Shown here: positions 1 through 64,000 of the stretch, one piece after another
Layout: every line of letters begins with the position of its first letter
Position numbering within the stretch: position 1 is the first letter of the stretch
Assembly (NCBI GenBank): GCA_964580285.1
Contig: CAZOKB010000002.1
Location: 34,770-98,769 of the forward strand
From: an uncultured Bdellovibrionales bacterium
GTDB lineage: Bacteria > Patescibacteriota > Minisyncoccia > Moranbacterales > UBA1568
Direction: 5' to 3'
Length of the DNA: 64,000 bases
The notes under the pieces: model-generated
Seen by the model: only the letters and a program-made list of their open reading frames with translations
The model's database searches: none
Told to the model about the DNA's origin: nothing
Position numbers and translations under genes: made by a program

Positions 1-173
1 ATATGGTTAAATCAAAATCAGGGCGCATCTTTGCGCTTAAGAACCATGATGAGTGTTCGGTTGATATTACAAAAATCCTGAGTGATTTGGAAGATTTAGT
101 AAAAACAAGTGTAGAGCAAGATCGGCTTCGAGAAAGAATAAAGAAGGTATTTCCTTCGTTGAAAAAATAAGCA

Positions 174-1385
174 GTGGCTATGATTTCTTTGCGATCCATT
201 GTACGAGGAAATCATTTTTGGATATCGATTCGATATGCCATTCTTTCGCTATCTGGTTTTTTGATTTCTATTGTTTTTGCTAGGTTAGGGGATAAAGAGA
301 TGTATGGATCGTACCAGTATGTATTCTCCCTAGTCTCTCTTGTTTCGGTTTTTTCTATTCCTGGAATTTCTCTTTCTGCATTACGCAGTGTGGCTTACGG
401 GAACACCGGAGCTGTTTCGCGGGCTGTTAAAACGAGTATTCTCTTTTCGTTTATTGGTTCAATAGTATTAGTACTCGTTGCTCTTTTTCAGTATTCAAAA
501 GGGATGATGGTACTAGGAACTTCTTTTCTGATCACCGCTTCTTTCTTTCCGTTTTTTTATGGCTTTACTCCCTGGTACACCTTTTATGAAGGAAGGAAAA
601 ACTTTCAACCCGTTGTTTTGCGTTCCATCTTTCTTTCCGTTGCCTGGTTAGTATTACTCCCTATATTGCTTCTTTTAAAAGCCTCTCTCCCTGTTCTTAT
701 TTTTTCTTACTTTCTTCTCTCTTCCCTTTTGCTTGCTTGCTTTTTTTTCGAGGGGAAAAGGAAGCACTCTTCTGAAGGAAGGGAGAGTCTTTCTTTGTGG
801 TATGCTTTTATTGTAACGGGTCAAAAGTTTATTTTAAACATGACAGAAAACCTCCCGGTCTTATTAATCGGGTCTTTTTTTGGGTACTCAACGGTTGCTC
901 TTTTTCAGGTTTCGTATTTTCCTTTGTCAGCATTCGCAGCTTATTTTGGGGCACTTATTGCTACCAAGTTACCTGATTTTTTTCTTGGGAACGAACAAGG
1001 GGAGCAGAAGGATCGTGCCGTGTTCTTGCAGAGCTTGTTTAGTGGAATTTGTGCGAGTTTTTTTGTCGCTTTTTTCCTCACCTTCTTTTTCCGGATTTTT
1101 TATGGAGAAGATTATTCTGATTCACTGAAAATGGCATGGCTTCTTTTGCCTATGGTGCTACTTTTCCCACTAAAGACTTATTTATTGAATTATTTTACCG
1201 CAAAAGATAGAAATTTTTCTATTATGAAAATTATTGCTTTTGCCAATATTATTTCAACCCTTTTGTTTATTGGGCTTGGGAAAGCAGGGTATTCGTATCT
1301 GTTCATTATTCCTTTGTATATGTATGTGCTAAATGGAATAACTACTTTTTCATTGGCTGTTTTTTATAGCTATAGAAAGAAGTAA
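174..1385 (+). CDS. MOP-superfamily polysaccharide/oligosaccharide flippase (Wzx-like) membrane protein
   Basis: 403 aa, ~12 predicted TM helices, hydrophobic composition typical of Wzx/MATE-like flippases; first gene of a + strand glycan operon. Confidence 0.65.
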   Translation: MAMISLRSIVRGNHFWISIRYAILSLSGFLISIVFARLGDKEMYGSYQYVFSLVSLVSVFSIPGISLSALRSVAYGNTGAVSRAVKTSILFSFIGSIVLVLVALFQYSKGMMVLGTSFLITASFFPFFYGFTPWYTFYEGRKNFQPVVLRSIFLSVAWLVLLPILLLLKASLPVLIFSYFLLSSLLLACFFFEGKRKHSSEGRESLSLWYAFIVTGQKFILNMTENLPVLLIGSFFGYSTVALFQVSYFPLSAFAAYFGALIATKLPDFFLGNEQGEQKDRAVFLQSLFSGICASFFVAFFLTFFFRIFYGEDYSDSLKMAWLLLPMVLLFPLKTYLLNYFTAKDRNFSIMKIIAFANIISTLLFIGLGKAGYSYLFIIPLYMYVLNGITTFSLAVFYSYRKK

Positions 1386-1482
1386 ATCAATTAAGTCCGA
1401 ATAGAGATAGAGAAAATTGTATCAATGAAACAAAAAGAGTATAATAAAATGGCTTATTTATAGGAAAAAAATAATTTTTTTT

Positions 1483-2421
1483 ATGGAAAATACTGTTCAA
1501 TTAGAAACTATTCCTTGTCCGTTGTGTGCTTCTACTGCTTTTGCGGTTGTATATCCTGGAAATTTTCCTAACGAGCTTTCTCAGGAGTTTTTGACGAAGG
1601 TGTATTGTTCTTCGAGTGATCAGACGATTTTTGAGCAAGTGGTTCGTTGCAATAAGTGCGAATTGGTTTATTTAAATCCAAGACTTCATTCAGATGTTAT
1701 TGTTGATTCTTACGCACAGGGAGAGGATGCAACATTTGTTGAACAGGATCTGATGCGAATCAGAACTTTTGTCGCTGCCCTTCAATGGCTGCGAAGAAAA
1801 TATCGCTTACGTTTTTCTAAAGAGACGAAAGTACTGGATATTGGATGTGCTGGCGGTGCTTTTTTGCGAGCTGCACAGAGTTTGGGTTTGTCGGCAGTTG
1901 GAGTAGAGCCGAGTAAGTGGCTTGGTGAATACGCAAGATCTAAGCATGGTCTCGAGGTGTATACTGGCACCTTATTTGATCATCCTTTTCCTGAAGCTAG
2001 CTTTGATGTAGTAACCCTCTGGGATGTGATTGAGCATGTGCCGGATCCGAGTTCTGAATTAAAAGAAGTGTATCGAATTTTGAAGCCTGAAGGATTGCTT
2101 GTAGTTAATTATCCTGATTTTGGAAGCTTAGCGTCCATGATAATGGGAAAGAAATGGCCATTTCTTTTAAGTGTGCATCTGGTGTATTACACTCGCAAGA
2201 CAATACGACGACAGCTAGCAAAGGCAGGTTTTAGAGTTTCTTGTATTCGTCTTCACTGGCAAACACTTGAGTTGCGCTATGTTTTGAAGCGAGCAGCTGC
2301 TTATTTTCCGTTTTTAAAATTTGTAGGAATTTTGGTTGAAAAACTTGGAATTGGTTCTTTTCCTTTGAAATACTGGATAGGACAAACTCAGGTGGTGGCA
2401 AAAAAGAAGTATGTCCAATAA
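1483..2421 (+). CDS. class I SAM-dependent methyltransferase with N-terminal Cys4 zinc-ribbon
   Basis: motif LDIGCAGGAF (SAM-binding motif I), acidic motif II (DVVTLWDVIEHV), N-terminal CPLC...CNKC. Confidence 0.8.
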   Translation: MENTVQLETIPCPLCASTAFAVVYPGNFPNELSQEFLTKVYCSSSDQTIFEQVVRCNKCELVYLNPRLHSDVIVDSYAQGEDATFVEQDLMRIRTFVAALQWLRRKYRLRFSKETKVLDIGCAGGAFLRAAQSLGLSAVGVEPSKWLGEYARSKHGLEVYTGTLFDHPFPEASFDVVTLWDVIEHVPDPSSELKEVYRILKPEGLLVVNYPDFGSLASMIMGKKWPFLLSVHLVYYTRKTIRRQLAKAGFRVSCIRLHWQTLELRYVLKRAAAYFPFLKFVGILVEKLGIGSFPLKYWIGQTQVVAKKKYVQ

Positions 2422-3082
2422 TCTTTCTGAAATTGAAGTAGTGATATTCGACATGGATGGGGTGTTGTTTCTCTCGAGTGATTGTCACGAACGGGCTTTT
2501 CGGGAAGTCTTACAAAAAATCGGTATTACGGATTTTGCCTATGCCTCTGTGGCGGGGATGCGGACAGAGGAAACAATAGAAAAGATTTTGATTGAAAATG
2601 GGAGATTAGTTTCCTTAGAAACCGTGCAAGAGCTTGCAAATGCAAAACGGAAACGAGCACTTGAATTTTTAGGGAAAGAAGGGGAAATCACCCCCCAAAG
2701 TAAAGAACTTATTGCATCTCTTCGAAAAAAATATCGGCTTGTCTTGGCTTCTTCGGCCTCTCCTCAGACTGTAGAGCTTTTTTTGCAAAAAAGCGGATAC
2801 TCAGACGCCTTTAAACTGTGTCTCAATGGGGCTATGGTAAAAGAAGCAAAGCCGTCTCCAGAGATTTATTTATTGGCTGCAAAAAGGCTTGATATAGAGC
2901 CAAAAGGGTGTATAGTAGTTGAAGATGCAATAAATGGCGTGGAGGCAGCTAAGAAGGCCGGAATGCTTGCTGTTGCTGTTTTAGGGACAGAGGTTCCCGA
3001 GAAACTCTTAGCTGCCGGAGCTGATTACCTTATCAAAAATCTTGCAGAAATAGAACCGATTTTGCTTACCAGGCCTATATGA
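2411..3082 (+). CDS. HAD-superfamily hydrolase, subfamily IA (beta-phosphoglucomutase-like phosphatase/mutase)
   Basis: N-terminal VIFDMDGVL (DxDG nucleophile motif), C-terminal VEDAINGVEAAKKAGM (HAD motif IV); 11-nt overlap with upstream gene. Confidence 0.8.
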   Translation: MSNNLSEIEVVIFDMDGVLFLSSDCHERAFREVLQKIGITDFAYASVAGMRTEETIEKILIENGRLVSLETVQELANAKRKRALEFLGKEGEITPQSKELIASLRKKYRLVLASSASPQTVELFLQKSGYSDAFKLCLNGAMVKEAKPSPEIYLLAAKRLDIEPKGCIVVEDAINGVEAAKKAGMLAVAVLGTEVPEKLLAAGADYLIKNLAEIEPILLTRPI

Positions 3083-3888
3083 AAATTCTAACATTTGAGG
3101 AAGTGCATCGTTCTTGTGGTGTAGGGCTAGACCCTTCGCTTTGGACGGTAGTAATTCCGGCTGCAGGGAAAGGAACTCGTCTTGGTTATTCTAAACCGAA
3201 AATTCTTTATCCTATAGCAGGAAAGACTATTCTTGATAGAATGATCGATCTTCTTTCTCCATTTTGTGCAAATTTTAAGTTTGTATTTTCTCCTCTCAAT
3301 GCTTCTTATGCTGCGCATATTGTGGAGGATCGATTAGGATCTCGTGGAAAATCCCTTGTTATAGAAAATTCTAAAGGTATGGCTGATTCTATTTATCGTG
3401 CCATTCCAGAAATCACAACCCCCTATACTCTTATTATTTGGGGTGATCAGCCGGCGATTTTACCGGAAACTATCCGTGCTCTTATGGAGATCAAGCAATC
3501 TTACGAAGAAACAACTTTGGTGCTTCCTCTGGTATCGCGGGAAAATCCATATGTTCATTATGAAAGTAATGAAGCTGGTTGTTTTATTCGTGTGCTTCAG
3601 AGGCGCGAAGGAGATATGATGCCGTCGATTGGAGAAAGTGACTGCGGAGTTTTTGCTTTTAATACAAAAGAGTTACAAGGAGTTTTCCGACAAGAAATTG
3701 AAAAAGGGATTTCGCTGAGTCAAGTTACGAAAGAGTGGAATTTTCTTCCTTTACTCCCTCAGTTTGATACTAATAGTGAAGCAGTAAAGGCATTGCGCTT
3801 GGATTCTTTGGAACAAACAATTGGTGTGAATGATGCTCAGGATGTTGCAATTCTTGAGAAATATTTTAATGAGTTATCCGTGAAATAA
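3079..3888 (+). CDS. nucleotidyltransferase (MobA-like / sugar- or phospho-compound NTP transferase fold)
   Basis: VVIPAAGKGTRLG glycine-rich NTP-binding loop typical of RmlA/LicC/IspD/CofC-like nucleotidyltransferases; ATGA overlap with HAD gene. Confidence 0.75.
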   Translation: MKILTFEEVHRSCGVGLDPSLWTVVIPAAGKGTRLGYSKPKILYPIAGKTILDRMIDLLSPFCANFKFVFSPLNASYAAHIVEDRLGSRGKSLVIENSKGMADSIYRAIPEITTPYTLIIWGDQPAILPETIRALMEIKQSYEETTLVLPLVSRENPYVHYESNEAGCFIRVLQRREGDMMPSIGESDCGVFAFNTKELQGVFRQEIEKGISLSQVTKEWNFLPLLPQFDTNSEAVKALRLDSLEQTIGVNDAQDVAILEKYFNELSVK

Positions 3889-3893
3889 AGAGT

Positions 3894-5951
3894 ATGCTAA
3901 AGGATGAGGGGGTAAAGTTGCGGGTAGTGATGTTCTCAGGAGGAAGGGGAACCGGTGTTCTGACAGAAGCGCTTTTGAAGTATCCAGATATAGAACTTAC
4001 ACTTCTGGTGAATACGTACGATGATGGTCTTTCTACGGGACTATTAAGGCGCTTTATTCCTGGTATGTTAGGTCCATCTGATGTACGAAAAAATATTTCT
4101 CGTTTTCTGAAAATTCGAAGCGATGCTGCTTCTCAGGCATTGCATTGGCTTATCGAATATCGTTTTCCAGAAGATATACAGACCGAGCGAGCATTGAATA
4201 TACTGAATGATTTTATCTCACTTGAGAACCGTAAAGTGATTACGGGCGAACTTTTATCTATGAGAGAAAAACTCTCTCTCGGGCAAGCTAAAAAAGCAAG
4301 TGAGTACTTAGCAGTTTTTCTTGCTTATTACACAGAACGCATTGCTGTTTCAGAATTCACTTTTCAAGATTGTTCTTTTGGAAATTTACTTTTTGCAGGA
4401 TGTTACTTGGTGAACGGAAATGATTTTAATAAAGCGATTAAAGATTTTTCTCAATTCGCAGAAATTGGTGATCGAGTATTAAATATCACAGATGGCGAAA
4501 ATCGAGTACTGGTTGCAATAAAAGAGAATGGACAGTATCTGCATGATGAAGCAAGTATTGTAGGTCCTCAGGATGCTTCTCGAATTCAAGAAATTTTCCT
4601 TTTACGAGATTATCTGGATAAAGCGACACATTCATTGAATGAATTTAAAATTGATAACGTCCGGTTTTTAAGGAATATTGAATCTCTTCCTCGAATTAGC
4701 CCAACAGCAGAAAAGGTGTTACAAGAGGCGGATATTATTATCTATGGCCCTGGGACACAATATTCATCGCTTCTTCCATCGTATCTAACTTCTGGTGTTG
4801 CGGAAATAATTCAAAAAAATACGCGTGCTGAAAAAATTTTTATCGCCAATATTGCACGTGATTATGATATTCTTGGCGAAGATGCAACTACTTTAGTGAA
4901 AGCCTTTTTGTTTAATATGAGCCGTAAGGTTGAAGGCATGGTGCGATGCCAAGATGTGGTGACCCGGTTCTTTTTTCAGAAACCTGAAGTAAACGAAAAC
5001 GAAGAAACCCCGTATGTTCCTTTTGACGCAAAGGCCTTTGAATATCCTCTAGAAAAAGTAGTATGGATTGATTGGGAGGGAGAGAAGGGTAAGCATTCTG
5101 GAAGCAAAACGATTTCTGAGCTCCTCTTGCTTGTTGAGGGTGCGCTGCAGAAGAAGGTTTCGCATGTTTCTCAAAAGGTTTCTATTATTGTTCCTGCGCT
5201 CAATGAGGAGCGGACAATAAAAAATACACTTCAAGATCTTGCTCGCTTTCAATTTTCTGGATTCTCTTTGGAAAAAGAAATTATTGTGATAGATGGTGGA
5301 TCAACAGATAAGACATACGAAATAGCGAGTGCAGAACCTACAGTAAGGGTATACCGGAGTAATGGAGGGAGAGGAAAAGCGCTTCGATTGGGGCTTGAAA
5401 AAGCAAAGGGGGATATTGCAGTTTTTTTTCCAGCAGATGCAGAATACCTTGTAGAAGATATCGCGCGAGTTGTTTCTCCGTTAGTGAGCCAAGAGTTCCC
5501 AGTAGTCTTCGGAAGTCGAGCTTTTCGTACTAATGATCTTAACGGAACACTGAAGCGGATTTACGGGAAGAAGGGATTTTTGTACTTTATCAGTAAATAT
5601 GGAGGAGTGCTTCTAAGCGTGCTGACATTAGTCATTTATCATCGTTTTGTTAGTGATCCATTGACGAGTCTTAAGGGCTTTAATTCACGTATTTTTCGTG
5701 ATCTTCAATTTACTCGTAGCGGTGTTGACTTTGATATGGAGCTTATCGCAAAAATCGCTCGGAAAAAATATGTTATTCTAGAAGTACCAGTGAGTTATAA
5801 GGCAAGAACTATCCAGGAAGGGAAAAAGATTACCGTACTTGATGGTTTGCGGTGTCTATGGACATTGCTACGTTTTTCTAGTTGGAAGCAAAAGAGAATA
5901 TCAGAAACCCAATATGCCAAAAGTATCAATCGTTATTCCAGCGTACAATGA
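3894..5951 (+). CDS. fusion protein: N-terminal CofD/YvcK (UPF0052) family domain + C-terminal family-2 glycosyltransferase
   Basis: N-term VVMFSGGRGTGVL...LTLLVNTYDDGLSTGLLRRF matches the GGxGT and DDGGSxGRLR signatures of the CofD/YvcK superfamily. C-term VSIIVPALNEERTI...IIVIDGGSTDKT...PADAEY is a canonical GT2 (DPM1-like). No Met/stop at the junction. Confidence 0.75.
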   Translation: MLKDEGVKLRVVMFSGGRGTGVLTEALLKYPDIELTLLVNTYDDGLSTGLLRRFIPGMLGPSDVRKNISRFLKIRSDAASQALHWLIEYRFPEDIQTERALNILNDFISLENRKVITGELLSMREKLSLGQAKKASEYLAVFLAYYTERIAVSEFTFQDCSFGNLLFAGCYLVNGNDFNKAIKDFSQFAEIGDRVLNITDGENRVLVAIKENGQYLHDEASIVGPQDASRIQEIFLLRDYLDKATHSLNEFKIDNVRFLRNIESLPRISPTAEKVLQEADIIIYGPGTQYSSLLPSYLTSGVAEIIQKNTRAEKIFIANIARDYDILGEDATTLVKAFLFNMSRKVEGMVRCQDVVTRFFFQKPEVNENEETPYVPFDAKAFEYPLEKVVWIDWEGEKGKHSGSKTISELLLLVEGALQKKVSHVSQKVSIIVPALNEERTIKNTLQDLARFQFSGFSLEKEIIVIDGGSTDKTYEIASAEPTVRVYRSNGGRGKALRLGLEKAKGDIAVFFPADAEYLVEDIARVVSPLVSQEFPVVFGSRAFRTNDLNGTLKRIYGKKGFLYFISKYGGVLLSVLTLVIYHRFVSDPLTSLKGFNSRIFRDLQFTRSGVDFDMELIAKIARKKYVILEVPVSYKARTIQEGKKITVLDGLRCLWTLLRFSSWKQKRISETQYAKSINRYSSVQ

Positions 5952-6654
5952 AGAAGCATTCATAGGAACGCTTCTCGAGACTATCTTACAGGTTGATCTC
6001 AAATCTATCGGTTTTGAAAGGGAAATTATTGTAGTGGATAATGGCTCAAAAGATAGAACTCATGAGATTGCGAGTGCCTTTCAGGAGGTACGTTGTCTTC
6101 ATCTAGACGTGAATCAAGGAAAGGGTGGAGGAGTGAAATATGGCGTAGCAAATGCAACTGGTGATTATATTTTGATCCAGGATGCTGATCTTGAATATAA
6201 CCCAAAGGATTATATCCCTCTCCTCAAGCCACTTTCGAAATCTCCTCAGTCCTTGTCGGTATACGGGAGTCGAATTCTTGGTGAGCTTCAAGAGGGAGGG
6301 GCGAGTTGGCTTCCCGGAAAACACAAAGATAAATCTCTAGCTACTTATATTGCTAATACCATTCTTTCTTTATGGGCGTTTTTATTATACGGGCGTTATA
6401 TGACAGACACGCTGACTGGGTATAAAGTCTATCCAGCAAAGCTTCTTCAAAATTTTAGTATTCAAACTTTTGGTTTTGAGACGGATCATGAATTAACCGC
6501 AAAATTACTTCGAAGTGGTGTCAAAATTATTGAAGTCCCGGTTTCGTATCAGCCCCGGACATTAGAAGAAGGAAAAAAAATACGTGCCATTGATTTTGTT
6601 ATTGCTCTTTGGACATTTTTAAAATTTCGATTTGTATTTAAGAAAAATTTTTAA
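5914..6654 (+). CDS. family-2 glycosyltransferase (polyprenyl-phosphate sugar synthase-like)
   Basis: MPKVSIVIPAYNEE...IIVVDNGSKDRT...DADLEYNP; start chosen at MPKV (38-nt overlap with upstream gene). Confidence 0.85.
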   Translation: MPKVSIVIPAYNEEAFIGTLLETILQVDLKSIGFEREIIVVDNGSKDRTHEIASAFQEVRCLHLDVNQGKGGGVKYGVANATGDYILIQDADLEYNPKDYIPLLKPLSKSPQSLSVYGSRILGELQEGGASWLPGKHKDKSLATYIANTILSLWAFLLYGRYMTDTLTGYKVYPAKLLQNFSIQTFGFETDHELTAKLLRSGVKIIEVPVSYQPRTLEEGKKIRAIDFVIALWTFLKFRFVFKKNF

Positions 6655-6661
6655 AAACGGG

Positions 6662-7066
6662 ATGATTAGATTGATTCTTGAAAAATTTCCATTAAAGCGC
6701 CTCATAAAATTCATTATCACAGGCGGCGTTGCATTGGCTATTGATATGGCTATCTATTTTATTTTGACCCGCTATGGAAATATCTATTATCTTTTTGGTC
6801 GGATAATTTCTTTAGGAATTGCAATTATTTGGAACTTCAGTATTAATCGTATCTGGACCTTTTCAGCTCTATCTGGAAAAGTGACGCAGCAAATGCCGCG
6901 TTTTCTGGTAGTTATTTTTTCAACGTCTCTTTTAAGTTTGATACTCATGCATATCGGAGTCTCTGTTTTTCACTTTAATGATCTCCTTGTATTGATTGTA
7001 GTTGCTGTTACCACAACACTGATTAATTTTTCTGCTCATTCATTTTGGAGCTATTCAAAATATTAA
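6662..7066 (+). CDS. GtrA-family small membrane protein
   Basis: IKFIITGGVALAIDMAIYFIL ... IAIIWNFSINRIWTF; typical GtrA topology and position directly after a GT2. Confidence 0.75.
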   Translation: MIRLILEKFPLKRLIKFIITGGVALAIDMAIYFILTRYGNIYYLFGRIISLGIAIIWNFSINRIWTFSALSGKVTQQMPRFLVVIFSTSLLSLILMHIGVSVFHFNDLLVLIVVAVTTTLINFSAHSFWSYSKY

Positions 7067-7067
7067 T

Positions 7068-8759
7068 ATGAATTTTCTTAAAACAAACTATTGGAAATTT
7101 CTTTTTTTAATCCCTTTTTTTATTCTTCTTGAATTTAGTGTTCACCCAATCACCTTTGGTCCTGATCGATGGATCCATGATTCACCAGTGCACCAACTTA
7201 ATGATCCGAAATATCTTTCAGAGGATTGGTATACCAAAATGGCAGTAGATAGTGGAGTGTATAGCTTTTATGCGAAGCTGATTCATGTTTCAGATTTTCT
7301 CCATATCAATGAAGAACGTTGGCGGCAAGTACTCTATCTTTCCTGCTTGGCTTTGATTTATTTTTCAATGATGCGAATGAGTCTTCTTTTTACCAAAAAT
7401 ATTCTTGTCATACCGATCGTAGTCTCTCTTCATGCATTTGTGATGACTTTCTATCCTCCTTATTGGATGTATGGAAAGTTTTTACAAGTTGATGGTGGAC
7501 TAGCTCCTCGATCTATCGGGGTGGCTTTTTCTTTTTTCTCGCTCTTTTTTCTTTTGAAGGGTGCTCGAATAATTCCTTGGGTTATTCTCGGCCTTTCAAC
7601 TCTCATTCATGTTTCTAATTCCTTCATCGTTTTTACGCTCTTTTTTTCTGCTTGGTTTGTATGTGAGCTTATACATAAGACGAATGGTAGTAAAAAGCTC
7701 TTTATTAAAGAACTTGTCCGTAAGTCCTTTGCTAACTTTGGCATATATATTATTTCAGGAGGATGGTTTGCTTTGTATATAGCGACACTTACCTCAGGGC
7801 CGGTTTCTTTCTCAGATAATAAGTTTATTTGGTCATGGATTTATTTCCGAGCGCCATACATGGCACTTACTGAGGTCCCAAGTTTTTTTTGGGTAGTTTT
7901 TTTCGCTCATATTGTCGGAATGTTTACGGGGTGGTTTCTTTTGAGAAGATTTAAGGAAATTACCAATAAATATCTCGTTGATATTTTAGGGTTTATTGGG
8001 GTGGGTGCGGCATTGTATTTATTTATATTTTACTTTTTTTCTATAGTTTTTCCGTGGCTTCCTGGATTCCAATTTTATTCTATTCGGATTATATATTTTA
8101 CTTATTTCTCAACCTATTTCATTTTGGCTCTTGTTGTTGTTATGCGATTCAGGTGGAGTATGAATCTTTTTCTTGATTTTGTTTCTAGGAAATATAGGTT
8201 TTCTTTGCATTATCTTTTTTATTGTGTCTTTATACTTTTTTCTCTTGTTGTGGCTGGTTATATCACCTTTACCTTGAGTCAGGAATTGGCCAAGAGAGGA
8301 CCAGACAACTTACGTATTTCTTTATATCGATTTCTTCATATTGAAGAAGCTTATCCAGAACAGAGTGTTGTTATGAGGTATCTTTATGATCATCCTCAGC
8401 CTTTCCTTTCTCCGGTAGCGGGGTGGTTAATGCCTGTTGGTTCGCCATATCTTCCGAGTGTTGTCACGGTAAAGTCATTTGGATTTACTCGAACTGGTCT
8501 CGAAGAATGGTTTGAACGATTAAACGATATTAGTAATGGCGATTTGGAACGGAGATATCAAGCACAAGAAAAATCCGGAAAATATAAGCCGGTTATCATT
8601 GATTGGCTAAAAGTGTATTCAAATCTTTCTGCTCGTGATGTTCTTTTTCTTTCAGAAAAATATCATTTCAATCTTTTCCTTGCATACAAAAATACACGCT
8701 ATCCATTTGAGGTTGTAGTAGAGGACGAGAATTATCGGCTTTACCGAGTTTCAGAATAA
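7068..8759 (+). CDS. large polytopic membrane protein (possible GT-C-type glycosyltransferase or polymerase), function unknown
   Basis: 563 aa, >12 hydrophobic segments, 1-nt spacing from gtrA-like gene. Confidence 0.55.
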   Translation: MNFLKTNYWKFLFLIPFFILLEFSVHPITFGPDRWIHDSPVHQLNDPKYLSEDWYTKMAVDSGVYSFYAKLIHVSDFLHINEERWRQVLYLSCLALIYFSMMRMSLLFTKNILVIPIVVSLHAFVMTFYPPYWMYGKFLQVDGGLAPRSIGVAFSFFSLFFLLKGARIIPWVILGLSTLIHVSNSFIVFTLFFSAWFVCELIHKTNGSKKLFIKELVRKSFANFGIYIISGGWFALYIATLTSGPVSFSDNKFIWSWIYFRAPYMALTEVPSFFWVVFFAHIVGMFTGWFLLRRFKEITNKYLVDILGFIGVGAALYLFIFYFFSIVFPWLPGFQFYSIRIIYFTYFSTYFILALVVVMRFRWSMNLFLDFVSRKYRFSLHYLFYCVFILFSLVVAGYITFTLSQELAKRGPDNLRISLYRFLHIEEAYPEQSVVMRYLYDHPQPFLSPVAGWLMPVGSPYLPSVVTVKSFGFTRTGLEEWFERLNDISNGDLERRYQAQEKSGKYKPVIIDWLKVYSNLSARDVLFLSEKYHFNLFLAYKNTRYPFEVVVEDENYRLYRVSE

Positions 8760-8772
8760 AAAAGAAATCCAA

Positions 8773-9981
8773 TTATCTCCTTTCTATTGCTTCTCGGAAT
8801 ACACCCTCAATTTTTTCTGAGATAAGAGCTTGATGGAATTTTTTACTATACAGATCAAGAGAGTTTTTTGAATGATCTTCTAGTAGCGTTGAATCTTTAA
8901 GGTATTTTTCTACAGAAGAAATAATAAAATTTTCAATTATTTTGAGTTTTCCTGTATTTTGTAGTGAAAAAAGTTTTGTGTAAAAATCCTTTGGATTGTA
9001 ATAGCGGCCAAACATTTGGTATGTTTCTGGATTGTAGTCTCTAAGTGGATTAGGGTATGTAAATCCATTTAATCCTTCCCGTACCATTTCTTTTGTAGCA
9101 TATTGATCTGTGATAATGAGAGGCATACCATACGAGAGAGCCTCGACTAAAACAAGACCAAAGCCTTCCCGGTACGTTGGAAGGAGAAGGATGTCATGAG
9201 TTTGATACATTTCTGCCATTTCTTTTTCATTTAATTTTGCGTCTTGCAATGTAAGGCCTGGCAAGGAACATAAATAATCAATATCCTCTTTTCGTAGCAT
9301 GTGGAGGGCGGTAATAATTGTGAGACTGACATTTTGGTGGGTTTGTCTGAGTTTTTCATAAGCATGAGCTACTTCCATTCCTCCCTTCATGTAGAATGTT
9401 CCAGGAAAAAGAAGTTTTAGGGTTCCATCAAAACATTTGGGTGTCGATGTCCCTGCTTCTTCTGATGGAATGGGATAAATAACTATACTTTTTTTCATTA
9501 GAATTTTTTGTGTTCTTTCCCCGTAGTTTACAGAAGCAAAAAAGCTTTTTTTTGAAGCTTCGCTTACAAAAATAAGCTGTTTGCAATTAGATCGAGTTGC
9601 AAAAAAACCGATAATCCATCTGGCGATTGGATTTTTGGCAATTCCAAGATCGTAATTGTAGAGAGCAAGTCCTGTCTCTATATAAGTACAATATGGTTTT
9701 TTAGTAAGGAGAAGGCAGCCGTATGTAAATAAAAGATCACCTCTCTTTTTAAAATAAGGTCGTATATTAGGAATGCCAAGTATGCGTCGGAGTCTGTTTT
9801 TCCAGTGTGTTTTAAATCGTAAAATTTCCTTTTCAAATGTTGGAAGCTTGTGGTAGCTTCCTCCAGTCATGGGTGGATTTGCAATGTTAAAGAAAGTAAA
9901 ATATTTGAGTTGTTTTCCGAAGTTTAATACAAATTTTCTTAGATAAGGCTGAAAAAGGATTACTTCGTATTTTTTATCCAT
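8773..9981 (-). CDS. GT4 (GT1-fold) glycosyltransferase
   Basis: C-terminal REGFGLVLVEALSYGMPLIITD (E-x7-E retaining GT motif). Confidence 0.8.
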   Translation of the reverse strand: MDKKYEVILFQPYLRKFVLNFGKQLKYFTFFNIANPPMTGGSYHKLPTFEKEILRFKTHWKNRLRRILGIPNIRPYFKKRGDLLFTYGCLLLTKKPYCTYIETGLALYNYDLGIAKNPIARWIIGFFATRSNCKQLIFVSEASKKSFFASVNYGERTQKILMKKSIVIYPIPSEEAGTSTPKCFDGTLKLLFPGTFYMKGGMEVAHAYEKLRQTHQNVSLTIITALHMLRKEDIDYLCSLPGLTLQDAKLNEKEMAEMYQTHDILLLPTYREGFGLVLVEALSYGMPLIITDQYATKEMVREGLNGFTYPNPLRDYNPETYQMFGRYYNPKDFYTKLFSLQNTGKLKIIENFIISSVEKYLKDSTLLEDHSKNSLDLYSKKFHQALISEKIEGVFREAIERR

Positions 9982-9991
9982 AAGAATATTG

Positions 9992-10975
9992 TTAGGTGAG
10001 GATGTTTATATACTTTTGAGTCATGCTTTTTATATTAAATCGCTCCCTGGCTTTATTATTAGTTTGTATTTTTAGTCTACTAAGTCTTCCGGGGGGTATT
10101 TCTTGTATTATTTTTGAAAATTTTTCGTAACTTTCTTTGCTAAATGGATAGGAGTTTGTGAATGGATTGTGATTTATTACGTTAACATGATAACCGTTAT
10201 GCTCGTTTTCGATAATTTCGGAAATACTACCGCGATTAAAGGCAACAACAGGGAGTCCTGCTGCCATAGCTTCAAGAACGCTATTTGGGCAGGCGGATTG
10301 ATCAGAAAAGAGGAAAACGTCGTACTGATTGAGAATAGTCAAAAGAGCTTCATTGTCCTTTTTTCCCTTAAAGTGTATATGCGATGGCAGGTTTTGAAAG
10401 AGATAGGTTAAGTTTTCGGTATATGAGCCGTAGATATCCAAAGAGAAATGATTCGGATCGAGAAGCTTAACTGATTCTATGATTGGTTCAATCTGATCTC
10501 TTCTTCGAAACTTTGCAAAGGTGAGGAGTTTAAGAGGAGAATGCGGGGTAGGATTTTCTCTAGGCTGTATCTTTTCTATATCGACTCCATTATAGATAAT
10601 AGTGATCTCTTTTGCTTTTGTTTTTCCGAGGAATTTTTCGCAGGAAGTTTTGCTGAATTCGCTTTGATAAATGACGGTATCAGCAAAAAAATTATGAATA
10701 ATCTTCATTTTGAGATTATAGAACCAATACCGTTTTCCTGTAGGTGTAGCAGGATGATAGACGCCGTCTAATCGTTGGATTATTTTTTTTCTCTTAATTT
10801 TTGCGTAGAGAGGAAAGAATAGCGAGCAGTCAGTAATGATAAAAAGTACATCAAAATTTTTTTCAAAATTGAAGATAATAACAAATCCTCGTTTGATCAG
10901 TTGTTTGGAAAACTTCCCAACGAAGGTTGAAGTGCCGCCTATATCCTTTGTCGAAAAGGGGATGAATATTTTCAT
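9992..10975 (-). CDS. GT4 glycosyltransferase
   Basis: PNSVLEAMAAGLPVVAFNRGSISEII; start set at MKIFIP giving ATGA overlap with upstream GT2 gene. Confidence 0.8.
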   Translation of the reverse strand: MKIFIPFSTKDIGGTSTFVGKFSKQLIKRGFVIIFNFEKNFDVLFIITDCSLFFPLYAKIKRKKIIQRLDGVYHPATPTGKRYWFYNLKMKIIHNFFADTVIYQSEFSKTSCEKFLGKTKAKEITIIYNGVDIEKIQPRENPTPHSPLKLLTFAKFRRRDQIEPIIESVKLLDPNHFSLDIYGSYTENLTYLFQNLPSHIHFKGKKDNEALLTILNQYDVFLFSDQSACPNSVLEAMAAGLPVVAFNRGSISEIIENEHNGYHVNVINHNPFTNSYPFSKESYEKFSKIIQEIPPGRLSRLKIQTNNKARERFNIKSMTQKYINILT

Positions 10976-11766
10976 AGAGTTGCTTTCCGTTTCAGTTTTT
11001 TTAACCATTGCGGTGCAATGGCGACTAAGATTGGTTCGGCAAGCCATTTGTATTCACAGAGAGATCTTTTGTATCGCCTGAGGTATTTGATTCGAGTTTT
11101 AACGCATTGGAGCATCTGGTCTTTCTGATTTTTTCCATCAGAAGTAAGAGTGTTTTCGATATTTCGAAAACAGAGAAATTCGGGGATATTAGCAAAAGAA
11201 GATTGTGGGAGAAGGCGAAGCCAGAGATCGTAATCTTGTCCGTAGTAGACGGTTTCGTCATATCCTTCCACCTCTTTGATTTTGTTTGTTCGGAAGACAA
11301 CGCAGCTATGGGCAAATGGATTGTGTTTGAAAATATTTCTTTTGATTTCCTCGTTTGTTTCTGGGAGAGTAATTCTTTTTAATCCTTTTGAAGAGATATT
11401 TTCGTACCAGGTTCCGACGAGATCACAATCAGGGTGGTTTTCGAGAAAGTAGATTTGTTTTTCAAGTTTTTCTGGATGCCATTTGTCATCAGCATCGATT
11501 CTGGCGGTGTATGGCTCAGTAATAAATGATAATCCTTTGTTGAGAGATCGAGTAAGGCCGATATTGGTTTCATTTGCTAAAAGAAAAAATCTCTCTTCTC
11601 CGAATCGGTTTTGCCATTTCTTAAGAGAATTCAATGTGTCATCTTTTGAACAATCGTTTATAGCAATGATTCGAAAGTCTTGAAAAGTTTGTACTGAAAG
11701 ACTTTCGAATGTTTTATCGAGAGTTTTTTCTGCGTTATAGAGCGAGATAAGTACGGCGCATTTCAT
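10972..11766 (-). CDS. family-2 glycosyltransferase
   Basis: MKCAVLISLYNAEKTL...IIAINDCSKDDT...RIDADD. Confidence 0.85.
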   Translation of the reverse strand: MKCAVLISLYNAEKTLDKTFESLSVQTFQDFRIIAINDCSKDDTLNSLKKWQNRFGEERFFLLANETNIGLTRSLNKGLSFITEPYTARIDADDKWHPEKLEKQIYFLENHPDCDLVGTWYENISSKGLKRITLPETNEEIKRNIFKHNPFAHSCVVFRTNKIKEVEGYDETVYYGQDYDLWLRLLPQSSFANIPEFLCFRNIENTLTSDGKNQKDQMLQCVKTRIKYLRRYKRSLCEYKWLAEPILVAIAPQWLKKLKRKATL

Positions 11767-12866
11767 AGGGAATTGAGGAATTTTCTTAGTGACTCAGAAC
11801 TTGCTTTAAGAGAGAGATTTTTATGTATGAATTCTTTAGCTGCTGTCCCGATCTTTCTTGCTTCCTCTAGATTATCGAGAACTATGCGTATTGCTTGTGC
11901 GATATCGTTTGATGATTGAACTGGAACAAGAAAGCCAGTCTTTTTATTTTCAATGAGAACACGGTTTTCTGGGATATTCGTGGTAATAATAGGCAACGAG
12001 CATGTCATGGCTTCGAGAATAGCATTGCTCATTCCTTCAAAAAGAGTGGGAAGGACAAAAAGATGGGAAATTTTGAGAAGCTGAGGGACGTCGTTCCGGC
12101 GGCCGAGAAAAAGAATGTTTGCTTGGGAAGCGTAATTTTTAATCTGTTGTTTGAGGTTTTCTTGCTCGATTCCATCACCAACAAGGAGGAGTTTGAGTGG
12201 TCTTTGGTTGATGTGATGAAGTTCCTCGAAGGCTTCAAGAAGATATCGATGTCCTTTGTTTGGATGGAGGTTAGCGACACAGATAATGACGAAATCATCA
12301 GGGTTAATACTGAGAGATGTAATAAGGTTTTGATCTGGTTTTACTGAATCAAAAAAGTCAGTATCAATTCCTGTTGATACCACGGTAATTTTTTTCTGTG
12401 AGACCCCGAATTTTTCTACATAAGCATCCTTCACTGCTTGGGAATTTGCAAGATAGTGAAAAACAAAAGGTTTTGATATCTTTTCAAAGATTCGAGCAAA
12501 AAAATAACGAGAATAATTGTAGGTTGTCCCAAGGAAGGGAATGACCGGAGCGGAAGTAATCTTTTGAAGGGCAAAACGACCAATTGTGTCGGCATGAAAA
12601 AGGTAGGTAAGAATAATATCTGGTTTTTCTTCACGAACCAGTTTTCGAAGTCGAAAAACTCCACTAATATCAATTATTCCATTACAATGAACTGTTTCTA
12701 CGGGAATACCACTGGCAACAAACTTCGGAGTAAGTTCACCAAGTTCTTTTAAAGTGATAATTTTGTGTTCAAAATCAGAAAGTAGTGGAAGAGTACGTAG
12801 AAGGGCGTTTTCCCATCCTCCGTTACCAAGTGATTGGATGACATGAAGAATCTTTTTTTTCGGCAT
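11763..12866 (-). CDS. GT4 glycosyltransferase
   Basis: FEGMSNAILEAMTCSLPIITTNIPENRVLI...GFLV. Confidence 0.85.
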   Translation of the reverse strand: MPKKKILHVIQSLGNGGWENALLRTLPLLSDFEHKIITLKELGELTPKFVASGIPVETVHCNGIIDISGVFRLRKLVREEKPDIILTYLFHADTIGRFALQKITSAPVIPFLGTTYNYSRYFFARIFEKISKPFVFHYLANSQAVKDAYVEKFGVSQKKITVVSTGIDTDFFDSVKPDQNLITSLSINPDDFVIICVANLHPNKGHRYLLEAFEELHHINQRPLKLLLVGDGIEQENLKQQIKNYASQANILFLGRRNDVPQLLKISHLFVLPTLFEGMSNAILEAMTCSLPIITTNIPENRVLIENKKTGFLVPVQSSNDIAQAIRIVLDNLEEARKIGTAAKEFIHKNLSLKASSESLRKFLNSL

Positions 12867-12885
12867 AAGAAGAGATACCTTCTAG

Positions 12886-13974
12886 CTATCGTGTCCCTAC
12901 ACAGGTGATACCAGCCTCTGGATGCTCGAAGGATTGAACGTCCTTAAGTCTTCCGTCCCGAAACCATTGCTCGATTTCCTCAAAAAAGTAATAGTTGCTT
13001 TTTGGAGTCGCGAGGACATCAAAAGCGTCGTTGAGCTTCATGTTGAATGGAAAATGTGCATAGTAGGCAAACGGAAGTCTAGTTGCCAATTCCTTGAACC
13101 CGATTTTCTCGAGAAGTTTTCCGAAGAGATTGATAAGATGAACGCCAAACCCAGGAAGATAGCAGAACTTGAAGAGGATTGGTTTCGGGAGCTTCTTCAG
13201 AATGTCACGGAGCGGTTCGTAGAAATAAATAGCGCGCGCGTTGTTACGTCGGTTGTATACCCAGATCAAGAATTTCCCGCCCGAAGTAACAGTTTTTGGA
13301 AGCTTGAGGAAGCCTTGTTTTGGTCTTGGGAGATGATGAAGGACGCCGATAGAATAGGAGACATCAAAGGTGCCAAGGAATGGCATTTTATAAATATCAG
13401 CCTGGATAATACAGACATTCGGGAGATCCTTGGTCATGTCATAGGCTACCTCGACAGTTTCGCCGAGATCAGAACCAAAGGATACTTCGGTGCCAGAGAG
13501 CGCGGCCCACTTGGTGAAGCGTCCAGACCCGCAGCCGATATCGAGCGTCTTCTTTTCTTTGAGATTTTCTTCTTTCAAAAACGGTGAGAGAAAATGGAAG
13601 AAATTGTTTTTCTCGTAGTCGTTTTCTTTGTAGATGTACTTCCATTCATAAGCAAAGCTCTCGGCGGTTTTCTTTTGATGTCGCCAGAAAGCATCAAGAT
13701 CAGGAATAGCATCTATAGCTTTCTGCCATTCTTCGCTTATGTGAGGAGTAAGTTTTTCTTTGCAGGTATTAAAGAAATCTTGATGGACTTGGAGAAGGTT
13801 TTCTTTGAGTTCTTCTGTGAGAATTCTTGGGATCCCATTGATAATTGGATACCATGATTGCTCGGCAGTTAAAATGCCTGAAACAATATGTGGACCGTTT
13901 TCCTCGAAGATAGTGATTTCAAATGGCTTGTGCGAAATCGGATCAGAAAGATACTGGAGGTGCTCGTGTCTCAT
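12886..13974 (-). CDS. SAM-dependent methyltransferase with N-terminal Trm112-like domain
   Basis: LDIGCGSGRFTKWAAL (motif I); N-terminal ...YPIINGIPRIL Trm112-like segment. Confidence 0.8.
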   Translation of the reverse strand: MRHEHLQYLSDPISHKPFEITIFEENGPHIVSGILTAEQSWYPIINGIPRILTEELKENLLQVHQDFFNTCKEKLTPHISEEWQKAIDAIPDLDAFWRHQKKTAESFAYEWKYIYKENDYEKNNFFHFLSPFLKEENLKEKKTLDIGCGSGRFTKWAALSGTEVSFGSDLGETVEVAYDMTKDLPNVCIIQADIYKMPFLGTFDVSYSIGVLHHLPRPKQGFLKLPKTVTSGGKFLIWVYNRRNNARAIYFYEPLRDILKKLPKPILFKFCYLPGFGVHLINLFGKLLEKIGFKELATRLPFAYYAHFPFNMKLNDAFDVLATPKSNYYFFEEIEQWFRDGRLKDVQSFEHPEAGITCVGTR

Positions 13975-13995
13975 CGTTTCGGAATTATGAGTTAT

Positions 13996-14024
13996 AGAAA
14001 AAAGAGCTTTAATTTAGCTCTTTT
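13996..14024 (-). terminator. intrinsic terminator downstream of asnB-like gene
   Basis: AAAGAGCT-(7 nt loop)-AGCTCTTT hairpin followed on the minus strand by TTTTTTCT. Confidence 0.55.
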
Positions 14025-14061
14025 CCATTATATCACAGCTATTTATTTTGTGGCATGAAGT

Positions 14062-15948
14062 CTAAAAATACTCTTCAAACCAAAGTTCAAGAGTGAGAAG
14101 TGCCCAGATATGGGGAGAAAAATTGATGCTTGTGTTGCAGTGCTGATCAAGGATGTGCTCGATATATTCTTTGCGGAAGAGCTGGTCTTTGATGAGACGG
14201 CCGTTCAGGAGTTTTTCTCGTGTGTAGTCTTTGAGTTCATTACGAAACCAGTCATTGATGGGGACACCGAATCCCATCTTTGGCCGAAACATGACTTCAT
14301 CAGGTATGATGCCGCGAAGCGCTTCTTTGAGAATGTATTTCTTGTTGTTCAGTCCTTTGAGCTTCAGATGGAATGGAATCCCTGCTGAGAGTTCAAGCAT
14401 TTCGTGATCCAGAAAAGGGGATCTGCCTTCGAGTGCAACAGTCATCGTGGCGATATCAACTTTTACCAGGAGATCATCAGGAAGGTAGGTGGAAAAATCA
14501 GCGTAGACTGCTTGTTCTGCTCTCTGGGATGACCCGGATTGATTAAATTCGTGAGCGATCAGATCGTATGTGTCATTTCCCCAAACCTTCGCTTTGAATT
14601 CGTCAGTGTAAAGTTCTGCTTTTTGAGGATTGGTAAAATAGGAGGTGTAGTCCATATATCGCCTTCGGTAGTCTTCTCTGAGTGAGCGGCTGAACCGATG
14701 AATACGATCGAAAAGAGTGTTTTGGATAGTGTCGGCTGCGAGCCTGGCAAGAGGAGTTCCGAGATTTTTATGGAGAAATCCGAGTCGATCAAAAAGAAGC
14801 GAAATCTGGAAGGCTGCATAACGACTGTAGCCGGCAAAATTTTCATCTCCGCCGTCTCCGTTGAGAGCGACGGTGACGTGTTCGCGGGTGAGCTGAGAGA
14901 CGTAATAAGTAGGGAGTGCACTCGAATCAGCGTAGGGTTCCTCGTACTGTTTTGCGAGCATCGGAAGGAGTTCGATGGCATGCGGCTCAACAATGAATTC
15001 GGTGTGATCGGTCTTGAATCGATCAGCGATCATTTTTGCGTATGGGAGCTCATTGTACTTCTCTTCTTTAAAGCCAATGGAAAAGGTCTTAATGGGTTTA
15101 TCGGAATGCCGGGCCATCATAGCTACGATGGCACTGGAATCAACCCCGCCTGAAAGGAAGGCACCGATTGGCACATCGGAAATCATGCGGAGGCGAGTTG
15201 ATTCATCGAGCTTATCAATGATACGTTTTTTCCATTCATCTTCTGAGAGATCAAGCTTTTTTGAGTAATCAAGTTTCCAGTACCGCTTTTTTTCAAGAGT
15301 ACCGGTTTTAATATCGAGGGTGAGTGAGTGAGCAGGTTCAAGCTTTTTGATGTCCTTGAATCCGGTCATTGGGGCGGGGACATACTGAAGCGTCAGATAA
15401 TGATGAATCGCTTCGTAGTCAGGCTCTCTATGATATTCCGGTTGTGTCAGGATAGCTTTAAGTTCAGAGGCAAAGAGGAAAGTTTTCCCGTCAAAGAAGT
15501 ATTTGAGTGGCTTCTTGCCGACACGATCCCGAGCAGCGAAAAGTCGCCCTTTTTTTTCATCGTAGATGGCGAAAGCAAACATGCCGCGGAGATGATCGAG
15601 GCATTGCTCTCCGTATTTGTCGTAGAGTGCAAGGATAACTTCTGTATCTGAATGGGATGCAAACGTATAGCCTTCTTTTTCGAGAAGAGTACGCTTCTCT
15701 TGGAAGTTGTAAATTTCGCCATTGAAGACAATCTCATAGCGGTCAAGGTAGCGCATCGGCTGGTGGCCGAGCGGTGAGAGATCGATGATCGAGAGGCGAC
15801 GATGGCCGAGACCGACTTTTTGGTCGGGGGAAATATATACACCGCCATCGTCTGGACCGCGATGGAGGATAGCGTGATTCATTTGTTCGATCTCAGGAAG
15901 AAATACTTCTTTTGATGAAAGAGAAATTTTTCCAGCGATGCCGCACAT
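14062..15948 (-). CDS. asnB: asparagine synthetase B-type glutamine amidotransferase (glycan amidotransferase, WbpS-like context)
   Basis: N-terminal MCGIAG (Ntn Cys), SGGVDSS PP-loop, full-length ~630 aa; start set at MCGIAG. Confidence 0.9.
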   Translation of the reverse strand: MCGIAGKISLSSKEVFLPEIEQMNHAILHRGPDDGGVYISPDQKVGLGHRRLSIIDLSPLGHQPMRYLDRYEIVFNGEIYNFQEKRTLLEKEGYTFASHSDTEVILALYDKYGEQCLDHLRGMFAFAIYDEKKGRLFAARDRVGKKPLKYFFDGKTFLFASELKAILTQPEYHREPDYEAIHHYLTLQYVPAPMTGFKDIKKLEPAHSLTLDIKTGTLEKKRYWKLDYSKKLDLSEDEWKKRIIDKLDESTRLRMISDVPIGAFLSGGVDSSAIVAMMARHSDKPIKTFSIGFKEEKYNELPYAKMIADRFKTDHTEFIVEPHAIELLPMLAKQYEEPYADSSALPTYYVSQLTREHVTVALNGDGGDENFAGYSRYAAFQISLLFDRLGFLHKNLGTPLARLAADTIQNTLFDRIHRFSRSLREDYRRRYMDYTSYFTNPQKAELYTDEFKAKVWGNDTYDLIAHEFNQSGSSQRAEQAVYADFSTYLPDDLLVKVDIATMTVALEGRSPFLDHEMLELSAGIPFHLKLKGLNNKKYILKEALRGIIPDEVMFRPKMGFGVPINDWFRNELKDYTREKLLNGRLIKDQLFRKEYIEHILDQHCNTSINFSPHIWALLTLELWFEEYF

Positions 15949-15952
15949 AAGA

Positions 15953-17626
15953 TTATTTCTTTTTTTCCTGATAGACAACTATTTCACCAAACTGTCTATC
16001 TTTTGAAAAGTTAGCTAGATTTGGTAGTGATATATTCGTGCAATTTACTTCAGAAAAGGGTTGTTCTTTAGAGAAGATAGAAAATTTAGAAAGGATTCTA
16101 AAGAATTTTTCAAATAAATTTCTGTAAGAATAAGAATCGCAATTTTTGGTTGCACTTACGTAGAACTTTGCCCGAGAAAGATCACCACCTCTCTCAGGTG
16201 CTTTTGTTTGGTAATTTAGAAACAGCTGAGTATTGATAAAGGTTGCTTCTGGAGAATAAACGATTTTTTCCTCCGGGGAAGTGTTATAGGTCAGGTATTC
16301 GAGTAATTCATCTGAAATAGCAATATTTTGTGCCTGATTAAGATATGCATTCCAGAGATACGCATATACGGATGAAAGTGTGATGGATACAAGCAGAACA
16401 ACAAGAGTTAGTCCTTTTAGAGCTATAGAATAGATCCTTAATGGAATGTTTTTTGAAATTACTTTAAGCCAAAACCACGCAGCCTGCCCATACAATAGAA
16501 ATGTTACAGGCCAAAGATAAATAAGCGCCCTTTCCCCATTTATATTCAGGGAAGATATAGCGACAAAAAGTATGCCAGCAATATAAAGGCTAAGAAGTTT
16601 AAACTGTTTAAAATAGAAAAGGATCACTAAACAGAAAAAAAGCAACGGATACCCAAGCCAGTTGAGGAATATTAATTTAAAATAATTCTCTTCTATTTTT
16701 TTCCAACCCAAAAACATTATATTTTTCTTTTCTTGAGTGCTGGATAGGAAGTTGGATGATTCTGTTGTATTTTTTTTGTTTAGAATTGTTTCAGAGGTGT
16801 TAGTTGTTTCAGTTGTAGATTTATTTTCAACTATACTCTTGGTGATAAATTCGGGACTATATGGATTTCCATAGGAAGTATGGGAATAATATATAGCAAC
16901 AGGAGCGTAAACAATAATGCTAATAGTACAGAAAAAAATTATCTTTTTGAGTAACTGACGATCAATGTTTTTTGTCAGAAGCGAAAATAGAACAAAGAAG
17001 AGGAAAAGAATACACAAAAAATAAAGACTAAGAACGTGATTGAATATATAGAACGGAGAAATTACTCCAAGAATAATCAGCCATTGTTTTAATGTATGGT
17101 CAAAAAGAATTCCGAGAATAAAGAAAAAGAACGCAAGAGAGAAGAAGCTCGGAACGACCCAAAAAAATCCATGATAAGCCCCTGATCCGTTGTAGAGCGC
17201 TAGAATAAACAGAGAAAAGGCTATGAAGTTTTTATTGTTATTACAAAGTCTTTTCAAAAAAAATAACAATGATCCGAGAAGAAGAATGGTCCCAATGTAG
17301 AAGCCTAGATGATAAGTTTCAATTGCATTTAACTCAAGAAGTTTTCCGATTGTCCCAAAGAAAAGTCGATAGGTAAGATGATCAAATCCTGTATATGTAT
17401 CAAAATTTACCGGATTATCTTTGCAAAAAATAAAACTCTTACACTGCAAGACAGAGTCAATATGTTGTATGTACACATATGAATCATCGGGACTTGGTGG
17501 TATATGCCTATTGTTCCAAAGTGTCCCTATAAGAAAGAATTTCCAGATAATAAAAAATATGGATACAACAATGATCCACTTATTTTGTTTCGTCCAGTCA
17601 ATTATCTGTTTTTGATTAAATTGCAT
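15953..17626 (-). CDS. polytopic membrane protein with Thr/Asn-rich low-complexity loop, function unknown
   Basis: ~14 hydrophobic segments; internal STTETTNTSETILNKKNTTESSNF segment; start set at MQFNQ to avoid 66-nt overlap. Confidence 0.55.
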   Translation of the reverse strand: MQFNQKQIIDWTKQNKWIIVVSIFFIIWKFFLIGTLWNNRHIPPSPDDSYVYIQHIDSVLQCKSFIFCKDNPVNFDTYTGFDHLTYRLFFGTIGKLLELNAIETYHLGFYIGTILLLGSLLFFLKRLCNNNKNFIAFSLFILALYNGSGAYHGFFWVVPSFFSLAFFFFILGILFDHTLKQWLIILGVISPFYIFNHVLSLYFLCILFLFFVLFSLLTKNIDRQLLKKIIFFCTISIIVYAPVAIYYSHTSYGNPYSPEFITKSIVENKSTTETTNTSETILNKKNTTESSNFLSSTQEKKNIMFLGWKKIEENYFKLIFLNWLGYPLLFFCLVILFYFKQFKLLSLYIAGILFVAISSLNINGERALIYLWPVTFLLYGQAAWFWLKVISKNIPLRIYSIALKGLTLVVLLVSITLSSVYAYLWNAYLNQAQNIAISDELLEYLTYNTSPEEKIVYSPEATFINTQLFLNYQTKAPERGGDLSRAKFYVSATKNCDSYSYRNLFEKFFRILSKFSIFSKEQPFSEVNCTNISLPNLANFSKDRQFGEIVVYQEKKK

Positions 17627-17634
17627 GAATTTGG

Positions 17635-18798
17635 TTAATAAACAGAACCTTTTAAGATTTTTTTGAATACTTCTAAATATCTTTCGATAGAGTGTGGCCA
17701 CGAAAATTTATCATTTACTTTTTGATAGGCATTTTCTCCTAAGGACTGCCGAAATGTTGGATTATTGAGTAGTTTCTCTAATTTTTCAGCAAGAGACTGT
17801 ATATCATGTGGCTGGATGAGAAATCCATCTTTATGGCCAGAAATGACTTCTCGGGTACCGCCAACATTGGTAGCGATTATGGCTTTTTTGCAGAGAGCAG
17901 CTTCAATGACAGTAGTAGGAATTCCTTCTGAATAACTTGGATTAACAAAAATATCGGATACCTTCAAGAGTGCTATGGCTTCATCAAAACGACGGTGCCC
18001 AAAAAAAGTAACACTTTCTTCAAGATCTTTTTCTGAAACAAGATTTTCTAATCGCTTTAATTCTGGTCCATCCCCAATGATGAAGCAGTGAAAAAGTTCG
18101 TGATTCAAAGTGCTAATAGCTGCTATTAGATCCTTTACTCCTTTTCCATCAATGAGTCTACCGATGTAGCTAATGATGACTTTATTTTTATGATCTCTTT
18201 TAAAATTAGCGGCTTCTTGGATACGAAAAATATTTTCACTTTCAATTCCACGGTATATTACATGACAGTCAGTTCGTCCTGAGAGTGTATGAACAAACTC
18301 GGCTGATGCGTGTGAATTTGCTATGACAAGATCAGCGCGACAAATTACAAAACGTCCAAAGATTTGGTCATAAAGAATGCCGAGTTTTGTTTTGCAGTAT
18401 CCGTTGAATTGAGCATAACTTGATCCATGTTCGATATGAACAAGAGGAAATTTTCTTTTTTTGGCATAGTACCAGGCCATGAGAGAAGTAAAGAAAAATC
18501 GAGTACGACAAATAACAAGACTATAGTCATCTTTAAATAAAAGCTTCCATTGTTTCCAAAACGCACGTGACCAAAATTTTGGAAGAGGGTAGTTGTGTAT
18601 TAATTCGAAAGCAGGGAATCGCACTATTCTTACATTATTATGGCGTATTTCAGTTTCTGGGGCTTCTTGAGGAAGTCTCGGAGTAAATACAAAAATTTCT
18701 ACACCCTTCTTTGAAAGGTATTTATTAAACTCATCGCTATGCGTTTCCAGTCCGCCAATATGCGGAGGATAGTATGGTGAAAATATGAGGAGCTTCAT
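17635..18798 (-). CDS. GT4 glycosyltransferase
   Basis: SEGIPTTVIEAALCKKAIIATNVGGTREVI...GFLI. Confidence 0.85.
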   Translation of the reverse strand: MKLLIFSPYYPPHIGGLETHSDEFNKYLSKKGVEIFVFTPRLPQEAPETEIRHNNVRIVRFPAFELIHNYPLPKFWSRAFWKQWKLLFKDDYSLVICRTRFFFTSLMAWYYAKKRKFPLVHIEHGSSYAQFNGYCKTKLGILYDQIFGRFVICRADLVIANSHASAEFVHTLSGRTDCHVIYRGIESENIFRIQEAANFKRDHKNKVIISYIGRLIDGKGVKDLIAAISTLNHELFHCFIIGDGPELKRLENLVSEKDLEESVTFFGHRRFDEAIALLKVSDIFVNPSYSEGIPTTVIEAALCKKAIIATNVGGTREVISGHKDGFLIQPHDIQSLAEKLEKLLNNPTFRQSLGENAYQKVNDKFSWPHSIERYLEVFKKILKGSVY

Positions 18799-18799
18799 T

Positions 18800-19171
18800 T
18801 TATTCTTCTTGTTCCTCTGATGTGCCTTTGAGCGCTTCTTGTCGTGTGAGGGTAGTAAACTGTTGCTCGAGGCGTTCGATGGCGGAGAGGAGTTTGAAAA
18901 TCATAAGGAAGACAAGAATGAAGCCAACGAGGATGACGGCGTTGATATTGCCCGAGATGCCAATCCAGAGGGCGACATCGTTGCTCAGGTTTGGCCAGAT
19001 GGCGATGGCTGCCATGCCACCCCAAACAATGATACGCACGGCGAGCTTGATAAAAGTCTGTCCGCTCTCATGTTTGATAAAATTTTTAACACCCTGGCCG
19101 ATCATGAAGAGGGCGAGGATGGCGATGACTATCTGGTAAAGCGCGAAGGACATAATAGGGTCAATTAACAA
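18800..19171 (-). CDS. small membrane protein (DUF2304-like partner of GT2 genes)
   Basis: 123 aa, three hydrophobic helices, charged C-terminal tail, located immediately downstream of a GT2 gene as in GT2-DUF2304 pairs. Confidence 0.5.
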   Translation of the reverse strand: MLIDPIMSFALYQIVIAILALFMIGQGVKNFIKHESGQTFIKLAVRIIVWGGMAAIAIWPNLSNDVALWIGISGNINAVILVGFILVFLMIFKLLSAIERLEQQFTTLTRQEALKGTSEEQEE

Positions 19172-19205
19172 TTAACAAAAAACAGATAACAATTTAACTG
19201 ACAAT
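19162..19205. repeat. AATTAACA(A/G)TTAACAA motif copy with local inverted repeat (GTCAATTAAC ... GTTAAATTGAC-like)
   Basis: sequence GTCAATTAACAATTAACAAAAAACAGATAACAATTTAACTGAC in the 22-bp gap between two minus-strand genes; related to the IRs at 21843 and 22308. Confidence 0.4.
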
Positions 19206-19889
19206 ATTCCAAATAATTTTGTAGAGCGTTTTGATGCCGTTCAGGAGGCTTTGTTTGTGAATTTTACCCATTGAATAGTCAGTATAGCGCACTTGGATGG
19301 GAATTTCCTGGTATTTGAGTTGGTATTTGTAGATTTCCCGGATCACCTCGCTATCGTATTCGTAGCGATCGGTTTTGGTATTGATCACTTCGGCGGCATG
19401 GCGGGAGTACGCGCGGAAGCCAGACTGGCTATCGGTCACGTAGAGACCATAGAGATACCACACCAGAATATTTCCGATTTTGTTGTGCAAAATCTTGTAG
19501 CCCGGCATGCCCTTGGGATTGATGAGTCGGGATCCAAGGACGACATCGCAGTGATTCTTCTGGATGGGGTTGATAAGGTTTTTAATATCATGCGGGTCGT
19601 GCTGGCCATCGCCATCCATGGTGATGATAATATCAGCTCCGAGAAGCTTAGCGGCCTCGATACCGGTTTTGGTAGCCGCGCCCTTGCCCCGGTTAATCTG
19701 GTGTTTGAAGGCGATGGCGCCAGCTTGTTTGGCTGCGTCTTGGGTCTGATCCTTTGAGCCGTCATCTATTATGACGATGTTGGAGTACCCGGCATTACGG
19801 ATCTCGTGAATGACTGAAGTAATAACCGTTTCTTCGTTATAGGCCGGAACGACAACGAAGATCTTGTGAGGGAGGGAGGAAGAAGTCAT
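19194..19889 (-). CDS. family-2 glycosyltransferase (polyprenyl-phosphate glycosyltransferase-like)
   Basis: KIFVVVPAYNEETVI...IVIIDDGSKDQT...DGDGQHDP. Confidence 0.85.
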   Translation of the reverse strand: MTSSSLPHKIFVVVPAYNEETVITSVIHEIRNAGYSNIVIIDDGSKDQTQDAAKQAGAIAFKHQINRGKGAATKTGIEAAKLLGADIIITMDGDGQHDPHDIKNLINPIQKNHCDVVLGSRLINPKGMPGYKILHNKIGNILVWYLYGLYVTDSQSGFRAYSRHAAEVINTKTDRYEYDSEVIREIYKYQLKYQEIPIQVRYTDYSMGKIHKQSLLNGIKTLYKIIWNIVS

Positions 19890-19916
19890 AACAGTGTTAG
19901 TGAAGAGAAGGTAGGC

Positions 19917-20789
19917 TTACATCTCTATAAAAGGAAAAAAGGATGAGACTTTGGAAATGAGGCTGGCGTGACGGAAAGGCTTAGAAAGAACGCGGTAGCG
20001 GCCGGTGATTTGATTGAGGCGGATCTTCCAGAGAGCGAAGATCATATTGATGGAATCACGGAAGACGCGAACATTGGTATTGCGCGGATCACGCTTGATG
20101 ACGACAGGGAGTACAGTCACCTTATAGTTGCGTTCGGTAGCCAGAAAAAGAATTTCTGCATCAAAGGCAAAGCGATTGACCGATGAGCGTCCAAAAAGGT
20201 CGAGGGCAGCCGCTCGGCGGAAGAGCTTAAAGCCGCACTGTGTATCGGAAAACTCAAAGTTTCCCAGGATAAGAATTTGGAGTAAATGGAAGGCACGGGC
20301 CATAAGAACGCGGTACCAAGGGGAGGGTTCTTCAAAATGTGACCCCGAGAGCAGGCGCGAGGCGATAGCGATATCGGCATTTGAGAGGGCGGGAAAAAAT
20401 GTTTCCAGTTCTGCAATCGGAATGGTAAGATCGGCATCGATAAACATCACTGGATCGAAGGTGCTCTTGAGGATACCAGCACGGACAGCAGCGCCTTTGC
20501 CACGGTTACGGGTAAAAGAAAAAACCTTGAGAGGAATATCAGTCCGCTCAGCTTTAAGTTTTTGAACGATATCAGGGGTGCCATCCGGACTACCATCAGT
20601 GACGACGATGATTTCAAAGCGAGTAAAACGCGGCTTGAGAAATTCTGCGACAGTAAGAATGTTGTCACGGATTACCTCGGCCTCCTTATAGCAGGGGATG
20701 ATGACGGAGATTTCTGGGTGCATAGCAATGGGTTTGGACTGGTGGTTTTTTGGATGAGATTCCTCGACTTCGCTCGGAATGACAGACAA
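19917..20789 (-). CDS. family-2 glycosyltransferase
   Basis: ISVIIPCYKEAEVI...IIVVTDGSPDGT...DADLTIP. Confidence 0.85.
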   Translation of the reverse strand: MSVIPSEVEESHPKNHQSKPIAMHPEISVIIPCYKEAEVIRDNILTVAEFLKPRFTRFEIIVVTDGSPDGTPDIVQKLKAERTDIPLKVFSFTRNRGKGAAVRAGILKSTFDPVMFIDADLTIPIAELETFFPALSNADIAIASRLLSGSHFEEPSPWYRVLMARAFHLLQILILGNFEFSDTQCGFKLFRRAAALDLFGRSSVNRFAFDAEILFLATERNYKVTVLPVVIKRDPRNTNVRVFRDSINMIFALWKIRLNQITGRYRVLSKPFRHASLISKVSSFFPFIEM

Positions 20790-20902
20790 AAAGCCCTTCT
20801 TACAGAATACCAGCTTTCGGGGAGTTGAAAAAGGTCCGAAAGGCCCATTTGCAAGGGATTTTTGAGAGGGGTATACTAGAAGAAAGCTAAATATTTGATG
20901 CT

Positions 20903-21841
20903 ATGAATGAACAGCCGTATCTGTCGGTAGTTGTTCCGCTCTTTAATGAAGAGGGGAATGTGAGAGAATTGCATAAGCGTATCCGCGAGGCGCTTCAGAA
21001 AATCGGGAAGCCATTTGAGATTATCTTTGTTGATGATGGTTCTAGGGACAAAACCCGTGAAGAATGCGTTGGTCTTTCCCCACTCAAACTGATTGTCTTT
21101 CGTAAGAATTTTGGTCAGACCGCAGCGTTTGATGCTGGTATCAAAGCAGCGCTTGGTGAGATTATCATCACCTTAGATGGTGATTTGCAGAATGACCCGG
21201 AAGATATTCCGCTTCTCTTGGAGAAGATACAGCAGGGGTTTGATGTGGTTTCGGGCTGGCGGTTTAAGCGTAAGGACCCGTTCATGAAGCGCTTCTTTTC
21301 GCGAGGAGCCAACTTTCTCCGTTCGATTCTCGTCAAAGATGGTATTCATGATTCGGGTTGCAGTCTCAAGGCGTATAAGCGAGAGTGTTTTAAAGAAATT
21401 GATCTTTTTGGTGAAATGCACCGGTTTATGCCAGCTCTCCTGGCGCTCGATGGGTTTCGGGTTTCCGAAGTCAAGGTTTCTCATCATCCTCGTGTGCATG
21501 GCGTAACCAAGTACAATTGGCGGCGGGCGGTCAAAGGCTTTGTTGATATGATCGCTATTTGGTTCTGGCGCAAATATTCACATCGGCCCATTCATCTCTT
21601 TGGCGGTGGCGGTATCGTACTATCGGTGATTGGAAGCGGAATTCTGTTATGGATGCTGATTGAAAAGCTCGTATTCAAAGCTTCTTTGGCTGAGCGCCTC
21701 TGGCCGCTTATTGGTATCTTCTTTGTGCTTATTGGTGTGCAGCTGTTTATTTATGGACTGTTGGCAGATATCATCGTGCGCAACTACTACCATATGCGCA
21801 GCCGCATGAATTACTCGATTCGAGAAGTAATAAACCAATAA
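20903..21841 (+). CDS. family-2 glycosyltransferase with C-terminal TM helices (ArnC/GtrB-like polyprenyl-phosphate sugar transferase)
   Basis: LSVVVPLFNEEGNV...IIFVDDGSRDKT...DGDLQNDP plus two C-terminal hydrophobic helices. Confidence 0.85.
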   Translation: MNEQPYLSVVVPLFNEEGNVRELHKRIREALQKIGKPFEIIFVDDGSRDKTREECVGLSPLKLIVFRKNFGQTAAFDAGIKAALGEIIITLDGDLQNDPEDIPLLLEKIQQGFDVVSGWRFKRKDPFMKRFFSRGANFLRSILVKDGIHDSGCSLKAYKRECFKEIDLFGEMHRFMPALLALDGFRVSEVKVSHHPRVHGVTKYNWRRAVKGFVDMIAIWFWRKYSHRPIHLFGGGGIVLSVIGSGILLWMLIEKLVFKASLAERLWPLIGIFFVLIGVQLFIYGLLADIIVRNYYHMRSRMNYSIREVINQ

Positions 21842-21842
21842 C

Positions 21843-22322
21843 CAATTAACAGTTAACAACTAACAGAAAACAAAGCCAGTAAACAGCGATGAAAATAACA
21901 GTCAACGGAGAACAGAAAACGAAAAGCAATGGAAACGGATATTCTGAAAGAAAAGATGGATTTTTTGGCAAGGGGAGTATACACAGCGACGAAGTTTTTT
22001 CCAAAAAGATGAAATATACGGACTTACCTCGCAGATCAGAAGGGCATCGTTGTCAGTAATCCTGAATTATATCGAAGGTTTTGCACGAGGAAGAAACAAG
22101 GAGTTGAAAAATTTTCTGCATATCTCCCATGGATCTCTTAAGGAGACGAAATATCTTCTTTTCTTCTGCGCTCGAGAGGAATATATCCAAAAAGATCAGT
22201 ATGAGAAATTAATGGTGTTGACGGATGAAATAGGTGCGATGTCATGGAAACGGATTGAAAAAATGAAGACGAAGATAGTAGATGATAATATAGTTGGTGT
22301 CGGTATCGTTAACTGTTAATTG
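21843..22322. mobile_element. 480-bp IR-bounded cassette carrying a four-helix-bundle gene (possible miniature insertion / IVS-like element)
   Basis: perfect 15-bp inverted repeat CAATTAACAGTTAAC (21843-21857) / GTTAACTGTTAATTG (22308-22322); arms extend as imperfect (AATAAAC)n / (GTTTATT)3 repeats. Confidence 0.35.
21957..22319 (+). CDS. four-helix-bundle protein (TIGR02436-like; family first described inside 23S rRNA intervening sequences)
   Basis: ...QKDEIYGLTSQIRRASLSVILNYIEGFARGRNKE...HISHGSLKETKYLL matches the YxLTxQxRRAxxSIxxNIAEG core; start set at in-frame ATG 21957 (ORF track lists only the TTG-initiated 22050 portion); N-terminal region shorter than canonical. Confidence 0.6.
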   Translation, partial: WIFWQGEYTQRRSFFQKDEIYGLTSQIRRASLSVILNYIEGFARGRNKELKNFLHISHGSLKETKYLLFFCAREEYIQKDQYEKLMVLTDEIGAMSWKRIEKMKTKIVDDNIVGVGIVNC

Positions 22323-22346
22323 TTTATTGTTTATTGTTTATTGACT

Positions 22347-23654
22347 ATGAAATTAGCATTTATCGGAGTGGGGTATGTGGGACTGGTAACGGGAGCATGC
22401 ATGGCGGAACTCGGGCATACGGTTATTTGCGCGGATGTTGATAAGAAGAAAATTGCCAAGCTCAAGCGAGGAGTGATGCCTATTTACGAATTAGGTCTTG
22501 AAGAGTTGGTAGAAAAAAATGTCAAAGAAGGGCGGCTCTCTTTTACTGCTTCTGTGGCAACAGCTATGAAGGCCTCAGAAGTAGTATTCAGCGGGGTCGG
22601 GACTCCGGAAGACAAGAAAACGGGTAAGGCAGATATGCAGTATGTGCATGCGGTCGCCCGTGAGTTTGGCAAGAACTTGAATGGCTACAAGATTTTGGTT
22701 AACAAATCGACGGTTCCGGTGGGAACGGCGGATATCGTGCGCGATATCGTAGCGCACGCGAGCAAAGGGAAATATGAATTCGATATCGTCTCGAATCCGG
22801 AATTCCTCCGTGAAGGAGCGGCGATCAAGGACTTTTTAAATCCTGATCGCGTGGTAGTGGGAGTGGCTTCGGACCGGGCTAAGGCGATCATGGAAAAAAT
22901 TTATCGTCCTATTGCTCGTACTGGCCGACCAGTGATGATGACGGATATCCGTTCGGCTGAACTGATTAAATACGCGAGCAATGCTTTCCTGGCGACGAAG
23001 ATCACTTTTGCCAATGAGCTGGCGAATTTCTGCGAGCTCTCGGGAGCGAATATCAAGGAAGTCTCAAAGGGCATGGGGCTTGACAGTCGCATCGGATCAC
23101 GTTTCCTCTATGCAGGTATTGGCTATGGCGGCTCGTGCTTTCCGAAAGATGTCCAGGCGCTCATGGAGACGGGGAAAGAATACCAGTTCGATTTCTCGAT
23201 CATCCGTGCGGCTGACCGGGTGAATGACCAACAGAAGATGCGTCCATACGCAATCGCCAAGAAACATTTTAAAAATCTCAAGGGGAAAACGTTTACACTC
23301 TGGGGACTTTCGTTCAAGCCACGCACAGATGATGTGCGCGAAGCCCCGGCGCTCTATGTGGCTGAGGCCCTGCTCAAGGCGGGTGCCAAGGTGCGGGTGT
23401 TTGATCCGGTGGCGATGGAGAATTTCTCGCTGGCATTCGCCGACAAGCGTCTCAAGTACACCGAGAGCGCGTATGAGGCCGTCGAAGGCGCTGATGCACT
23501 GCTTGTCATGACCGAGTGGGATGAGTTCCGTACGACAGAATATCCAGAGCTTGCTGCGCGTATGAAAGAACGTGTCATTATTGATGGTCGCAATATCTTT
23601 GATCGTTCTGAGGCTGAAAAAGAAGGGTTTGTGTATTACGGTATTGGAGTGTAG
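22347..23654 (+). CDS. ugd: UDP-glucose 6-dehydrogenase
   Basis: MKLAFIGVGYVGLVTGACMAELGH N-terminal Rossmann signature, catalytic GGSCFPKD, full length 435 aa. Confidence 0.9.
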   Translation: MKLAFIGVGYVGLVTGACMAELGHTVICADVDKKKIAKLKRGVMPIYELGLEELVEKNVKEGRLSFTASVATAMKASEVVFSGVGTPEDKKTGKADMQYVHAVAREFGKNLNGYKILVNKSTVPVGTADIVRDIVAHASKGKYEFDIVSNPEFLREGAAIKDFLNPDRVVVGVASDRAKAIMEKIYRPIARTGRPVMMTDIRSAELIKYASNAFLATKITFANELANFCELSGANIKEVSKGMGLDSRIGSRFLYAGIGYGGSCFPKDVQALMETGKEYQFDFSIIRAADRVNDQQKMRPYAIAKKHFKNLKGKTFTLWGLSFKPRTDDVREAPALYVAEALLKAGAKVRVFDPVAMENFSLAFADKRLKYTESAYEAVEGADALLVMTEWDEFRTTEYPELAARMKERVIIDGRNIFDRSEAEKEGFVYYGIGV

Positions 23655-23697
23655 GGGTATCAAGTGTACCGTGTAAAGTATTAAGTAGAGGAAACAC

Positions 23698-24849
23698 ATG
23701 AAGATTCTTTTTCTTAATTACGAATATCCTCCGCTCGGGGGTGGGGCGGGAAACGCGACGCAGTACCTGCTCTCGGAATACGCGAAGCAGCCTGATCTCG
23801 AAGTCCATCTGGTGACGTCGTCGATCGATGGGTTTCCACATGACGAATGCCTTGGCGGACGAGTGTTCGTGCATAGCGTCCCGATCGGAAAGAATGCCGA
23901 GAATCTTCATTTTCAGTCGCAGAAGGATTTGCTCATGTATGCCTGGCGTGGCTATGCTAAGGCGGAGGCGCTGCTTGCCGAAGGGGGTTATGATGCCATC
24001 CATGCGTTTTTTACGGTTCCTTGCGGATATATGGCTCTGCGGCTCGGTAAGAAGTATGGCGTGCCGTACATTGTGTCGCTCCGAGGAGCGGATGTCCCCG
24101 GATTCAGCGAACGGTTTACTTTTTTGTATACTTTTTTAAAACCTCTCATTCGGCAGGTCTGGCGTGAGGCAGCGCAGGTGATTGCAGTGAGCCTGGGCAT
24201 GCGGCGCTTGGCTGAAAAGACGGCACCAGCTCAACCAATGCGGGTGATCCCGAATGGCATTGCTCTAGAAGAATTTCCGGTGGCTACGATGAGGAATGAT
24301 GACGCCTTACGAGTGATTTCCACTTCGAGACTCACTCCGCGTAAAGGATTGCGTTTTCTTATTCAAGCCCTAGCTGAACTGAAGCATGAAAATCAGGCCA
24401 GAAATATCGAGGTACTGCTGATTGGAGATGGTCATGAGAGTGAGTCGCTGGAGCATTTGGCTCGGGAGAGCGGGGTGATAGAGCAGGTACAATTTATTGG
24501 TCGAGTAGAACATACTGAACTCAAGCAATGGTATGCGGGGGCGGATGTTTTTATTCTTCCGTCTCTCAATGAAGGTATGAGTAATGCGATGCTTGAGGCG
24601 CTTGCTTCGGGGTTGCCTCTTTTGGTAACACGGACAGGTGGAGCGGATGAAGTCTTGGAGGAAGGTATTAATGGGTTTGCGCTTGCTATGGGTTCGGCTC
24701 ACGATATCGCCGAAAAACTCTTGCGTTTATACGACGATCGAGCGCTTAGGCAGCGCATGGCTTTGGCGAGTCGGCGCAAAGCTGAGGCTATGAGCTGGGG
24801 TAAGGTAGCGGAACAGTACGTGCAGGTGTATCAGTCACTGAAACAATAA
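23698..24849 (+). CDS. GT4 glycosyltransferase
   Basis: MKILFLNYEYPPLGGGAGNA...NEGMSNAMLEALASGLPLLVTRTGGADEVL. Confidence 0.85.
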   Translation: MKILFLNYEYPPLGGGAGNATQYLLSEYAKQPDLEVHLVTSSIDGFPHDECLGGRVFVHSVPIGKNAENLHFQSQKDLLMYAWRGYAKAEALLAEGGYDAIHAFFTVPCGYMALRLGKKYGVPYIVSLRGADVPGFSERFTFLYTFLKPLIRQVWREAAQVIAVSLGMRRLAEKTAPAQPMRVIPNGIALEEFPVATMRNDDALRVISTSRLTPRKGLRFLIQALAELKHENQARNIEVLLIGDGHESESLEHLARESGVIEQVQFIGRVEHTELKQWYAGADVFILPSLNEGMSNAMLEALASGLPLLVTRTGGADEVLEEGINGFALAMGSAHDIAEKLLRLYDDRALRQRMALASRRKAEAMSWGKVAEQYVQVYQSLKQ

Positions 24850-24851
24850 GT

Positions 24852-25790
24852 ATGCAGCTGAAAAAAAAATTCTGGATACTTACTGTAAAGCTCGGTATTG
24901 GTACGGGGCTTATTGTGTGGCTCATAGAGAAAGTCAATTGGTCGGTGGTGCTTGAAAAGCTCGCGCATATGTCACCGATGTTTATCGGGCTGTATGTCGT
25001 GTTGCAGCTTGCGGGGAATATTATTTCCGCCAAGAAATGGCAGACTATCGCTTCGCATAAGCATCAGGAACTCATGTTCACTGTGAAGGAAGGTTTTTTT
25101 ACGTACTTAACTGGGGCGTTTATCAATAATTTCCTGCCGTCAACGCTGGGCGGGGATGCTTATAGAGGCCTCTGGTTGGCACAGAAAACCGAAGCCAAGG
25201 CTGCTTCGCTTTCTACGGTGGTGTTTGATCGTTTTATCGGTTTGTGGACGACCGCGCTCTTAGCTCTGATCTGTTCGCTTCCGCTCTGGAAACATTTTTT
25301 TACCGATACAGCCTTCCGTTTGGCTCTGCTTGGTTTGATCGGGTTTCTCTTGGTGGATCTCTTTATTACCTATGCCTATTTTCAACCATGGTTTCATCGA
25401 TTACTGTCCTGGTTACCGTTTCAGGTGCGGCGACTGATTCAAGAAGTGATTAGTTTTACAAAAAAAGGTATTTGGACCATTGGCAGCTTGTATTCGCTTC
25501 TGTTTGCGTTCGTAGGGATAGCATTCTCGAATTGGATGCTGTTTCATGCATTAGGCAGCCCTATTCATTTCCTCACTTTCCTGAGTGTGATTTTTCTGGT
25601 GACGATTATCTCGGCGGTGCCGCTCTCGATCAATAATATTGGTATCAAGGAATGGGCCTACGTAACTTTTTTTGCGTTGGTTGGAGTGAGCGCTGAGGTA
25701 GCTGTGACTGCTGCTTTACTCTCTCGTTTTATCCAGATGCTCATATCCTTTATCGCGCTCCCACATTATCTTCGCAGCAAGGGTCGTTAG
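24852..25790 (+). CDS. UPF0104 / lysylphosphatidylglycerol-synthase-TM-region family membrane protein (flippase-like)
   Basis: 8 TM helices, GGDAYRG motif characteristic of the family; follows a GT gene. Confidence 0.6.
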   Translation: MQLKKKFWILTVKLGIGTGLIVWLIEKVNWSVVLEKLAHMSPMFIGLYVVLQLAGNIISAKKWQTIASHKHQELMFTVKEGFFTYLTGAFINNFLPSTLGGDAYRGLWLAQKTEAKAASLSTVVFDRFIGLWTTALLALICSLPLWKHFFTDTAFRLALLGLIGFLLVDLFITYAYFQPWFHRLLSWLPFQVRRLIQEVISFTKKGIWTIGSLYSLLFAFVGIAFSNWMLFHALGSPIHFLTFLSVIFLVTIISAVPLSINNIGIKEWAYVTFFALVGVSAEVAVTAALLSRFIQMLISFIALPHYLRSKGR

Positions 25791-25804
25791 GGGGGGGCAG
25801 GAAG

Positions 25805-28081
25805 CTATTCTTCAAAATGATAGACGCGGACATACTGGGATGGCCGATCGTTAATATTAAGTTCAAACACAGGATCCGCTTTGGTATAGTACTGATCAAA
25901 ACGGATCAACCCAGGTTTTTGATGAGCGATTTCTGAGACCATCATTTTCGCGGTGCGGTTCTTGCGATCCGAAGAAACAACAATATAATCCAGTCCTTCT
26001 CGTCGAAGAGTTTCATAGTTGCGACCGCGCTTACAATGACCCACGAAGAATTTACAGACCCCGTCTTTGTCGGTCCAGACGAGGAGGTTTTTTGCGTCTG
26101 GAAGATTATTGAGGTATTGGGCGGCCTCATAGCTCCCTGAACCCATATCTTTCACATTCGTATGGTACTGATTTGGAAGGAGACTGGAGGCATAGGAGAG
26201 CGGGAAAGGAGTTGTGGCGAGCGTACCGGTACCGATAAGTAGTAAGAGAGTGGTTACCAGGAGTGCGGAATGGCGGCGTAGGAAAACGAAGCGGTGCTCG
26301 AGTGGTTTGAGTACCCAGGTGAGGGAAATGCCAGCCATGATGGCGGCGATAGGGAAGAGGATAATCTGATAGCGTACGATCATGGCCACATTGTTGACGG
26401 TAGCTCCGAGGTAGTAGAGGAGGATAAAAATGATGAAGTAGAAGGTAGATCGACCACGGACGCTTTCAAAAAAGGTCAGCTTGAGTAAGGCTATAGCCGC
26501 GGTAACCAGCAGGAAGAAAGCCAGGGGAAGAATACCAAAAATGAAAGGGTAGAAATTCGTGAGGAAGATGCCGATAAAATCACTGCGACTCCCGATAGTT
26601 TTCGGTGAAGCCAGAAGTTCGGAAAAATCATACGGGAGCATATGGTTCCAGGCGATAGTGAGTACGGCTAAGAGACTCACGCAAAAGAGAGCGCTCACAG
26701 TGATGGTTATGTACCGCTTGAAACGATCCAGAATGGCGAGGGCAGCGCTGACGATACGTGCGCGGTTAGCGAATTGATCAACCAGGATAAAGGCAATCAG
26801 CATGAGGAAAAGCGGTGCCACTTTTTCGAAGGCTTGACTGTACAGAGTGGAGGTGAGGATCTTGGAGGGTTTGATCCAGACCGCCGGAAAGAACGCGTAG
26901 AAAGTAGCGAGGGCGGCATAGATAAGGAGACCGAGTTCGATCAAGGAGCGCTTCAGGAAAACTCCAAATAACTGCTGCGTCGGCCGATGGTAGAGGTATT
27001 CGAGAAAGATGAGTCCGATAAAAAAGACAAAGAGAATATTGGCCACATATTTGGTCAGGAGAGCGAGGCCGAGAAAAACACCTGCCAGAATGAGGTAGCG
27101 AGCCAAGCGTTTTTTAAGGAAGAGGAGGTAGGAAAGGAGCGAAAGGGGAGTGAAAATCCACAGGAGCGAATCGGGGTTGATGATCTTTGCCATGCCGATG
27201 AGGATGGGTGAAGTGGCCAGAAAGGCATAAGAAAAAAGAGCGGTTTTTTTGCCGAAGAGACGCTCGAGAAAAAAGTAGAACAGAGGCAATAAAAGTGTGA
27301 TGACAATGAGTTCGGGAAGCCGGAAGGTAAGATAAAATGCTTCAATAGGATTGTTTTCATCGCTGCCCTTGATGTATTTGTGTTCCTTAGGAGCTTTGAA
27401 CCACATACCCGGACCAGTCGCCCAGGCGACCGTGATGCCTGGCTTATCGCTGATATTTGTTCCTTTCCAGTTGTGTTCTTCTATTTTATGCCAGTATTTA
27501 CCGATGCGTCCGTTATACCAGAGCGGTTCATCAACCGCAGCAAACTTGGTGAGTCGCACCATCGCGAAACTAAAGAAGATGAGGGTGCTCACGAAAATAA
27601 GCAGGAGCGTAATGGCTCCTTGGCGGCGGAACCATTCGCCTGGAGTGAGACCTCGGGGGGCGGAGGAGTTCGGTTGGGTAACGCGCATACTTGAGAGAGC
27701 AAGAGCGGAAATCAGGAATCCAGCGAGCATCATATAGGCGCTCTGTGCGATCTGGAACAGGTAGTGGAAATTTTTTGATTCAATAAGACCGTAGGTGAGA
27801 ATAAACCACGCCGGAAAAGTGGTGAACAATAGTTTACGCAGCAGTGCTCGCCAAGCGGTTGGCCGATTGTAATAGAACATGGCGCCGAGGAGAGCTGTGC
27901 CGAGCAAGGCAAACCCGGTATAAAAAAGATTATTGCTTTCGGCTATACGCAAGAAGGTCAGCGACGTTGTTTGGGGGGCAATGAAAAAAAGCGTATTGAT
28001 ACCAAGGAGTACGCCGATCACTGAGAAGAGACGATTTTCGAGGGTAGACAAAGTGGCTGCTAAGGGTTTCCCGAGTGTCAT
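25805..28081 (-). CDS. GT-C fold membrane glycosyltransferase, GT39/ArnT-like (paralog 1, with N-terminal extension)
   Basis: multi-TM N-half, FAAVDEPLWY loop motif after a TM helix analogous to the DE motif of PMT/ArnT; ORF stays open 130 codons upstream of the GT39-like core so the long start is retained. Confidence 0.55.
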   Translation of the reverse strand: MTLGKPLAATLSTLENRLFSVIGVLLGINTLFFIAPQTTSLTFLRIAESNNLFYTGFALLGTALLGAMFYYNRPTAWRALLRKLLFTTFPAWFILTYGLIESKNFHYLFQIAQSAYMMLAGFLISALALSSMRVTQPNSSAPRGLTPGEWFRRQGAITLLLIFVSTLIFFSFAMVRLTKFAAVDEPLWYNGRIGKYWHKIEEHNWKGTNISDKPGITVAWATGPGMWFKAPKEHKYIKGSDENNPIEAFYLTFRLPELIVITLLLPLFYFFLERLFGKKTALFSYAFLATSPILIGMAKIINPDSLLWIFTPLSLLSYLLFLKKRLARYLILAGVFLGLALLTKYVANILFVFFIGLIFLEYLYHRPTQQLFGVFLKRSLIELGLLIYAALATFYAFFPAVWIKPSKILTSTLYSQAFEKVAPLFLMLIAFILVDQFANRARIVSAALAILDRFKRYITITVSALFCVSLLAVLTIAWNHMLPYDFSELLASPKTIGSRSDFIGIFLTNFYPFIFGILPLAFFLLVTAAIALLKLTFFESVRGRSTFYFIIFILLYYLGATVNNVAMIVRYQIILFPIAAIMAGISLTWVLKPLEHRFVFLRRHSALLVTTLLLLIGTGTLATTPFPLSYASSLLPNQYHTNVKDMGSGSYEAAQYLNNLPDAKNLLVWTDKDGVCKFFVGHCKRGRNYETLRREGLDYIVVSSDRKNRTAKMMVSEIAHQKPGLIRFDQYYTKADPVFELNINDRPSQYVRVYHFEE

Positions 28082-28155
28082 AGATGTTGTACCATGATAT
28101 TAAGGCCAACAGGCGAATTTCCCGGCTGGTTTGCCCCTATAATAGCGTAAAATGT

Positions 28156-29976
28156 ATGGATATTAAAGGCAGGCATGGGCAATGGGCTTCTGGTGTGGTC
28201 GTGGCGCTCATGGTTATCGTTTGTGTGGGATTCTTTCTTCGGAGTTACCATTTTGGCGACTGGCTACACTTCGAGCTTGATCAATCGCGCGATGCCCGGG
28301 TTATCGATGATGCTTTCAGAGGTTCGGTGGCGGATCTTCCGCTTCTCGGACCCAAAGCAGGAGGAACTTTTCTCCGACTGGGTCCCTTCTTCTATTATTT
28401 CCAATACCTCTCCGGTCTTGTATTTGGTGCTCACCCGGTAGGCTATGCGATGGGAGTGATGCTTCTTTCGGTGGCAACGATAGGAGTCTTCTTTCTTTTC
28501 GTGCGACGTCTTTTTTCTGACCGGATCGCCTTGGGTCTTGCGGGGATTCTGGCGACCTCTCTCTTTTTTGTCATGTATGGTCGTTTTGCTTGGAACCCGA
28601 ACCCGCTGCCATTTTTTGTGCTCTTGGGTTTGTATGCGCTGCTTCGATCGGTTGATTTGCACGAAGAACATCGAGGATACTGGTGGCTTCTCTGTGTAGC
28701 TGCTTTTGGTATCGCGTCACAGCTCCATTTTTTAGCCTTTTTGGCTTTACCCATCATACTGGGAATCTTTTTGTTGTTACGTCGCCCACGGTATTCATGG
28801 AAAGCGTGGGTGGGAGCGGTGCTGCTTGTGGGAGCGCTCTATTTCCCGGTGCTTTTAAATGAGATCGAGACCGGTGGGCGGAATTCACAAGAATTCATTC
28901 AGGCAGTCACCAAAAAATCAACCAAAGAAAGCCGCTCGCTTCCGGAGAAATTTTTGCGCGATGTGAGTGAGCATGGCTTGGCGAGTTTAGTCATAGTCAC
29001 AGGTTTTGAAGGAGGGGCGTTTCCTGCATTTCGTATCGAAGATGGTACCCTCGTACGGCGCTGCGTTAACCGTTGCGATGCTGGTAAATGGTATGGGTCG
29101 GCAGCGCTTGTAGTTTTGGCTGTGGCAATAAGCGCTTTCTTCTGGCTCTGGTGGCGGGAACGCGAACGAGCGAAAGCGGATTTTCTCCTCCTGACGGGCA
29201 TCTGGTTTGGAGTGACTTTCCTTCTTTTTCTCCCGCTTTCTTATGGCATTGCTCCGAGATTTTTTCTTCTTTCTGGACCAGTCTTTCTTATCTTTCTCGG
29301 AGCCCTTTTGACACTGATGGAACGTCTGTTTTATCGGCACTCCGTGGGGAAAATGTTGAGTCTCTCTCTTCTCGGTCTGTGTATCGGTTCGAATCTTTTC
29401 TTTGTGGCTGGTCGGTTTAGCGAACTGGCTCGGGCGGGGAGTGAAGCGGTGGATAGCGCCCCGGATCGTGTCTTAAAAGAACGTATTCGGGTGACATTGG
29501 AACAGCAGAACAAGATCATTGATTTTCTGGCTTCCCGCTCCAAAGAGACTGGTTATCCAGTATATATGTTTAGTGAGCCGCAGCATCGCCGAGCGCTCAA
29601 ATACTTGCTTGAGCGGCGCAGTGTTGAAAATGCGGTCTTGGGTTTTGATGGGGTGTATCGGCAAGGGGTGTACTATATCATTTTGCGGGCTCATTCGGAC
29701 CACGAAGATGCTCTCCGTAAGTACCGTGCGAGTTATATGGTTGGGAAGAAAACAAGTTTTGGTACGTTGGTCGCTTTCGAACTTTTTCCAAAACCAGAAG
29801 CTATCGGAGGAGAGCGCCAGGACTTTAGTCTAAAAAAACCTTCCGATTCCACAGCCCCGCCTCGCTATACCTGGCGTGAGTGGCTGGATCGCAATCAAAC
29901 CATACAGACAGATAGCGAAGCGGATGATACGGTGGATGCGTCGATCGATGATACTACCGATGAAGGCGGTAATTAA
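28156..29976 (+). CDS. GT-C fold membrane glycosyltransferase, GT39/ArnT-like (paralog 2)
   Basis: TM1 then LRSYHFGDWLHFELDQSRDARVIDDAF, >10 TM helices, C-terminal soluble domain; start placed at MDIKG (ORF opens at 28084, 2 bp from divergent start). Confidence 0.65.
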   Translation: MDIKGRHGQWASGVVVALMVIVCVGFFLRSYHFGDWLHFELDQSRDARVIDDAFRGSVADLPLLGPKAGGTFLRLGPFFYYFQYLSGLVFGAHPVGYAMGVMLLSVATIGVFFLFVRRLFSDRIALGLAGILATSLFFVMYGRFAWNPNPLPFFVLLGLYALLRSVDLHEEHRGYWWLLCVAAFGIASQLHFLAFLALPIILGIFLLLRRPRYSWKAWVGAVLLVGALYFPVLLNEIETGGRNSQEFIQAVTKKSTKESRSLPEKFLRDVSEHGLASLVIVTGFEGGAFPAFRIEDGTLVRRCVNRCDAGKWYGSAALVVLAVAISAFFWLWWRERERAKADFLLLTGIWFGVTFLLFLPLSYGIAPRFFLLSGPVFLIFLGALLTLMERLFYRHSVGKMLSLSLLGLCIGSNLFFVAGRFSELARAGSEAVDSAPDRVLKERIRVTLEQQNKIIDFLASRSKETGYPVYMFSEPQHRRALKYLLERRSVENAVLGFDGVYRQGVYYIILRAHSDHEDALRKYRASYMVGKKTSFGTLVAFELFPKPEAIGGERQDFSLKKPSDSTAPPRYTWREWLDRNQTIQTDSEADDTVDASIDDTTDEGGN

Positions 29977-30024
29977 GAGACAGTATTCGAATGCAAGAAG
30001 TAATTATTTGTCTAGGTAAAGCGT

Positions 30025-31557
30025 ATGGAACTGAATTGGAAGAAAACATGGATGGTTCTCGGTCTTATCTTGGTACTTGGTTTTGGTATGCGTGTGTATC
30101 ATTTGGGAAATAATGCCTTCGTAGCGGATGAATTCTTAGACATGAATTCTGCATATGGTTATTTCAAAACTGGGGAATGGAAAGCGTGGGATTTCAATTC
30201 TGGTCAGTCGAGTCAAGTGAATATCAATGAAGCGCGGGATGAGCGGGCGAATATCTACAAGTGGCAGGTAGCCGAGCTTTTCCGTGTACTGCCACCGACC
30301 GAGGCGACTGCGCGGAGTGTGAGCGTCTTCTGGGGTGTTGTTTCGATGCTCGTTGTGTTCTGGAGCACTCTTGTTTTCACAAAACGCAAAGAAGTTGCTC
30401 TCATAGCCACTTTCCTGTTTGCGGTATCGGTGGCAGGGATTATTTTTGATCGGCGGCTGCGGATGTACGCGATGTTTTTTCCGGCTTACCTGGCTTTTGC
30501 GACAACGGTATATCAGGCCTTGGAGTTGGAATATCGCGGCAGAATTAAAGCCTTGCGGATGCTCTGGGAAAAGACAGGAATCCATGGATGCTATGCACTT
30601 CTTACCGCTCTTCTCGGAAGCATATCTCTTCTGGTACACCAGCTTTCGGCGGTGATGGCGTTTTCTCTCGCAGCATACCTCTTGGTACAAGCGGTGCTAG
30701 CTTATCGCGAGACGAAGTCGGTGAAAAATAAGTATGCCGTACTCTTCGGGCTTGGTATGCTGAGTGTGGGAGGGTTAGCTCTCGTTGTGCCGCAGTTCGT
30801 CCGCTCGTTTGCAGCGGGACTTATCTGGTTTGATGATCACTATAGTTACATCGGGTATGTACTCCAGGATTTCGCGCACCCATTACTGGGAGTGTTACTC
30901 ATGGTATATGGTGTCCATTACCTCGGTATCCAAATGAAAGACAAGAAGGCTGCCTGGTATGTCACGCTTTCATTCCTGGTACCACTCGCGCTCGCGATTT
31001 GGTTCTTCCACCGCAATGCTGGTCCGCAGTATATTTACTTCGCGCAGTCATTCGGTTTGATCTTGGCAGCCCTCGGAATGTGGCGTATCTGGACCGCTGT
31101 AAGCGAGAAATTTCCTGAATGGGGCAAGCGAGGGATGTACACCGCTCTCGTCTTTCTTTTCCTCTTAATTCCAAATTACGGCTACTTCTTAGAAGAGAAC
31201 AATACCTACCATGAAACATCGTCGGGTGGGAATCCAAATTATCGAAAAGTGTTTACTTTTTTCAAAAAGGAACGACTTGCGAGCGATGTCCTTGTAACGA
31301 GGAATTTCCGAAACTACTATTTTTCGGGAGCAAATGTCCGCATCTTTGATCTCGGGGATGAGATTGATCGTAGCCGTATGACCGTGAATCAATTCTTGCT
31401 TATTCGAGAATCAAATCCGACCGGATGGGTGATCCTTTCCGACAATGATATGAATGACTATATTTCCAAGGATCTTCGAATGTATTTTGAGCGGAACCTT
31501 GAGCGAGTAAGTAATGATCAGGTTCGCGGATCGGTGTTTGTGTATACGTGGAGATAG
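30025..31557 (+). CDS. GT-C fold membrane glycosyltransferase, GT39/PMT-like (paralog 3)
   Basis: TM1 then MRVYHLGNNAFVADEFLDMNSAYGY (DE motif loop), ~11 TM helices. Confidence 0.7.
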   Translation: MELNWKKTWMVLGLILVLGFGMRVYHLGNNAFVADEFLDMNSAYGYFKTGEWKAWDFNSGQSSQVNINEARDERANIYKWQVAELFRVLPPTEATARSVSVFWGVVSMLVVFWSTLVFTKRKEVALIATFLFAVSVAGIIFDRRLRMYAMFFPAYLAFATTVYQALELEYRGRIKALRMLWEKTGIHGCYALLTALLGSISLLVHQLSAVMAFSLAAYLLVQAVLAYRETKSVKNKYAVLFGLGMLSVGGLALVVPQFVRSFAAGLIWFDDHYSYIGYVLQDFAHPLLGVLLMVYGVHYLGIQMKDKKAAWYVTLSFLVPLALAIWFFHRNAGPQYIYFAQSFGLILAALGMWRIWTAVSEKFPEWGKRGMYTALVFLFLLIPNYGYFLEENNTYHETSSGGNPNYRKVFTFFKKERLASDVLVTRNFRNYYFSGANVRIFDLGDEIDRSRMTVNQFLLIRESNPTGWVILSDNDMNDYISKDLRMYFERNLERVSNDQVRGSVFVYTWR

Positions 31558-31580
31558 TATTGAAAAATAAAAAAAAAGAT

Positions 31581-31608
31581 GCCCCGATTCGGTTGTCGGG
31601 GCTTTTTA
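31581..31608 (+). terminator. intrinsic terminator after GT39 paralog 3
   Basis: GCCCCGA-ttcggttg-TCGGGGC followed by TTTTTAT. Confidence 0.7.
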
Positions 31609-31856
31609 TGCTGCATGGAGCGCTTTCATTTCTCGGCGCTCTCCATTTGACTTGCGGGTTGGAGGGTCCTGGCGACGATGCGCCAGAAGAGGGAGATTCC
31701 TTGGAGCGTGATTGCGCACGCGGCAAGAGTGAAGAAGAATGGATTCGGTGGTGTCACGGTGATTCCTTTCTTTGTGTTGAGGTTAAGTGGCTACTGCTCT
31801 TTTATTGTAGATCTGATATTTGGTGGCGTAAAGAAATTGTCAAGATGGTTTTTGGG

Positions 31857-31914
31857 AAAATAAAAGCCCTTCGGGAGGTCTCCTGATTTTCAGGGGGAAT
31901 TCCTCTCGAAGGGC
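31857..31914 (-). terminator. intrinsic terminator for high-GC small gene
   Basis: 13-bp stem (GCCCTTCGAGAGG / CCTCCCGAAGGGC, 1 mismatch) then TTTTATTTT on the minus strand. Confidence 0.45.
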
Positions 31915-31944
31915 AGTGTGCGCGGCTGTTTGGCCGCAGCTCGA

Positions 31945-32334
31945 TCAGCTGACGCCGCCGGTGCCGACCAGGCCGATGTTCGCAGCCGCGGCGAGCTCTT
32001 CGCGCGAGACGCCGATGGGCGGGGAGGCCGTCATGCCACCGAGCATCGTCTTGGAGTCGCCGGCACCGACGTTGATCATTGCGCGCTTGTCGACCTTGAT
32101 GGCCAGCGCGGTGGCGTCTCCGAAGCCACCGCCGGTGCCGTTCTTGGCGGTCAGGGCATTGGCGGGCGGCACAGACTTGGCGTTGTCGGCGTAGGCGTAC
32201 ATGCTGCCGGTTTCCTTGGCGACCGTGTTTTCGGCACTCTGCGTGACGGCAGCGGTCGGCGGGTCGGAAGCGGCGAAGGCAGCGGGCGCGGTCAGGGCAA
32301 CGAGGGCAGCGAGCAACAGGTGTTTCCGTTTCAT
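31945..32334 (-). CDS. small secreted protein (Sec signal peptide), very high GC, likely foreign origin
   Basis: MKRKHLLLAALVALTAPAAFA/AS signal peptide with AxA site; Gly/Ala-rich mature part; ~68% GC versus ~50% in flanks. Confidence 0.5.
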   Translation of the reverse strand: MKRKHLLLAALVALTAPAAFAASDPPTAAVTQSAENTVAKETGSMYAYADNAKSVPPANALTAKNGTGGGFGDATALAIKVDKRAMINVGAGDSKTMLGGMTASPPIGVSREELAAAANIGLVGTGGVS

Positions 32335-32397
32335 GATGCGGTCTCCTGTGACAGTGGATGGGTTTGCTGATTACAAACCTGAATCGATGTGTTGATT

Positions 32398-32450
32398 CAA
32401 ATCAGCAGGATGGGAATTTGCACTGAAAAAACGCCCAATCTGCTGATTTG
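32398..32450. promoter_or_regulatory. 11-bp perfect inverted repeat CAAATCAGCAG / CTGCTGATTTG upstream of the high-GC gene
   Basis: arms at 32398-32408 and 32440-32450 separated by 31 bp, 64-116 bp upstream of the minus-strand start codon. Confidence 0.3.
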
Positions 32451-32532
32451 GATGGCCTGTTTGAGCCATTGAAAGTACTAAGAGCTATTATCTATAAAAT
32501 GGCATCTCGTGTCAAGTTTTTTTGAAGGCTAT

Positions 32533-34005
32533 CTAAGACTTCTTGCCGAAGAGCTTGGCAAACGGTGCCCAGTCAGATGGTTTCAGTTCTCCGAAGAGCC
32601 GAAGGAGAATGAAGTAAAAGACGAAGAGGCAGGCGCCCGAGATGATGAAGGTAATGGTTCCATGTGGCAGGAATTTCGCAAGGAGGGTGATGAGGAGAGA
32701 GGAGATGAATGAGAGGGCGATGGTGCGCATCGGAAGCCTCGCAGTGAAGTGTTTCTCGGTATATATGAGGATGGCGATCATGAGGAGGAGCGAGATGATG
32801 GTCGTTGAAAGGGCGGCGCCGATGAGCGCGTACTTTGGAATAAGAAGGAAATTGAGGATGATCATGCCAAGGAAACCGAAAAAAGAGAGTTTCATCGGGA
32901 TTTTTACCAGATTTGCGCCATTGAGAGCGAAAGAAAGAACATAGAATACTGTAAGGAATCCGACGCCGATGGTGAAGATGTTCATGGGTGCTGCGGCGTC
33001 GAGGTATTTTTCGCCATAAAAAAGATTGAGGATTTGTGTGGAATAGGCGATCATGAGGGTGACAAATGGAAAGAGGAGGAGTGTCATAAGCCTGAGGGAT
33101 TTGTTGACGAGATTTTTTGTTTCCTCGGTATTTCGCTCGGCGGTCGTTTTTGATATTGCTGGGAGGAGTATGATAGTGAGCGCGTAAAAGAGATAGTAGG
33201 GGATGCGACCGACCGTGATGGCGGCATTGTAGATACCGGTCAGGTAGTCGCTTTGGAGAAGACTCTTCACGAAATAGAGATCGAGCGTGAGGATGAATTC
33301 GTAGAAAAGAAGAAAAAGCGTGAGTGGCCAGGCATAGGTAAGGAGGGTTTTTCCGGAGAAATCGATGGTTTCATTTTTCGCCTGCTTGGTGGCAGGGAAG
33401 TATTTGTGCGTGATGAAGATATCGCACAGAAGAGCGATAGTGAAAACAAAAAGTGGTGCGGCGATGTAGCCTGAGACTGCGCCTTGCACACCGAAGAAGT
33501 AGGCGAAGCTGATAATGAAAACGATGCGAGCTAGGGCACGGGTAGTTTTTAGAATAGCCTGCAAGCGGAAGAAATGAAGGCCGGTGTAGTAGTAGAAATA
33601 AAATGAGGCAGCGGCGAAGGCTGGGATGATGAGGGAAGAAAGCTGAAAGAGCGGAGTAAGCGTGGCATCATGAAGCGCCCAGGCGAGAAGCGGAGATGAG
33701 AAGAAGAAAAGAGCCGTAACTCCGAGCATAAGCATGGCTTGCATGCGCATAGCTTTGTATTTGATGCCCATGATTTTCTCCGGAGCGCTCTCGAATATTT
33801 CAGCGAGATATTTGGACATGGCAGTCGGGATTCCATTGCCAATAAGGATGATAATCATGGTTGTCATGGTAACAATGATGCTGTAACGACCATAATCAGC
33901 AGGCCCGAGAATGCGGCCGACCGAAGAATGGATGACATACCCGGCGATATTGAAGATGATTTCCGACACTGTGAGCCAGATGAGCGCGGAGGAGAATTTT
34001 TTCAT
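32533..34005 (-). CDS. MOP-superfamily (Wzx/MurJ-like) polysaccharide flippase
   Basis: 490 aa, 14 TM helices, composition and length typical of 'polysaccharide biosynthesis protein' flippases. Confidence 0.75.
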   Translation of the reverse strand: MKKFSSALIWLTVSEIIFNIAGYVIHSSVGRILGPADYGRYSIIVTMTTMIIILIGNGIPTAMSKYLAEIFESAPEKIMGIKYKAMRMQAMLMLGVTALFFFSSPLLAWALHDATLTPLFQLSSLIIPAFAAASFYFYYYTGLHFFRLQAILKTTRALARIVFIISFAYFFGVQGAVSGYIAAPLFVFTIALLCDIFITHKYFPATKQAKNETIDFSGKTLLTYAWPLTLFLLFYEFILTLDLYFVKSLLQSDYLTGIYNAAITVGRIPYYLFYALTIILLPAISKTTAERNTEETKNLVNKSLRLMTLLLFPFVTLMIAYSTQILNLFYGEKYLDAAAPMNIFTIGVGFLTVFYVLSFALNGANLVKIPMKLSFFGFLGMIILNFLLIPKYALIGAALSTTIISLLLMIAILIYTEKHFTARLPMRTIALSFISSLLITLLAKFLPHGTITFIISGACLFVFYFILLRLFGELKPSDWAPFAKLFGKKS

Positions 34006-34110
34006 AGTGATTTTATTCGAAAGAATACCTCTATTATAGCGTATTTTGGCTTATTTACGAAAAATAAAAAGGGATACCGCAGTATCCCATGTCGTGATTG
34101 CCCGGTGAAG

Positions 34111-34338
34111 TCAGGGATTTCCCCACCCCTTTCTCTTGGCGAGACTGTCCATGCCGGTTTGGACTTTGAAACCTTTTGGTGCCGGTGGAAGTGGTGTTCC
34201 GCAGGTTCGACGGAGATACTTGTCCATCGGTTTGGCGGCTTGCTCGGCTGCCATCGCTGCTCTTTGTCGCTCGAGCGATCGGTTGATGAACATGTCATCA
34301 AAGGCGTGAGTCATGTTTTCCTCCTGTTCGTTGAACAT
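34111..34338 (-). CDS. hypothetical small protein
   Basis: 75-aa ORF between tmk-like gene and flippase on the same strand; no recognisable motif. Confidence 0.3.
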   Translation of the reverse strand: MFNEQEENMTHAFDDMFINRSLERQRAAMAAEQAAKPMDKYLRRTCGTPLPPAPKGFKVQTGMDSLAKRKGWGNP

Positions 34339-34368
34339 GCTTCCGCTATACCAATACTGGACACTCCG

Positions 34369-35001
34369 TCAAATCAGCTTTTGAATTTCCTGAAAAATAA
34401 CTTCTTTGTCTCTGTTTGCATCGATGGTGATCATATCCCAATCGGAGAGTTTTTGTTTGAAGAGGGCTTGTTTGGTGCGGAGATACTCGATACCTTGCTC
34501 CGGAGCGCGATCGCGAGCCATGATGGTTTCGGGAGCTACATCAAAGTAAAAAGCGATATCCGGACGGACGAAAAAGTGTTCAATAAGACACATACGAAAA
34601 TGTGGCGAAAGCAGAAAAGTAATGAATTGTGAGGGCTGTTTTTGAGAGAGGAGGTATTCGGTATTGATGAACGAATCTTGCAGAGATCGATCAGAGAGAA
34701 GGTAGTCGAATGGTTCTCGTTTGAGTTTTTTCAAGAAGCTGCGGAAGCGGAGAGTATCGATAAAAAGAAATTTCTGTCGGAGAAGAATAGAAAGCCAAGA
34801 GGCTTGAGTCACGCCTTTTTCTTTACCGGCTTCAAAATTCTTTTCGCCTTTTAGGGAACGACTCAGGCGGTTGGCGAGAGAAAATTCGACAGCGTGAAAA
34901 TAGGCAACTTTTTTGCCTTCGCGCTCGAGATGTTCTTTGAGAAGCCTGAGTTGGGTCGATTTCCCTGACCCATCTACGCCGGAAAAAGTGACAAATTTCA
35001 T
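34369..35001 (-). CDS. tmk: thymidylate kinase-like P-loop kinase
   Basis: MKFVTFSGVDGSGKSTQ Walker A in Tmk arrangement, DR(S) motif, LID-like basic region. Confidence 0.65.
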   Translation of the reverse strand: MKFVTFSGVDGSGKSTQLRLLKEHLEREGKKVAYFHAVEFSLANRLSRSLKGEKNFEAGKEKGVTQASWLSILLRQKFLFIDTLRFRSFLKKLKREPFDYLLSDRSLQDSFINTEYLLSQKQPSQFITFLLSPHFRMCLIEHFFVRPDIAFYFDVAPETIMARDRAPEQGIEYLRTKQALFKQKLSDWDMITIDANRDKEVIFQEIQKLI

Positions 35002-35007
35002 AAAAAT

Positions 35008-35076
35008 TTGTCATCCTGAGCGAAGTCGAAGGATCTTATAGAAGAAATGCAGATTCCTCGACAAGCTCGGAATGAC
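35008..35076. repeat. imperfect palindromic element (two ~27-bp arms, 16-bp spacer)
   Basis: TGTCATCCTGAGCGAAGTCGAAGGATC ... GATTCCTCGACAAGCTCGGAATGACA; begins 7 bp upstream of the tmk-like start codon. Confidence 0.45.
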
Positions 35077-35140
35077 AGAAATAATGTACTGTCTAAAGGT
35101 ACCAAAAAGTATTCTTATGAGCAATGCGCTTTCTAGGTAA

Positions 35141-35171
35141 TAAAAAACCTCATGCAAACTATCGCATGAGG
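35141..35171 (-). terminator. intrinsic terminator after gene 35206..35517
   Basis: CCTCATGC-(8 nt)-GCATGAGG hairpin followed on the minus strand by TTTTTTATT. Confidence 0.6.
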
Positions 35172-35205
35172 CTAATATGAGAAAACAGCTTGTCTAATCA
35201 ATAGA

Positions 35206-35517
35206 TCATCTGCCAGTAAACGCACGAGCTACCTTGATGATTTCATCTTTAGGGTAACCGGAATGATGTTCCTGTAGGGAAAAATCAGAGAGGCATCCGA
35301 TACGTTCGAAATCTGCTTCTGGGTCGATCGGAAATGGCGTGCCAATGGCCTTGAGGCATTCTTTTTCGCTGTGGGACTCGATAATGAAGGGGACGCATAC
35401 ACCGAGGGTCAGGAAACAGGCAGTGAGTTTGTATCTGCCGCTACCAACCTGGGCAGGATCGTCCTTGTAGAGGAATACGGTTGTGTCGTTTATGGGGCGT
35501 GGTGGGTATTGAGACAT
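35206..35517 (-). CDS. hypothetical protein
   Basis: 103-aa ORF with RBS-like context and its own terminator; no motif recognised. Confidence 0.45.
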   Translation of the reverse strand: MSQYPPRPINDTTVFLYKDDPAQVGSGRYKLTACFLTLGVCVPFIIESHSEKECLKAIGTPFPIDPEADFERIGCLSDFSLQEHHSGYPKDEIIKVARAFTGR

Positions 35518-35668
35518 CTCGTTCTCCTTGTGACGGGGTTTGGTAAGGTACGGTCTAAATTCAGATAGTTCACTGTGTCATATGTTTGTTCGGACGTCAA
35601 TTATAATCTCTGTTTTCATAAAAATCGTATAGACTAAAAGCGTTAATAGGTGCTATTCTCAGCAATAT

Positions 35669-37054
35669 ATGAGCCTGCAATCGCTCTCCAAAAATCTCTT
35701 CTTAGCATTTGTGTTTTTCCTTCCGTTTCAGATGGTGTATTTTTTGCGTGAGCCATTTATACACGGAGAGAAGTGGCAGTACGGGACTGTCGCTGTCTAT
35801 GCGTCGGACGGTATATTATTTTTAGTCCTCATCCTTTTTTTCGTTTCCGGTGGTTACATCAGGAAGATTTTTGATTTTAGATATTGGATTTTGGATCTGA
35901 AATCTAGAATCAAACATCTAAAATCAGAATCGGCGCTACTTGTAGCACTGATTCTCTGGGCCGGGCTTTCTATCATGTGGGTGCCGGATCGGTTCTTGGC
36001 TGGGTATTTTTTCGTGAAGCTTTCTCTAGCTGTCGGACTCTTCCTGGCGGTTCGATCACTTGGCGAAAGATCAGTGCGAGGTGTGATACTGGCGTTGATC
36101 ATCGGGGCGGTGCTCGAGAGCGTGCTGGGGATAGGGCAATTCCTCACTCAGTCGACCTTTGCATCGACCTGGCTCGGTATGAGCGCGCACGAAGCAGGCC
36201 TGGCTGGAACATCGGTGTTAAAAATTGATGGCCAGCGTTGGTTGCGAGCGTATGGTACTTTCCCGCACCCAAATATGCTCGGGGGATTCCTCGCGGTCGT
36301 ATTCACGCTTGGGGTCGGATACGCCACTTTTTACGGTGAGAAATATATCCGAACCGTCCTATTGAGTCGCGCTGAACTTCGAGAGAGCGGCGCCTCACTT
36401 CAAGACCGGTTTTGGGATACCGTTCGTATGGCAGGTATCGTAGTGGCTTTAGCGGTAATCCTTCTTGGTCTCATTCTGACGTTTTCGCGCTCGGCTTGGC
36501 TAGGGGCGGTTCTCGGTACCATAGCGTATGGTATATGGTGTATCAAGTATCCTGTATGGCGGAAGCCGTATTTTTGGATACTGGGAGTATTGGGAATAGC
36601 AGCGGTAGTTTTTATCGGATTGCTCCACGAAACAGTATTCCCAAGATTTGATACAGCGGTCATCGAACGAGAAGGATCAGTATCAGAGCGCGTGCAATCG
36701 CTCCGGGATGCCGAGCGTGTCATCGGTGAGGGGAATCTCCTGCTGGGAACGGGAGTAGGCAACTTTACTGCAGCCGTGATGCTACTTGAGCCGGTACGGC
36801 CGGTCTGGAGCGTGCAGCCAGCGCACAATGTCCCTGTGCTCATCTTTGCTGAGCTCGGCTTAGTCGGTTTTTTGTTGTTTGTAGGATTTCTTGTATTTTC
36901 TTTGTCTTCGATTCTAAAATCCAGAATCATAAATCCAGAATCTACAATTCTTATTGTTCTTCTCCCAAGCCTTTTCCTTGATCACTGGATCTGGACGTCG
37001 CATTTCGGCCTATTCTTCTTTTTCTTGCTCCTTGGATTCGCTGTGCGGAAATAA
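35669..37054 (+). CDS. O-antigen ligase / Wzy_C-domain membrane protein (paralog 1)
   Basis: ~11 TM helices with large periplasmic loop containing FSRSAWLGAVLG (Wzy_C signature-like R-S-A-W-L). Confidence 0.75.
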   Translation: MSLQSLSKNLFLAFVFFLPFQMVYFLREPFIHGEKWQYGTVAVYASDGILFLVLILFFVSGGYIRKIFDFRYWILDLKSRIKHLKSESALLVALILWAGLSIMWVPDRFLAGYFFVKLSLAVGLFLAVRSLGERSVRGVILALIIGAVLESVLGIGQFLTQSTFASTWLGMSAHEAGLAGTSVLKIDGQRWLRAYGTFPHPNMLGGFLAVVFTLGVGYATFYGEKYIRTVLLSRAELRESGASLQDRFWDTVRMAGIVVALAVILLGLILTFSRSAWLGAVLGTIAYGIWCIKYPVWRKPYFWILGVLGIAAVVFIGLLHETVFPRFDTAVIEREGSVSERVQSLRDAERVIGEGNLLLGTGVGNFTAAVMLLEPVRPVWSVQPAHNVPVLIFAELGLVGFLLFVGFLVFSLSSILKSRIINPESTILIVLLPSLFLDHWIWTSHFGLFFFFLLLGFAVRK

Positions 37055-37223
37055 TGAACAGCTCTCGCTTCGCAGAAATCTTGCGGAAAATGAGTATGGC
37101 TGCTATCCTCTCTTGAGAGACATTTTATATGTTACACAATCATTCTACAAAAACCTGGTCTGGCTTTGTTTGTAATACCCTTTCTTTCCTGATTGAGCGG
37201 TAGTTTTTGTGATTGTCTTGCTT

Positions 37224-37246
37224 CCGCCCATCAGGCGGTTTTTTTT
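37224..37246 (+). terminator. intrinsic terminator
   Basis: CCGCC-catca-GGCGG followed by TTTTTTTTC. Confidence 0.5.
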
Positions 37247-37267
37247 CTTTTTACCAGGAGAAAAGTC

Positions 37268-38074
37268 ATGTTCATTCCTCAATCAGGGGTTACGATCCAT
37301 AATCATAACTTCTCTGTAGTTCTTTCACACCGTCGACCATCAAAAGTGATAATCGCTGTTCCGCATGACGGGCCTATGCGTGATGATTTTTCTGGGATAT
37401 TCCAGATCCGATCATCGGGTGTCCAGGTTCGTGATATGCATGTATGGCAGATCGTTAGTGATGTTACCCGCCAATGTCTGAAGTTCGATATGACGGTTGA
37501 TACGATCCGTTTTCTCATGGCACGATCCTATGTGGATGTGAATCGTACGATGTTCAGTGAGCCTGATCTTTGTCCTGATACTGCCGGACAGACGGCTTTC
37601 GATGATCATGGTCTTGAAACGATGTATAGGTATTACCATAGTGAGCTTGACCGCCTTCTGGATGCATCGGTTCGCGAGTATGGGGCGGAGAATGTTTTGT
37701 TCCTAGATATGCATGGTTTCAGCAAGCAGCCTGAGTTTGTCTATAATTCTGGCGGCGGCGAATACCGTCCATTCGATATCATTCTCGGAACAGCGAATCG
37801 GACGACGATCAATCACGGAGATATTGATCGGCAACTCTTTAGATTTATGGAAATGAAAAGTTATACGGTGTTTCTGCCCACGGAAAAGCCGATTTTTCCG
37901 GATGGTGATCCGTATAGCGCTGGTCATTTTACGCGTCTGTATGCCAAGAGGTACGGCATCAATACGATCCAGGTAGAGATCGCTGCCTGTTTTCGTATGG
38001 GAGAAAACTCGAAAGATGCAGGAGAGAAATTAGCTGCGGATATATCTGAGTTTTTATCTCAATATTACGCATAA
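37268..38074 (+). CDS. N-formylglutamate amidohydrolase (FGase) family-like hydrolase
   Basis: VIIAVPHDGPMRDDF and FLDMHGF resemble the FGase/zinc-dependent amidohydrolase signatures; AGGAG 8 bp upstream of ATG 37268. Confidence 0.5.
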   Translation: MFIPQSGVTIHNHNFSVVLSHRRPSKVIIAVPHDGPMRDDFSGIFQIRSSGVQVRDMHVWQIVSDVTRQCLKFDMTVDTIRFLMARSYVDVNRTMFSEPDLCPDTAGQTAFDDHGLETMYRYYHSELDRLLDASVREYGAENVLFLDMHGFSKQPEFVYNSGGGEYRPFDIILGTANRTTINHGDIDRQLFRFMEMKSYTVFLPTEKPIFPDGDPYSAGHFTRLYAKRYGINTIQVEIAACFRMGENSKDAGEKLAADISEFLSQYYA

Positions 38075-38161
38075 TGCGAATCAAAAAACCGCTTCGGTCA
38101 ATATGACGGAGCGGTCTTTTCTTTTTCCCTATTCAATATTCCATATTCGATATTCTTTCTC

Positions 38162-39664
38162 CTAGTACATAATCACCGAGATCGGCTGCATGCGGGCAAC
38201 AGGCTTCACAATCTGGTTCTCGATGACGCTTTCGATGACGTCGTCGGCGCGCTTGTAGTGCGAGGAGTCCTGCTCGATGACCTTGGAAGAGCGGCCGTTG
38301 TAGAGACGGACGCCTTTAGCTTCAAGTTTTTTGTCGAGCTCAGCTTTGTTTTCTGGGATGACATCCTCGGTTTTCTTAGCGGATTTGCCAGCACCATGAT
38401 TACAAGAATAGAAGCTGGAATCATTGTCGTCCGTGCCTACACAAAGATAGGCTTCCGTTGACATGGAAGTCGGAATGAAAGCTGGTTCGCCGGTCTCCTT
38501 GAAAACCGGATGATCCGACATGCGGGAGGGACCGTAGGCGCGACTGGTACCGTTGCGGTGCACCCAGATATTTTTTCCGAAGTGCTCTTCTTGCGACACG
38601 AGAATATGGGGCATGTCGTAGATGAGTTCCATCTCAATGTCGCGACCAAGGACGCGCTCCGCAGTCTTGGCGACGTTGTGCGCGATGACAGCCCGGTTGG
38701 CATGGGCGAAGTTCGAACAGGCATTGCGAGCAGCCATATAGAGCTTGCCGTCCTCGCCTTCACCATCAAAAGCGATGAGTGGTTCTTGCTTCCCGAAATC
38801 AGAAGCGCGGATTTTCTCGGCAATGAGCGAGACGATTTTCTTGTACGGCGTGCTCCAGAAGAAGCGCCCGATATTCATAAGGATAGCGGTGGATTTATGT
38901 TCCCGTTTCTTCGCAGTGTACATGTACATAGTGTACTGGCCGAGGATGCCAGACCCGCAGTGAATCATGAAGACATAGTCACCATTCTTCACGCCAAGCT
39001 TCTCTGCAATCGCTGCATCTTCGATGCCGGTGATTTTCATGAGATCAAGGAAGTGATTGCCGGCCGCACCGAGAATACCGGAGCGGAATTGAGCAAAGAA
39101 GAGGAAGAGCGGAGGAATGATATTGGTGATTTCTTTCTTCGTCATCTCGCGATCGAAAAAATTGCCGCGATCAAGCGAGTTCTCAGCTTCGTGTTTGGTC
39201 TTGATACCGAGGTGTTGGATGAGCGGTTGTATGCCCTGGCGGCAGATATCTACGATGACCCGGAAGGGGAGGTAGGTGCCGATGTAGGCTTTGGTGGGCA
39301 CGACGGGAACGAGCGCCTCAAAAAGCCGCTTGATTTCTTCCTCAGTGGTATTGTTTTCGTTCAAGTTGGTCCGGACCAAGCGCATGCCGCAGGCGGGGTC
39401 GCTATCGTTCAATTGAGGAAGAATATATTTTTCGGAAGTGACCGTGGTGCCAGTCGCGTTTTTGCGGCCTGGTTTGCTATGCACATCGGCCATAGCCGCG
39501 ATATGGTGGAAAACCTGAGCGTTACTCGCGACGCTTTCAAGTTGGACAAGCGTCTCCTCATTCGGCAAGAGTGCGTCTTGGACATGGAAAACAACGGACA
39601 CTTTCATTTTCTCGGTTTGGAGTTCGCTCCGGTACCCGGAAACTTTTTTGAGAGCATTGATCAT
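38162..39664 (-). CDS. rtcB: RNA-splicing ligase RtcB
   Basis: AMADVHSKPGRKNATGTTV (metal-binding His region), DSDPACGMRLVRTNL, SCNHGAGKSAKK (HGAGR-like), ANRAVIAHNV; start set at MINALKK. Confidence 0.85.
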   Translation of the reverse strand: MINALKKVSGYRSELQTEKMKVSVVFHVQDALLPNEETLVQLESVASNAQVFHHIAAMADVHSKPGRKNATGTTVTSEKYILPQLNDSDPACGMRLVRTNLNENNTTEEEIKRLFEALVPVVPTKAYIGTYLPFRVIVDICRQGIQPLIQHLGIKTKHEAENSLDRGNFFDREMTKKEITNIIPPLFLFFAQFRSGILGAAGNHFLDLMKITGIEDAAIAEKLGVKNGDYVFMIHCGSGILGQYTMYMYTAKKREHKSTAILMNIGRFFWSTPYKKIVSLIAEKIRASDFGKQEPLIAFDGEGEDGKLYMAARNACSNFAHANRAVIAHNVAKTAERVLGRDIEMELIYDMPHILVSQEEHFGKNIWVHRNGTSRAYGPSRMSDHPVFKETGEPAFIPTSMSTEAYLCVGTDDNDSSFYSCNHGAGKSAKKTEDVIPENKAELDKKLEAKGVRLYNGRSSKVIEQDSSHYKRADDVIESVIENQIVKPVARMQPISVIMY

Positions 39665-39674
39665 ATATTTTTTT

Positions 39675-40790
39675 CTAAAGGGATGCGTAAATATCTTCGT
39701 ACTGTCGGACCGTGTCTTTGAGGTTAAAGTACCGTTCCACAAAGGTGCGGGCATGGCGACCGAGCGAAGAGCGTACCTCCGGGTTATCTCTTAAGTAAGC
39801 AATTTTTTCGGAGAGCTCTCCTTTTGAACCTCGTGGTATGGTAACGCAGATATCGTTTCCTGAAAACTCTTTGAAAATAGGGAGATCGGAAAGGATGACC
39901 GGTTTGCCGCAAGCATAGGCTTCGATGATGACGAGCGGTACATCAAACTTTCCTTTCATATCTCCGACGGGGAAAATCATAACATCAGCCAAATTATAGA
40001 GCTTGGGCATGTCGGCATAGGTATCGGTAAAACGAATACGATCGAGCATACCAGCCTGCTTAAAACGTTCAGTAATTTCAATTTTCTTGAGACGATCATC
40101 GTCGTGCTTGACTCGGCAGGCGAAGACGAATTTCATATTCGATGCAGGGTGTTGCTGATAGTGTTCAATGAGCCACTCGGTGAGCATGTCGGTCGCACCG
40201 AGGCGGACGTACTCGCCAGGGTACATGACTACGAAATCGTCCGCAGTTAAGTTGAAGAAAGTTAGGGCTTCGGGATCCTTGGATTGCGGTTGGTAGAGCG
40301 AGAGATCGGTACCCGGATAGATGCGGGTAACATTATCGAAACCGACGTGCTCGAGGATGTCTTTGGAATAATCCGAGTAGACGATGATGCGATCGGCAAA
40401 GAGGAGTTGTTTCCACTGCTTCACTCCGTAGAGGTCCTCACGCAAGGTGGCAATGGTCTGAACGGTCTTGCCGTGCGTCGGTCGGCTGAAGAAATTGATG
40501 AGGGAAGTGTTCTTACGGGTCGGCGTGAAGAGATAGTGCGTGATATCGTATTTTCTGCGGAGGCCGCGGAGCGTTCGGAGGAGACGAAGCTTTTCCGAGA
40601 AATCCAACTCATTCTTGGTATAGCAAGGAATCTGGGTGACATGTGTGGGAAGATCAGAGAGCCAGACAGGTGTAGTCAGGATACTGACATGGTGCTCGTG
40701 CATGGATTTTGCCAAGAAGTAGGCGAAGTTTTTTGAGGCTTCATCCCAGGGTGGGACCAATGGACGAGTGGCCAGGAGAATTTTTTTCAT
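39675..40790 (-). CDS. GT4-like glycosyltransferase
   Basis: GKFDVPLVIIEAYACGKPVILSDLPIFKEF...RGS in GT1-fold C-terminal domain. Confidence 0.7.
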   Translation of the reverse strand: MKKILLATRPLVPPWDEASKNFAYFLAKSMHEHHVSILTTPVWLSDLPTHVTQIPCYTKNELDFSEKLRLLRTLRGLRRKYDITHYLFTPTRKNTSLINFFSRPTHGKTVQTIATLREDLYGVKQWKQLLFADRIIVYSDYSKDILEHVGFDNVTRIYPGTDLSLYQPQSKDPEALTFFNLTADDFVVMYPGEYVRLGATDMLTEWLIEHYQQHPASNMKFVFACRVKHDDDRLKKIEITERFKQAGMLDRIRFTDTYADMPKLYNLADVMIFPVGDMKGKFDVPLVIIEAYACGKPVILSDLPIFKEFSGNDICVTIPRGSKGELSEKIAYLRDNPEVRSSLGRHARTFVERYFNLKDTVRQYEDIYASL

Positions 40791-41025
40791 ACGCTAGCAA
40801 AATGCTTATACAGGGGATATGTATATAGTACAAGAAGCTCGCGTTTTGGTCATCTTAGGGGATAAAGAAAATTTTCTGTTTAACGGAGATGAAGCATGTT
40901 GAAAAAAACTATCACAGACAATTCTCAGGCAAGGAGAGGGAAGGATGCTTGCTTTTTTCTCTGAAATGTGGCAGATTAGTCGCGTAAGTTCCTTTTTTTA
41001 GTGTTCAATACGGAGGTGAAAAATC

Positions 41026-41688
41026 ATGGAAGGACTGGAAGAGTTTGTCTGGCTTGCATTGCCAGGGTTGGTGACTCTCTTAGTTGTTTTGCTGAGCGTG
41101 ATTTTGGTGTGTGTAGTAGCTATTTTCAGAGCGCAGTATGTACACGCTCACGCTCAGCCGGGAGTATTGCCGGTGTACTCCTCTCAGAATCCTGTTTCGG
41201 ATCGAATGCTCACGGAGTATCGAGGGCTATGTCGTTGCGATAAATTGATAGCTGATCTCAAGGCGTTTTTCCCGAATGTATTTTCTTCGGAAGATATTGG
41301 TGAAATCCATGGCTATCTCAACTTTATCGCTCAGGATATACATCTGTTCTTGGCTAAGATGCCGATCCGCATTCACTTGTCAGAGACGTGTCCCTGCGAT
41401 CATGTCCGGCCAGGGCAGGGGTTTTTGATGATGATGCCGCATGATTTTGAAGAGGGGGTTATCAAATACCAGACGCTTTTCACGCTTCCTGTTGAAGCCT
41501 GCGTGGGAAGTCTGGAAGCCATTCAGGCGGAAGAGGAAACGGTATTTGAACCCCTCGGCCAAAGCAGCTGTTCGCAATCACGTTGCTCAAGCCAGAAACT
41601 GATCGTGGCTTGTCCTGATTCAAGAACGGACGATAATTATCAGGTGATCGTTTTTGTGCCCAAATACGTTGTACGTACCCGGCGGTGA
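41026..41688 (+). CDS. hypothetical protein with N-terminal TM anchor
   Basis: 220 aa, one N-terminal hydrophobic helix, followed by strong terminator. Confidence 0.45.
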   Translation: MEGLEEFVWLALPGLVTLLVVLLSVILVCVVAIFRAQYVHAHAQPGVLPVYSSQNPVSDRMLTEYRGLCRCDKLIADLKAFFPNVFSSEDIGEIHGYLNFIAQDIHLFLAKMPIRIHLSETCPCDHVRPGQGFLMMMPHDFEEGVIKYQTLFTLPVEACVGSLEAIQAEEETVFEPLGQSSCSQSRCSSQKLIVACPDSRTDDNYQVIVFVPKYVVRTRR

Positions 41689-41702
41689 TTAACCCCTTAA
41701 AG

Positions 41703-41737
41703 GCCCTAGATGCGAAAGCATCTAGGGCAATTTTATT
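41703..41737 (+). terminator. intrinsic terminator
   Basis: GCCCTAGATGC-GAAA-GCATCTAGGGC (11-bp stem, GAAA tetraloop) then AATTTTATT. Confidence 0.75.
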
Positions 41738-41782
41738 ACTAAGTGAATACAACCGAGTATCGGTGCATTTGTCGAATACCTG

Positions 41783-42268
41783 TTATTTTCGATACAAAGA
41801 AAAAACGTGGTTCGGTTGATTCGTCGGCCAGACACGGATAGCGGCCGTTTCGCCGAGAGGACTTTCGGGAGTGATGGTTCTTTCGCTCGCTGAAGGTACG
41901 GTAATGACGCGGCTTTCTATGGTCTCTGAATCATTTTTTATTTCGTAGGCAAAAGTTTCGGTTGAGGTATGATTGACGATGATGAAACGATTATCCCGTA
42001 TATTAGGATCAGCAAAGGCGAGTGTCCACCAGTTTTTCTTATAATCAGGATCCAGTTCGCGGTCATTTTTCATAAAAAGAAAAGCGCCTGAAAGAAAGAT
42101 GAGTCCAGCGATGATGAAAGCGGAGAGGTGCCGCTTGAGAAGGGTATCAGCGTGCATAGATGTGAATTTTATCAGAGGCATAGATGCGGGAAAATTCCGG
42201 AGATTTTTCAAACTGCGGGGCGTCAAAGCGAGGATTGACCATGATGTATTTGACACCGGTACCTTCAA
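41783..42268 (-). CDS. hypothetical protein with N-terminal signal/anchor (start uncertain, possibly 42181 or 42157)
   Basis: hydrophobic LSAFIIAGLIFLSGAFLF segment; overlaps upstream gene end if the longest ORF is used. Confidence 0.4.
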   Translation of the reverse strand: MKVPVSNTSWSILALTPRSLKNLRNFPASMPLIKFTSMHADTLLKRHLSAFIIAGLIFLSGAFLFMKNDRELDPDYKKNWWTLAFADPNIRDNRFIIVNHTSTETFAYEIKNDSETIESRVITVPSASERTITPESPLGETAAIRVWPTNQPNHVFSLYRK

Positions 42269-44063
42269 AGCAGGCTTGGGCTCGGGGGGTATTCGGAATA
42301 GCGATCATATCGAGAGTGCAGTGTTCGCGGTCACTGGATTCGTAGCGGCCGAAGTAGCCTCGAGAGAGCGGGAAGAAATAATCACGCATGAAAAAATGTT
42401 TGATCCAGGAATCAGCCACGATATAGTTGTGATCCTTGAGCACAACATCGGTGGGTGTAGTGTGGTTTGCTAGGTAGCGCGAAGCCGCGAAGGTTTCTAG
42501 TGCTTCGGCGGACTTGGGTGAAGCAAGTAGGGCTTGTCCATTATCGGTAAAGCCAGAAACAAGAGCAAAGGTGAGTGTGAGGACTACTAATGGCGTCGTA
42601 AGTGAAGGTTGAAGTTTTTTCTGGGTGATGGTTATGAGCCAAGCCAAGCCAAGGCTCGCGGCTACTCCTATGGGGAAAGAAAAATAGGTGCCGATACGAT
42701 TAGAAGGGATATTGAGAAAGAGCCAGTCTGGGCGGTAGGCCATGAAGAAAAGCATAAGGGTCCAACCGAGAATGAAGCTGGCGGTTATTGAACGGCGGAA
42801 TATGAAGAGGGTGAGCAGGCTTCCGACGATGCCGAGAGCAAAGCGTGCATCACCAGCTGTAGAGGTGATCTGATCGAGTGAGAGTCCGATGCGGGTGGTC
42901 TTAGTGGGTGTGCCGAGAGCGGTACCTACGGCGTGCGTTTCGATATATGTCGGCATCGCTACGAAAAAGAAAAAGCTTATGGCGAGGAGAGCAATGATGA
43001 GCGGAGCGGGTTTAAGAAAAGTGACTAAGAGGGTTTGTATGAAAGTTTTGAGTACAGTCAGATGGCTCAGGATGAGTAATAGGCCGATGCCGATAAGTGC
43101 GTAGAGGAGCACTAGAGTAGAAAGATGATGCGTGTAGGCAAGCGCAAAGGTAAACACGAAACCCAGTCCGAGTAAGCGCGAGTTCTTTTCTTGGAAAGCG
43201 CGCAGAAAGAGGAGGAGAATAAGCGGGAGAAAAAGATTGCCGAAAACATTGCCGATGACACCGCCTGAAACAAATTTTGCCTGAGGTGAAGCCAGGGTGT
43301 AGAGCGGTCCGAAGAGCAAGAGGGCTGCCAGCGCTGCGAGTTCGGGTGAGAAAAAATGTTTGAGAGCTGATCCATCTACGAGGCGGTAGACTAAGACGAT
43401 GAGCGCAAAAAGACTCATGAGATTAATGATAAGGAGAAACACAATTGGAAAGGCTGAAAAAAAGTCTTCTTGAGTGAGAAAGGCGAGAGCGGCTAAAGGG
43501 AGGTGTTCTCCGATAATAAAATCAGCGATGGGTTCTGGCTGGGCGATATGAATATCACCAGGAATATCCACGACATTACTCTCGCGATAGTCAGGCAGGG
43601 CATGGGTTTCTACAATCGTTTTAGCCCAGTAGAGGTGGTGTCCGAGGTCAGTGGCGGTAGGAACGATAGCGTTGGAAAGATAGAAAGTTTTTATACATAG
43701 GGTGAGCGCAAAGAGGAGAAGGAAAGCGACACGTTCTTTTTTTGATCGAGTCAGCGGAAGAACGTGGCGTTCATCAAAGAGCGGCGCTCGTGGGCGCAGC
43801 CATTTTTTTTTGGCTATGCCGGCGAGTATGATGACCAAGAGAAGTGTGGCGAGCAGGCCTCCGCCAAGAGAAATACCTGCCTTGCCCAAAGCGATCATGG
43901 AAAAATCAATCAGTGTAATACCGAGTACGAATGAAAAGAGTAGGGCCTCAAGACGCAGATAGGATTCATGAGCGACAAAAAAAGAACGCCATAAAACATA
44001 CCCAGCTGCAAGGATGAGCGCGAGAGTTACAAAAAAAAGAAAAGCGTGGAATATCGGAATCAT
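42147..44063 (-). CDS. large polytopic membrane protein (possible polymerase or GT-C-like), function unknown
   Basis: 638 aa, >14 hydrophobic segments, C-terminal soluble domain. Confidence 0.55.
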   Translation of the reverse strand: MIPIFHAFLFFVTLALILAAGYVLWRSFFVAHESYLRLEALLFSFVLGITLIDFSMIALGKAGISLGGGLLATLLLVIILAGIAKKKWLRPRAPLFDERHVLPLTRSKKERVAFLLLFALTLCIKTFYLSNAIVPTATDLGHHLYWAKTIVETHALPDYRESNVVDIPGDIHIAQPEPIADFIIGEHLPLAALAFLTQEDFFSAFPIVFLLIINLMSLFALIVLVYRLVDGSALKHFFSPELAALAALLLFGPLYTLASPQAKFVSGGVIGNVFGNLFLPLILLLFLRAFQEKNSRLLGLGFVFTFALAYTHHLSTLVLLYALIGIGLLLILSHLTVLKTFIQTLLVTFLKPAPLIIALLAISFFFFVAMPTYIETHAVGTALGTPTKTTRIGLSLDQITSTAGDARFALGIVGSLLTLFIFRRSITASFILGWTLMLFFMAYRPDWLFLNIPSNRIGTYFSFPIGVAASLGLAWLITITQKKLQPSLTTPLVVLTLTFALVSGFTDNGQALLASPKSAEALETFAASRYLANHTTPTDVVLKDHNYIVADSWIKHFFMRDYFFPLSRGYFGRYESSDREHCTLDMIAIPNTPRAQACFEGTGVKYIMVNPRFDAPQFEKSPEFSRIYASDKIHIYAR

Positions 44064-44117
44064 GGCTTCTGTTTTTGAGATTCGGACCGTCTTCCCTATG
44101 AGTCAGTATAGCACTGA

Positions 44118-45197
44118 TCAAACAGATTTTTTGGCTATTTTTTCGAGAGTCTCAATATAGCGTTGAGCGATCATATTCCAATGGAAAGTGTCTTCGATGA
44201 AGCGCGCTGCCCGGTCTCCGATTGTGCGACGCTCATCTTCGTTTTCAGCCAACTCATTGATAGTCTTAACAAAGCCATCAATGCGTTCCGGTTTGACGAG
44301 AAAACCGTTTTTCCCATGGGTAATGGCATCGCGGAGACCTTCGAGGTCAGCAGCGACAACCGGAAGGCTAGCTGAACCAGCTTCAATAACCGCTATACCA
44401 AAACCTTCCATATCCCCAGGTACACGGATATTAGGTTGGACAAAAATATCAGACGAATTGAGAAGGGTGAGCATGTCATCTCCGGAGACTCGACCGAGGA
44501 GGAGTACGCGGCCCTGCATGCCGGCGGTGCTGATCGCATCACGGACGGCTGATTCATCGGGACCAGAACCGGCAATAACATAAAGAATGTTGCCATTCAA
44601 ATGAGGGAGAGCTTGCTGAATAAACCAGGCTACCCCTTTCCGTTTTGCCAGACGCCCAAGGGTAAGCAGAACAATATTGCCTTCGAGTGATCGCCCCAAG
44701 AGCGTTTCGAGCCGTTCCCGATTCCGTTCGCCAGAAAAGCGTTCGGTAGCCACACCGTTGGGAATGACGAAGCATTTGTGAGCAGCTAAACCATGTTCAA
44801 TAGCCTGGGTTTTCGTGTGTGTGCTGACACAGAGGTAGCCATCAAGTTTCTTTAAAAAATGCTGTACCCAGAGGCGTTGGTAGAAGGGGAGTGTGTAGGT
44901 GATATCAAGACCATGTAAGACCGTAACGATTGTTTTGGACGGAAAAAGATACTTTAGTCCGGCACCAATAATCGCTAAGACCCCATCACCTAGGAGGAGG
45001 GTATCGGCACGAAACAGGAGAACGCAGGCGCGGATGAAGGCATAAGGAAAAAACCAGGGGAGCGCTCGTTTTCCATGCCGATTAGCAATGAGTGTTGTGG
45101 TGGCAAACTTCGGAAGCCACTCGGCCAGTGCCGCGTTCTGGTTCTCAATACCGCCAGTAACGGGAGGAAAGGCTCGAGAGATGAAAAGTATATTCAT
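44118..45197 (-). CDS. GT4 glycosyltransferase
   Basis: GDMEGFGIAVIEAGSASLPVVAADLEGLRDAI...GFLV; start set at MNILFISRAF. Confidence 0.8.
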   Translation of the reverse strand: MNILFISRAFPPVTGGIENQNAALAEWLPKFATTTLIANRHGKRALPWFFPYAFIRACVLLFRADTLLLGDGVLAIIGAGLKYLFPSKTIVTVLHGLDITYTLPFYQRLWVQHFLKKLDGYLCVSTHTKTQAIEHGLAAHKCFVIPNGVATERFSGERNRERLETLLGRSLEGNIVLLTLGRLAKRKGVAWFIQQALPHLNGNILYVIAGSGPDESAVRDAISTAGMQGRVLLLGRVSGDDMLTLLNSSDIFVQPNIRVPGDMEGFGIAVIEAGSASLPVVAADLEGLRDAITHGKNGFLVKPERIDGFVKTINELAENEDERRTIGDRAARFIEDTFHWNMIAQRYIETLEKIAKKSV

Positions 45198-45220
45198 GAG
45201 GAGGACTTGAACTGGAGGAT

Positions 45221-46174
45221 TTAACGTTTTTCGTACCGTTCTTTTTTCGCCAGGTACATCATGTCTTCGGTAAGCCGGCGATTGGTTTTGATCATATCGG
45301 CTATGAGCGAGAAGACGAAGAACTGAAGGCCGATGACGAAGGTCGCAAGCGATGAGATAAGGTAGTTGCGATAGGGAGTAATCTTCCAATCCTGAAAGTA
45401 GTTAAAGAGAAAAGCAATGAAAAGAGTGAGGGAGATAAGCATGAGCACAAGTCCGGGCACACCGAAAAACTTCATCGGTCGGACATCACGGACCGCTTTG
45501 AGGATGATACGGAAGCTATTGTTGATATAGCCAAAAATACTCTTCACTACACGGGATTTCCGATCGGCAAAGTAGGTCACGGTGACGGGAACAAAAGCGA
45601 GTTTCAAGTTTTTCCCCAGCACATCGATAATCACTTCTTGAGTGTAGGTAAAGTCTCCGGGCAGATTGAGTCGGAGGAGCGTCTCTCGGCTGTGAGCCCG
45701 GAAGCCGCAGGTAAGGTCTGGGATAGTGGCGTTCATGAAACCGCCGATGAGACGAGCAGCAAAGCGATTGAGCACGTTCTTGATCCAAGGGATATTCTCA
45801 GCCGTCGAGAGGGTGAAGCGGTCGGCACTGACCATATCGGCAGTGTGGTTCAGGATAGGCCGGATGAGCTTCTCGATATCCACGGGGTCAAACTGGCCAT
45901 CGGCATCGATATTGACCATGATATCAGCCTGATTCTCAAGGGCGCGTTCAACAGCATGCCGGAAGGTTTTACCGACACCGCGATTGACACCATTCGTATA
46001 GACGAAATCAGCCCCGGCTTCGCGGGAGACTTCAATAGTACGATCTTTGGATCCATCATCAATGACTTGCACAAGCACCTCGGTAATACCATCAAAGGTA
46101 CGAGGAATACGTTGTATAGTTTGACCGATTTTCTCATCTTCGTTATAAGCCGGGATGTTGACAATGAGGCGCAT
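45221..46174 (-). CDS. family-2 glycosyltransferase with C-terminal TM helices
   Basis: MRLIVNIPAYNEDEKI...VIDDGSKDRT...DADGQFDP. Confidence 0.85.
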   Translation of the reverse strand: MRLIVNIPAYNEDEKIGQTIQRIPRTFDGITEVLVQVIDDGSKDRTIEVSREAGADFVYTNGVNRGVGKTFRHAVERALENQADIMVNIDADGQFDPVDIEKLIRPILNHTADMVSADRFTLSTAENIPWIKNVLNRFAARLIGGFMNATIPDLTCGFRAHSRETLLRLNLPGDFTYTQEVIIDVLGKNLKLAFVPVTVTYFADRKSRVVKSIFGYINNSFRIILKAVRDVRPMKFFGVPGLVLMLISLTLFIAFLFNYFQDWKITPYRNYLISSLATFVIGLQFFVFSLIADMIKTNRRLTEDMMYLAKKERYEKR

Positions 46175-46212
46175 AGCATCAGGTTAAAAGTCAAAACGTA
46201 GCGAACCTCCCT

Positions 46213-46524
46213 TTAGGGGATCGGTTGTGTCTGTATTGTACCAGAAGTCGACTGATCTGTGGTCTCGACTGGTTCCGAAGGATTTTTTTTCTTGATAAAC
46301 AGCTTTGGATCGAGGGTTGCGCATTTCCAGTCGCATGTTTGTTTGAGGCCTTCAACACCAGTACGAATGAGATCTTTTTGGCACTGGGCGAGTTCAGCTT
46401 CGCAGGCTGTTTTGCGTGTATTGAAGTAATGCCAGTTGATGTCATATCCGGCGTACTTCATAACAAAATACGCAACTGCTGCGATATGAATGAGCCAGAG
46501 AATATGTTTGAGGAGGGAGAACAT
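46213..46524 (-). CDS. hypothetical membrane-anchored small protein
   Basis: 103 aa, N-terminal hydrophobic helix, 4 Cys in soluble part. Confidence 0.4.
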   Translation of the reverse strand: MFSLLKHILWLIHIAAVAYFVMKYAGYDINWHYFNTRKTACEAELAQCQKDLIRTGVEGLKQTCDWKCATLDPKLFIKKKNPSEPVETTDQSTSGTIQTQPIP

Positions 46525-46637
46525 GTAATCAAAGAACAGCGAACAACGAGCAATCAGCAGAAAGGTATCTAAAATTCTGCAAATTGATAACGAGGATTTC
46601 CTGTTTATTGTTATGTGTTAGCTGAATAGTGATTGAA

Positions 46638-47918
46638 CTACCGGCCGATACCCTTGTAGCGGATGCCGGCTTTAAGGAAAGCATCCTTGTCGAGGCAGTT
46701 CTTGCCATCAACAATAGCCTTGATCTTGTGTTTTTTGAGGAGGGCAGGGGTGATGAGTTCCTTGAATTCCCGATGATCGGTCGCGAGGACAAGCGCAGCG
46801 GATTTCTTGAGGATGGCATCGAGTGACTTGGCGGTGGAGAGGCGGAGGAGGTGCGGGTCATAGGTGATGACCTTAGCCTTATGCTCTTCAAGGTGTTCGA
46901 TGATATCAATAGCTGGAGATTCGCGGAGGTCATCGATATTCGCCTTGTAGGCCAGACCGAGTACGCCGACCGCCGTTCCGTTTAAGGCAATCTTAGCGTC
47001 GTTCAGGAGGTCCTGCAGGAGCTCAACCGTGTAGGCGGGCATGGAATTATTGATTTCACGGGCGATTTTGAGAAAACGATGGTCAAAGCCGGATTGTTTG
47101 GCACGCTCGATCAGATAATACGGGTCGACTGGGATGCAGTGGCCACCGACGCCACAGGACGGAAAGTGCGGCATAAAGGAAAAGGGCTTGGTCGAAGCGC
47201 CCTGAATGACATCCTTCACATCAATATCAAGGACATCAAACGAGCGAGCGAGTTCATTCACGAAGGCGATATTGATATCGCGGAAGGAGTTCTCCACGAC
47301 TTTCACGGCTTCGGCTTCTCGGATGGATTTCATCGGGCGAATTTCTCCGTCGACGATCGCGCGGTAGAATTCGAGTGCCAGTTTGAGACCTTTGGCATCG
47401 AAAGCGCCGACGACGCGGGGGATATTGGTAACATTCCATTTCTCATCACCCGGATTGATGCGTTCAGGGCAATGAGCAATGAAGACGTCCTTCCCGAGCT
47501 TGTGACCGTGCTTCTCAAAAATCGGACGAATAACCTCTTCAGAGACGCCTGGGTTGACGGTTGATTCAAGGACGACGAGTGCTCCCTTCTTGAGGTGTTC
47601 GGCGGAGACAGTTGCAGCCGAAATGACCGGCTCAAGGTCCGGGTAGTACATTTCATCTACCGGAGTCGGGACACAAATGAGGACGATATCCGCATCGCAG
47701 AGACGCTTCGGATCAGTGGTGGCTTCAAAGGGAAATTTGGGGATATTTTCAATAAGATAACGGTCTTCGATCGGACTTTTCTTCTTTTTGAGTACGGCAA
47801 CTTTTTCTGTATGGGTGTCGAAGCCGATAACCTTGTACCCGCGTTCGACCGCCCGCACTGCCAGAGGAAGACCAACATACCCGAGACCGATCACCGCCAC
47901 TGTTTTCTGCATAGTCAT
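46638..47918 (-). CDS. nucleotide-sugar dehydrogenase (UDP-GlcNAc/ManNAc 6-dehydrogenase-like, WbpA/WecC family)
   Basis: VAVIGLGYVGLPLAVRAVERGYKV Rossmann motif, catalytic Cys region GGHCIPVDP. Confidence 0.85.
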   Translation of the reverse strand: MTMQKTVAVIGLGYVGLPLAVRAVERGYKVIGFDTHTEKVAVLKKKKSPIEDRYLIENIPKFPFEATTDPKRLCDADIVLICVPTPVDEMYYPDLEPVISAATVSAEHLKKGALVVLESTVNPGVSEEVIRPIFEKHGHKLGKDVFIAHCPERINPGDEKWNVTNIPRVVGAFDAKGLKLALEFYRAIVDGEIRPMKSIREAEAVKVVENSFRDINIAFVNELARSFDVLDIDVKDVIQGASTKPFSFMPHFPSCGVGGHCIPVDPYYLIERAKQSGFDHRFLKIAREINNSMPAYTVELLQDLLNDAKIALNGTAVGVLGLAYKANIDDLRESPAIDIIEHLEEHKAKVITYDPHLLRLSTAKSLDAILKKSAALVLATDHREFKELITPALLKKHKIKAIVDGKNCLDKDAFLKAGIRYKGIGR

Positions 47919-48006
47919 TTCTTATACGGATAAGCTATACTGTATTGTAAAGCGGCCAATTCGGGCTGGCAAGCTTTTACTCTCATGCAAATGATATTTT
48001 TTACGT

Positions 48007-48630
48007 ATGATTCTGACTCCGAAAATTGAGAAAGCTATCACTCGGTCCGCCGAACTGCATCGGCATCAGGAGCGCAAGGGGAATGGAGCACCCTATATCG
48101 TGCATCCGTATTCAGTGGCGTTTCTTCTAGCGCACTATACGGAAGATGAAGATATTATTTGCGCCGGTCTCTTACATGATATCTTGGAAGACGTGCCGAG
48201 CTACGGAGCGCAGCGGATGCAAGAGGAGTTTGGTGAACGGGTATACCGGATTGTGCGAGAGGTGACGGAAGACCGTGATCCGACTATGGGCTGGCGACTA
48301 TTGCCGCGTCAGCGTCAGTGGAAGGAACGCAAAGTACGTTATATTGAAAATCTCAAGAACGACAGCGAAGAAGCGCTGCTCATCGCCTGTGCCGACAAGA
48401 TCCAGAACCTCCGTTCATTAGTAGATACCTATGCCTTGCGAGGGGACGGGCTCTGGTCGAGTTTTCGCTCGGGTAAAGAAGAGATGTATTGGTTTTATAC
48501 GACCGTGTTTGAGGTGATTGCTGAGCGGTTCCATCACCCGCTGGTCCACGAGTTCAAAAAATCCTTAGAAGAAGCAAAAAAACAGGTTTTTCTAGGGGGT
48601 AGGAGCGGAACTATTGACAGGTCTATTTAA
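48007..48630 (+). CDS. RelA/SpoT-type HD-domain (p)ppGpp hydrolase-like protein (small alarmone hydrolase-like)
   Basis: AELHRHQERKGNGAPYIVHPYSVA...ICAGLLHDILEDVP matches the SpoT hydrolase HD motif (HxxQxR...PYxxHP...LLHDxxED). Confidence 0.7.
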   Translation: MILTPKIEKAITRSAELHRHQERKGNGAPYIVHPYSVAFLLAHYTEDEDIICAGLLHDILEDVPSYGAQRMQEEFGERVYRIVREVTEDRDPTMGWRLLPRQRQWKERKVRYIENLKNDSEEALLIACADKIQNLRSLVDTYALRGDGLWSSFRSGKEEMYWFYTTVFEVIAERFHHPLVHEFKKSLEEAKKQVFLGGRSGTIDRSI

Positions 48631-48879
48631 AAGTGCTATACTGTTTTTTCATCCTGAAATTTGACGGATGAGAAGAAGGATGGTAAAAACCTTCTTAAAG
48701 AGTTCTTTGGGAATTTTCAGTGATGCGACAATAGGCACAAGAGTGATCATCGGTAGCTTTTTTGTTCGGAAAGAAGATTTCGGAGCAAAGAAGCTACCGA
48801 CGTGGTAGTTGTAGTACCCCCTTTTGAGGAGAAACTGCATGTCCACCCATTCGCCCCCCGTCAATGTCGATGAGTCTTA

Positions 48880-49375
48880 TATCTTTTTCGTCAAGTCCGC
48901 CGCCAGCATCGCCATGGGCATCAGCAAGATCTGATCCGGCACACGCGGCCGCTGATCCTCAGTAGGAAAAATCCTTGCTCGAGAGAGTAGGGTGCTTTCC
49001 ATGAGCTGATAGGATCGTCTGCCACCGGGTCTGCAAGTCCAGCCGGCGCCGGTCGCGGGACCATATTTTCGGTCGACCACAAGTCTTCCGGAGATTCGTT
49101 GCCCGCGACCGGCCTCCCGGCACCACCTTGCGCGTAAGCAGTGGCATGCGAGCCGCTGTCGTCTTCGGCATCTCGCGCGCCGGCCTATCTCCCTAAAGTT
49201 TGGGAGGCCGCCGCGCACGCCGTACGCGCATCACAGGAGGCAAGTATGACCATCGCGTCAACATGTATTCCCGCTTGTCTCGGTCCGCCACCACTCGCTA
49301 GCCAGCACCGCGACGCTTGGGCCGTCGTATGGACCGGCTGGCCTGATTGATTCAGGCTGAGACACTCCATCAACG
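48880..49375 (+). ncRNA. candidate structured ncRNA (unclassified), ~65% GC, ORF-poor
   Basis: no credible ORF on either strand; dense perfect stems (e.g. 12-bp GCCGGTCGCGGG 49048-59 / CCCGCGACCGGC 49102-13); ends in a terminator; boundaries approximate. Confidence 0.3.
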
Positions 49376-49420
49376 CTCCCGTGTGAATCTCTCATGATTC
49401 GCCCGGGAGTTTTTCTTTTT
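49376..49420 (+). terminator. intrinsic terminator at 3' end of GC-rich segment
   Basis: CTCCCG-(21 nt)-CGGGAG followed by TTTTTCTTTTT. Confidence 0.5.
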
Positions 49421-49675
49421 CTGAATACAAGTATATTTTCATTGTGAGAGATCTTGTGTGTAAGCAGGCGTTCTCTTGGTATCCGAGTTTTCTTTTTGGG
49501 AGGCTCTTTTTGTCTGAGCGGGCATGGTTTCCGTGTGAAACACGGAAGAGCTCAAACAAAAAATGAGGAAGCGAAGCGGCTGGGCGAAGCGCACGTACTC
49601 CCAAAAGGGAAATTTGGATACCAAGAGGTTTTGCTATTTTTTCTTCGTTCTCTTTTGCTGATACAATAGATTTAT

Positions 49676-50911
49676 ATGAAAATTGGCATCAATGCATCAT
49701 TTTTGCGGAAACCGGAAACCGGTATCGGACAGGTGACGGCTAACTTTTTGGAAAAGTTAGCCGAATATGGAATGCAGAATATCGAATATCGAAAAGAATC
49801 CCAAAAATCTACATTCGATATTCAACATTCTACATTCATCCTGTATGCCCAGGAGCCGACTGATATCGCATTACCCGAGAACTTCGAGGTAAAAACCTTT
49901 CTCCCGCGCTGGTGGAGGCGCGATGATGTGCCGCGGCAGTGGCTCTGGGAACGAGAGCTGGCTAAACGAGCGGTTGCAGACGGCTGTGATGTCTTCTTGT
50001 CTCTCTACCAGTCCGCAACGATCTTTCCAAAATCCAAAATCCCTGCCTTGCCGGCAGGCAGGAAAAATCAAACATCGTCGCCTCGACATATCATGGTGGT
50101 GCACGATATTATCCCGAAGCTGTTCCCGGAGTATGTCGGCAGGCTTTCTCAACAGTGGCACTGGAGAGCTATTGAAAGAGGTATTCAAAAGGCGGATCGC
50201 TTAGTAGCCGTCTCTCAGTCAACGAAGAATGACTCAATACAGTATTTGCATATTCCTGAAGAGCGACTGATAGTGGCCTACCCAGGAGTCGCACCAGTAT
50301 TTCATCGGAACACTGAAGATGCGGAAGTGGACGCGGTCTTGTCTCGCTACGGACTTGAGCGGGGGTATATTTACCACGGCGGCGGATTGGAGATTCGAAA
50401 AAATACGCGCGCGGTACTGGAAGCCTATACGCTCTTGCGCCGCCAGTATACGACAGAGCCGTGCCCCTCGCTGGTGATTTCTGGACAGATCCATGCTCAG
50501 ACGAATCGGCTCGCCACGGATGTCGAAGGGATAGCGGATACTTTGGGACTCACAGAACATGTGCATATTTTAGGGCGAGTACCTCTAGAAGATTTACCAG
50601 CGCTCTACCGCGGAGCGGCTGTATTTGTCTACCCATCGCTCTATGAAGGGTTGGGTTTGCCACCACTCGAGGCATTTTCACAGGCAACACCAGTTATTGC
50701 GGCTCGAGCAGCTTCGCTTCCGGAAGTGTGTGGGCGGGCGGCGCTTTTCATTGATCCTCGGCGCCCGGATGCGATAGCCCTTGCTTTGGAGCGCGTATTG
50801 AAGGAAGCTACATTGCGGGAAGAACTCAGTCGTGAAGGACAGACACGTCTGCAGGCTTTTTCGTATGAGTACTTTACTCGTGTTGTTATGGATCAATGCT
50901 TGTCTTTATGA
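49676..50911 (+). CDS. GT4 glycosyltransferase
   Basis: YEGLGLPPLEAFSQATPVIAARAASLPEVCG...ALFI. Confidence 0.8.
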   Translation: MKIGINASFLRKPETGIGQVTANFLEKLAEYGMQNIEYRKESQKSTFDIQHSTFILYAQEPTDIALPENFEVKTFLPRWWRRDDVPRQWLWERELAKRAVADGCDVFLSLYQSATIFPKSKIPALPAGRKNQTSSPRHIMVVHDIIPKLFPEYVGRLSQQWHWRAIERGIQKADRLVAVSQSTKNDSIQYLHIPEERLIVAYPGVAPVFHRNTEDAEVDAVLSRYGLERGYIYHGGGLEIRKNTRAVLEAYTLLRRQYTTEPCPSLVISGQIHAQTNRLATDVEGIADTLGLTEHVHILGRVPLEDLPALYRGAAVFVYPSLYEGLGLPPLEAFSQATPVIAARAASLPEVCGRAALFIDPRRPDAIALALERVLKEATLREELSREGQTRLQAFSYEYFTRVVMDQCLSL

Positions 50912-52482
50912 ACATACTTGAAAATACGCAGAGATGGTCGCTCTGGCTTCGCCAGCATTATATGGCGTGTACGCTTCAGGGAGTCAACGTGGTGCTCGGG
51001 GTGCTTGGGCTTTGGTGTTCCCTTCGAGGAATACTTCCGTTGAGTGCGGTGAATTTTTGGTTCTTTTCGTTTTTGGTTTTTTTAGTAGCGCTGTATCGGC
51101 CGATTTGGATCTTTCTCTTGCTGGTGGGAATGTTGCCCTATGAAATCATCAACCTGGCTCCGGTGGAGTTAGGGGTTTTTTTGCGGCCGTATCAATGGCT
51201 GCTCGTTATCTTGATCGGAGCGCTTTTGGTAAGAAGCCTAACAAAACGCCCAGTGGTACAACGTATCTATTTTGAGTGGTGGGATATTTTACCGCTCCTC
51301 TTTTTGGCAGGTGCCGGCTTCGCGGCTCTACGGGCCGAACCATCTGGTCCGGCTTTCAAGCTGGCTTTCGTGTTGGCAAGTTTTGTAGCCCTTTTGTTTG
51401 TGGCAAAGGTATTGGTACGGAGTACTCGGGAGCTGGTCCATGTAGTCCCTTTTCTCTTGACTTCTTTCGGGGTAGTAGCGATATGGTCTGTCCTCCAGAA
51501 TGTATTATTCGCAATGGGTACAACGAGCTTTGAGATTATGGCCGGTCGGCCGAACGGGACGTTTTCCGAGGCTGATTGGTTGGGTATGTATATGCTTTTT
51601 ATAGCGGCTATAGCGCTAGGCTGGCTCTATCGTCAGACAGTACAGGAACAGAAATGCAGCACCTTGTTTCTTCCGCTGAGTATCTTGTTTATGAGCACGC
51701 TGGTGCTTGTGCTCTCCATGACCCGGAGTGCCTGGCTCGGTTTTGCGGCTATGGGAGGTTTCTTTGCGCTGGCTACGCTCGTAACCTTTGGGAAGCTCGG
51801 TACGCCGAAACGAGGACTGCTTTTACTGGGGTGTACGGGGACTGTCGTTGTATTGGCGATCGTTATAGTACCGGTATTCCATGTATCACGTTTCAATCTT
51901 TTTGAGCGAGCGGTTTCAACGGGAGGGGTGCAGAAGATAACTATTGCTTGTACAGAAGCACGGTCTCTTCCTGAACGCATTCAGTCTTTAGAAGAGTTAC
52001 CGGCTTTAGGGTGTCAGCATATTAATCTAGAAGAGCGCGCAGCTTTTGAACGGGCTGGCTTAGTGGTGACAGAGATTGGCCGAGATGATCCGAATGTTTC
52101 TGTACGGAAATCGATTTATGAGCGCACTTTTGCAGTACTTAAAACACACCTGGTGCAGGGTATTGGGTGGGGTACTATTGGGTACCGACTAGGTACTGAT
52201 GAACGTGGTGCTGCGCTCAATGCGAGCAATATATTTCTTGAATTTTGGCTGGGGAGTGGACTCATTGGTTTTCTGGCCTTTTCGATACTCTGGTTTGCGC
52301 TCGGCTTTCAGTCTGGCCGCTTGGTATTTTCGGGAGGACAGTCCGAGCTGGCTTTTCCAATGTTTTTTCATACAGCCTGGCTTGGTTTGACGGTTTTTAA
52401 TCTTTTTAATTCAGGTGTCCTTTTAGGCTTCTTCTTTTTCTTCCTTGGACTCGGCGGGCTTTTGTGGATGAAAAAGAGATAA
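50896..52482 (+). CDS. O-antigen ligase / Wzy_C-domain membrane protein (paralog 2)
   Basis: ~12 TM helices; SMTRSAWLGFAAMGG motif (RSAWLG as in paralog 1). Confidence 0.65.
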   Translation: MLVFMNILENTQRWSLWLRQHYMACTLQGVNVVLGVLGLWCSLRGILPLSAVNFWFFSFLVFLVALYRPIWIFLLLVGMLPYEIINLAPVELGVFLRPYQWLLVILIGALLVRSLTKRPVVQRIYFEWWDILPLLFLAGAGFAALRAEPSGPAFKLAFVLASFVALLFVAKVLVRSTRELVHVVPFLLTSFGVVAIWSVLQNVLFAMGTTSFEIMAGRPNGTFSEADWLGMYMLFIAAIALGWLYRQTVQEQKCSTLFLPLSILFMSTLVLVLSMTRSAWLGFAAMGGFFALATLVTFGKLGTPKRGLLLLGCTGTVVVLAIVIVPVFHVSRFNLFERAVSTGGVQKITIACTEARSLPERIQSLEELPALGCQHINLEERAAFERAGLVVTEIGRDDPNVSVRKSIYERTFAVLKTHLVQGIGWGTIGYRLGTDERGAALNASNIFLEFWLGSGLIGFLAFSILWFALGFQSGRLVFSGGQSELAFPMFFHTAWLGLTVFNLFNSGVLLGFFFFFLGLGGLLWMKKR

Positions 52483-52511
52483 AGTAAACAGAAAAATAAT
52501 AGGCCATTGCT

Positions 52512-53645
52512 ATGCATACGATCGCTATTGATATCCGGCTTTTGGGAAAAAAACGTACGGGTGATGAAATGGTGTTCCGCTTTTTAACCAAAGAGGTGTT
52601 GGCTTTAGATACGGTAAATCGGTATATCCTTCTGACAGATGAAACCGATCAGGGGAAACTTTCAGTGGTGCATCATGAACTCGGGATTATCGGGAATGAA
52701 CGGGTAGAGGTGAAGACATTGCCTGGAAAGAATCGTTTTATATGGAATCTGTTTTCGGTCCCGTATTTTCTGTGCCGCTGGCGTGTGGATGTTTTTTATA
52801 CGCAATATATTCTGCCGCTTTTTGTACCGCAGAGAACTCGGGTAGTGTTGCATATCCACGATGTTTCGTTTCGGGCCTTGCCGTGGCTCATTAATTGGAA
52901 AGACCGGTTTTTTCTCTCGGCGCTTATCCCACATGCTCTGAGGCGGGCGAATACGATTGTGGTACCATCAGTTTTTACTCAAGAAGAAATCGTTGCATAT
53001 TACGGAGTCGCATCGGACAAAATAGCCGTAATACCCAATGCGCTTGGCGATGGATTTGAGTCTGAGGCCAGTGATGCAGCAGTCGCTTCGGCAAAAAAGA
53101 AGTATGCGTTGCCGGAGCGGTATGTGGTAGCGGTAGGGACTTTGCAACCACGAAAAAATCTCCCGCTCTTGATTAGAGCTCTGGCGCGACTGCGGGAACG
53201 AGATCCGAATCTCCAGCTTGTTATAGTGGGGAATCGAGCGGGGCACCACGTAGACAGGGATATTGATCATGCTATTGCTGAAACGGCACTAGGAGTGAAT
53301 GTTATATTTCCGGGCTTTGTGGAGGCGAGTGATCTTCCAGCGGTGATAAAAGGGGCGTGTGTGTATGCGTTTCCATCTCGTTATGAAGGATTCGGTATTC
53401 CTCTCCTTGAGGCGATGAGTCAAGGGGTGCCGGTGGCCGCCGCGGATATCCCGTGTTTACGAGAAGTGGCCGGGGAGGCAGCACTCTATTTTGATCCTTT
53501 GAGGGTTGATGCCTGTGCAGAAATCTTGTATACTCTCACCATTGACTCTGATCTTAGAAAACGGCTTATAGAAGCCGGAAAATCGTGTGTATCGCGGTAT
53601 TCCTGGAAACGGAGCGCTCAATTGTTACAAGAAATATATGCCTGA
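52512..53645 (+). CDS. GT4 glycosyltransferase
   Basis: YEGFGIPLLEAMSQGVPVAAADIPCLREVAGEAALYFDP. Confidence 0.8.
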   Translation: MHTIAIDIRLLGKKRTGDEMVFRFLTKEVLALDTVNRYILLTDETDQGKLSVVHHELGIIGNERVEVKTLPGKNRFIWNLFSVPYFLCRWRVDVFYTQYILPLFVPQRTRVVLHIHDVSFRALPWLINWKDRFFLSALIPHALRRANTIVVPSVFTQEEIVAYYGVASDKIAVIPNALGDGFESEASDAAVASAKKKYALPERYVVAVGTLQPRKNLPLLIRALARLRERDPNLQLVIVGNRAGHHVDRDIDHAIAETALGVNVIFPGFVEASDLPAVIKGACVYAFPSRYEGFGIPLLEAMSQGVPVAAADIPCLREVAGEAALYFDPLRVDACAEILYTLTIDSDLRKRLIEAGKSCVSRYSWKRSAQLLQEIYA

Positions 53646-54849
53646 AAATTACTTTATGAAGGGGGTAGCGACAGATCCAAACATTGGTAAGTCGGCTCCA
53701 GAGAAACCAAAGAAACGCAAGGGATGGAAAATTGCTCTGGCGGTGGTGGCTTTTCTTGCGATTGTAGGAGGAGTGTTTGCGTGGAAAACCGGAATGATCC
53801 TGAACAAGATTTCCGGAGGGAATGCGAATCTTTTTAAGAGTCTGGTGAAGAGTCTGCCGGGTGTAGAAAAAACCCTCAAGGGTGAAGAAAATGGGAAAAT
53901 CAATATCCTGCTCTTGGGTATGCGCGGTGAAGGAGTGGCAGGCGGGGGGCTTTTGGCGGATACCATTATGGTACTGTCGATTCATCCGAAACAGAACGAT
54001 CAGGATCAAGCACGTGCCTCATTGGTTTCTATCCCGCGAGACCTCTATGTAAAAGTGCCAAATCGGGATGAACAGAGGAAGATTAATGCCGTCTATGCCT
54101 TAGGAGAAGAGCGCGGACCAGGCGGAGGCATGGAGGATATGCGAGCGATCGTAGGCGAGATCAGCGGTATGGATATTCCTTATGCCGTAGCTATCAATTT
54201 TCAAGGATTCAAAGATCTGGTCAATGCCCTTGGAGGAGTGAATGTCACTCTCGAGCAGCCGTTTGAGGAGGCGATTCAATTCCGTGAGCCGCAAGTGTGT
54301 GATGCGTATGTTTTTACGGTACCAACCAAGCCGCCGCAGTACCAGTATAAGTACTACACACGCAAGGATGGTACGCGGTATATCTCAAAAGTATACCCAC
54401 TCTGTTATAACCCGAATGTTGAGTGTGGAGGTGACTTCAAGCTTCCGGCAGGGAGTAACGATCTCGATGGTGACAAAGCCCTTTGTTTTGCTCGTGCCCG
54501 GTACCAAACAAGTGACTTTGAGCGTGCCAAGCGGCAACACCAGGTTATTCAGGCGATTAAGAAAAAGGCTCTGAGTACCGGAACGCTGACCAGTTTCGAT
54601 AAGATCAACGGGGTTGTTAGTAGTCTTGGGAATAATGTCCGTACCAACCTTGAAGCTTGGGAAATGCAACGATTCTTTGCTCTGTATGTGAAGACGGGTG
54701 ATATTGATCCGCAGTCGAAGGTCCTTGATACCACAGAAGAAGGGCTGCTCTATCATCCGGAAAAGAATGATCCGAATGCTGGTTATATTCTCTTGCCACG
54801 CGGAGAAAACTATGACCAGATCCGAGCGCTTTTCCAGTCCTTACCCTAG
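53638..54849 (+). CDS. LytR-CpsA-Psr (LCP) family phosphotransferase/ligase
   Basis: TM anchor then INILLLGMRGEGVAGGGLLADTIMVLSIHP...SLVSIPRDLYVKVP (LCP core motifs); ATG overlaps stop of upstream gene. Confidence 0.85.
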   Translation: MPENYFMKGVATDPNIGKSAPEKPKKRKGWKIALAVVAFLAIVGGVFAWKTGMILNKISGGNANLFKSLVKSLPGVEKTLKGEENGKINILLLGMRGEGVAGGGLLADTIMVLSIHPKQNDQDQARASLVSIPRDLYVKVPNRDEQRKINAVYALGEERGPGGGMEDMRAIVGEISGMDIPYAVAINFQGFKDLVNALGGVNVTLEQPFEEAIQFREPQVCDAYVFTVPTKPPQYQYKYYTRKDGTRYISKVYPLCYNPNVECGGDFKLPAGSNDLDGDKALCFARARYQTSDFERAKRQHQVIQAIKKKALSTGTLTSFDKINGVVSSLGNNVRTNLEAWEMQRFFALYVKTGDIDPQSKVLDTTEEGLLYHPEKNDPNAGYILLPRGENYDQIRALFQSLP

Positions 54850-54887
54850 GGCTGGCTGAGGCTTGGGAGCTAACTTAAAAAAATCGG

Positions 54888-55706
54888 ATGGAACCGCTCG
54901 TGACGATCGCTATTAACGGTTATAAAAGTCCGGAACTACTCCGGTTGTGCTTGCAGGCCCTGTATCGAGAATTGAAGGGGGTGGATTTCTCATATGAGGT
55001 GATTGTGGCGGACAGCGAGACGGAAGAAGATACGGAGCTTATTATGCGGGAAGAGTTTCCACAAGCACGCTTTTTTCCTTTCATGGCTAATGTTGGTTTC
55101 AAGACACTGTTCAATATTTCGCTCAAAGAAGCCAAAGGAAAATACGTTTTCCTTATCAATAGCGATATCTTGATCGAGCGCAAGACACTTCCGGTGCTCA
55201 TGCAGTACTTAGAAGAGCACCCGGATACTAAGCTGGTTGGTCCAAAACAGATGAATTTTAATGGGACGCTCCAGCTGAGCTGTTTCCGTTACTATCAACC
55301 TAAAACCATACTCTATCGACGGACATGGCTTGGGAAGCTTCCCTTTGGGAAAACACATTTGAATTGGTTTTTGATGAGTGAATATGATCATCAATCGCCA
55401 CGAGCTGTGGACTGGATTACCGGTTCAGCTATGCTTGTTCTCCGGGAGGCAGCGCTAAAAGTTGGCCCGATGGATGATCGCTTTTTCATGTACATGGAAG
55501 ATGTGGATTGGTGCCGGCGTTTTTGGGAAGAAGGCTACCGAGTGGTCTATGATCCCGAGGCTCTCGTCTACCATTATCATGCCAAGGGGAGTGCACGAGG
55601 AGGGATATTCGGTCTCTTCTTTAATAAGCTGACCTGGTGGCATATTATGAGCGCCTACCGGTATTTTATGAAGTATTATGGCCGGCCGGTGCCGAAGGTA
55701 GAGTAA
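54888..55706 (+). CDS. family-2 glycosyltransferase (rhamnosyl/galactosyl-transferase-like)
   Basis: VTIAINGYKSPELLRLCLQAL...VIVADSE...FLINSDILIE...GSAMLV. Confidence 0.8.
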   Translation: MEPLVTIAINGYKSPELLRLCLQALYRELKGVDFSYEVIVADSETEEDTELIMREEFPQARFFPFMANVGFKTLFNISLKEAKGKYVFLINSDILIERKTLPVLMQYLEEHPDTKLVGPKQMNFNGTLQLSCFRYYQPKTILYRRTWLGKLPFGKTHLNWFLMSEYDHQSPRAVDWITGSAMLVLREAALKVGPMDDRFFMYMEDVDWCRRFWEEGYRVVYDPEALVYHYHAKGSARGGIFGLFFNKLTWWHIMSAYRYFMKYYGRPVPKVE

Positions 55707-55728
55707 AAAACAAGCAAGAAAAAAATGT

Positions 55729-57009
55729 ATGCGTGCATCCGAACAAACAGGAGTAACTGAAGCAGAACGCGAACGGGGTTTTCATTTGTTTAAGAAATTT
55801 TTCTTATTTTTTATAGTGCTTGCTTTGATTGGCCTTGCTTTTTTTAGCGGTTATGAACGTGGTCGAGGATCCCTTTCGCTTGGGGATGGGCCGGCTATTT
55901 CTCCGGAGGGGGCGATTATTCTGGATAAGAATGAAAAAGCGAACGAAGTGGATTTTGGTTTGTTCTGGAAGGTTTGGGATATTCTCAAGGATAAATTTGT
56001 GGATAAGTCCAAGCTTGATGCTAAACAGATGCTCTATGGGGCTATCGATGGCATGCTGGCTTCTACCGGAGACCCGTACACGACCTTCTTTGATCCGAAG
56101 GAGAATCAGGAATTCCAAGAAGACATTACGGGAAATTTTGAAGGGATTGGTGCGGAAATGGGTATCAAGGATGATGTCTTGACGGTGATTGCTCCGCTTG
56201 AAGATACGCCAGCGGCGCGCGCTGGCCTGATGGCTGGCGATAAGATCTTGAAGATTGATGGTGAGACGACGAGCAATATAGCGCTTGAAGAAGCGGTGCA
56301 CCGTATCCGGGGGAAGAAAGGGACTGAGGTGACACTGAATATTTTCCATGAAGGGGATGAAGAGACAAAAGATGTAGTGGTGAAACGGGACGTTATTCAT
56401 GTGAAGAGCGTGCGTTTTGAAATGAAAGCCGATGCTACGGCCTATATCCGTGTGAATCGTTTTGGTGAAGAGACGGCAGCTGAATTTGATCAGGCGGTAC
56501 AGCAGGCTATAGCTGCCAAAGCGCACGGACTCGTCATTGACTTACGGAATAACCCGGGGGGGCTTTTGGACAGTGCTGTTGATATAGGGAGTTTTCTGTT
56601 GCCAGATCGCTCGGTGGTGGTCGTTGAAGAGAATGGTAAGGGAGTGAAACACGAGCTCAAGACAAAGGGTGGGGATGTACTTTCGAAAATACCTACCGCT
56701 GTGCTGATTAACGAAGGTAGTGCGAGCGCATCGGAAATTCTCGCGGGGGCGTTGCGTGAAAATCGGGAGAATGTGCGTTTGATAGGGAAGACATCCTTTG
56801 GGAAGGGATCGGTACAAGAATTAGTGAATGTCACTAAAGATGCTGCTGTGAAGATTACGGTAGCCAGATGGCTTACGCCGAAGGGGAATCAAATCAATAA
56901 AGTGGGTATTGCTCCGGATGATGAAGTTACCCTGACACGGGAAGATGTGGCCGCCAAGAAAGACCCTCAATTAGAGAAGGCTTTAGAATGGTTAAAAGAC
57001 CAGGAGTAG
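55729..57009 (+). CDS. ctpA: S41-family C-terminal processing peptidase
   Basis: N-terminal TM, PDZ (GDKILKIDGETT), LVIDLRNNPGGLLDSAVDI S41 signature, catalytic Ser/Lys region. Confidence 0.9.
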   Translation: MRASEQTGVTEAERERGFHLFKKFFLFFIVLALIGLAFFSGYERGRGSLSLGDGPAISPEGAIILDKNEKANEVDFGLFWKVWDILKDKFVDKSKLDAKQMLYGAIDGMLASTGDPYTTFFDPKENQEFQEDITGNFEGIGAEMGIKDDVLTVIAPLEDTPAARAGLMAGDKILKIDGETTSNIALEEAVHRIRGKKGTEVTLNIFHEGDEETKDVVVKRDVIHVKSVRFEMKADATAYIRVNRFGEETAAEFDQAVQQAIAAKAHGLVIDLRNNPGGLLDSAVDIGSFLLPDRSVVVVEENGKGVKHELKTKGGDVLSKIPTAVLINEGSASASEILAGALRENRENVRLIGKTSFGKGSVQELVNVTKDAAVKITVARWLTPKGNQINKVGIAPDDEVTLTREDVAAKKDPQLEKALEWLKDQE

Positions 57010-57081
57010 GAAGGGTTCTTGACGGTGATTTTTGAGCACTCTATACTTAAGAGTGCTCCAGTAATTCAGTAAGACAATGGT

Positions 57082-57363
57082 ATGAAAAAACCGAATATCA
57101 AACCGCTCGGAGAGAATGTATTGGTACTTCCGGAGAAGGCCGAAGAAAAGACTTCCGCGGGTATCTTTTTACCAGATACGGCTCGCGAGGAACGTCCGCA
57201 GCAGGGTCGTGTGATGGCGATTGGCGATAGCGAGAAGATCAAGGTCTCCGTCAATCAGAAAGTCATCTATAACCGCTATGGAGGTACCGAGGTGAAAGCG
57301 GACGGTGCAGAATACCTTTTGGTTTCTAATAAGGATATATTGGCTGTTATTGAGACGGCGTAG
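57082..57363 (+). CDS. groES: co-chaperonin GroES
   Basis: MKKPNIKPLGENVLVLPEKAEEKTSAGIFLPDTA...GRVMAIG...YLLVSNKDILAVIE, 93 aa. Confidence 0.9.
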   Translation: MKKPNIKPLGENVLVLPEKAEEKTSAGIFLPDTAREERPQQGRVMAIGDSEKIKVSVNQKVIYNRYGGTEVKADGAEYLLVSNKDILAVIETA

Positions 57364-57388
57364 TGTCTTTGTGCTTCATAAAAAAAAT

Positions 57389-57423
57389 CGCCCTGAGACT
57401 TTTGGTACGGGGGCGGTTTTTTT
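57389..57423 (+). terminator. probable intrinsic terminator after groES
   Basis: CGCCC...GGGCG GC-stem followed by TTTTTTTTAT. Confidence 0.45.
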
Positions 57424-57566
57424 ATGACTTAGGATAATTGATCACATTTTTTTGTTCAGAGTTAGATTATAAAGAGTGGTTTAAAATATGAGCCTCTTTT
57501 CTCTCGCCTAAGCGCAGAATGAGTATCTGGTATACTGAAGGTGCTCTAAAAAGTAATGCATGAACT

Positions 57567-57908
57567 ATGAAAAAGTTTCTCGTGCTCTATTTAGCCCCCG
57601 CCACAGTGTTGGAAGAATGGATGCGGAAACCAGAGGAAGATCGCAAAGCAGGAGAAGAGAAGATGAAGAAAGAGTGGGATACCTGGATGGAGTCTCACCG
57701 TGATGTTATCAAGGAAACAGCGGGAGCAGGGAAGACTAAGAAAGTAACCAAAGAGGGTGTAACGGATACTAAAAACGACATCATGCTTTACTCTATCGTT
57801 GAGGGTGAATCGGCTGAAGCAGTAGCTGAAATGTTTCGGGATCATCCACACTTTGGTATTCCCGAGGCATCAATCGAGATTATGCCAGTGAATTACTTGT
57901 CCGAATAA
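57567..57908 (+). CDS. hypothetical small conserved-looking protein
   Basis: 113 aa, plausible start with RBS, no motif assigned. Confidence 0.5.
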   Translation: MKKFLVLYLAPATVLEEWMRKPEEDRKAGEEKMKKEWDTWMESHRDVIKETAGAGKTKKVTKEGVTDTKNDIMLYSIVEGESAEAVAEMFRDHPHFGIPEASIEIMPVNYLSE

Positions 57909-57932
57909 GAGAAAATACTTCTAGTAGCTTTA

Positions 57933-58292
57933 GTGCGGTGGAGGAGTATGGATATTTCAAGAAAAAAATTTGTTCTTCTCTTCCTCATGACGGGGTTTGT
58001 TTTTCTGTTTGTCACCACGTCACTTTTGGGATCAACGGGCCCTCGAGGTTTCCCTCAACCACCCGATTCTGTCCTGAGAACAGGGAGTGACTCACCTGTA
58101 GCTTGGAAGCGGGCGGCATCTATGGTGCTGTTGCCTTTGAAAATCATTTTGATAGGACCTTTGGCGTTGCCACAGGTGAATTTTTTGAAAGATGATCCGC
58201 CACCTCCGTTTGTGGGTATCTATTTTCTTTTTTACTGGACTCTCCTTGCTTCCGTACTGCATTATTGTTTTGGGAAATTGAAACGTTCTTAA
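57933..58292 (+). CDS. hypothetical membrane protein
   Basis: 119 aa, two hydrophobic helices. Confidence 0.4.
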   Translation: MRWRSMDISRKKFVLLFLMTGFVFLFVTTSLLGSTGPRGFPQPPDSVLRTGSDSPVAWKRAASMVLLPLKIILIGPLALPQVNFLKDDPPPPFVGIYFLFYWTLLASVLHYCFGKLKRS

Positions 58293-58300
58293 AGGAAAAA

Positions 58301-58332
58301 AATAGGTTCGAACTTCTTCTAGAGCTCGGAGC
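58301..58332. repeat. 32-bp intergenic motif, copy A (AATAGGTTCGAACTTCTTCTAGAGCTCGGAGC)
   Basis: one of three near-identical copies (also 60679 and 63799); contains palindromes TTCGAA and GCTCGGAGC. Confidence 0.55.
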
Positions 58333-58348
58333 GAGAATTTCAAGATTA

Positions 58349-58378
58349 TTGACATCTGGGTAATTTTTTGCGTATTAT
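58349..58378 (+). promoter_or_regulatory. sigma70-like promoter upstream of metF
   Basis: TTGACA -18 bp- TATTAT, 59 bp upstream of metF start and 17 bp downstream of motif copy A. Confidence 0.55.
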
Positions 58379-58436
58379 ATTGTCCGTAGCAAACATTTGT
58401 TTGCATGACGAGTTCTTCAACAACGGGGTGCTAAAA

Positions 58437-59282
58437 ATGACCAAGATAAGTTTTGAGGTATATCCGCCGCGGACCGTTGATCCGGACGGTTTAAACAGTC
58501 TTTCTGATCTGGTACGCGTGCTTCGGTTAGCTCTCAATCCCGAGTTCGTTTCAGTGACTTGCGGCGCTGGTGGCTTTGGAAGCCTTGCCACTACGGAATC
58601 AGTGGATGCGATTCTTAAGATTTGTCCTGGCTTGCAAGTTGTACCGCACATGGTCTGTAATGGGCGCAGCGTGGCTGACATACGTAACCATTTGGATTAT
58701 TACATTGGCCAACGGGGACTCTCCAGGGTTCTCGCTCTGCGGGGCGACAATCCGTCTGGCGTATTGGGTTCGGGAGGGGAATTAGCTTACGCTATTCGTT
58801 TGGTGGAGCTCGTTCGTCAAACATATACCGACCTAGATATCGGTGCCGCCTGCTATCCGGAAAAGCACGTCCAAGCCGATAGTCTTCGCTCGGATCGCAC
58901 CTATTTTTATGAGAAGGTCCAAGCAGGAGTAAGTTATGCCATAACCCAGTACTTTTTTGGTCTTGACTCGTACTTCTGGTTCTTGGATGATTGTGGAAAA
59001 CTTGGCATCGACATCCAAATTCTTCCAGGGATTATGTTGTTTTCGGATTTCGAGAAGATGCGGCGGATGGCCAAGATACATGGTGTGGATATTCCGCGGT
59101 GGCTTTCCGCTCGCATGGAGGGATATGATCCGGAAGATCAGGCGAAGATTGCCTTGGATGTAGTCACGAACATGTGTCGTGTGCTTATCGATAGAGGTGT
59201 TCCTTACCTACATTTTTTCATCATGAACAATAAGAATCGAGTTCTGGATGTTTGTGGTCGGCTTGGGCTTACGAGGGAGTAG
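58437..59282 (+). CDS. metF: 5,10-methylenetetrahydrofolate reductase
   Basis: ISFEVYPPRT (MTHFR N-terminal signature SFEFFPP-like), TIM-barrel length ~280 aa; start set at MTKISFE. Confidence 0.85.
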   Translation: MTKISFEVYPPRTVDPDGLNSLSDLVRVLRLALNPEFVSVTCGAGGFGSLATTESVDAILKICPGLQVVPHMVCNGRSVADIRNHLDYYIGQRGLSRVLALRGDNPSGVLGSGGELAYAIRLVELVRQTYTDLDIGAACYPEKHVQADSLRSDRTYFYEKVQAGVSYAITQYFFGLDSYFWFLDDCGKLGIDIQILPGIMLFSDFEKMRRMAKIHGVDIPRWLSARMEGYDPEDQAKIALDVVTNMCRVLIDRGVPYLHFFIMNNKNRVLDVCGRLGLTRE

Positions 59283-59597
59283 GTTTTAGCGTCCGGATAA
59301 TTTATGGTCTTTCACCAAATGAGAAGTGATCCCCGATCCTTTCTTAGGCCGCATGGTATCGTCTAGCGGCTTTTTTCTTTTTCAAACAAACACAAGAAGA
59401 CCCTGTATTTCTTTCAGTGAAACAAGGGGATCAGGAAACGCCTCCTCCCAATCAAACGTTCGAGAGCTGTCTCGCCAAGCGAGCATAAGCGAAAATGCAT
59501 TCATTGAGGATGCGTTTTTTCTTTAGGAGGAATATACTTGAGAATAGGGGTTTCTTAGATACGGATGTCTGTAGATGTGTTTTTTTATGAAAATAAG

Positions 59598-60066
59598 ATG
59601 AGTAAAAATAATATTTTCAAACTGGTGATTTCAGTCGCTGTTTCCGAGTATCATCGGTTCGGTTTTTACCGCGCCATCAATCCCGGCGTGGTATGCGGGG
59701 ATCGTGAAGCCTGCGCTCAATCCGCCGGCATGGGTATTCGGTCCGGTCTGGACGACGCTATTCGCTCTGATGGGTATTGCGGCGTTTCTTATTTGGAAGA
59801 AAGGGCTAGATCGCAGGGATGTACAGATCGCTCTCGGCATATTTCTCGGTCAGCTGGTCCTGAATGCGTCCTGGTCAATCATCTTTTTCGGTCTGCATTC
59901 TCCGGGCGGCGCGCTTATCGAGATTATTTTCCTCTGGTTATCAATCTTCGCGACCATCATCGCTTTTGTTAGGGTCTCCAAATCAGCCGCTTGGTTGCTC
60001 GTACCGTATATTCTCTGGGTCAGCTTCGCTGCGTATCTCAACTATTTAATCTGGATTTTGAACTAA
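59598..60066 (+). pseudogene. tspO: TspO/MBR family tryptophan-rich sensory protein with apparent +1 frameshift near codon 16 (or sequencing error)
   Basis: frame A: MSKNNIFKLVISVAV (59598-59642); frame B: ...PSIIGSVFTAPSIPAWYAGIVKPALNPPAWVFGPVWTTLFALMG... (to 60066). Removing one T in gctgTTTccg restores a canonical TspO N-terminus. Confidence 0.6.
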
Positions 60067-60067
60067 G

Positions 60068-60583
60068 ATGTCCAGGCAAAAAAGAAAAATTATAACGGTT
60101 AGCGATAGAATGCAAGACGGATACCGATACGAGTTAACTGAGCCGGTTGGAAAAAATTTCGATCCATCATTCAGGCCGGAACTGACTCCGAAAGAGATGC
60201 TGGCACTTGGGGTTTTTGGCGGGAAATATATGACTGATTGCCGGGAAGAGTTTCCGTCTGATTGGTTCAAATACGCTAAATTCAATGCTGATTTTCACGA
60301 TCCGAAGCTGAATTTCTTCCGAGTCAGAGCTTCGCAGCCGCTTTCTGTTTGGAAAAAGAAAGGCTGGATATGGAAGGATGATCCGCGGGGCTGGTTCCAA
60401 TGGTACTGCCGCTACTATATGGGCCGCAGATGTCCGGATGATATGCGGCAGATAAAAAGATGGAGGGCTATTGTCCGACATATCGCGCAGGTAAAGAAGC
60501 ATTGCCGGAAGGAGAATCTGAATTGTCGTCCCCGCCAGCGCCAGATGCTTTTGCACTGGGCGTATGATTCCAGAAAAATGTAA
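60068..60583 (+). CDS. hypothetical cytoplasmic protein (Trp/Cys/Arg-rich)
   Basis: 171 aa, starts 2 nt after tspO stop; no motif assigned. Confidence 0.5.
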   Translation: MSRQKRKIITVSDRMQDGYRYELTEPVGKNFDPSFRPELTPKEMLALGVFGGKYMTDCREEFPSDWFKYAKFNADFHDPKLNFFRVRASQPLSVWKKKGWIWKDDPRGWFQWYCRYYMGRRCPDDMRQIKRWRAIVRHIAQVKKHCRKENLNCRPRQRQMLLHWAYDSRKM

Positions 60584-60678
60584 AAGCTCATTATTTTTTC
60601 TTGGTATGATAACGTAGTCAGCCGGCAGAGAGCAGCGAGTACCCCTATCTGATATTTTTGCTTTTTGTGTTCTCATCA

Positions 60679-60710
60679 AACAGCTTCGAACTTCTTCCAT
60701 GGCTCGGAGC
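60679..60710. repeat. 32-bp intergenic motif, copy B (AACAGCTTCGAACTTCTTCCATGGCTCGGAGC)
   Basis: 28/32 identical to copy A. Confidence 0.55.
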
Positions 60711-60852
60711 TTACTTACAAAAGAGCCGATCCATGCCTCTTTTGTTCGATTTCAGAGGCTCGAATGTTGCGGATGGATAAGTAGTGTAAAGTATACTTGA
60801 CATCGATAGTAGATAGAATACACTAAAGGTATGTAAAGTATATTTTACATAT

Positions 60853-61059
60853 ATGGGAGAGACTATCGAAAACAGAATAGATTTTTATCGCAAGAGAATA
60901 GGGGTGACGCAGGAGGCGCTCGCTCTCTCTGTCGGGGTGACGCGGCAGACTATTATCGCACTCGAAAAGGGAAATTACATTCCTTCGGTATTACTCGCGC
61001 TCAAAATCGCTCAATTTTTTAAGGAACCAGTAGAAAAAGTTTTTAAAGTAAAGCTATGA
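60853..61059 (+). CDS. XRE-family helix-turn-helix transcriptional regulator
   Basis: RIGVTQEALALSVGVTRQTIIALEKGNYIPSVLLALKIAQFF (HTH_XRE), 68 aa. Confidence 0.85.
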   Translation: MGETIENRIDFYRKRIGVTQEALALSVGVTRQTIIALEKGNYIPSVLLALKIAQFFKEPVEKVFKVKL

Positions 61060-61427
61060 AATTTTTTTCACAACTCTTTTCGGAGACAGTAGTCACGGGA
61101 GCGTTACTCGTTGTTCTCGTGTGGTTTATTAACCCATTCGATTTTTTGATGACGGATGTCTTTCACATGACTCTGCTCGGTCTCGTCGTAGCCTTTTTTG
61201 CGATCTTTGCGATGTTTTTGTGGAAGGAAAACGTTGAAGATGAACGAGAACGATTGCACCGTTTCATTGGTGCGCGGTTTGCTTATACGGTAGCCGGCAG
61301 TTTGCTTCTGATCGGGACAGTGGTGCAAGCCTTGTCTCATGATGTTGACCTGTGGCTTCCTGCTACCTTGGCGGCTATGGTGTTTGCCAAGATAGCTGGG
61401 CGCTGCTATGCCAGGCGACAGTATTAA
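61056..61427 (+). CDS. small membrane protein co-transcribed with XRE regulator
   Basis: ATGA overlap with regulator gene; 3 TM helices. Confidence 0.6.
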   Translation: MKFFSQLFSETVVTGALLVVLVWFINPFDFLMTDVFHMTLLGLVVAFFAIFAMFLWKENVEDERERLHRFIGARFAYTVAGSLLLIGTVVQALSHDVDLWLPATLAAMVFAKIAGRCYARRQY

Positions 61428-61461
61428 ATTTTAATTAATTTATTTTTTAATCTACAAACAT

Positions 61462-62040
61462 ATGGGAAAGATACTGGGGCTCGTGATCGGGGGGATTGTC
61501 ATTGTTGGAGGAGCGTGGTGGTTTTTGGACCGACCAGATGATGCATCCAAAATGATGCTAGAAAAAGATACCATGGTGCAAGAAGAAGAGAAGATGGCAC
61601 CTAAGAATGAGATGAAGGAATCGGATGCGCCTGTAGAAGACAAGATGATGGAGAAGACGGAAAGTACTACGATACCGGAGAAGAAAGTGAGTGAGACGGA
61701 TGGTGCGATGATGGCCAAGGGCGCATATGTGGAGTATGGTCCTAATGTCTTAGAGGGGAGTAAGGCTACCAAGCGAGTACTCTTCTTCTATGCGAGCTGG
61801 TGTCCGCTTTGTAAGCCAGCTGATGCTGAATTTCGTGACCGGATGAGTGAGATCCCAGAAGGCGTGACGGTGATTCGGGTGAATTATAATGACCCAAGTA
61901 CTGATCAGGCAGAAAAGGATTTGGCGGCGAAGTACGGTGTGACGTATCAGCATACTTTTGTTCAAATCGATGGCCAGGGCAATGTCGTTACCAAATGGAA
62001 TGGCGGTAAAATAGCGGAACTTCTTAAAAACATAAAATAG
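61462..62040 (+). CDS. membrane-anchored thioredoxin-like protein with Met/Glu/Lys-rich linker
   Basis: N-terminal TM, FFYASWCPLCK CxxC motif, thioredoxin-fold length C-terminal domain. Confidence 0.75.
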   Translation: MGKILGLVIGGIVIVGGAWWFLDRPDDASKMMLEKDTMVQEEEKMAPKNEMKESDAPVEDKMMEKTESTTIPEKKVSETDGAMMAKGAYVEYGPNVLEGSKATKRVLFFYASWCPLCKPADAEFRDRMSEIPEGVTVIRVNYNDPSTDQAEKDLAAKYGVTYQHTFVQIDGQGNVVTKWNGGKIAELLKNIK

Positions 62041-62041
62041 T

Positions 62042-63775
62042 ATGCTCTTACTCATCACCTTTGCTTTTTTGGCTGGTGTTGTCACGGTGCTTTCGCCCTG
62101 TATTCTTCCTATTCTCCCGCTCATTCTCTCGTCGAGTTTGGGCGGCGAGGATACTGGGCGGGCCCGGCCGCTGGGAGTGATCGTGGGGTTTGTGGCGAGT
62201 TTCACCTTGTTTACGTTGTTCCTCTCAACACTGGTCAATGTACTCGACATATCAGCTGATGCACTCCGTTTGTTTGCTGTGGTGGTCATCGGCGTGTTTG
62301 GAGTATCGCTCCTCGTGCCACAGTTTCAAATGTTCATGGAAAAGATGTTTTCACGACTCACCGGACTTGCACCTCACTCTACCGAGAGAAAGGGTTTCAG
62401 TTCCGGATTATTAGTCGGGTTTTCTTTGGGGCTTTTATGGACGCCGTGTGTCGGACCAATTCTTGCTTCGGTGATTTCCTTGGCCCTCACCGGCAGCGTG
62501 ACTTTGACAGCCTTTTTTATCACCCTTGCTTATGCTTTTGGTACAGCTATTCCTATGCTCCTTATCATGTGGGGTGGTCGGGAGCTTCTCAATCGTGTTC
62601 CATGGCTGCTTCGGAATACAGGGAACATTCAAAAAGGATTTGGAGTACTGATGATTCTTGTTGCTTTTGCTATTTACACCAATGCAGACCGAACCTTCCA
62701 AACCTATATAGTAAATACCTTTCCGCAATACGGGGTCGGCCTGACTCAGTTTGAGGATCAAGATTTCATTCAGAGAGAGCTTAATAAGCTTCGAGGTGAA
62801 GAGAAGGAGGGTACGGAAACAAAACCAGGAAAACTGATGTCTGATCTCTTGCCTAAGGGCCCTAAGGCTCCCGAGCTCATTTCAGGTGGTATTTGGATTA
62901 ACAGCGAACCGCTTTCACTGGAAGTGCTTAAGGGTAAGGTGGTGATTGTTGATTTTTGGACCTATTCTTGCATCAATTGTCAGCGCACCCTCCCTTACCT
63001 CAAGCAGTGGCATCAAAAATATGCGGACAAAGGCCTGGTGATTATCGGTGTGCATGCACCAGAATTTGAATTCGAGAAAAGCGAAAAGAATCTTCGGAAA
63101 GCCGTTGGAGATTTTGGCCTTACATATCCGATCATGCAGGACAATGACTTTGCTACTTGGCGTGCATACCAGAATCATTATTGGCCAGCTAAGTATTTCA
63201 TCGATAAAGACGGGGTAGTCCGCTATACTCACTTCGGTGAGGGAGCCTATGATGAAAGCGAGCGCGTGATCCAGCAATTGCTCGAAGAGGCTGGCGCTGA
63301 GTCAGTATCTCAAGCCATAGAGAATCCGACATATCAAAACTATGCACGAACTCCCGAAATATATCTAGGGTATGAACGTATAAAGAACTTCGCTTCGCCA
63401 GAACGAATTACCCGGAATCAAGCGGCTCTGTATACTGCGCCAACCCGTCTTCCAAGAAACGGGGTGGCATATTCTGGGGAGTGGAGCGTTATGGGCGAGT
63501 ATGCTCATCCGAAGAAGGGAGCAGTACTCGAAATGGACTTTGAAGCTAAAGAAGTGTTTCTGGTGATGAGACCAATGCTAGGAGAGGCTCAAATAAAGGT
63601 GCTCATAGATGGTAAAGAGCAGTCTCTCGGAGAGGATGTTGTTCAGGAAGGAAAGGTGGTGGTTGATTCAGACAAGCTGTATAAGCTTATACTTCTTGAA
63701 AATCCAGGACATCATCTTTTGAAGTTGGAATTTCTTGATGATAATGCAGAGCTTTACGCGTTTACTTTTGGATGA
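62042..63775 (+). CDS. DsbD/CcdA-type transmembrane electron-transfer domain fused to C-terminal thioredoxin/redoxin domain
   Basis: VLSPCILPILPL (DsbD_2 Cys-x-x-Pro TM motif), second TM Cys region, C-terminal VVIVDFWTYSCINCQRTLPYL (TlpA/redoxin CxxC). Confidence 0.8.
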   Translation: MLLLITFAFLAGVVTVLSPCILPILPLILSSSLGGEDTGRARPLGVIVGFVASFTLFTLFLSTLVNVLDISADALRLFAVVVIGVFGVSLLVPQFQMFMEKMFSRLTGLAPHSTERKGFSSGLLVGFSLGLLWTPCVGPILASVISLALTGSVTLTAFFITLAYAFGTAIPMLLIMWGGRELLNRVPWLLRNTGNIQKGFGVLMILVAFAIYTNADRTFQTYIVNTFPQYGVGLTQFEDQDFIQRELNKLRGEEKEGTETKPGKLMSDLLPKGPKAPELISGGIWINSEPLSLEVLKGKVVIVDFWTYSCINCQRTLPYLKQWHQKYADKGLVIIGVHAPEFEFEKSEKNLRKAVGDFGLTYPIMQDNDFATWRAYQNHYWPAKYFIDKDGVVRYTHFGEGAYDESERVIQQLLEEAGAESVSQAIENPTYQNYARTPEIYLGYERIKNFASPERITRNQAALYTAPTRLPRNGVAYSGEWSVMGEYAHPKKGAVLEMDFEAKEVFLVMRPMLGEAQIKVLIDGKEQSLGEDVVQEGKVVVDSDKLYKLILLENPGHHLLKLEFLDDNAELYAFTFG

Positions 63776-63798
63776 TTTTCCGATCTTTCTAGATAATA

Positions 63799-63830
63799 AA
63801 TAGGTTCGAACTTCTTCCATCGCTCTGAGA
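63799..63830. repeat. 32-bp intergenic motif, copy C (AATAGGTTCGAACTTCTTCCATCGCTCTGAGA)
   Basis: 27/32 identical to copy A, located between stop codon and a terminator hairpin. Confidence 0.55.
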
Positions 63831-63841
63831 ACTGAAATTTA

Positions 63842-63866
63842 AGGCTTTTCTAAGCCTCATTTTTTG
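63842..63866 (+). terminator. intrinsic terminator after dsbD-like fusion gene
   Basis: AGGCTT-ttct-AAGCCT hairpin followed by CATTTTTTG. Confidence 0.5.
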
Positions 63867-64000
63867 TACTACAAATAGGACGTTAGAACCTGTATAATGG
63901 AGTTCATGAGAAGCGTCATTCGAAACATTATAGAAGGTATTTCGCCATATGATTCTCTAGAGAAAGAACACATAGAGAATACTTTGAATTGGATTGATAG

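Follow-up and report, generated by a model that had tools for sequence, protein, structure and literature searches.

How does a cluster of surface glycan genes come to change its base composition at a single gene border? We examined this for a 64,000-nt stretch of DNA (the window) from an uncultured member of the Moraniibacteriota (CPR), a host assignment that rests on MAG labels, some of them clearly unreliable ('uncultured Bdellovibrionales'). A preliminary description had divided the window near 18.8 kb into a low-GC glycan gene block and about 50% GC DNA, and had offered a laterally exchanged island of the O-antigen or capsule type or, alternatively, a chimeric contig. The reading we favour, with a probability of roughly 70%, is that the boundary is a biological border within one large, vertically inherited Moraniibacteriota cell-surface glycan locus, at which fast, modular, low-GC genes meet conserved anchors.

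Base composition and codon usage across the boundary

The sharp boundary was confirmed. GC content was 0.384 (38.4%) over positions 1–18,799 vs. 0.480 (48.0%) over 18,800–64,000, and the single best maximum-likelihood GC change point fell at 18,813, 14 nt off the border at 18,799/18,800 named in the preliminary description. The log-likelihood ratio at this point was 249, vs. a maximum of 16.4 among 200 shuffles of 100-bp blocks. The compositional boundary (18,799–18,813, assigned to neither strand) comprises the change point and the 1-nt spacer between the start of the last low-GC gene, GT4d, and the stop of the DUF2304 gene. As had been described, the switch lies at the border between a GT4 gene and a small gene; GC3 rises across the spacer from 0.27 (GT4, 17,635–18,798) to 0.62 (DUF2304 gene, 18,800–19,171). 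The two sides also differ in codon preference, as claimed: each of the 14 low-GC genes had a negative leave-one-out log-likelihood ratio for codon choice, each of the 32 host-type genes to the right had a positive one, and RSCU values of the two classes correlated at 0.19. The k-mer signature was not uniform either, as the tetranucleotides of the two classes were unlike (label permutation, p = 2e-4), with a modest effect after normalisation for base composition (r = 0.59 between classes vs. 0.66–0.70 within).

The block itself is a mosaic, neither uniform nor island nor chimera. The earlier estimate of 33–38% GC for the first 18.8 kb holds for parts of it, but not for a patch at 12,860–15,900 (methyltransferase and AsnB), which in a two-change-point fit has 45.2% GC, a GC3 of 0.48 and host-type codon usage. 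Nor does the block start at position 1. In the overlapping contigs L092 and L093 low GC reaches about 2.1 kb past the left edge of the window, where it meets a divergently oriented PMT-type gene of 43% GC (GC3 0.34 for the epimerase, 0.42 for the dehydratase and then 0.47 for the PMT gene). The GT4 genes of the block are lower than those outside it in both GC1 (0.40–0.53 vs. 0.54–0.63) and GC2 (0.32–0.34 vs. 0.36–0.43), so the compositional bias extends to the protein level. Wzx2, Wzy1, Wzy2, PMT1 and PMT2 of the same window have host GC, and the status of a glycan membrane gene alone is therefore insufficient for low GC.

Gene content of the block and of the flanking DNA

The block encodes one Wzx-type flippase, AsnB and two methyltransferases, in agreement with the preliminary description. 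In place of the eight glycosyltransferases listed there we found seven detectable by Pfam and two GT-C-fold membrane glycosyltransferases detectable by structure only; a HAD phosphatase, an NTP transferase and GtrA had been omitted. At the left edge lies the 3′ end of a Polysacc_synt_2-type sugar dehydratase gene (1–170, plus strand; ORF 3–170), with the rest of the gene and the epimerase gene to the left of the window. It is followed on the plus strand by the low-GC flippase gene wzx1 (174–1385; Pfam Polysacc_synt, E 1e-9; GC3 0.35) and by a conserved low-GC sub-module recognised by Pfam and NCBIfam (1483–5951; 55–82% identity to sister genomes). The latter comprises genes for a methyltransferase (1483–2421), a HAD/beta-phosphoglucomutase-like hydrolase (2411–3082), a MobA/GlmU-like NTP transferase (3079–3888) and a CofD-like–GT2 fusion (3894–5951); a search with the fusion returned 746 proteins, many of them with an NTP transferase fusion. 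A low-GC, Gtr-like trio identified by Pfam (5914–8759, plus strand) consists of GT2a (5914–6654), GtrA (6662–7066) and, by its fold match, the GT-C membrane glycosyltransferase TM563 (7068–8759).

The remaining genes of the block lie on the minus strand. Four low-GC, species-variable cytoplasmic glycosyltransferases (8773–12,866; Pfam; GC3 0.27–0.36) are GT4a (8773–9981), GT4b (9992–11,008), GT2b (10,972–11,766) and GT4c (11,763–12,866). Next comes the anchor patch (12,886–15,978; GC 0.44–0.46, GC3 0.48, host-type codon log-likelihood ratio), with the host-composition genes for the methyltransferase MT2 (12,886–13,974) and an AsnB-family amidotransferase (14,062–15,948; TIGR01536, 492 bits, above cutoff); its identity to relatives is 64–84%. 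The second GT-C-fold enzyme, TM582 (15,953–17,626; GC3 0.31), occupies a variable low-GC slot, and GT4d (17,635–18,798; Pfam Glycos_transf_1, E 3e-41; GC3 0.27) closes the block.

Beyond the boundary, a host-GC anchor pair (18,800–19,889, minus strand; GC3 0.61–0.62) is formed by the DUF2304 small membrane protein of the GacJ/Rv3632 family (about 18,800–19,171; Pfam, E 1e-14) and GT2c, a GT2 (Pfam) resembling the polyprenyl-phosphate sugar synthases GacI and PpgS (19,194–19,889). GT2c scored 160 bits on the NCBIfam PpgS model, under its 370-bit cutoff, and the sugar specificity of PpgS is thus not transferable. Two further host-GC GT2 genes (19,917–20,789, minus; 20,903–21,841, plus; Pfam; GC3 0.50–0.52), syntenic in relatives, flank a divergent intergenic region where the minus-strand gene string begins; the low-GC minus-strand genes belong to this packed or overlapping string, which begins in host-GC genes. 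The right side is not separate 50% GC DNA, as had been proposed, since it carries more glycan genes up to about 55.7 kb, including an LCP gene (53,587–54,849).

TM582 had no Pfam or NCBIfam match. Its model (pLDDT 87) matched STT3, PglB, AglB, ArnT, ALG9 and DPY19 in Foldseek (E 3e-6 to 3e-4), and its conserved motif PPEPDDSY has an invariant D73 and a near-invariant D72. For TM563 (pLDDT 89), all 14 top PDB matches were GT-C enzymes (E 3e-4 to 7e-2). Among 5.8 billion clusters the TM582 family has 91 proteins, with named members from Moraniibacteriota or Parcubacteria, and the TM563 family has 70, which sit on the contigs of the CofD–GT2 matches; every named member of both families is from Patescibacteria.

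Continuity of the contig across the boundary

Had two organisms been mis-joined near 18.8 kb, an abrupt switch right at a gene border could be expected, and some contigs from other samples do stop nearby (L009 at 18,779, L010 at 18,869). Five assemblies from five different samples (JGI 3300045396, JGI 3300045379, SRR12487045, DRR830134 and DRR274965) nevertheless cross position 18,799 with 95.7–100% identity. The junction, together with the genes on either side, is syntenic in many related genomes, and host-composition genes flank the low-GC segment on both sides. We therefore reject the chimeric contig, which is extremely improbable.

Conservation in related genomes and age of the low GC

The gene order GT2e..DUF2304>GT4d>TM582>AsnB>MT2>GT4c>GT2b>GT4b>GT4a<TM563<GtrA<GT2a<CofD-GT2... 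is retained in the sister contig L176/L183 and largely in L182, and the core order DUF2304>GT4>(GT-C)>AsnB>... in about 10 Moraniibacteriota-type MAGs. A DUF2304|GT4 junction with a spacing of 0–23 nt is present in most related loci having both genes; in L012, L021 and L026 a gene of about 700 aa separates the two. Amino-acid identity to L176 is 62–83% for the low-GC genes and 74–82% for the anchors, and third positions at conserved residues are 39–67% identical, near saturation. The GC3 of the same low-GC genes is 0.27–0.36 in the window and 0.25–0.34 in L176, and this agreement despite near-saturated third positions indicates that the low GC is old and does not stem from a recent import. The low–high(AsnB)–low GC profile recurs in L016, L017, L018 and L022. 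Among 17 related loci, which are phylogenetically non-independent and were compared using anchor and cassette classes defined from this window, homologues of the low-GC genes had a lower GC3 than neighbouring anchors in 16 (mean difference −0.106, Wilcoxon p = 4.6e-5), and their GC3 tracked that of the host (slope 0.72, r = 0.88).

A recent horizontal import, that is, a unit of about 21 kb from a low-GC donor whose composition has not yet drifted, would explain the strong contrast in GC3 and codon usage and the knife-edge border. The contrast in the window (about −0.24 GC3) is among the largest of the compared loci, and many relatives from the same phylum-level group, at 29–37% GC, are possible donors. 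Such an import is still quite unlikely, as the same low-GC genes occur in the same order in sister lineages about 26% different in nucleotides, two host-composition genes lie mid-block, and tetranucleotide signatures differ only mildly once GC is normalised. The border, moreover, is a junction common to most related loci and lies in a packed same-strand string. No donor is visible: the best non-self database matches, mostly on sister contigs, reach 73% for TM582 and 81–82% for CofD–GT2 and TM563.

An integrated mobile element (prophage, ICE or serotype-converting cassette) is brought to mind by the GT2–GtrA–GT-C trio, which recalls phage-borne serotype-conversion modules of enterobacteria, and by a GIY-YIG gene that follows AsnB in one strain contig. 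Pfam scans of the block, however, revealed no integrase, transposase or phage structural genes; no tRNA genes were found, and flanking direct or inverted repeats were not above chance. IMG/VR contains no relative of either GT-C family, and megablast against phage and plasmid collections gave zero matches, which makes such an element very improbable. The earlier notion of an island does not hold as an insertion, since the whole block stands in the same order in two sister genomes and is accompanied by no integrase, tRNA or att-like repeats.

Exchange of modules between species and strains

In kind, the idea of a laterally exchanged O-antigen- or capsule-type region stands. L012/L182 is as close to the window as L176 in the anchors (AsnB 82%, MT2 84%), but only 38–50% identical in Wzx1, TM563, GT4a, GT4b, GT2b and GT4c. 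Wzx1 is 50% identical in L182 vs. 75% in L183, and the four cytoplasmic glycosyltransferases 38–50% vs. 75–83%. In six relatives the TM582 slot holds an unrelated membrane protein of about 700 aa instead of a TM582-family GT-C.

Between strains, the mismatch map revealed a recombination tract of about 3.3 kb (15,966–19,242, no strand assigned) with 99.7% identity to strain contig L004 and flanks at 82–98%; a second sample, L184, has the same left breakpoint at 100% identity. The direction of this event can be read in two ways, as a transfer of the cassette from one diverged backbone to another or as the entry of divergent anchor alleles into a near-clonal frame. Otherwise identical contigs from different samples carry patches of clustered SNPs, which favour the import of anchor alleles into a near-clonal frame as the general pattern.

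Together, replacement between species and the homologous-recombination mosaic between strains show that exchange proceeds module by module. The small size of the TM582 and TM563 families and their exclusively patescibacterial named members suggest donors within the lineage.

Composition might alternatively be intrinsic to genes that were inherited vertically and never exchanged, with low GC arising because selection on codons is weak or because expression has to be low. The conserved synteny agrees with this, as do the low GC maintained between sister species at near-saturated synonymous sites and a GC3 offset that follows host GC in 16 of the 17 loci. We consider it unlikely given the non-homologous proteins in the same slot among relatives, the incongruent similarity ranks, the strain-level breakpoints at module borders and the normal GC of Wzx, Wzy and GT-C genes elsewhere in the genome.

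Discussion

In the favoured reading, of a biological border within a vertically inherited locus, the anchors of genome-typical composition are the UDP-glucose dehydrogenase and the pair of DUF2304 and GacI/PpgS-like GT2, with AsnB and the methyltransferase as a second anchor within the block. The low-GC side (GT4 and GT2 transferases, the two GT-C-fold transferases, Wzx and GtrA) would set which sugars are joined to what. Its genes evolve rapidly and are replaced module-wise from one lineage to another; homologous recombination that crosses over within or beside the anchors is the probable route. From fold, Pfam and NCBIfam matches and the GacI/GacJ/GacK/GacL paradigm we infer that the anchor pair may make a polyprenyl-phosphate sugar which the adjacent low-GC GT-C enzyme would transfer outside the membrane, and that AsnB may amidate a uronic acid produced via the neighbouring dehydrogenase. 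The low GC itself would most likely reflect a mutational bias towards AT that meets less opposition in these genes. Weaker codon selection would let the bias through, and little homologous recombination within genes, because the alleles are too divergent, would mean little GC-biased gene conversion; exchange only among related CPR genomes, many of them low in GC, may contribute.

O-antigen loci are exchanged via recombination in conserved flanks. The Wzx/Wzy-dependent clusters of Salmonella enterica consist of segments of unequal GC, with precursor and modification genes at an intermediate GC or one like that of the genome; segments close to the flanks group by host lineage and central genes by glycan type, and the low GC was read as descent from a low-GC ancestor (PMC3715488). 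Segmental GC, genome-like modification genes, the contrast of flank and centre, and exchange are all found here. The differences are a CPR host, a low-GC block with no Wzy polymerase or initiating phosphoglycosyl transferase, and the prominence of two GT-C enzymes. CPR bacteria are usually regarded as having neither an outer membrane nor LPS. Here, also, sister species share the low GC at saturating divergence, and its level follows host GC, which argues against the low-GC-ancestor reading.

In Shigella and Salmonella phage systems for O-antigen glucosylation (GtrA/GtrB/Gtr(type)), the GT2 Und-P-sugar synthase and GtrA are conserved and the polytopic type-specific transferase is variable. The trio described here behaves likewise against L182 (GT2a 78%, GtrA 71%, TM563 47% identity), but it is not phage-borne and is linked to the CofD-like–GT2, NTP transferase, HAD and methyltransferase set, which is absent from Gtr modules. 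In Streptococcus pyogenes (GacI/GacJ/GacK/GacL) and M. tuberculosis (PpgS/Rv3632), a GT2 polyprenyl-phosphate HexNAc synthase adjoins a DUF2304 membrane activator; the Gac side-chain system further comprises a GT-C transferase and a protein of flippase type, and its product is attached by an LCP ligase (bioRxiv 10.1101/180810). Counterparts in the window are GT2c, DUF2304, TM582, Wzx/GtrA and the LCP gene. By contrast, GT2c falls short of the PpgS cutoff, TM582 is outside Pfam and NCBIfam families and GT-C by fold only, and a GT4 gene separates the DUF2304 and GT-C genes.

Cell-surface-modification genes, including glycosyltransferases, are hypervariable in uncultured bacterioplankton, and such regions break metagenome assemblies (PMC9426551). 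Similarly, several contigs stop within the block or at its edge, and the clustered-SNP patches are seen between samples. Gene order between species is, by contrast, conserved here, and no alternative full gene set was seen at the locus within the species, so that 'serotype-like' variation at this level would be hypothetical. Apart from its unusual host, the locus is an ordinary, well-supported case of a familiar type: the drop in GC separates conserved genes from fast-evolving, specificity-determining ones, a pattern long known in O-antigen and capsule loci.

Compositional border at 18.8 kb

As shown by a 1-kb composition profile of the window, the GC content is 33-46% up to ~18.8 kb and 43-54% thereafter, with means of 38.4% in 1-18,799 (the low-GC block) and 48.0% in 18,800-64,000. 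A likelihood change-point scan placed the best single split at 18,813, with a log-likelihood ratio of 249; in 200 shuffles of 100-bp blocks the ratio did not exceed 16.4. The split lies 14 nt from 18,799/18,800, where the preliminary description had set the junction. The border falls between two minus-strand genes separated by 1 base: the glycosyltransferase gene GT4d (17,635-18,798) has its start codon and a small DUF2304 gene (18,800-19,171) its stop codon there. The contrast is seen chiefly at third codon positions, GC3 being 0.27-0.36 on the left vs. 0.43-0.64 on the right. The different codon preferences noted earlier were borne out, as the log-likelihood ratio of synonymous choice, computed leave-one-out, was negative in 14 of 14 low-GC genes and positive in 32 of 32 right-hand genes, and RSCU values of the two sets correlated at 0.19. 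Tetranucleotide signatures, which had been proposed as a check, also differ (label permutation p = 2e-4), and the contrast is modest once base composition is normalised (r = 0.59 between classes, 0.66-0.70 within).

Such a border could also arise if the contig were chimeric, a possibility raised at the outset. Exact-protein look-ups revealed five contigs from five samples that run through 18,799 (JGI 3300045396, JGI 3300045379, SRR12487045, DRR830134 and DRR274965), with an identity of 99.7-100% in four and 95.7% in the fifth. The DUF2304-GT4 junction, with a spacing of 0-23 nt, is kept in most related loci having both genes; in three of the loci compared (L012, L021, L026) a gene for a ~700-aa protein lies between them. 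The suspected mis-assembly is thereby removed, and the contig is sound across 18.8 kb. For the GT2 gene of 19,194-19,889 (GT2c), identity in the nearest genomes of the GTDB species set was 66-75% among the matches listed; these genomes are labelled Candidatus Moraniibacteriota, a Parcubacteria group of Patescibacteria, or carry plainly unreliable labels. No same-species contigs were found among the at least 600 matches listed per GT2c scan of GTDB genomes and JGI metagenomes (best identity 75-77%).

Extent and internal structure of the block

The block had been described as about 33-38% GC. Only parts of it fit that figure. A two-change-point fit, unlike recursive single-split segmentation, isolated a host-GC patch (12,860-15,900, 45.2% GC) within it, so that the block is a mosaic. 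To within ~50 nt the patch corresponds to the genes of the methyltransferase MT2 (12,886-13,974) and an AsnB-family amidotransferase (14,062-15,948), both with a GC3 of 0.48 and host-type codon usage. Nor does the block start at position 1. Overlapping contigs from other samples (L092, L093) carry low GC on for ~2.1 kb past the left edge, where an epimerase and a Polysacc_synt_2 dehydratase are encoded, giving a whole block of ~21 kb; beyond these lies a divergently transcribed PMT-type gene of 43% GC.

The ~50% GC DNA on the right is related in content, with further glycan genes through ~55.7 kb. These encode GT2 and GT4 enzymes, two UDP-glucose dehydrogenases, a second Wzx, two Wzy_C proteins, two PMT_2-type GT-C enzymes and an LCP ligase. 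This places the boundary within a glycan region of >55 kb. The inventory of the window, noted at 19,000-55,700, is two Wzx, two Wzy_C, at least four GT-C-type enzymes, ~20 GT2/GT4 genes, the two dehydrogenases and the ligase, a very large outlay on surface glycans for a presumably small CPR genome. Large proteins without a family assignment are encoded at 30,025 (510 aa), 42,147 (638 aa) and 41,026 (220 aa). A Wzx-type gene (Wzx1, 174-1385) lies inside the block; the two Wzy_C genes of the window are at 35,669 and 50,896, at host GC, and no Wzy_C protein is encoded in 1-18,800. No Bac_transf or WecA/MraY-type domain was detected among the 50 window proteins scanned, and the initiating phosphoglycosyl transferase may be encoded outside the window. 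No Rfam RNA family and no tRNA was found anywhere in the window. Promoter and terminator scans over 8-22.5 kb gave chance levels (30 vs. 30.8 and 12 vs. 11.4, respectively), so that operon structure is taken from gene spacing only. In 64 of 64 one-kb windows the plus strand has more G than C, irrespective of gene orientation; this GC skew suggests a strong strand bias and a single replichore for the whole window.

Predicted functions on the two sides of the border

GT2c adjoins the DUF2304 gene on the same strand (Pfam E 3e-27 and 1e-14). Its product reaches 160 bits with the PpgS model, whose equivalog cutoff is 370, and 127 bits with AglJ; it can thus be assigned to the GacI/PpgS type at family level only, and its sequence resembles those of polyprenyl-phosphate HexNAc synthases. 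In S. pyogenes the DUF2304 protein GacJ is a binding partner and strong activator of the GT2 enzyme GacI, side-chain addition is then completed by a Wzx-like protein and the GT-C enzyme GacL, and in M. tuberculosis Rv3632 has the role of GacJ for PpgS (bioRxiv 10.1101/180810). The window shares with the GacI/GacJ/GacL module the adjacent GT2 and DUF2304 genes and an associated protein of GT-C fold, TM582 (15,953-17,626, minus strand). This membrane protein gave no match in Pfam at E up to 5 or in NCBIfam. Its structural model (pLDDT 87) has STT3, PglB, AglB, ArnT, ALG9 and DPY19 as best PDB matches (E 3e-6 to 3e-4), and its motif PPEPDDSY is conserved, with D73 invariant and D72 present in at least 90% of the family. 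By analogy, we infer that TM582 would take the lipid-linked sugar from GT2c/DUF2304.

A Gtr-like trio consists of GT2a (5914-6654), GtrA (6662-7066; Pfam E 2e-19) and TM563 (7068-8759, plus strand), the same three components as in the Gtr module, i.e., a GT2, GtrA and a polytopic GT-C transferase. For TM563 the Pfam and NCBIfam searches returned only noise; its model (pLDDT 89) matches nothing but GT-C enzymes among the top 14 PDB hits (E 3e-4 to 7e-2), and the fold evidence is weaker than that for TM582. Named members of both families belong to Moraniibacteriota, Parcubacteria, Saccharimonadales or Patescibacteria. On one side of the border there thus appears to be a conserved lipid-linked donor synthase, and on the other the variable enzymes that decide the destination of the sugar.

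With asn_synth_AEB the AsnB protein reaches 492 bits, and with an EPS-associated amidotransferase model 622 bits, below the cutoff of the latter. Together with the nearby UDP-glucose dehydrogenase, these matches suggest that amidated uronic acids may be made.

Positions 1483-8759 form a conserved CPR module encoding a methyltransferase, a HAD/beta-phosphoglucomutase-like hydrolase, a MobA/GlmU-like NTP transferase, a CofD-like-GT2 fusion and the GT2-GtrA-TM563 trio. A CofD-GT2 search gave 746 proteins spread over several phyla, many of them ~950-aa fusions with the NTP transferase; the TM563 family (70 members) is found on the same contigs as the Patescibacteria-type CofD-GT2. The CofD-like protein also matches the CofD-related UDP-GlcNAc-binding protein YvcK (NCBIfam), and its pairing with an NTP transferase recalls, by analogy, CofC/CofD, which activate and transfer a phospho-acid.

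Conserved gene order in related genomes

The block had been proposed to be a laterally exchanged island. As an insertion this fails, as the block is syntenic in sister genomes. About ten related MAGs largely keep the order DUF2304, GT4, (large membrane protein), AsnB, methyltransferase, GT4, GT2, GT4. In the sister contig SRR16642443_3405 (L176, L183) the full arrangement, PMT gene on the left and GT2 genes on the right included, is present except for the epimerase and dehydratase pair; the second sister, GCA_964436855.1 (L012, L182), shares the arrangement but has an additional methyltransferase and another membrane protein. Pfam scans revealed no integrase, transposase or phage gene and there was no tRNA, so that the block does not qualify as a genomic island. 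Repeats flanking the block edges were limited to short matches, none above chance. No megablast match to the block was obtained in phage or plasmid collections, and scans with both alignments gave no IMG/VR relative of either GT-C family. An 18-nt inverted pair (16/18 complementary; 17,602-17,619 and 19,172-19,189) lies in the spacers bracketing GT4d and DUF2304. With 17 such pairs in 23 kb it is probably due to chance, though close to the right recombination breakpoint described below.

Exchange between species and strains

In the closest syntenic relatives the anchors, i.e., the conserved host-GC genes (GT2c, DUF2304, UDP-glucose dehydrogenase and, inside the block, AsnB and MT2), are ~56-84% identical to those of the window. 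Apart from the sister contig L176, the cassette genes, which are the low-GC glycan genes of the block, show 27-65% identity, or an unrelated protein fills their slot. In the anchors the second sister (L012/L182) matches the window as well as L176 does (AsnB 82%, methyltransferase 84%, dehydrogenase 82%), and so it does in the CofD-GT2/GT2a/GtrA sub-module (71-81%), yet it is only 38-50% identical in Wzx1, TM563 and the four genes GT4a, GT4b, GT2b and GT4c (8773-12,866, minus strand). Between DUF2304 and AsnB, the window and five loci (L176, L017, L022, L023, L025) have a TM582-family protein; six others (L012, L014, L016, L018, L021, L026) have a BLAST-unrelated membrane protein of ~700 aa in this slot, with one weak PMT_2 match.

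Within the species, contig L004 (DRR274965) is 99.7% identical to the window over 15,966-19,242, a tract covering TM582, GT4d and DUF2304. Outside the tract, identity is 92-98% in AsnB and 82-96% in the GT2 genes GT2c to GT2e, the differences being mostly at third positions. The left breakpoint was found again at 100% identity in L184, from another run (SRR24742824), making a strain switch by the assembler unlikely. Of the two breakpoints, that on the left is no more than ~60 nt away from the compositional border on its side, that on the right ~400 nt.

This mosaic was first taken as a cassette moved between diverged backbones, a reading undercut by divergent patches in the anchors of near-identical contigs. 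Over 20-31 kb, contigs of other samples that are otherwise 99.9-100% identical (L006, L009, L188, L192) carry short patches of 9-27 clustered differences in host-GC genes, namely the UDP-glucose dehydrogenase (22.5-24 kb), GT2e (21-22 kb), PMT2 (28-29.5 kb) and the 510-aa protein (30.5 kb). One such patch is in CofD-GT2. Clustering of this kind is the signature of frequent short recombination imports, and import of divergent anchor alleles into a near-clonal frame is at least as likely an origin of L004 as movement of the cassette. In either direction, homologous recombination acts at the module borders.

In L004 the homology to the window stops after AsnB (window ~14,065) and is followed by an 84-aa GIY-YIG gene, a terminator-like hairpin and the contig end (L004 7706-8117). 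The GIY-YIG gene stands where the methyltransferase side would be and is the only hint of an alternative gene set within the species; every other same-species contig has the same genes as the window.

Age and probable cause of the low GC

A low GC content is, in the textbook reading, a mark of recent import, with the imported genes still drifting toward host composition. Relative to L176, protein identity is 62-83% in the low-GC genes and 74-82% in the anchors; at residues that are the same in both, third positions agree in only 39-67% of cases, close to saturation for this base bias. GC3 of the low-GC genes is nevertheless 0.27-0.36 here and 0.25-0.34 in L176, and that of AsnB and the methyltransferase 0.41-0.49 in both. 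The GT4 genes inside the block are also lower in GC1 and GC2 than the GT4 genes outside, so that the AT bias reaches the amino-acid level.

Across 17 related loci, which are phylogenetically non-independent, span an anchor GC3 of 0.18-0.80 and were scored with gene classes defined from the window, GC3 of the low-GC-gene homologues was below that of the adjacent anchors in 16 (mean difference -0.106; Wilcoxon p = 4.6e-5). The cassette GC3 tracks the host value (slope 0.72, r = 0.88). Four loci (L016, L017, L018, L022) repeat the low-high-low GC profile around AsnB. Since the low-GC zone of L176 also takes in GT2c and GT2d, the border does not have a fixed position. Recent import is disfavoured on two grounds, the low GC3 kept at saturating divergence and the offset that tracks host GC, and the GC data do fit a persistent, gene-class-specific offset.

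Why wzx, wzy and glycosyltransferase genes are AT-rich has been left open in the O-antigen literature (PMC3715488). As the most likely cause, a universal AT-biased mutation would be less counteracted in the cassette genes. Codon selection may be weaker there, and homologous recombination within genes would be rare, since the alleles are too divergent; GC-biased repair would hence act mainly on the anchors. A less opposed AT mutation would account for the host-scaled offset, the sharp borders at the anchors and the host-type AsnB/methyltransferase patch. If exchange is limited to related CPR genomes, which are often low in GC, this may add to the effect. Wzx2, Wzy1, Wzy2, PMT1 and PMT2 are all at host GC, so low GC is not general to the membrane glycan genes here. 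We put forward only tentatively, and as rather unlikely in its full form, that across this CPR lineage low GC is actively kept at an equilibrium which follows host GC at a lasting negative offset, because cassette genes exchanged only as whole modules through the anchors would escape within-gene recombination and GC-biased repair, while the freely recombining anchors stay GC-rich. If this were true, such loci would offer a natural, internally controlled test of AT-rich wzx, wzy and GT genes in many bacteria.

Other elements in the window

A gene of ~67% GC (31,945-32,334, minus strand) lies amid 48% GC between the 510-aa protein and Wzx2 and encodes a 129-aa protein with a signal-peptide-like N-terminus, MKRKHLLLAALVALTAPAAFAA. 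The protein has the same context in eight of the eight places shown (23 contigs read; exact protein in 36 collection blocks), and the gene is therefore a real part of the genome; it looks like a small high-GC acquisition. At 21,833-22,332, a ~470-nt insert carries a gene for a four-helix-bundle protein ('23S rRNA intervening sequence protein', PF05635), apparently split into ORFs of 56 and 89 aa. The insert is bracketed by 25-nt inverted repeats (21,833-21,857 and 22,308-22,332; 92% complementary); L012 and L176 lack it, with spacers of ~35-53 nt at the corresponding place between genes.

Relation to known loci and biological meaning

Taken together, we judge the best explanation, at a probability of roughly 0.7, to be a real border between conserved anchors and low-GC, modularly exchanged specificity genes inside one glycan locus. 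Of the features of O-antigen- and capsule-type loci, those found were low-GC central genes, segmental GC and conserved anchors around divergent or non-homologous genes. The pattern matches that of the Salmonella O-antigen clusters, in which the low GC of the processing genes was said to need explanation (PMC3715488). Hypervariable cell-surface genes, including glycosyltransferases, and hypervariable regions that break assemblies are already known (PMC9426551). Unusual relative to known loci are the CPR host, the prominent GT-C enzymes from unannotated families and the comparative evidence that low GC is maintained and not a relic. The structural models predict a GT-C fold for two families, TM582 and TM563, that every sequence library had missed. 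Low GC3 at saturating divergence, together with the host-scaled offset in 16 of 17 loci, provides data against low GC as a sign of recent import.

CPR bacteria are a group with very small genomes. The bacterium studied here gives at least 55 kb to surface glycans, arranged as in well-studied pathogens, with conserved anchors and low-GC, exchangeable specificity genes. So large a glycan locus fits the idea that surface variation matters for episymbiotic or phage-exposed cells.

What the first reader, a model, noticed from the sequence alone, without database searches (positions are those of the whole stretch)
1483..6654. CofD/YvcK-family domain fused to a GT2 glycosyltransferase, in an operon with a nucleotidyltransferase, a HAD hydrolase and a methyltransferase
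Seen in sequence: ORF 3894..5951 has an N-terminal ~400 aa with the GGxGTG...DDGxSxGxLRR signatures of the UPF0052 CofD/YvcK superfamily. Its C-terminal ~260 aa is a textbook GT2 (SIIVPALNEE / DGGSTD / DAE). There is no Met or stop at the junction, so it reads as a genuine fusion. Directly upstream, with 4-11 nt overlaps, are a GxGTRL nucleotidyltransferase, a DxDG HAD hydrolase and a Zn-ribbon SAM methyltransferase; downstream follow another GT2 and a GtrA. Established knowledge: in F420 biosynthesis CofC, a nucleotidyltransferase, activates 2-phospho-L-lactate as a nucleoside-diphosphate derivative and CofD transfers the phospho-acid moiety to the F420 precursor Fo. YvcK relatives bind UDP-sugars. 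Inference: this locus may use the same activate-then-transfer logic, physically coupled to a polyprenyl-phosphate-type GT2, to decorate the glycan or lipid carrier with a small phosphorylated non-sugar group. I do not recognise this arrangement as a described system.
Basis: partly seen in the sequence, partly recalled or inferred. Interest (0 to 1): 0.7.

Follow-up and report, generated by a model that had tools for sequence, protein, structure and literature searches.

The report
CofD-like/GT2 fusion glycan-modification cassette
The fusion is real: it is the core of a widespread, uncharacterised gene cassette that most likely builds a lipid-carried sugar donor for decorating a cell-surface polysaccharide, giving the CofD/YvcK enzyme family a probable third role.

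Summary
ORF 3894-5951 is one protein with an N-terminal CofD/YvcK-superfamily domain and a C-terminal DPM-synthase-type GT2. The identical ORF occurs in three independent assemblies, more than 700 homologues share the architecture, and 288 species-level genomes encode a relative.

The conserved core is HAD - nucleotidyltransferase - CofD::GT2 - second GT2, with the methyltransferase in about half of the loci. Natural fusions tie the parts together: NTase::CofD::GT2, HAD::NTase, MT::HAD, HAD::NTase::CofD::GT2 and CofD::NTase.

The "activate-then-transfer" logic is supported. The "non-sugar phospho-acid" cargo is not. The nucleotidyltransferase is GlmU-type (E 4.8e-32) with no CofC match, and a sister clade carries a GalE-like epimerase.

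Best model: the CofD-like domain transfers sugar-1-phosphate from the locally made NDP-sugar to a polyprenyl-phosphate-linked acceptor held by the fused GT2. The product is then flipped and transferred by the GT-C. The chemistry is inferred, not shown. I found no published description.

The parts
174..1385 (+). Wzx-type polysaccharide flippase (context gene, same strand, upstream of the cassette)
   Evidence: PF01943 Polysacc_synt E 1.1e-9. About 9 hydrophobic segments. Orthologue upstream of the cassette in 10 close-clade loci.
1483..2421 (+). SAM-dependent methyltransferase with N-terminal Cys4 zinc ribbon (accessory tailoring enzyme of the cassette)
   Evidence: Methyltransf_23 E 3.5e-27. 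C12, C15, C56 and C59 are invariant in 21 orthologues (A8). Matches TcaB9, KijD1 and TylC3 NDP-sugar C-methyltransferases from the zinc ribbon through the SAM domain. Present in 45 of 83 loci and fused to the HAD in L013 and L016.
2411..3082 (+). HAD-IA hydrolase of the beta-phosphoglucomutase/CbbY group (sugar-phosphate phosphatase or mutase)
   Evidence: PF00702 E 6.2e-28. TIGR02009 130 bits (cut-off 153). Nearest solved structures are CbbY, TM1254 and beta-PGM. Invariant D14, D16, H26, G49, K79, S115, K147, E171 and D172 (A7). Present in 65 of 83 loci and fused to the NTase in at least 10.
3079..3888 (+). GlmU-N-terminal-type sugar-1-phosphate nucleotidyltransferase
   Evidence: NTP_transf_3 E 1e-15. 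Family profile A2 matches the GlmU uridyltransferase domain at E 4.8e-32 over residues 23-267. Catalytic R34, K41, D123 and N251 are kept. Present in 76 of 83 loci and fused N-terminally to the CofD::GT2 protein in at least 14.
3894..5168 (+). CofD/YvcK-superfamily domain of the fusion protein (residues 1-425, including a roughly 65-aa helical insert and a conserved C-terminal sub-domain/linker)
   Evidence: PF01933 112.5 bits. Matches YvcK-like structures 2ppv, 2hzb and 2o2z at E about 1e-20, Foldseek TM 0.82. Invariant GG.G, YDDG.STG..R, GPSD.RK, GPGTQ.SSL.PSY and N319..D323 (A1, A4). 324 clusters at 50% identity match at E<=1e-30.
5175..5951 (+). GT2 domain of the fusion protein (residues 428-685), DPM-synthase/GtrB/ArnC type, with a hydrophobic interface helix at residues 563-581 (5580-5636)
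   Evidence: PF00535 E 2.4e-21. AglJ model 94.7 bits over residues 428-662. PfDPMS 5mlz matched over profile positions 424-661, E 6.3e-18. ArnC, DPMS, GtrB and GpgS by fold. Hydrophobic helix.
5914..6654 (+). Second, stand-alone DPM-synthase-type GT2 (paralogue of the fused GT2; universal cassette member)
   Evidence: PF00535 E 2.1e-29. Orthologue (E 1e-72 to 1e-127) directly next to the fusion in nearly all complete loci. Profile A3 matches PfDPMS at E 1.9e-22 over positions 3-220. Shares the NEE, D.GS.D, DAD.EY, GSR, D.LTG.K and E.PV.Y..R..EGKKI motifs with the fused GT2.
6662..7066 (+). GtrA-family small membrane protein (presumed flippase of the polyprenyl-phosphate-linked sugar)
   Evidence: PF04138 E 2.4e-19. 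Found only in the 16 close-clade loci, always after the second GT2.
7068..8759 (+). Orphan 563-aa polytopic membrane protein with GT-C glycosyltransferase fold (presumed periplasmic transferase that uses the lipid-linked donor)

Best explanation
The region encodes a mobile surface-glycan decoration cassette.

Step 1 (inferred): the HAD enzyme supplies a sugar-1-phosphate. The GlmU-type nucleotidyltransferase converts it into an NDP-sugar. Where the zinc-ribbon methyltransferase is present it methylates this sugar, and in some taxa a B12 radical-SAM enzyme does so as well.

Step 2 (inferred from family membership): one or both DPM-synthase-type GT2 units load a sugar onto polyprenyl phosphate at the cytoplasmic face of the membrane.

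Step 3 (the novel and least certain step): the CofD/YvcK-like domain performs CofD-type chemistry. An acceptor attacks the distal phosphate of the NDP-sugar and NMP leaves. This transfers sugar-1-phosphate, forming a phosphodiester, to the polyprenyl-phosphate-linked acceptor held by the GT2 domain fused to it.

Step 4 (inferred): GtrA flips the lipid-linked product. The GT-C-fold protein (7068-8759) transfers it to the growing O-antigen or capsule-like polymer made by the surrounding Wzx/Wzy locus.

Shown here: domain identities, the fusion, conservation of the cassette, the Rosetta fusions, the polysaccharide-locus context and the GT-C fold. Not shown: any substrate or product.
For: - The fusion is real and conserved.
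- The core HAD-NTase-CofD::GT2-GT2 is kept across Bdellovibrionota, Acidobacteriota, Magnetococcales, Myxococcota, Elusimicrobiota, Margulisbacteria, CPR and others.
- Fusions link every soluble part: NTase::CofD::GT2, HAD::NTase and MT::HAD; HAD::NTase::CofD::GT2 in P0153; CofD::NTase in P0213. The tightest pairing is NTase with CofD, as with CofC/CofD.
- The CofD-like domain keeps the DDG aspartates that a triple mutant (D40A/D41A/N198A) in L. monocytogenes GlmR (PMC10128056) ties to activity, and the N218 equivalent of the YvcK UDP-sugar site (PMC5482804). About 60 residues are invariant even against a sister clade at 28-32% identity.
- The NTase is a GlmU-type sugar-1-phosphate enzyme. The MT resembles NDP-sugar methyltransferases. 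The sister clade adds a GalE-like SDR.
- Both GT2s match DPMS, GtrB, ArnC and AglJ, and the fused one has an interface helix.
- In the sister clade the fused GT2-like domain has lost its donor-binding motifs (NEE, DGGSTD) but keeps the C-terminal-half motifs (GSR, SDPLTGFR, E.PV.Y), which I take to be the acceptor side. It looks like an acceptor-holding scaffold for the CofD domain.
- Context is glycan synthesis in distant taxa too: Wzx, Wzy, GT4s and sugar dehydratases.
- Adjacent polytopic proteins are GT-C: YfhO, PMT_2 and the window's own 563-aa protein. GtrA is present in the window's clade.
Against: - No biochemical data exist for any member.
- The domain is closer to YvcK/GlmR, known as a UDP-sugar binder/regulator and a reported uridyltransferase, than to catalytic CofD. 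True CofD models and structures were not matched.
- GtrA and an identifiable GT-C partner are not universal. The sister clade shows no GT-C enrichment.
- The GT2 fold also resembles soluble glucosyl-3-phosphoglycerate synthases.
- The role of the HAD (phosphatase or mutase) is unresolved.
- Two fully intact GT2s are more than the simple model needs.
Confidence: 0.42

Rival explanations
1. The CofD-like domain is not a phosphotransferase. It is a YvcK/GlmR-like NDP-sugar handling module: an accessory nucleotidyltransferase, or a binding/channelling or regulatory domain. It feeds the NDP-sugar to the fused GT2. The cassette then simply makes one or two polyprenyl-phosphate sugars for GT-C transfer.
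For: The nearest relatives by sequence and fold are YvcK-type proteins. YvcK binds UDP-sugars (PMC5482804) and GlmR is reported to make UDP-GlcNAc (PMC10128056). Two intact DPMS-type GT2s and often two GT-C proteins per locus fit two plain lipid-linked sugars.
Against: A dedicated GlmU-type NTase is already present and is the domain most often fused to the CofD-like domain, so a second NTase is redundant. In the sister clade the fused GT2 has lost its donor-binding motifs while the CofD domain stays strictly conserved. That is hard to reconcile with a role of feeding donor to that GT2. Regulatory domains are unusual in O-antigen-type cassettes (own knowledge).
Confidence: 0.22
2. The CofD-like domain is a new kind of phosphoglycosyl transferase. 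It uses the polyprenyl phosphate bound by the GT2-like domain as the acceptor (Und-P + NDP-sugar -> Und-PP-sugar + NMP). This starts a repeat unit that the GT2 units extend.
For: The leaving-group chemistry is the same as in CofD. The fused DPMS-like domain is built to bind a polyprenyl phosphate head group. The degenerate GT2 scaffold in the sister clade fits a pure acceptor-binding role. No canonical initiating transferase was seen in window 1-44 kb, on the public contig upstream of it, or among the most frequent neighbour families.
Against: GtrA, YfhO and PMT_2-type partners normally use monophosphate-linked donors (own knowledge). L045 has a WecA/MraY-type gene right next to the cassette. 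Initiating transferases are often encoded elsewhere, so their absence is weak evidence. The HAD has no role in this scheme.
Confidence: 0.15
3. One reading: the NTase activates a small non-sugar phospho-acid (2-phospholactate, phosphoglycerate or PEP type), and the CofD-like domain puts it on the glycan or lipid carrier.
For: NTase-CofD coupling mirrors CofC-CofD. The GT2 fold also resembles enzymes that act on 3-phosphoglycerate. The HAD gives weak, below-cut-off hits to phosphoglycolate phosphatase models. An AsnB-type amidotransferase is present in the window's locus.
Against: The NTase matches the entire GlmU uridyltransferase domain, including the sugar-binding lobe, at E 4.8e-32 and gives no CofC match. 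The MT is related to NDP-sugar methyltransferases. The sister clade has a GalE-like epimerase. No kinase that could make a phospho-acid is part of the conserved core.
Confidence: 0.08
4. The cassette makes a soluble small molecule, such as a glycoside-type compatible solute or a cofactor-like compound, by the usual 'glycosylate a phosphorylated acceptor, then dephosphorylate with a HAD' route. It does not make a lipid-linked glycan donor.
For: Fold similarity to GpgS and MpgS. A HAD phosphatase and an NTase are present. All core proteins lack true transmembrane helices. The sister clade is not next to GT-C genes.
Against: The cassette is embedded in Wzx/Wzy/GT4 loci in unrelated phyla. The sequence match to DPMS runs through the lipid-facing C-terminal half and includes a hydrophobic interface helix. 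GtrA and a GT-C lie in the same operon in the window.
Confidence: 0.08
5. The fusion is an assembly or sequencing artefact that joins two separate genes.
For: None found.
Against: The identical ORF appears in three independent assemblies. Hundreds of homologues have the same architecture and a conserved linker.
Confidence: 0.01

Closest known systems
CofC/CofD (FbiD/FbiA) step of coenzyme F420 biosynthesis
   Same: A nucleotidyltransferase is paired with, and here even fused to, a PF01933-superfamily protein. The proposed chemistry is the same: an NDP-activated group is transferred with its phosphate to an acceptor, and NMP is released.
   Different: The NTase is GlmU-type, not CofC. The domain matches no CofD equivalog model or solved CofD structure. 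No Fo or F420 genes lie nearby. The partners are GT2s, GtrA and a GT-C inside a polysaccharide locus. The cargo is probably a sugar.
YvcK/GlmR (CuvA) UDP-sugar-binding proteins of Firmicutes and Actinobacteria
   Same: These are the closest relatives by sequence and fold. The DDG aspartates and the N218 equivalent are conserved. A nucleotide-sugar ligand is likely.
   Different: The score is below the subfamily cut-off (92.9 against 196 bits). The domain has a roughly 65-aa helical insert and a different C-terminal sub-domain. It is fused to a GT2. There is no yvcJ-glmR-whiA context. The host lineages are mostly diderm bacteria and CPR.
Three-component periplasmic glycosylation systems (GtrA/GtrB/Gtr-type; ArnC/ArnEF/ArnT; CsbB/GtcA/YfhO; PpgS/Rv3632)
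   Same: A cytoplasmic DPMS-type GT2, a GtrA-family protein and a GT-C transferase lie in one operon. YfhO or PMT_2 partners occur in distant loci. As in the Arn pathway, the lipid-linked sugar may be modified before it is flipped.
   Different: Extra conserved parts are present: a dedicated NTase, a HAD, a CofD-like domain, a second GT2 and methyltransferases. The GT2s lack the C-terminal transmembrane helices of GtrB and ArnC. The GT-C belongs to an orphan family with no Pfam model.
Archaeal Agl pathway (AglJ and later GT2s building a dolichyl-phosphate-linked, methylated glycan)
   Same: The best curated-model hit of both GT2s is AglJ. Several GT2s plus a SAM methyltransferase could act on one monophosphate-linked carrier.
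   Different: Scores are far below the equivalog cut-off (about 94 against 325 bits). The hosts are bacterial. There is no AglB/STT3 orthologue, only fold similarity of the GT-C. The Agl pathway has no CofD-like component.
Known NDP-X phospho-group transferases of glycans (LicC/LicD phosphocholine, TarI/TarL ribitol phosphate, Stealth hexose-1-phosphate transferases, WecA/PglC-type phosphoglycosyl transferases)
   Same: The logic is the same: activate with an NTase, then transfer X-phosphate to a glycan or lipid acceptor with release of NMP.
   Different: The transferase fold is unrelated. None of these families is PF01933, and none was found in the conserved core.

Membership tests
CofD/YvcK superfamily (Pfam PF01933) | Significant match to the family model above the gathering score | tested here: met
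   112.5 bits against a cut-off of 30, E 2.9e-32, residues 11-345. Fold TM 0.82 to 2o2z and 2hzb.
True CofD / FbiA (LPPG:Fo 2-phospho-L-lactate transferase of F420 synthesis) | Match to the CofD equivalog model or to solved CofD | tested here: not met
   No CofD equivalog among the 20 NCBIfam hits at E<=0.01. The only CofD-superfamily PDB sequence matches are YvcK-like UPF0052 structures.
True CofD / FbiA (LPPG:Fo 2-phospho-L-lactate transferase of F420 synthesis) | Company of CofC and other F420 genes | tested here: not met
   The NTase has no CofC match. No F420 genes were seen among the neighbours.
YvcK/GlmR subfamily (TIGR01826) | Score above the subfamily cut-off | tested here: not met
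   92.9 bits against a cut-off of 196.
YvcK/GlmR subfamily (TIGR01826) | YvcK-type C-terminal UDP-sugar residues (Y265, R301) | tested here: inconclusive
   The sequence alignment to YvcK stops at residue 322, before the Y265/R301 region.
YvcK/GlmR subfamily (TIGR01826) | yvcJ-glmR-whiA operon context | tested here: not met
   The operon context is different.
GT2 glycosyltransferases (PF00535) | Family model match with the D.GS.D and DxD-type motifs intact | tested here: met
   Fused domain E 2.4e-21; stand-alone GT2 E 2.1e-29. Invariant D467, D472, D515 and E517 in the fused domain, and D47, D90 and D92 in the stand-alone one.
Polyprenyl-phosphate glycosyltransferases (DPM1/DPMS, GtrB, ArnC, AglJ type) | Similarity through the whole catalytic domain, including the acceptor-side C-terminal half | tested here: met
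   PfDPMS 5mlz is aligned over profile positions 424-661 and over 3-220 of the second GT2. ArnC, DPMS and GtrB by fold. But GpgS and MpgS score similarly by fold.
Polyprenyl-phosphate glycosyltransferases (DPM1/DPMS, GtrB, ArnC, AglJ type) | Membrane-interface helix | tested here: met
   Hydrophobic helix at residues 563-581 of the fusion protein.
Polyprenyl-phosphate glycosyltransferases (DPM1/DPMS, GtrB, ArnC, AglJ type) | C-terminal transmembrane helices, as in GtrB, ArnC and PfDPMS | tested here: not met
   No transmembrane segment after the catalytic domain in either GT2. This resembles TM-less DPM1/Ppm1-type enzymes (own knowledge).
Polyprenyl-phosphate glycosyltransferases (DPM1/DPMS, GtrB, ArnC, AglJ type) | Transfer of a sugar to polyprenyl phosphate | not testable with these tools
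   Needs an enzyme assay.
GtrA family (PF04138) | Family model match; small protein with four hydrophobic segments | tested here: met
   E 2.4e-19. Four hydrophobic segments.
GT-C fold glycosyltransferases | GT-C transmembrane core fold | tested here: met
GT-C fold glycosyltransferases | Conserved acidic residues in the first extracytoplasmic loop | tested here: met
   Invariant D33 and D38 in the loop after TM1. That this loop is extracytoplasmic is inferred.
GlmU (bifunctional UDP-GlcNAc pyrophosphorylase/acetyltransferase) | Equivalog score | tested here: not met
   72.8 bits against a cut-off of 366.85.
GlmU (bifunctional UDP-GlcNAc pyrophosphorylase/acetyltransferase) | C-terminal left-handed beta-helix acetyltransferase domain | tested here: not met
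   The protein is 269 aa and has only the NTase domain.
GlmU (bifunctional UDP-GlcNAc pyrophosphorylase/acetyltransferase) | GlcNAc-contact residues | tested here: not met
   Read from the alignment, with E. coli GlmU numbering from my own knowledge: T82 is replaced by M101 and N169 by D188, while the catalytic residues are kept.
CofC / FbiD (phospho-acid guanylyltransferase) | Match to the CofC family | tested here: not met
   Only NTP_transf_3 and IspD in Pfam. No CofC entry is among the 60 PDB matches listed, of 89 found.
Beta-phosphoglucomutase (TIGR01990) | Equivalog score | tested here: not met
   112.6 bits against a cut-off of 189.4. HAD-IA membership itself is met (TIGR01509, 58 bits against 29.4).
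Beta-phosphoglucomutase (TIGR01990) | Distal-phosphate site (R49, K117, N118) | tested here: not met
   Equivalents of H20, K76 and the core residues are kept, but R49, K117 and N118 are not. Residue roles are from my own knowledge of L. lactis beta-PGM.
TcaB9/TylC3-type NDP-sugar C-methyltransferases | Zinc ribbon and SAM domain | tested here: met
   Both are present and align: residues 12-285 to KijD1, and 11-256 to TylC3.
TcaB9/TylC3-type NDP-sugar C-methyltransferases | C-terminal sugar-nucleotide-binding domain | tested here: not met
   The protein is about 100 aa shorter than TcaB9/KijD1 and the alignments end at about residue 285, so the C-terminal part (their NDP-sugar-binding domain, own knowledge) is absent. 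Generic methyltransferases score as well or better.

The most novel reading that the evidence does not exclude
The CofD/YvcK-like domain is the founding member of a third, previously unrecognised class of sugar-phosphate transferases. It would be a peripheral-membrane enzyme that uses a borrowed DPM-synthase-like domain to hold a polyprenyl-phosphate-linked acceptor. It would transfer sugar-1-phosphate from an NDP-sugar made on the spot. The product would be either a phosphodiester-bridged lipid-linked donor or a polyprenyl-diphosphate sugar. This would give the CofD/YvcK superfamily a general catalytic meaning, namely NDP-X to X-phosphate transfer, beyond F420.
Probability: 0.4. Interest if true: 0.85.

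Novelty: new variant of a known kind. Interest (0 to 1): 0.68.

Why it matters
The CofD/YvcK superfamily has one firmly established enzymatic role (F420 synthesis) and one debated role (GlmR/YvcK in UDP-GlcNAc homeostasis). This family is large: 324 clusters at 50% identity match at E<=1e-30, and relatives occur in at least 288 species genomes across many phyla, including CPR and predatory bacteria. Natural fusions wire it to a sugar nucleotidyltransferase, a HAD enzyme and polyprenyl-phosphate-type glycosyltransferases inside surface-polysaccharide loci.

If the proposed chemistry is right, several things follow:
- It defines a new enzyme class for installing phosphodiester-linked residues, or for starting glycans, on lipid carriers.
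- It predicts unusual methylated and phosphorylated surface sugars in poorly studied lineages.
- It offers a tractable catalytic model that could clarify what YvcK/GlmR proteins do.
- It adds an orphan GT-C family (the 563-aa protein).

The fusions make the hypothesis directly testable with one or two recombinant proteins.

Tried and rejected
- Frameshift or artefact: rejected.
- F420-type pathway: rejected. There is no CofD equivalog, no CofC and no F420 genes.
- Ordinary GlmU, RmlA or IspD identity for the NTase: rejected as membership. Scores are far below the cut-offs.
- Literature: seven full-text searches (CofD + glycosyltransferase [+ fusion]; YvcK/CofD/UDP; CofD-like; 2-phospho-L-lactate transferase + polysaccharide; gluconeogenesis factor + glycosyltransferase + gene cluster; UPF0052). 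They gave no description of the fusion or cassette. The only related remark is a CofD-family pseudogene plus an NDP-nucleotidyltransferase beside the glucofuranan synthase of M. fermentans PG18 (PMC11658790). A S. meliloti hit concerns genuine F420 genes.
- Promoter and terminator scan of 1-9200: counts no higher than in shuffled sequence, so uninformative.
- Rfam and tRNA scans of the window: nothing found.
- tblastn against PLSDB plasmids: no fused homologue, only separate CofD-like or GT2 genes. The Acaryochloris context was uninformative.
- Cluster look-up of the window's proteins: only generic names returned.
- Single-linkage clustering of neighbours: chained through the fusion proteins and picked up conserved antisense ORFs, so it was of limited use.
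- Deciding between phosphatase and mutase for the HAD, and between O-, N- or C-methylation for the MT, from conserved residues: inconclusive.
- The B12 radical-SAM partner: it scores best on P-methyltransferase models, but far below the cut-offs and barely above BchE and HpnJ. It is not taken as evidence for phosphonate chemistry.
- Inter-domain geometry of the fusion model: could not be examined, because coordinates are not returned.

Full report
**What is in the sequence.** Window 174-8759 carries eight same-strand, tightly packed genes:
- a Wzx-type flippase (174-1385)
- a zinc-ribbon SAM methyltransferase (1483-2421)
- a HAD-IA hydrolase (2411-3082)
- a nucleotidyltransferase (3079-3888)
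- the 685-aa fusion protein (3894-5951)
- a second GT2 (5914-6654)
- GtrA (6662-7066)
- a 563-aa polytopic membrane protein (7068-8759)

Pfam places residues 11-345 of the fusion in PF01933 (CofD; 112.5 bits, E 2.9e-32) and residues 430-584 in PF00535 (GT2; E 2.4e-21). The first 18 kb of the window has 34-41% G+C against 44-51% for the rest. Up to about 37 kb the window is a large glycan-synthesis region: GT4s, GT2s, another methyltransferase, AsnB, Ugd, two more PMT-type GT-C proteins, a second flippase and a Wzy_C protein.

**The fusion is genuine.**
- The identical 685-aa protein is encoded on three independently assembled public contigs with the same neighbours.
- A word-indexed search found 738 homologues. 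The best 120 all carry both domains, and many are about 950 aa with the nucleotidyltransferase fused in front.
- An alignment of 19 members at 45-72% identity shows both domains and the linker conserved, with about 150 invariant columns.
- A scan of one genome per species found relatives in 288 genomes. These include Bdellovibrionota, Acidobacteriota (Bryobacterales), Magnetococcales, Oligoflexia, Myxococcota, Elusimicrobiota, Margulisbacteria, Dependentiae and CPR. Cultured carriers include Bacteriovorax sp. BSW11_IV, Fluviispira multicolorata and a plasmid of Bryobacterales F-183.
- An exhaustive HMMER search with the CofD part alone found 324 clusters at 50% identity with E<=1e-30.

**The cassette.** I examined 83 loci, three of which are copies of the window's own locus.
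- The nucleotidyltransferase is present in 76, the HAD in 65 and the methyltransferase in 45. An orthologue of the second GT2 lies next to the fusion in nearly every locus long enough to show it.
- GtrA and the 563-aa protein occur only in the 16 loci of the window's own clade.
- Natural fusions join the parts: NTase::CofD::GT2 in at least 14 loci, HAD::NTase in at least 10, and MT::HAD in two. P0153 is a four-domain HAD::NTase::CofD::GT2 protein of 1148 aa. P0213 has the reverse order, CofD::NTase.
- Thirteen distant loci add a B12-binding radical-SAM enzyme next to the methyltransferase.

**Context in distant taxa.** The cassette also lies in polysaccharide loci in distant taxa, with Wzx, Wzy/O-antigen-ligase-type proteins, GT4s, a DegT aminotransferase and GDP-mannose dehydratase. 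It is often flanked by one or two large polytopic proteins. Those that match Pfam are YfhO or PMT_2, which are GT-C glycosyltransferases.

**The parts, one by one.**

*CofD-like domain.*
- It is nearest to YvcK-type UPF0052 structures (2ppv, 2hzb, 2o2z; profile E about 1e-20; Foldseek TM 0.82). It is not near a true CofD.
- It scores below the YvcK subfamily cut-off (92.9 against 196 bits) and matches no CofD equivalog.
- Relative to YvcK it has a roughly 65-residue helical insert and a different, family-specific C-terminal sub-domain.
- It keeps the DDG aspartates that were mutated, together with N198, to inactivate L. monocytogenes GlmR (PMC10128056). It also keeps the equivalent of YvcK N218 from the UDP-sugar site (PMC5482804).

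*Fused GT2 and free GT2.*
- They are paralogues (E about 1e-39). They share the motifs NEE, D.GS.D, DxD-EY, GSR, D.LTG.K and E.PV.Y..R..EGKK.
- Both match P. furiosus DPM synthase across the catalytic domain, and GtrB, ArnC and AglJ less completely.
- By fold the fused domain is nearest ArnC, DPMS, GtrB and the phosphoglycerate glycosyltransferases GpgS and MpgS.
- The fused domain has a hydrophobic helix (residues 563-581) where DPMS-type enzymes have interface helices. Neither GT2 has true transmembrane helices.

*Nucleotidyltransferase.* The family profile matches the whole GlmU uridyltransferase domain at E 4.8e-32, against about 1e-8 for RmlA and 1e-9 for IspD. No CofC entry is among the 60 matches listed. 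The catalytic residues are kept, but two sugar-contact positions differ.

*HAD.* It belongs to the beta-phosphoglucomutase/CbbY group. It keeps the core and the H20/K76 equivalents, but not the distal-phosphate site of beta-PGM. A phosphatase role is therefore somewhat more likely than a mutase role. This is inference.

*Methyltransferase.* It has an invariant Cys4 zinc ribbon. It aligns with the NDP-sugar C-methyltransferases TcaB9, KijD1 and TylC3 from the ribbon through the SAM domain. It lacks the C-terminal part (about 100 aa shorter; in those enzymes this is the NDP-sugar-binding domain, own knowledge), and generic methyltransferases score as well.

**A sister clade.** About 650-aa proteins at 28-32% identity keep the CofD-like domain almost residue for residue. 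Their C-terminal GT2-like domain has lost the donor-side motifs (NEE, DGGSTD, EGKK). It retains GDG, GSR, SDPLTGFR and E.PV.Y. In 80 metagenome loci these proteins sit in their own conserved module: GT2 - CofD::GT2' - [HAD] - NTase. In 56 of 79 of those loci a GalE-like SDR follows directly.

Two things follow.
- The product of the nucleotidyltransferase is a sugar nucleotide.
- The GT2-like domain attached to the CofD-like domain can do its job without binding a donor. This fits a role of presenting a lipid-phosphate-linked acceptor to the CofD-like active site.

**Most likely mechanism.**
- The HAD and the NTase make a dedicated NDP-sugar, with the methyltransferases tailoring it where present.
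- The DPMS-type GT2s charge polyprenyl phosphate with sugar.
- The CofD-like domain carries out CofD-type transfer of sugar-1-phosphate from the NDP-sugar, releasing NMP, onto the lipid-linked acceptor held by the fused GT2.
- In the window's clade, GtrA flips the product, and the GT-C protein transfers it to the polymer made by the surrounding Wzx/Wzy locus.

I put the general reading, a surface-glycan decoration cassette working through lipid-linked intermediates, at about 0.75. I put the specific CofD-type phosphodiester step at about 0.4.

**Rivals.**
- A YvcK/GlmR-like NDP-sugar handling or accessory nucleotidyltransferase role (0.22).
- A new phosphoglycosyl transferase that makes polyprenyl-diphosphate sugar (0.15).
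- A soluble small-molecule product (0.08).

**Comparison with what is known.** The cassette combines two known logics. One is the CofC/CofD "activate, then transfer with the phosphate" step of F420 synthesis. The other is the GtrB/GtrA/GT-C (or ArnC/ArnT, CsbB/GtcA/YfhO) route of periplasmic glycosylation.
- It is a member of the PF01933 superfamily, but of neither the CofD nor the YvcK subfamily.
- Its GT2s are DPMS-like but lack transmembrane helices.
- Its GT-C belongs to an orphan family.

Seven full-text searches found no description of the fusion or the cassette. The closest remark is an unexplained CofD-family pseudogene plus nucleotidyltransferase next to a GT2 synthase on a Clostridia-derived island in Mycoplasma fermentans (PMC11658790).

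**Verdict.** This is a new variant of known kinds, with a substantial chance (about 0.4) that the CofD-like domain defines a new class of sugar-phosphate transferase.

Noticed in passing
window 1-18000 against 18000-64000: The first 18 kb, holding the cassette and the adjacent glycosyltransferase genes, has 34-41% G+C. The rest of the window has 44-51%. This suggests the glycan locus was acquired horizontally.
   Followed up: partly
window 25805-28081 (-), 28084-29976 (+), 30025-31557 (+): Two further PMT/PMT_2-type GT-C proteins (758 and 630 aa) lie back to back, followed by a 510-aa ORF with no Pfam hit. The genome invests heavily in glycosylation that depends on polyprenyl-phosphate sugars.
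   Followed up: partly
window 32533-34005 (-), 35669-37054 (+), 24852-25790 (+), 22320-23654 (+): A second Wzx/MurJ-like flippase, a Wzy_C (O-antigen ligase/polymerase) protein, an LPG_synthase_TM protein directly after a GT4, and a UDP-glucose/GDP-mannose dehydrogenase.
   Followed up: no
window 15953-17701 (-) and 42147-44063 (-): ORFs of 582 aa (next to the AsnB-type amidotransferase at 14062-15978) and 638 aa with no Pfam match.
   Followed up: no
window 38162-39754 (-): An RtcB RNA ligase gene (PF01139, E 1.1e-70) lies between glycan genes.
   Followed up: no
loci L085-L164 (metagenome contigs): A sister clade of the fusion has a degenerate GT2-like C-terminal domain and its own conserved module: GT2 - CofD::GT2' - [HAD] - NTase. 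A GalE-like SDR follows directly in 56 of 79 loci. EamA-family transporters are frequent among its neighbours (9 of 142 sampled ORFs) and no GT-C family is among the 25 most frequent neighbour families.
   Followed up: partly
L043:6120-7637, L045:6735-8216, L026:5906-7540, L052:14199-15698 and nine other loci: A B12-binding radical-SAM enzyme of about 500 aa sits next to the methyltransferase in 13 distant loci. Its best curated-model hits are P-methyltransferase families (Sden_1168 at 150-178 bits, PhpK at 93-96 bits). These are far below the cut-offs and only a little better than BchE and HpnJ.
   Followed up: partly
proteins P0153 and P0213: P0153 (1148 aa) is a four-domain HAD::NTase::CofD::GT2 fusion. 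P0213 (624 aa) has the CofD-like domain first and the nucleotidyltransferase at the C-terminus. Stand-alone CofD-like proteins of 380-430 aa from this clade also exist.
   Followed up: partly
L001:2391-3917 (-), L001:3964-6277 (+) (public contig upstream of the window's start): Just upstream of the window, the same contig carries another PMT-family GT-C protein (506 aa), an SDR epimerase, and a PglF/CapD-type 4,6-dehydratase. All three are conserved in the close clade. The clade therefore has two GT-C proteins flanking the two DPMS-type GT2s.
   Followed up: partly
L020:4052-8480, L023:4117-8465, L018:5929-8289: Bryobacterales loci carry one or two tandem membrane proteins of about 780 aa upstream of the cassette. 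L018, the one scanned, matches YfhO, and the L020 and L023 proteins cluster with it. Their place corresponds to that of the window's orphan GT-C.
   Followed up: partly

Follow-up and report, generated by a model that had tools for sequence, protein, structure and literature searches.

What is a four-helix-bundle (FHB) gene of the PF05635/TIGR02436 family doing inside an inverted repeat (IR), between the genes for a family-2 glycosyltransferase (GT2) and UDP-glucose 6-dehydrogenase (ugd) of a Moranbacteria-like CPR genome? In the preliminary description of the 64-kb stretch of DNA analysed here (the window), it was read as a small mobile or IVS-like cassette or, as a fallback, as an ordinary gene with a palindromic operator. 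Intervening sequences (IVSs) in 23S rRNA have been known for more than 30 years; how they arose, how mobile they are and what the S23p/FHB ORF does are still open questions, and PF05635 continues to be listed as functionally uncharacterised (PMC4990558, PMC11270868). The features of the locus are as follows:

19162–19194, + strand: solo array, CAATTAA x4.7, in the DUF2304/GT2 spacer of a divergent operon (repeat and motif searches)
20903–21841, + strand: GT2, family-2 glycosyltransferase, the upstream host gene (PF00535, E=6.7e-33)
21829–21857, + strand: left IR arm, perfect core 21843–21857 (repeat search, alignment)
21843–21928, + strand: leader of about 12 heptamer units (CAATTAA CAGTTAA CAACTAA CAGAAAA ...) up to the FHB start codon (lag-7 autocorrelation; TRF rows at 21829 and 21843)
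21929–22006, + strand: N-terminal segment of FHB (METDILKEKMDFLARGVYTATKFFPK), helix 1 (translation, tblastn, alignment to intact homologues)
22003–22007, + strand: A5 run with the frame-breaking 1-nt insertion; 0-frame stop TGA at 22010–22012 (sequence, translation)
22008–22319, + strand: C-terminal segment of FHB (DEIYGLTSQIRRAS...VNC, stop) (profile matches of the repaired protein, given below)
22308–22336, + strand: right IR arm, perfect core 22308–22322 (repeat search, alignment)
22314–22343, + strand: right heptamer array, TGTTTAT x4.3, two units fewer in assembly L003 (tandem-repeat rows)
22347–23654, + strand: ugd, UDP-glucose 6-dehydrogenase, the downstream host gene (PF03721, PF00984, PF03720)

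The IR around the FHB gene is perfect over 15 nt, CAATTAACAGTTAAC at 21843–21857 having its exact reverse complement at 22308–22322, with 450 nt between the arms. The imperfect extension of the arms that had been noticed before is also real: in the repeat search the match lengthens to 25 nt with 92% identity (21833–21857 and 22308–22332), and gapped local alignment yields 29-nt arms with one gap and one mismatch (21829–21857 versus 22308–22336; score: 45). The 99th percentile of this score lies at 33 in the control set (flanks of 334 genes) and at 25 in 1675 random window pairs. The left IR begins 2 nt past the GT2 stop codon (21839–21841), as originally described, and 24 nt separate the end of the right IR from the ugd ATG (22347). 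Both arms are the inner portions of two inverted arrays of degenerate heptamers. The 87-nt leader is such an array throughout (about 12 units, CA[AG]NTAA), with lag-7 autocorrelation of 0.54, compared to 0.83 in the trailer; the last three codons and the stop of GT2 (ATA AAC CAA TAA) already lie within the left array, and the final codons and the stop of FHB lie inside the right arm. When 21825–22346 is folded, the terminal stem closes in the MFE structure as well as in the centroid, and the energy of the arm duplex is -28.5 kcal/mol. The fold of the entire cassette is not more stable than those of shuffled sequences (z=0.33), as expected for a 390-nt coding loop, and thus adds no support, only the terminal stem being informative. 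The promoter scan of the + strand revealed no promoter-like or terminator-like site at either arm, the Rfam scan of the window identified neither rRNA nor any other family, and the PADLOC search gave no match.

The search for additional copies of the 15-mer, carried out in the 64-kb window with up to 3 mismatches, returned 12 occurrences against 1.98 expected, a number reached by no shuffle, and all of them are confined to three arrays (19162–19190, 21836–21906 and 22308–22343). Outside the cassette there is one solo array of 4.7 CAATTAA units at 19162, and nowhere else in the window is the repeat found. The preliminary description had assigned to that site a related motif with a local IR of its own; the motif holds, with one mismatch to the 15-mer, but the local hairpin does not (-4.0 kcal/mol, z=-0.74). 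The solo array is restricted to the window's lineage and has no partner arm; it could be a footprint, which has not been demonstrated. As a separate observation, period-7 arrays are frequent in the window and some of them are located within genes.

The N-terminal helix of the FHB protein had been thought to be shortened, a suggestion that has to be abandoned, for the reading frame is broken by a 1-nt insertion (an extra A at 22007, in the run 22003–22007) and helix 1 is encoded in another frame at 21929–22006. The repaired protein (129 aa) covers positions 5–103 of the 106 positions of PF05635 (98.7 bits; cut-off: 33.8), matches TIGR02436 (96.8 bits; cut-off: 24), shares 90% identity with P0001, an intact homologue, and weakly matches Avd-type profiles (PF22296, NF033474, phrog_3206). 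It exhibits the conserved R-x3-S-x3-N-x2-E motif (R38-A-S-L-S42-V-I-L-N46-Y-I-E49), while the leading G of GxxRxxxSxxxNxxE, the motif reported for the FHB family (PMC3936711), is replaced by Q. The dN/dS ratio is 0.08 between the window and L009 and 0.007 between L010 and L097 (with dS saturated), indicating strong purifying selection on FHB. The family forms pentamers, as in the PDB entries 2GSC and 2RLD with five chains each. No second FHB copy was found in the window. The frameshift is identical in the assemblies L001, L002 and L003, and the four assemblies differ from one another solely in the right array, which has two units fewer in L003. The organism occurs in the metagenomes JGI 3300045396, JGI 3300045379 and SRR12404957. 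A programmed +1 frameshift at CCA-AAA-AGA-TGA was also considered; the slippery run A-AAA-A followed by AGA and TGA is suggestive, yet this possibility is disfavoured. The run is absent from intact homologues (L009 has CCGAAAGATGAA at this site), FHB is broken or truncated at other positions in L124, L145, L146 and L149, and two positions that are conserved elsewhere are changed in the window protein alone (ISHGSL in place of ISYGSL, AMSWKR in place of AMLWKR). These differences favour a recent pseudogene, and judging from the sequences alone we consider that the window ORF is probably one.

According to the preliminary description, the idea of a cassette would be refuted if the GT2/ugd junction had no empty counterparts and if its orthologues carried the same gene without IRs. 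Clean empty GT2/ugd junctions were identified in at least 14 related contigs (13 in the metagenome set and 1 in the closest relative, L172), and the similarity between the window and the empty site of L172 stops 9 nt before the GT2 stop. The FHB orthologues at the same junction are likewise bracketed by inverted heptamer arrays. Neither of the two conditions for refutation is fulfilled, hence the mobile or IVS-like reading is supported. The spacer of L018, listed as empty, was tried as a mini-cassette and rejected, its fold being non-significant (z=0.87). In neighbor-joining trees without support values, the FHBs of the GT2/ugd junction group in a single clade and their branching broadly follows that of GT2; on this evidence the window copy seems to have been resident for long, passed on by vertical descent, and not to have been inserted recently.

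Evidence of movement comes from a second cassette type, FHB2, found in the same operon at three junctions in different relatives: GT2/ugd, ugd/GT4 and GT4/LPG. The FHB2 copies are 87–100% identical at the amino acid level, and their homology sets in and ceases where the arrays have their outer ends. At ugd/GT4 the empty site is a 3-nt spacer, and comparison of filled and empty sites at ugd/GT4 and GT2/ugd revealed that the spacer is replaced, without a target-site duplication. The consensus fold of FHB2 contains a 33-pair terminal stem in 5/5 sequences, with several G.U pairs. Thus, FHB2 demonstrates gain, loss and movement between junctions of a discrete DNA unit, while for the window copy only presence or absence at the junction has been documented.

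The same cassette design recurs around the FHB family in several phyla. In 66 distinct FHB genes, mostly from CPR, the median IR score of the flanks is 34.5, compared to the mean of 17.5 for the 334 control genes, and 55 of the 66 exceed the 95th percentile of the controls (Mann-Whitney p=1.7e-26). The complementarity is specific for the locus: matched arms give a median of 35 and cross-locus pairings 17, and the repeat units vary among loci and agree within each locus. The best autocorrelation lag is 7 in 40/64 upstream and 42/64 downstream flanks, compared to 30/272 random segments. Cassettes are co-oriented with both neighbours in 46 of 55 cases, compared to 60% of control genes (p=1.3e-4). 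Flanking arrays of this design accompany 2 of 4 cyanobacterial plasmid FHB genes examined, and within 50 kb of pANA02 the arm unit is confined to the cassette. The cassette of Nostoc punctiforme pNPUN02 (record positions 15234–15599) lies between TCAGGAG arrays. The association is not universal, as about 10–15% of FHB genes, e.g. L103 and L116, have no detectable IR. Duplex folding of 160-nt flanks failed to discriminate them from random pairs, as long inputs yield large energies regardless, and was replaced by the alignment-based IR scores. Among the arm mismatches G.U is not clearly commoner than A.C (58 versus 47), so the mismatches do not demonstrate that selection acts at the level of the sense RNA in preference to DNA.

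How close is this design to the classical rRNA elements? In the IVS of the Coxiella burnetii 23S rRNA (helix 45), RNase III cuts a terminal stem of 28 bp, the number of GACAGAT heptamers upstream of the ORF varies, and the ORF is decaying (PMC4990558); another ORF-bearing IVS is that of the Leptospira 23S rRNA (Ralph & McClelland 1993, cited in PMC4990558). Common to the window cassette and the rRNA IVSs are the size (430–520 nt), a terminal stem of about 28–30 bp around a PF05635 (S23p) ORF, tandem heptamers that follow the left arm, precede the start codon and vary in number among strains, a poor Shine-Dalgarno sequence, decay of the ORF while the RNA part stays, and sporadic presence among relatives. 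The copy number varies in the upstream array in Coxiella and in the right-hand array in the window cassette (L003). The window cassette differs in that it resides in the spacer of a polycistronic mRNA, between the GT2 stop and the ugd start, and not in a 23S rRNA helix, and in that both of its arms are themselves heptamer arrays. The Rfam scan of 13 FHB loci placed none of them in rRNA, hence the direct sequence link to rRNA IVSs has not been made. Taken with the empty sites, the orthologue arrays and the sister cassette at three junctions, this Coxiella-like anatomy supports the small mobile or IVS-like cassette of the preliminary description, and the element appears to be a relative of the rRNA intervening sequences that is so far undescribed and moves occasionally.

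The explanation we favour, with somewhat more confidence than doubt, is that of an IVS-type cassette with arms that base-pair once transcribed and so provide a probable cleavage site for RNase III; in the absence of any transcript data the processing is inferred by analogy alone, and the mode of movement is inferred as well. The segment 21829–22343 is one copy of a three-part design (a degenerate 7-nt array, the FHB gene and the array inverted), co-oriented in the GT2/ugd stop/start spacer. It would be read as part of the operon transcript; this co-transcription is presumed from the absence of a promoter-like site in the cassette. In the transcript the arms are predicted to form a stem of about 30 bp that would loop out the FHB frame, a pairing inferred for the cell, and the geometry of ORF-bearing rRNA IVSs, whose stems are cut by RNase III, suggests that this stem may be an RNase III or double-stranded RNA processing site. 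Putative cleavage would yield separate messages for GT2, FHB and ugd, or at the least bring together the two host cistrons. The cassette may have entered the GT2/ugd junction in the ancestor of a Moranbacteria group, with subsequent vertical descent and clean loss in several lineages, and in the population represented by the window the ORF would have been inactivated recently by the 1-nt insertion, with the arms still near-perfect. No genes for RNase III, reverse transcriptase, transposase or integrase are present in the 64-kb window, and how the DNA moves is a matter of inference, as is the role of the FHB protein.

Or perhaps the protein itself drives the spread of its cassette? A pentameric, nucleic-acid-binding FHB could recognise the hairpin of the heptamer arrays, be it RNA or DNA, and help the cassette to be copied, inserted or maintained, with rRNA IVSs as a special case. 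Such systems have precedents: in REPtrons (REPIN-RAYT) a small gene in extragenic space is flanked by inverted short repeats able to form a hairpin, and RAYT proteins promote copying, insertion or maintenance of the flanking REP sequences, while Avd assists a reverse transcriptase. The cassette resembles REPtrons in being a small extragenic gene between inverted hairpin-capable repeats, and an autonomous element would agree with the association of FHB and arms across phyla, the arm unit particular to each cassette, the purifying selection, the movement of cassettes and the pentameric family that includes Avd (phrog_3206, NF033474). However, FHB is not an HUH/Y1 transposase, and we know of no catalytic motif in its family; 46 loci showed no excess of arm-like sequences outside the cassettes (p=0.40), and in the DNA covered, which included no complete CPR genome, the further copies seen amount to the one related solo array in 64 kb (19162) and to none in 50 kb of pANA02. 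With the Avd of diversity-generating retroelements (DGRs) the protein has the homologous four-helix-bundle fold in common, but it scores, when repaired, below the curated cut-offs (33.1 versus 40; NF033474: 32.9 versus 80) and neither a reverse transcriptase nor a template/variable repeat pair is present near the cassette. In addition, the window FHB is frameshifted although its arms are near-perfect. We regard this alternative as rather unlikely, the best placed of the rivals though it is.

Less plausible still is a DNA transposon of the non-autonomous kind, either a MITE-like one or one of the IS200/IS605-PATE type, with the inverted arrays serving as terminal repeats for a transposase encoded elsewhere and FHB as cargo. 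A discrete unit with inverted ends at different junctions is what it would predict, and the lack of target-site duplications is compatible with HUH/Y1 single-stranded DNA transposition, even if it departs from MITEs and IS elements, as do the absence of fixed terminal repeats and of a transposase. The arms are tandem arrays that vary in length and unit and offer no fixed termini, the cargo is invariably FHB, the orientation follows the host operon with a strong bias, the placement is exactly stop-to-start, and there is no transposase in the 38 window proteins scanned or in the precomputed Pfam calls of the inspected loci. Nor is it an integron gene cassette, the arms being symmetrical at both ends, the cassette standing alone and no integrase being present in the window.

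It is very improbable that FHB is an ordinary resident gene whose arrays are mere by-products of a genome-wide heptamer tendency in spacers, their complementarity being incidental or due to template-switch repair and without function. The commonness of period-7 arrays in the window, even in genes, the drift of array copy number among assemblies and the missing bias to sense-RNA wobble pairs could be read in this way, but complementary flanks are missing from the control genes of these loci, the two flanks compared directly, without inversion, are no more alike than background (median 18), and the arms travel with the gene. Moreover, orthologous cassettes with TAACAGT-type units (the window's group) and CATGAAA-type units (the L106 group) keep their arms complementary despite the change of unit. 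The fallback of a palindromic operator, or a terminator pair, regulating an ordinary gene has practically nothing left to recommend it beyond the arms adjoining the flanking genes, given the 450 nt between the arms, the absence of promoter- or terminator-like sites at them on the + strand and the conservation of the architecture with unrelated arm sequences elsewhere.

Returning to the IVS-type cassette, parts of the pattern have been encountered before. Heptanucleotide tandem repeats (STRR) of cyanobacteria were reportedly recognised by Mazel et al. in 1990. Intergenic TAACTGA direct repeats are known from Beggiatoaceae and cyanobacteria (PMC4679880). Like the arrays of the window these are short period-7 spacer arrays, often immediately upstream of start codons and of unknown function, but they were described as direct repeats without a link to FHB or inverted pairing, whereas in the window two inverted arrays bracket FHB. 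Stand-alone FHB/23S_rRNA_IVP genes inside operons, e.g. between cas genes, were reported by Zhang et al. (2013, PMC3936711), who interpreted the co-occurrence as functional association with nucleases; the cas6/FHB/cas4 arrangement was found by us in Anabaena sp. 90 and Pseudanabaena. These are likewise single small genes of the same family amid co-oriented unrelated genes, but flanking inverted heptamer arrays, empty sites and movement from junction to junction are not described there, and a limited literature search found no paper linking FHB genes to inverted heptamer arrays outside rRNA. A bolder generalization, which we put forward only tentatively and would not bet on, is that FHB genes with inverted arrays are a widespread unrecognised class of elements at operon stop/start junctions of Patescibacteria, Cyanobacteria and other phyla, that the classical ORF-bearing rRNA IVSs are the same element in an rRNA helix, and that FHB is the element's own factor, which recognises the heptamer hairpin and is needed for spread or upkeep.

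If operon junctions host the same design as rRNA, the question of IVSs becomes open to comparative genomics via datable gains, losses and jumps, and arms that change their sequence while keeping complementarity provide an additional comparative handle. If true, FHB genes regarded as "associated" with cas and polysaccharide operons may be passengers and not components of these pathways, and the long-unexplained heptamer (STRR-type) arrays are offered a possible partner. The prediction would be that RNase III processing sites exist within operons of CPR bacteria, organisms not yet culturable alone.

The element between the genes for a family-2 glycosyltransferase (GT2) and UDP-glucose 6-dehydrogenase (ugd) is very probably a cassette of the intervening sequence (IVS) type carrying a four-helix-bundle (FHB) gene, inserted long ago and with its ORF now disrupted. 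Its anatomy, as observed, is the following:

19162-19190: short heptamer array
20903-21841 (+): GT2 gene
21829-22343: FHB cassette
21843-21857 and 22308-22322: 15-mer CAATTAACAGTTAAC and its exact reverse complement
21929: ATG of the frame encoding FHB helix 1
22003-22007: A run with one extra A
22010-22012: in-frame TGA
22050-22319: ORF noted initially (89 aa)
22347-23654 (+): ugd gene

The perfect 15-bp inverted repeat of the preliminary description is indeed present; the arm pair extends to 25 nt (92%) without gaps, and gapped local alignment lengthens it to 29 nt (one gap, one mismatch; score 45). The arms are the inner portions of two degenerate-heptamer arrays. The 87 nt from the GT2 stop to the FHB start read CAATTAA CAGTTAA CAACTAA CAGAAAA etc. 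(lag-7 autocorrelation 0.54). GT2 takes its stop codon and the three codons preceding it from the left array. The trailer array (TGTTTAT x4.3, lag-7 autocorrelation 0.83) is separated from the ugd ATG by 3 nt. Allowing up to 3 mismatches, CAATTAACAGTTAAC has 12 matches in the 64-kb window (~2 expected; 12 reached in 0 of 100 shuffles), all of them in the arms and their extensions or in the short array at 19162-19190. The related motif noted near 19162 is real, and no further copy lies elsewhere in the 64-kb window.

The ORF noted initially covers only the C-terminal three quarters of the PF05635/TIGR02436 protein, whose N-terminal helix had been considered shortened. In fact helix 1 is encoded upstream in a different frame, the two frames being split by the single extra A. 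Removal of one A yields a 129-aa protein, which matches positions 5-103 of 106 of the Pfam model (98.7 bits; TIGR02436: 96.8 bits) and aligns without gaps across the junction between ...FFPK and DEIYGLTSQ... with intact homologues (69-90% identity). The frameshift is not an assembly error, because three contigs from other samples (two from JGI, one from Logan) have exactly the same sequence, the sole difference being the absence of two right-hand array units from the Logan contig. Comparison with the intact homologue from locus L009 gave dN/dS of 0.08 at dS of 0.59, and therefore the gene was under purifying selection during most of the divergence of the two. Two substitutions peculiar to the window lineage, at positions otherwise conserved, suggest that selection has recently relaxed. 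The window gene is regarded as a recent pseudogene, with low-level +1 slippage on A-AAA-A not excluded.

The Coxiella burnetii IVS (428-444 nt, helix 45 of 23S rRNA) contains an ORF of the FHB family (S23p), decaying and apparently untranslated, and 2-3 GACAGAT heptamers, in strain-variable number, from the left arm to the start codon (PMC4990558). All these anatomical points are reproduced in the window cassette; only the host molecule differs. Related ORFs (23S_rRNA_IVP) of no known function have been reported within 16S and 23S insertions of CPR bacteria (PMC11270868), the location of FHB genes between cas genes has been interpreted as a functional association (PMC3936711), and intergenic heptamer arrays have been described in cyanobacteria and Beggiatoaceae without a link to FHB genes (PMC4679880). 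The literature search revealed no account of FHB genes as operon-junction cassettes whose arms are inverted heptamer arrays, which is not proof of novelty.

The design was found to recur at other FHB genes. A scan of the GTDB representative genomes with the FHB alignment identified 54 loci, mostly from Patescibacteria (one labelled Nitrospinae, one Limisphaerales, and several contigs with doubtful automated labels). Flanks were scored by locally aligning the 150 nt upstream with a reverse-complemented 160-nt segment around and following the stop codon.

Flank scores of FHB genes and controls
FHB genes (66 distinct): median 34.5
Random window pairs of the same geometry (n=1675): mean 16.4, 99th percentile 25
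Flanks of other genes in the same loci (n=334): mean 17.5, 95th percentile 23, 99th percentile 33

The control 95th percentile was exceeded by 55 of 66 FHB genes (Mann-Whitney p=1.7e-26). The complementarity is locus-specific, with a median of 17 for arms paired across loci vs 35 for matched arms, and of 18 for the two flanks compared non-inverted. Lag 7 was the best period in 40/64 upstream and 42/64 downstream flanks vs 30/272 random segments, the remaining flanks mostly preferring lag 8. Read on the coding strand, A makes up 50% of the left arm and T makes up 50% of the right. An orientation bias was also observed, 46 of 55 cassettes being co-oriented with both neighbours vs 60% of control genes (p=1.3e-4).

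The analysis also covered four FHB genes on cyanobacterial plasmids. On pANA02 of Anabaena sp. 90 (L157, record 44157-45003) FHB lies between cas6 and cas4 of a type I-D CRISPR-Cas operon, with ~300 nt of GGTGACA/GGGAACA units upstream and an inverted CTGTCAC x5 array downstream; on 50 kb of this plasmid the GGTGACA unit occurs at the cassette only. The downstream array falls within the annotated cas4 start, which may be misannotated. The Pseudanabaena galeata plasmid (L159) likewise carries FHB between cas6 and cas4 of a type I-D operon, with a heptamer hairpin upstream, and the gene of Nostoc punctiforme pNPUN02 lies between a TCAGGAG array and a CTCCTGA array (35 nt at 83%). The fourth gene, adjoining IS elements, has no flanking arrays. 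Thus, the design is not restricted to uncultured bacteria.

The gene order GT2-FHB-ugd-GT4-LPG_synthase with intact FHB is conserved at L005, L009, L010/L011, L097-L101, L103, L106, L107 and L110, and in nearly all these orthologous loci FHB is again bracketed by inverted heptamer arrays. The window's group has units of the TAACAGT/AACAAAT type, the L106/L107/L110 group has CATGAAA-type units, and the left and right arms match within each locus despite this change. The FHB proteins of the GT2/ugd junction form one clade, whose branching is broadly congruent with the GT2 tree (both are neighbour-joining trees lacking support values), so the cassette has long resided at this junction and has been inherited vertically. 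Empty sites were also found. A metagenome scan with the GT2 alignment revealed 13 loci with GT2 64-77% identical and ugd directly next, separated by plain spacers (7-215 nt, mostly <35 nt) without FHB or arrays, and the closest relative found, L172 (GT2 82%, ugd 81%), is likewise empty at GT2/ugd (spacer 56 nt). Filled and empty junctions interleave on the GT2 tree. Since FHB forms only one clade here, this pattern is explained most simply by a single early gain and several later clean losses.

A very divergent second type, FHB2, with CCAAAAT-type arms and proteins 87-100% identical, occupies three different junctions in relatives: GT4/LPG_synthase (L010, L011), ugd/GT4 (L099, L172) and GT2/ugd (L160, L162, L168, L170), the last being the junction where the window has its FHB1-type cassette. 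The boundaries are visible in the six-way DNA alignment, where homology runs from CAA[GT]AACCAAAATCC to TTGGTGATT independently of the junction, and the flanks are alignable solely between loci of the same junction. The empty ugd/GT4 site of the nearest relatives reads ...GGAGTG TAG CGC ATG AA... and the filled site ...GGAGTC TGA [TAGACAATAGACCAAGAACC...GGTGATT] ATG AAAG...; therefore a ~470-nt unit stands in place of a 3-nt spacer, both flanking genes being undamaged. At GT2/ugd its first six bases, CAATAA, are the last Gln codon and stop of GT2. In the window, GT4/LPG_synthase (2-nt gap) and ugd/GT4 contain no cassette. Judging by these sequences, a cassette must have translocated at least once, and GT2/ugd must have been occupied independently at least twice. 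Together with the empty sites and the Coxiella-like anatomy, the presence of FHB2 at three junctions supports the earlier suggestion of a small mobile or IVS-like cassette. In L099 (9480-9550) GT4/LPG_synthase is empty, yet a solo CAAAACT/GAAAACT-type array stands at the GT4 3' end, perhaps a footprint left by the type of FHB2 cassette that occupies this junction in L010. The solo array at 19162 in the window might be a comparable case.

As to what moves the DNA unit, the FHB protein itself is an attractive candidate, since the homologous Avd is a nucleic-acid-binding cofactor of a reverse transcriptase, but such a role is unsupported. A classical cut-and-paste transposon is argued against by the array ends and by the absence of target duplication at the FHB2-filled ugd/GT4 site relative to the empty one. 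No transposase, integrase, reverse transcriptase or RNase III was found among the window proteins scanned, and a test for arm-like sequences dispersed around cassettes was negative.

The window is one long glycan/cell-surface region (many glycosyltransferase, Wzy-type, PMT_2, flippase and LytR genes), with named homologues in Candidatus Moranbacteria and other Patescibacteria. Within the glycan gene region, G+C steps near 19 kb from ~33-45% (1-19000) to ~45-54% (19000-64000), which may reflect a laterally acquired glycosyltransferase gene block; GC skew is positive throughout, whatever the gene strand. Period 7 dominates the TRF output of the window (12 of 36 rows, none with period 6 or 8), in spacers and genes alike (7526, 19162, 21829, 22314, 35866, 35895, 38125, 49706, 49762, 49811, 50026, 51054). 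Compact inverted heptamer arrays without FHB also occur within coding regions, listed here with other features:

35855-35935: inverted-array hairpin (GATTTTG... / ...CAAAATC), in-frame, 60 nt, within a Wzy_C (O-antigen ligase-like) gene; MFE -25 kcal/mol, z=-5.3
38125-38155: TTCCATA x4.4 array directly past the stop codon of the RtcB RNA ligase gene (38162-39754, -)
48614-48642: strong promoter-like site, TTGACA-17-TATACT with TG
48631-49675: ~1 kb without a convincing ORF
48880-49420 (+): GC-rich 540-nt core, folding far better than shuffles (z=-5.43), terminating in a hairpin and U-run (~49375-49415)
49750-49850: hairpin of inverted GAATATC-type arrays within the GT4 gene 49676-50911, z=-3.6
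50042-50062: 21-nt perfect-stem palindrome CCTGCCTTGCCGGCAGGCAGG
51054-51083: TTTTTGG array within a Wzy_C gene (50896-52482)

The unit at 35855-35935 is similar to the FHB2 arms of relatives. The arrays at 49750-49850 encode a variable loop, present in the orthologues P0122 and P0123 and not in P0124 and P0125, and their unit recurs at 38125-38155. These hairpins resemble ORF-less short rRNA IVSs; a relation to FHB cassettes is not established. The palindrome encodes a 7-residue insertion, PALPAGR, of the GT4 protein, found in none of 14 aligned orthologues. Calls of the Wzy_C gene 3' of GT4 differ in length (509, 524 or 528 residues) among loci L150-L155, whose samples carry an identical GT4 protein. 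RtcB ligates 3'-P/2',3'-cyclic-P to 5'-OH ends and RNase III leaves other ends, so no link between RtcB and the cassette is implied. The 48631-49675 region contains neither a tRNA nor a tmRNA and matches no Rfam family even at E<=0.1; it is a candidate for an unknown structured RNA.

The window cassette itself lacks a promoter-like site; presumably it would be transcribed along with the operon and its arms would pair in the RNA. The terminal stem appears in both MFE and centroid folds (arm duplex -28.5 kcal/mol), and FHB2 cassettes have a common 33-pair terminal stem with several G.U pairs, which covers the start codon. By analogy with rRNA IVSs, such a stem may be a substrate of RNase III. 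Processing by this enzyme as the mode of action is inferred and remains tentative, somewhat short of an even chance, and the wobble-pair test on the arms did not separate RNA-level from DNA-level constraint. What the sequence comparisons do show is the anatomy of the cassette, its recurrence, arm complementarity within each locus, the orientation bias, the boundaries, the empty sites and, for FHB2, movement between junctions, and the finding generalises beyond the window.
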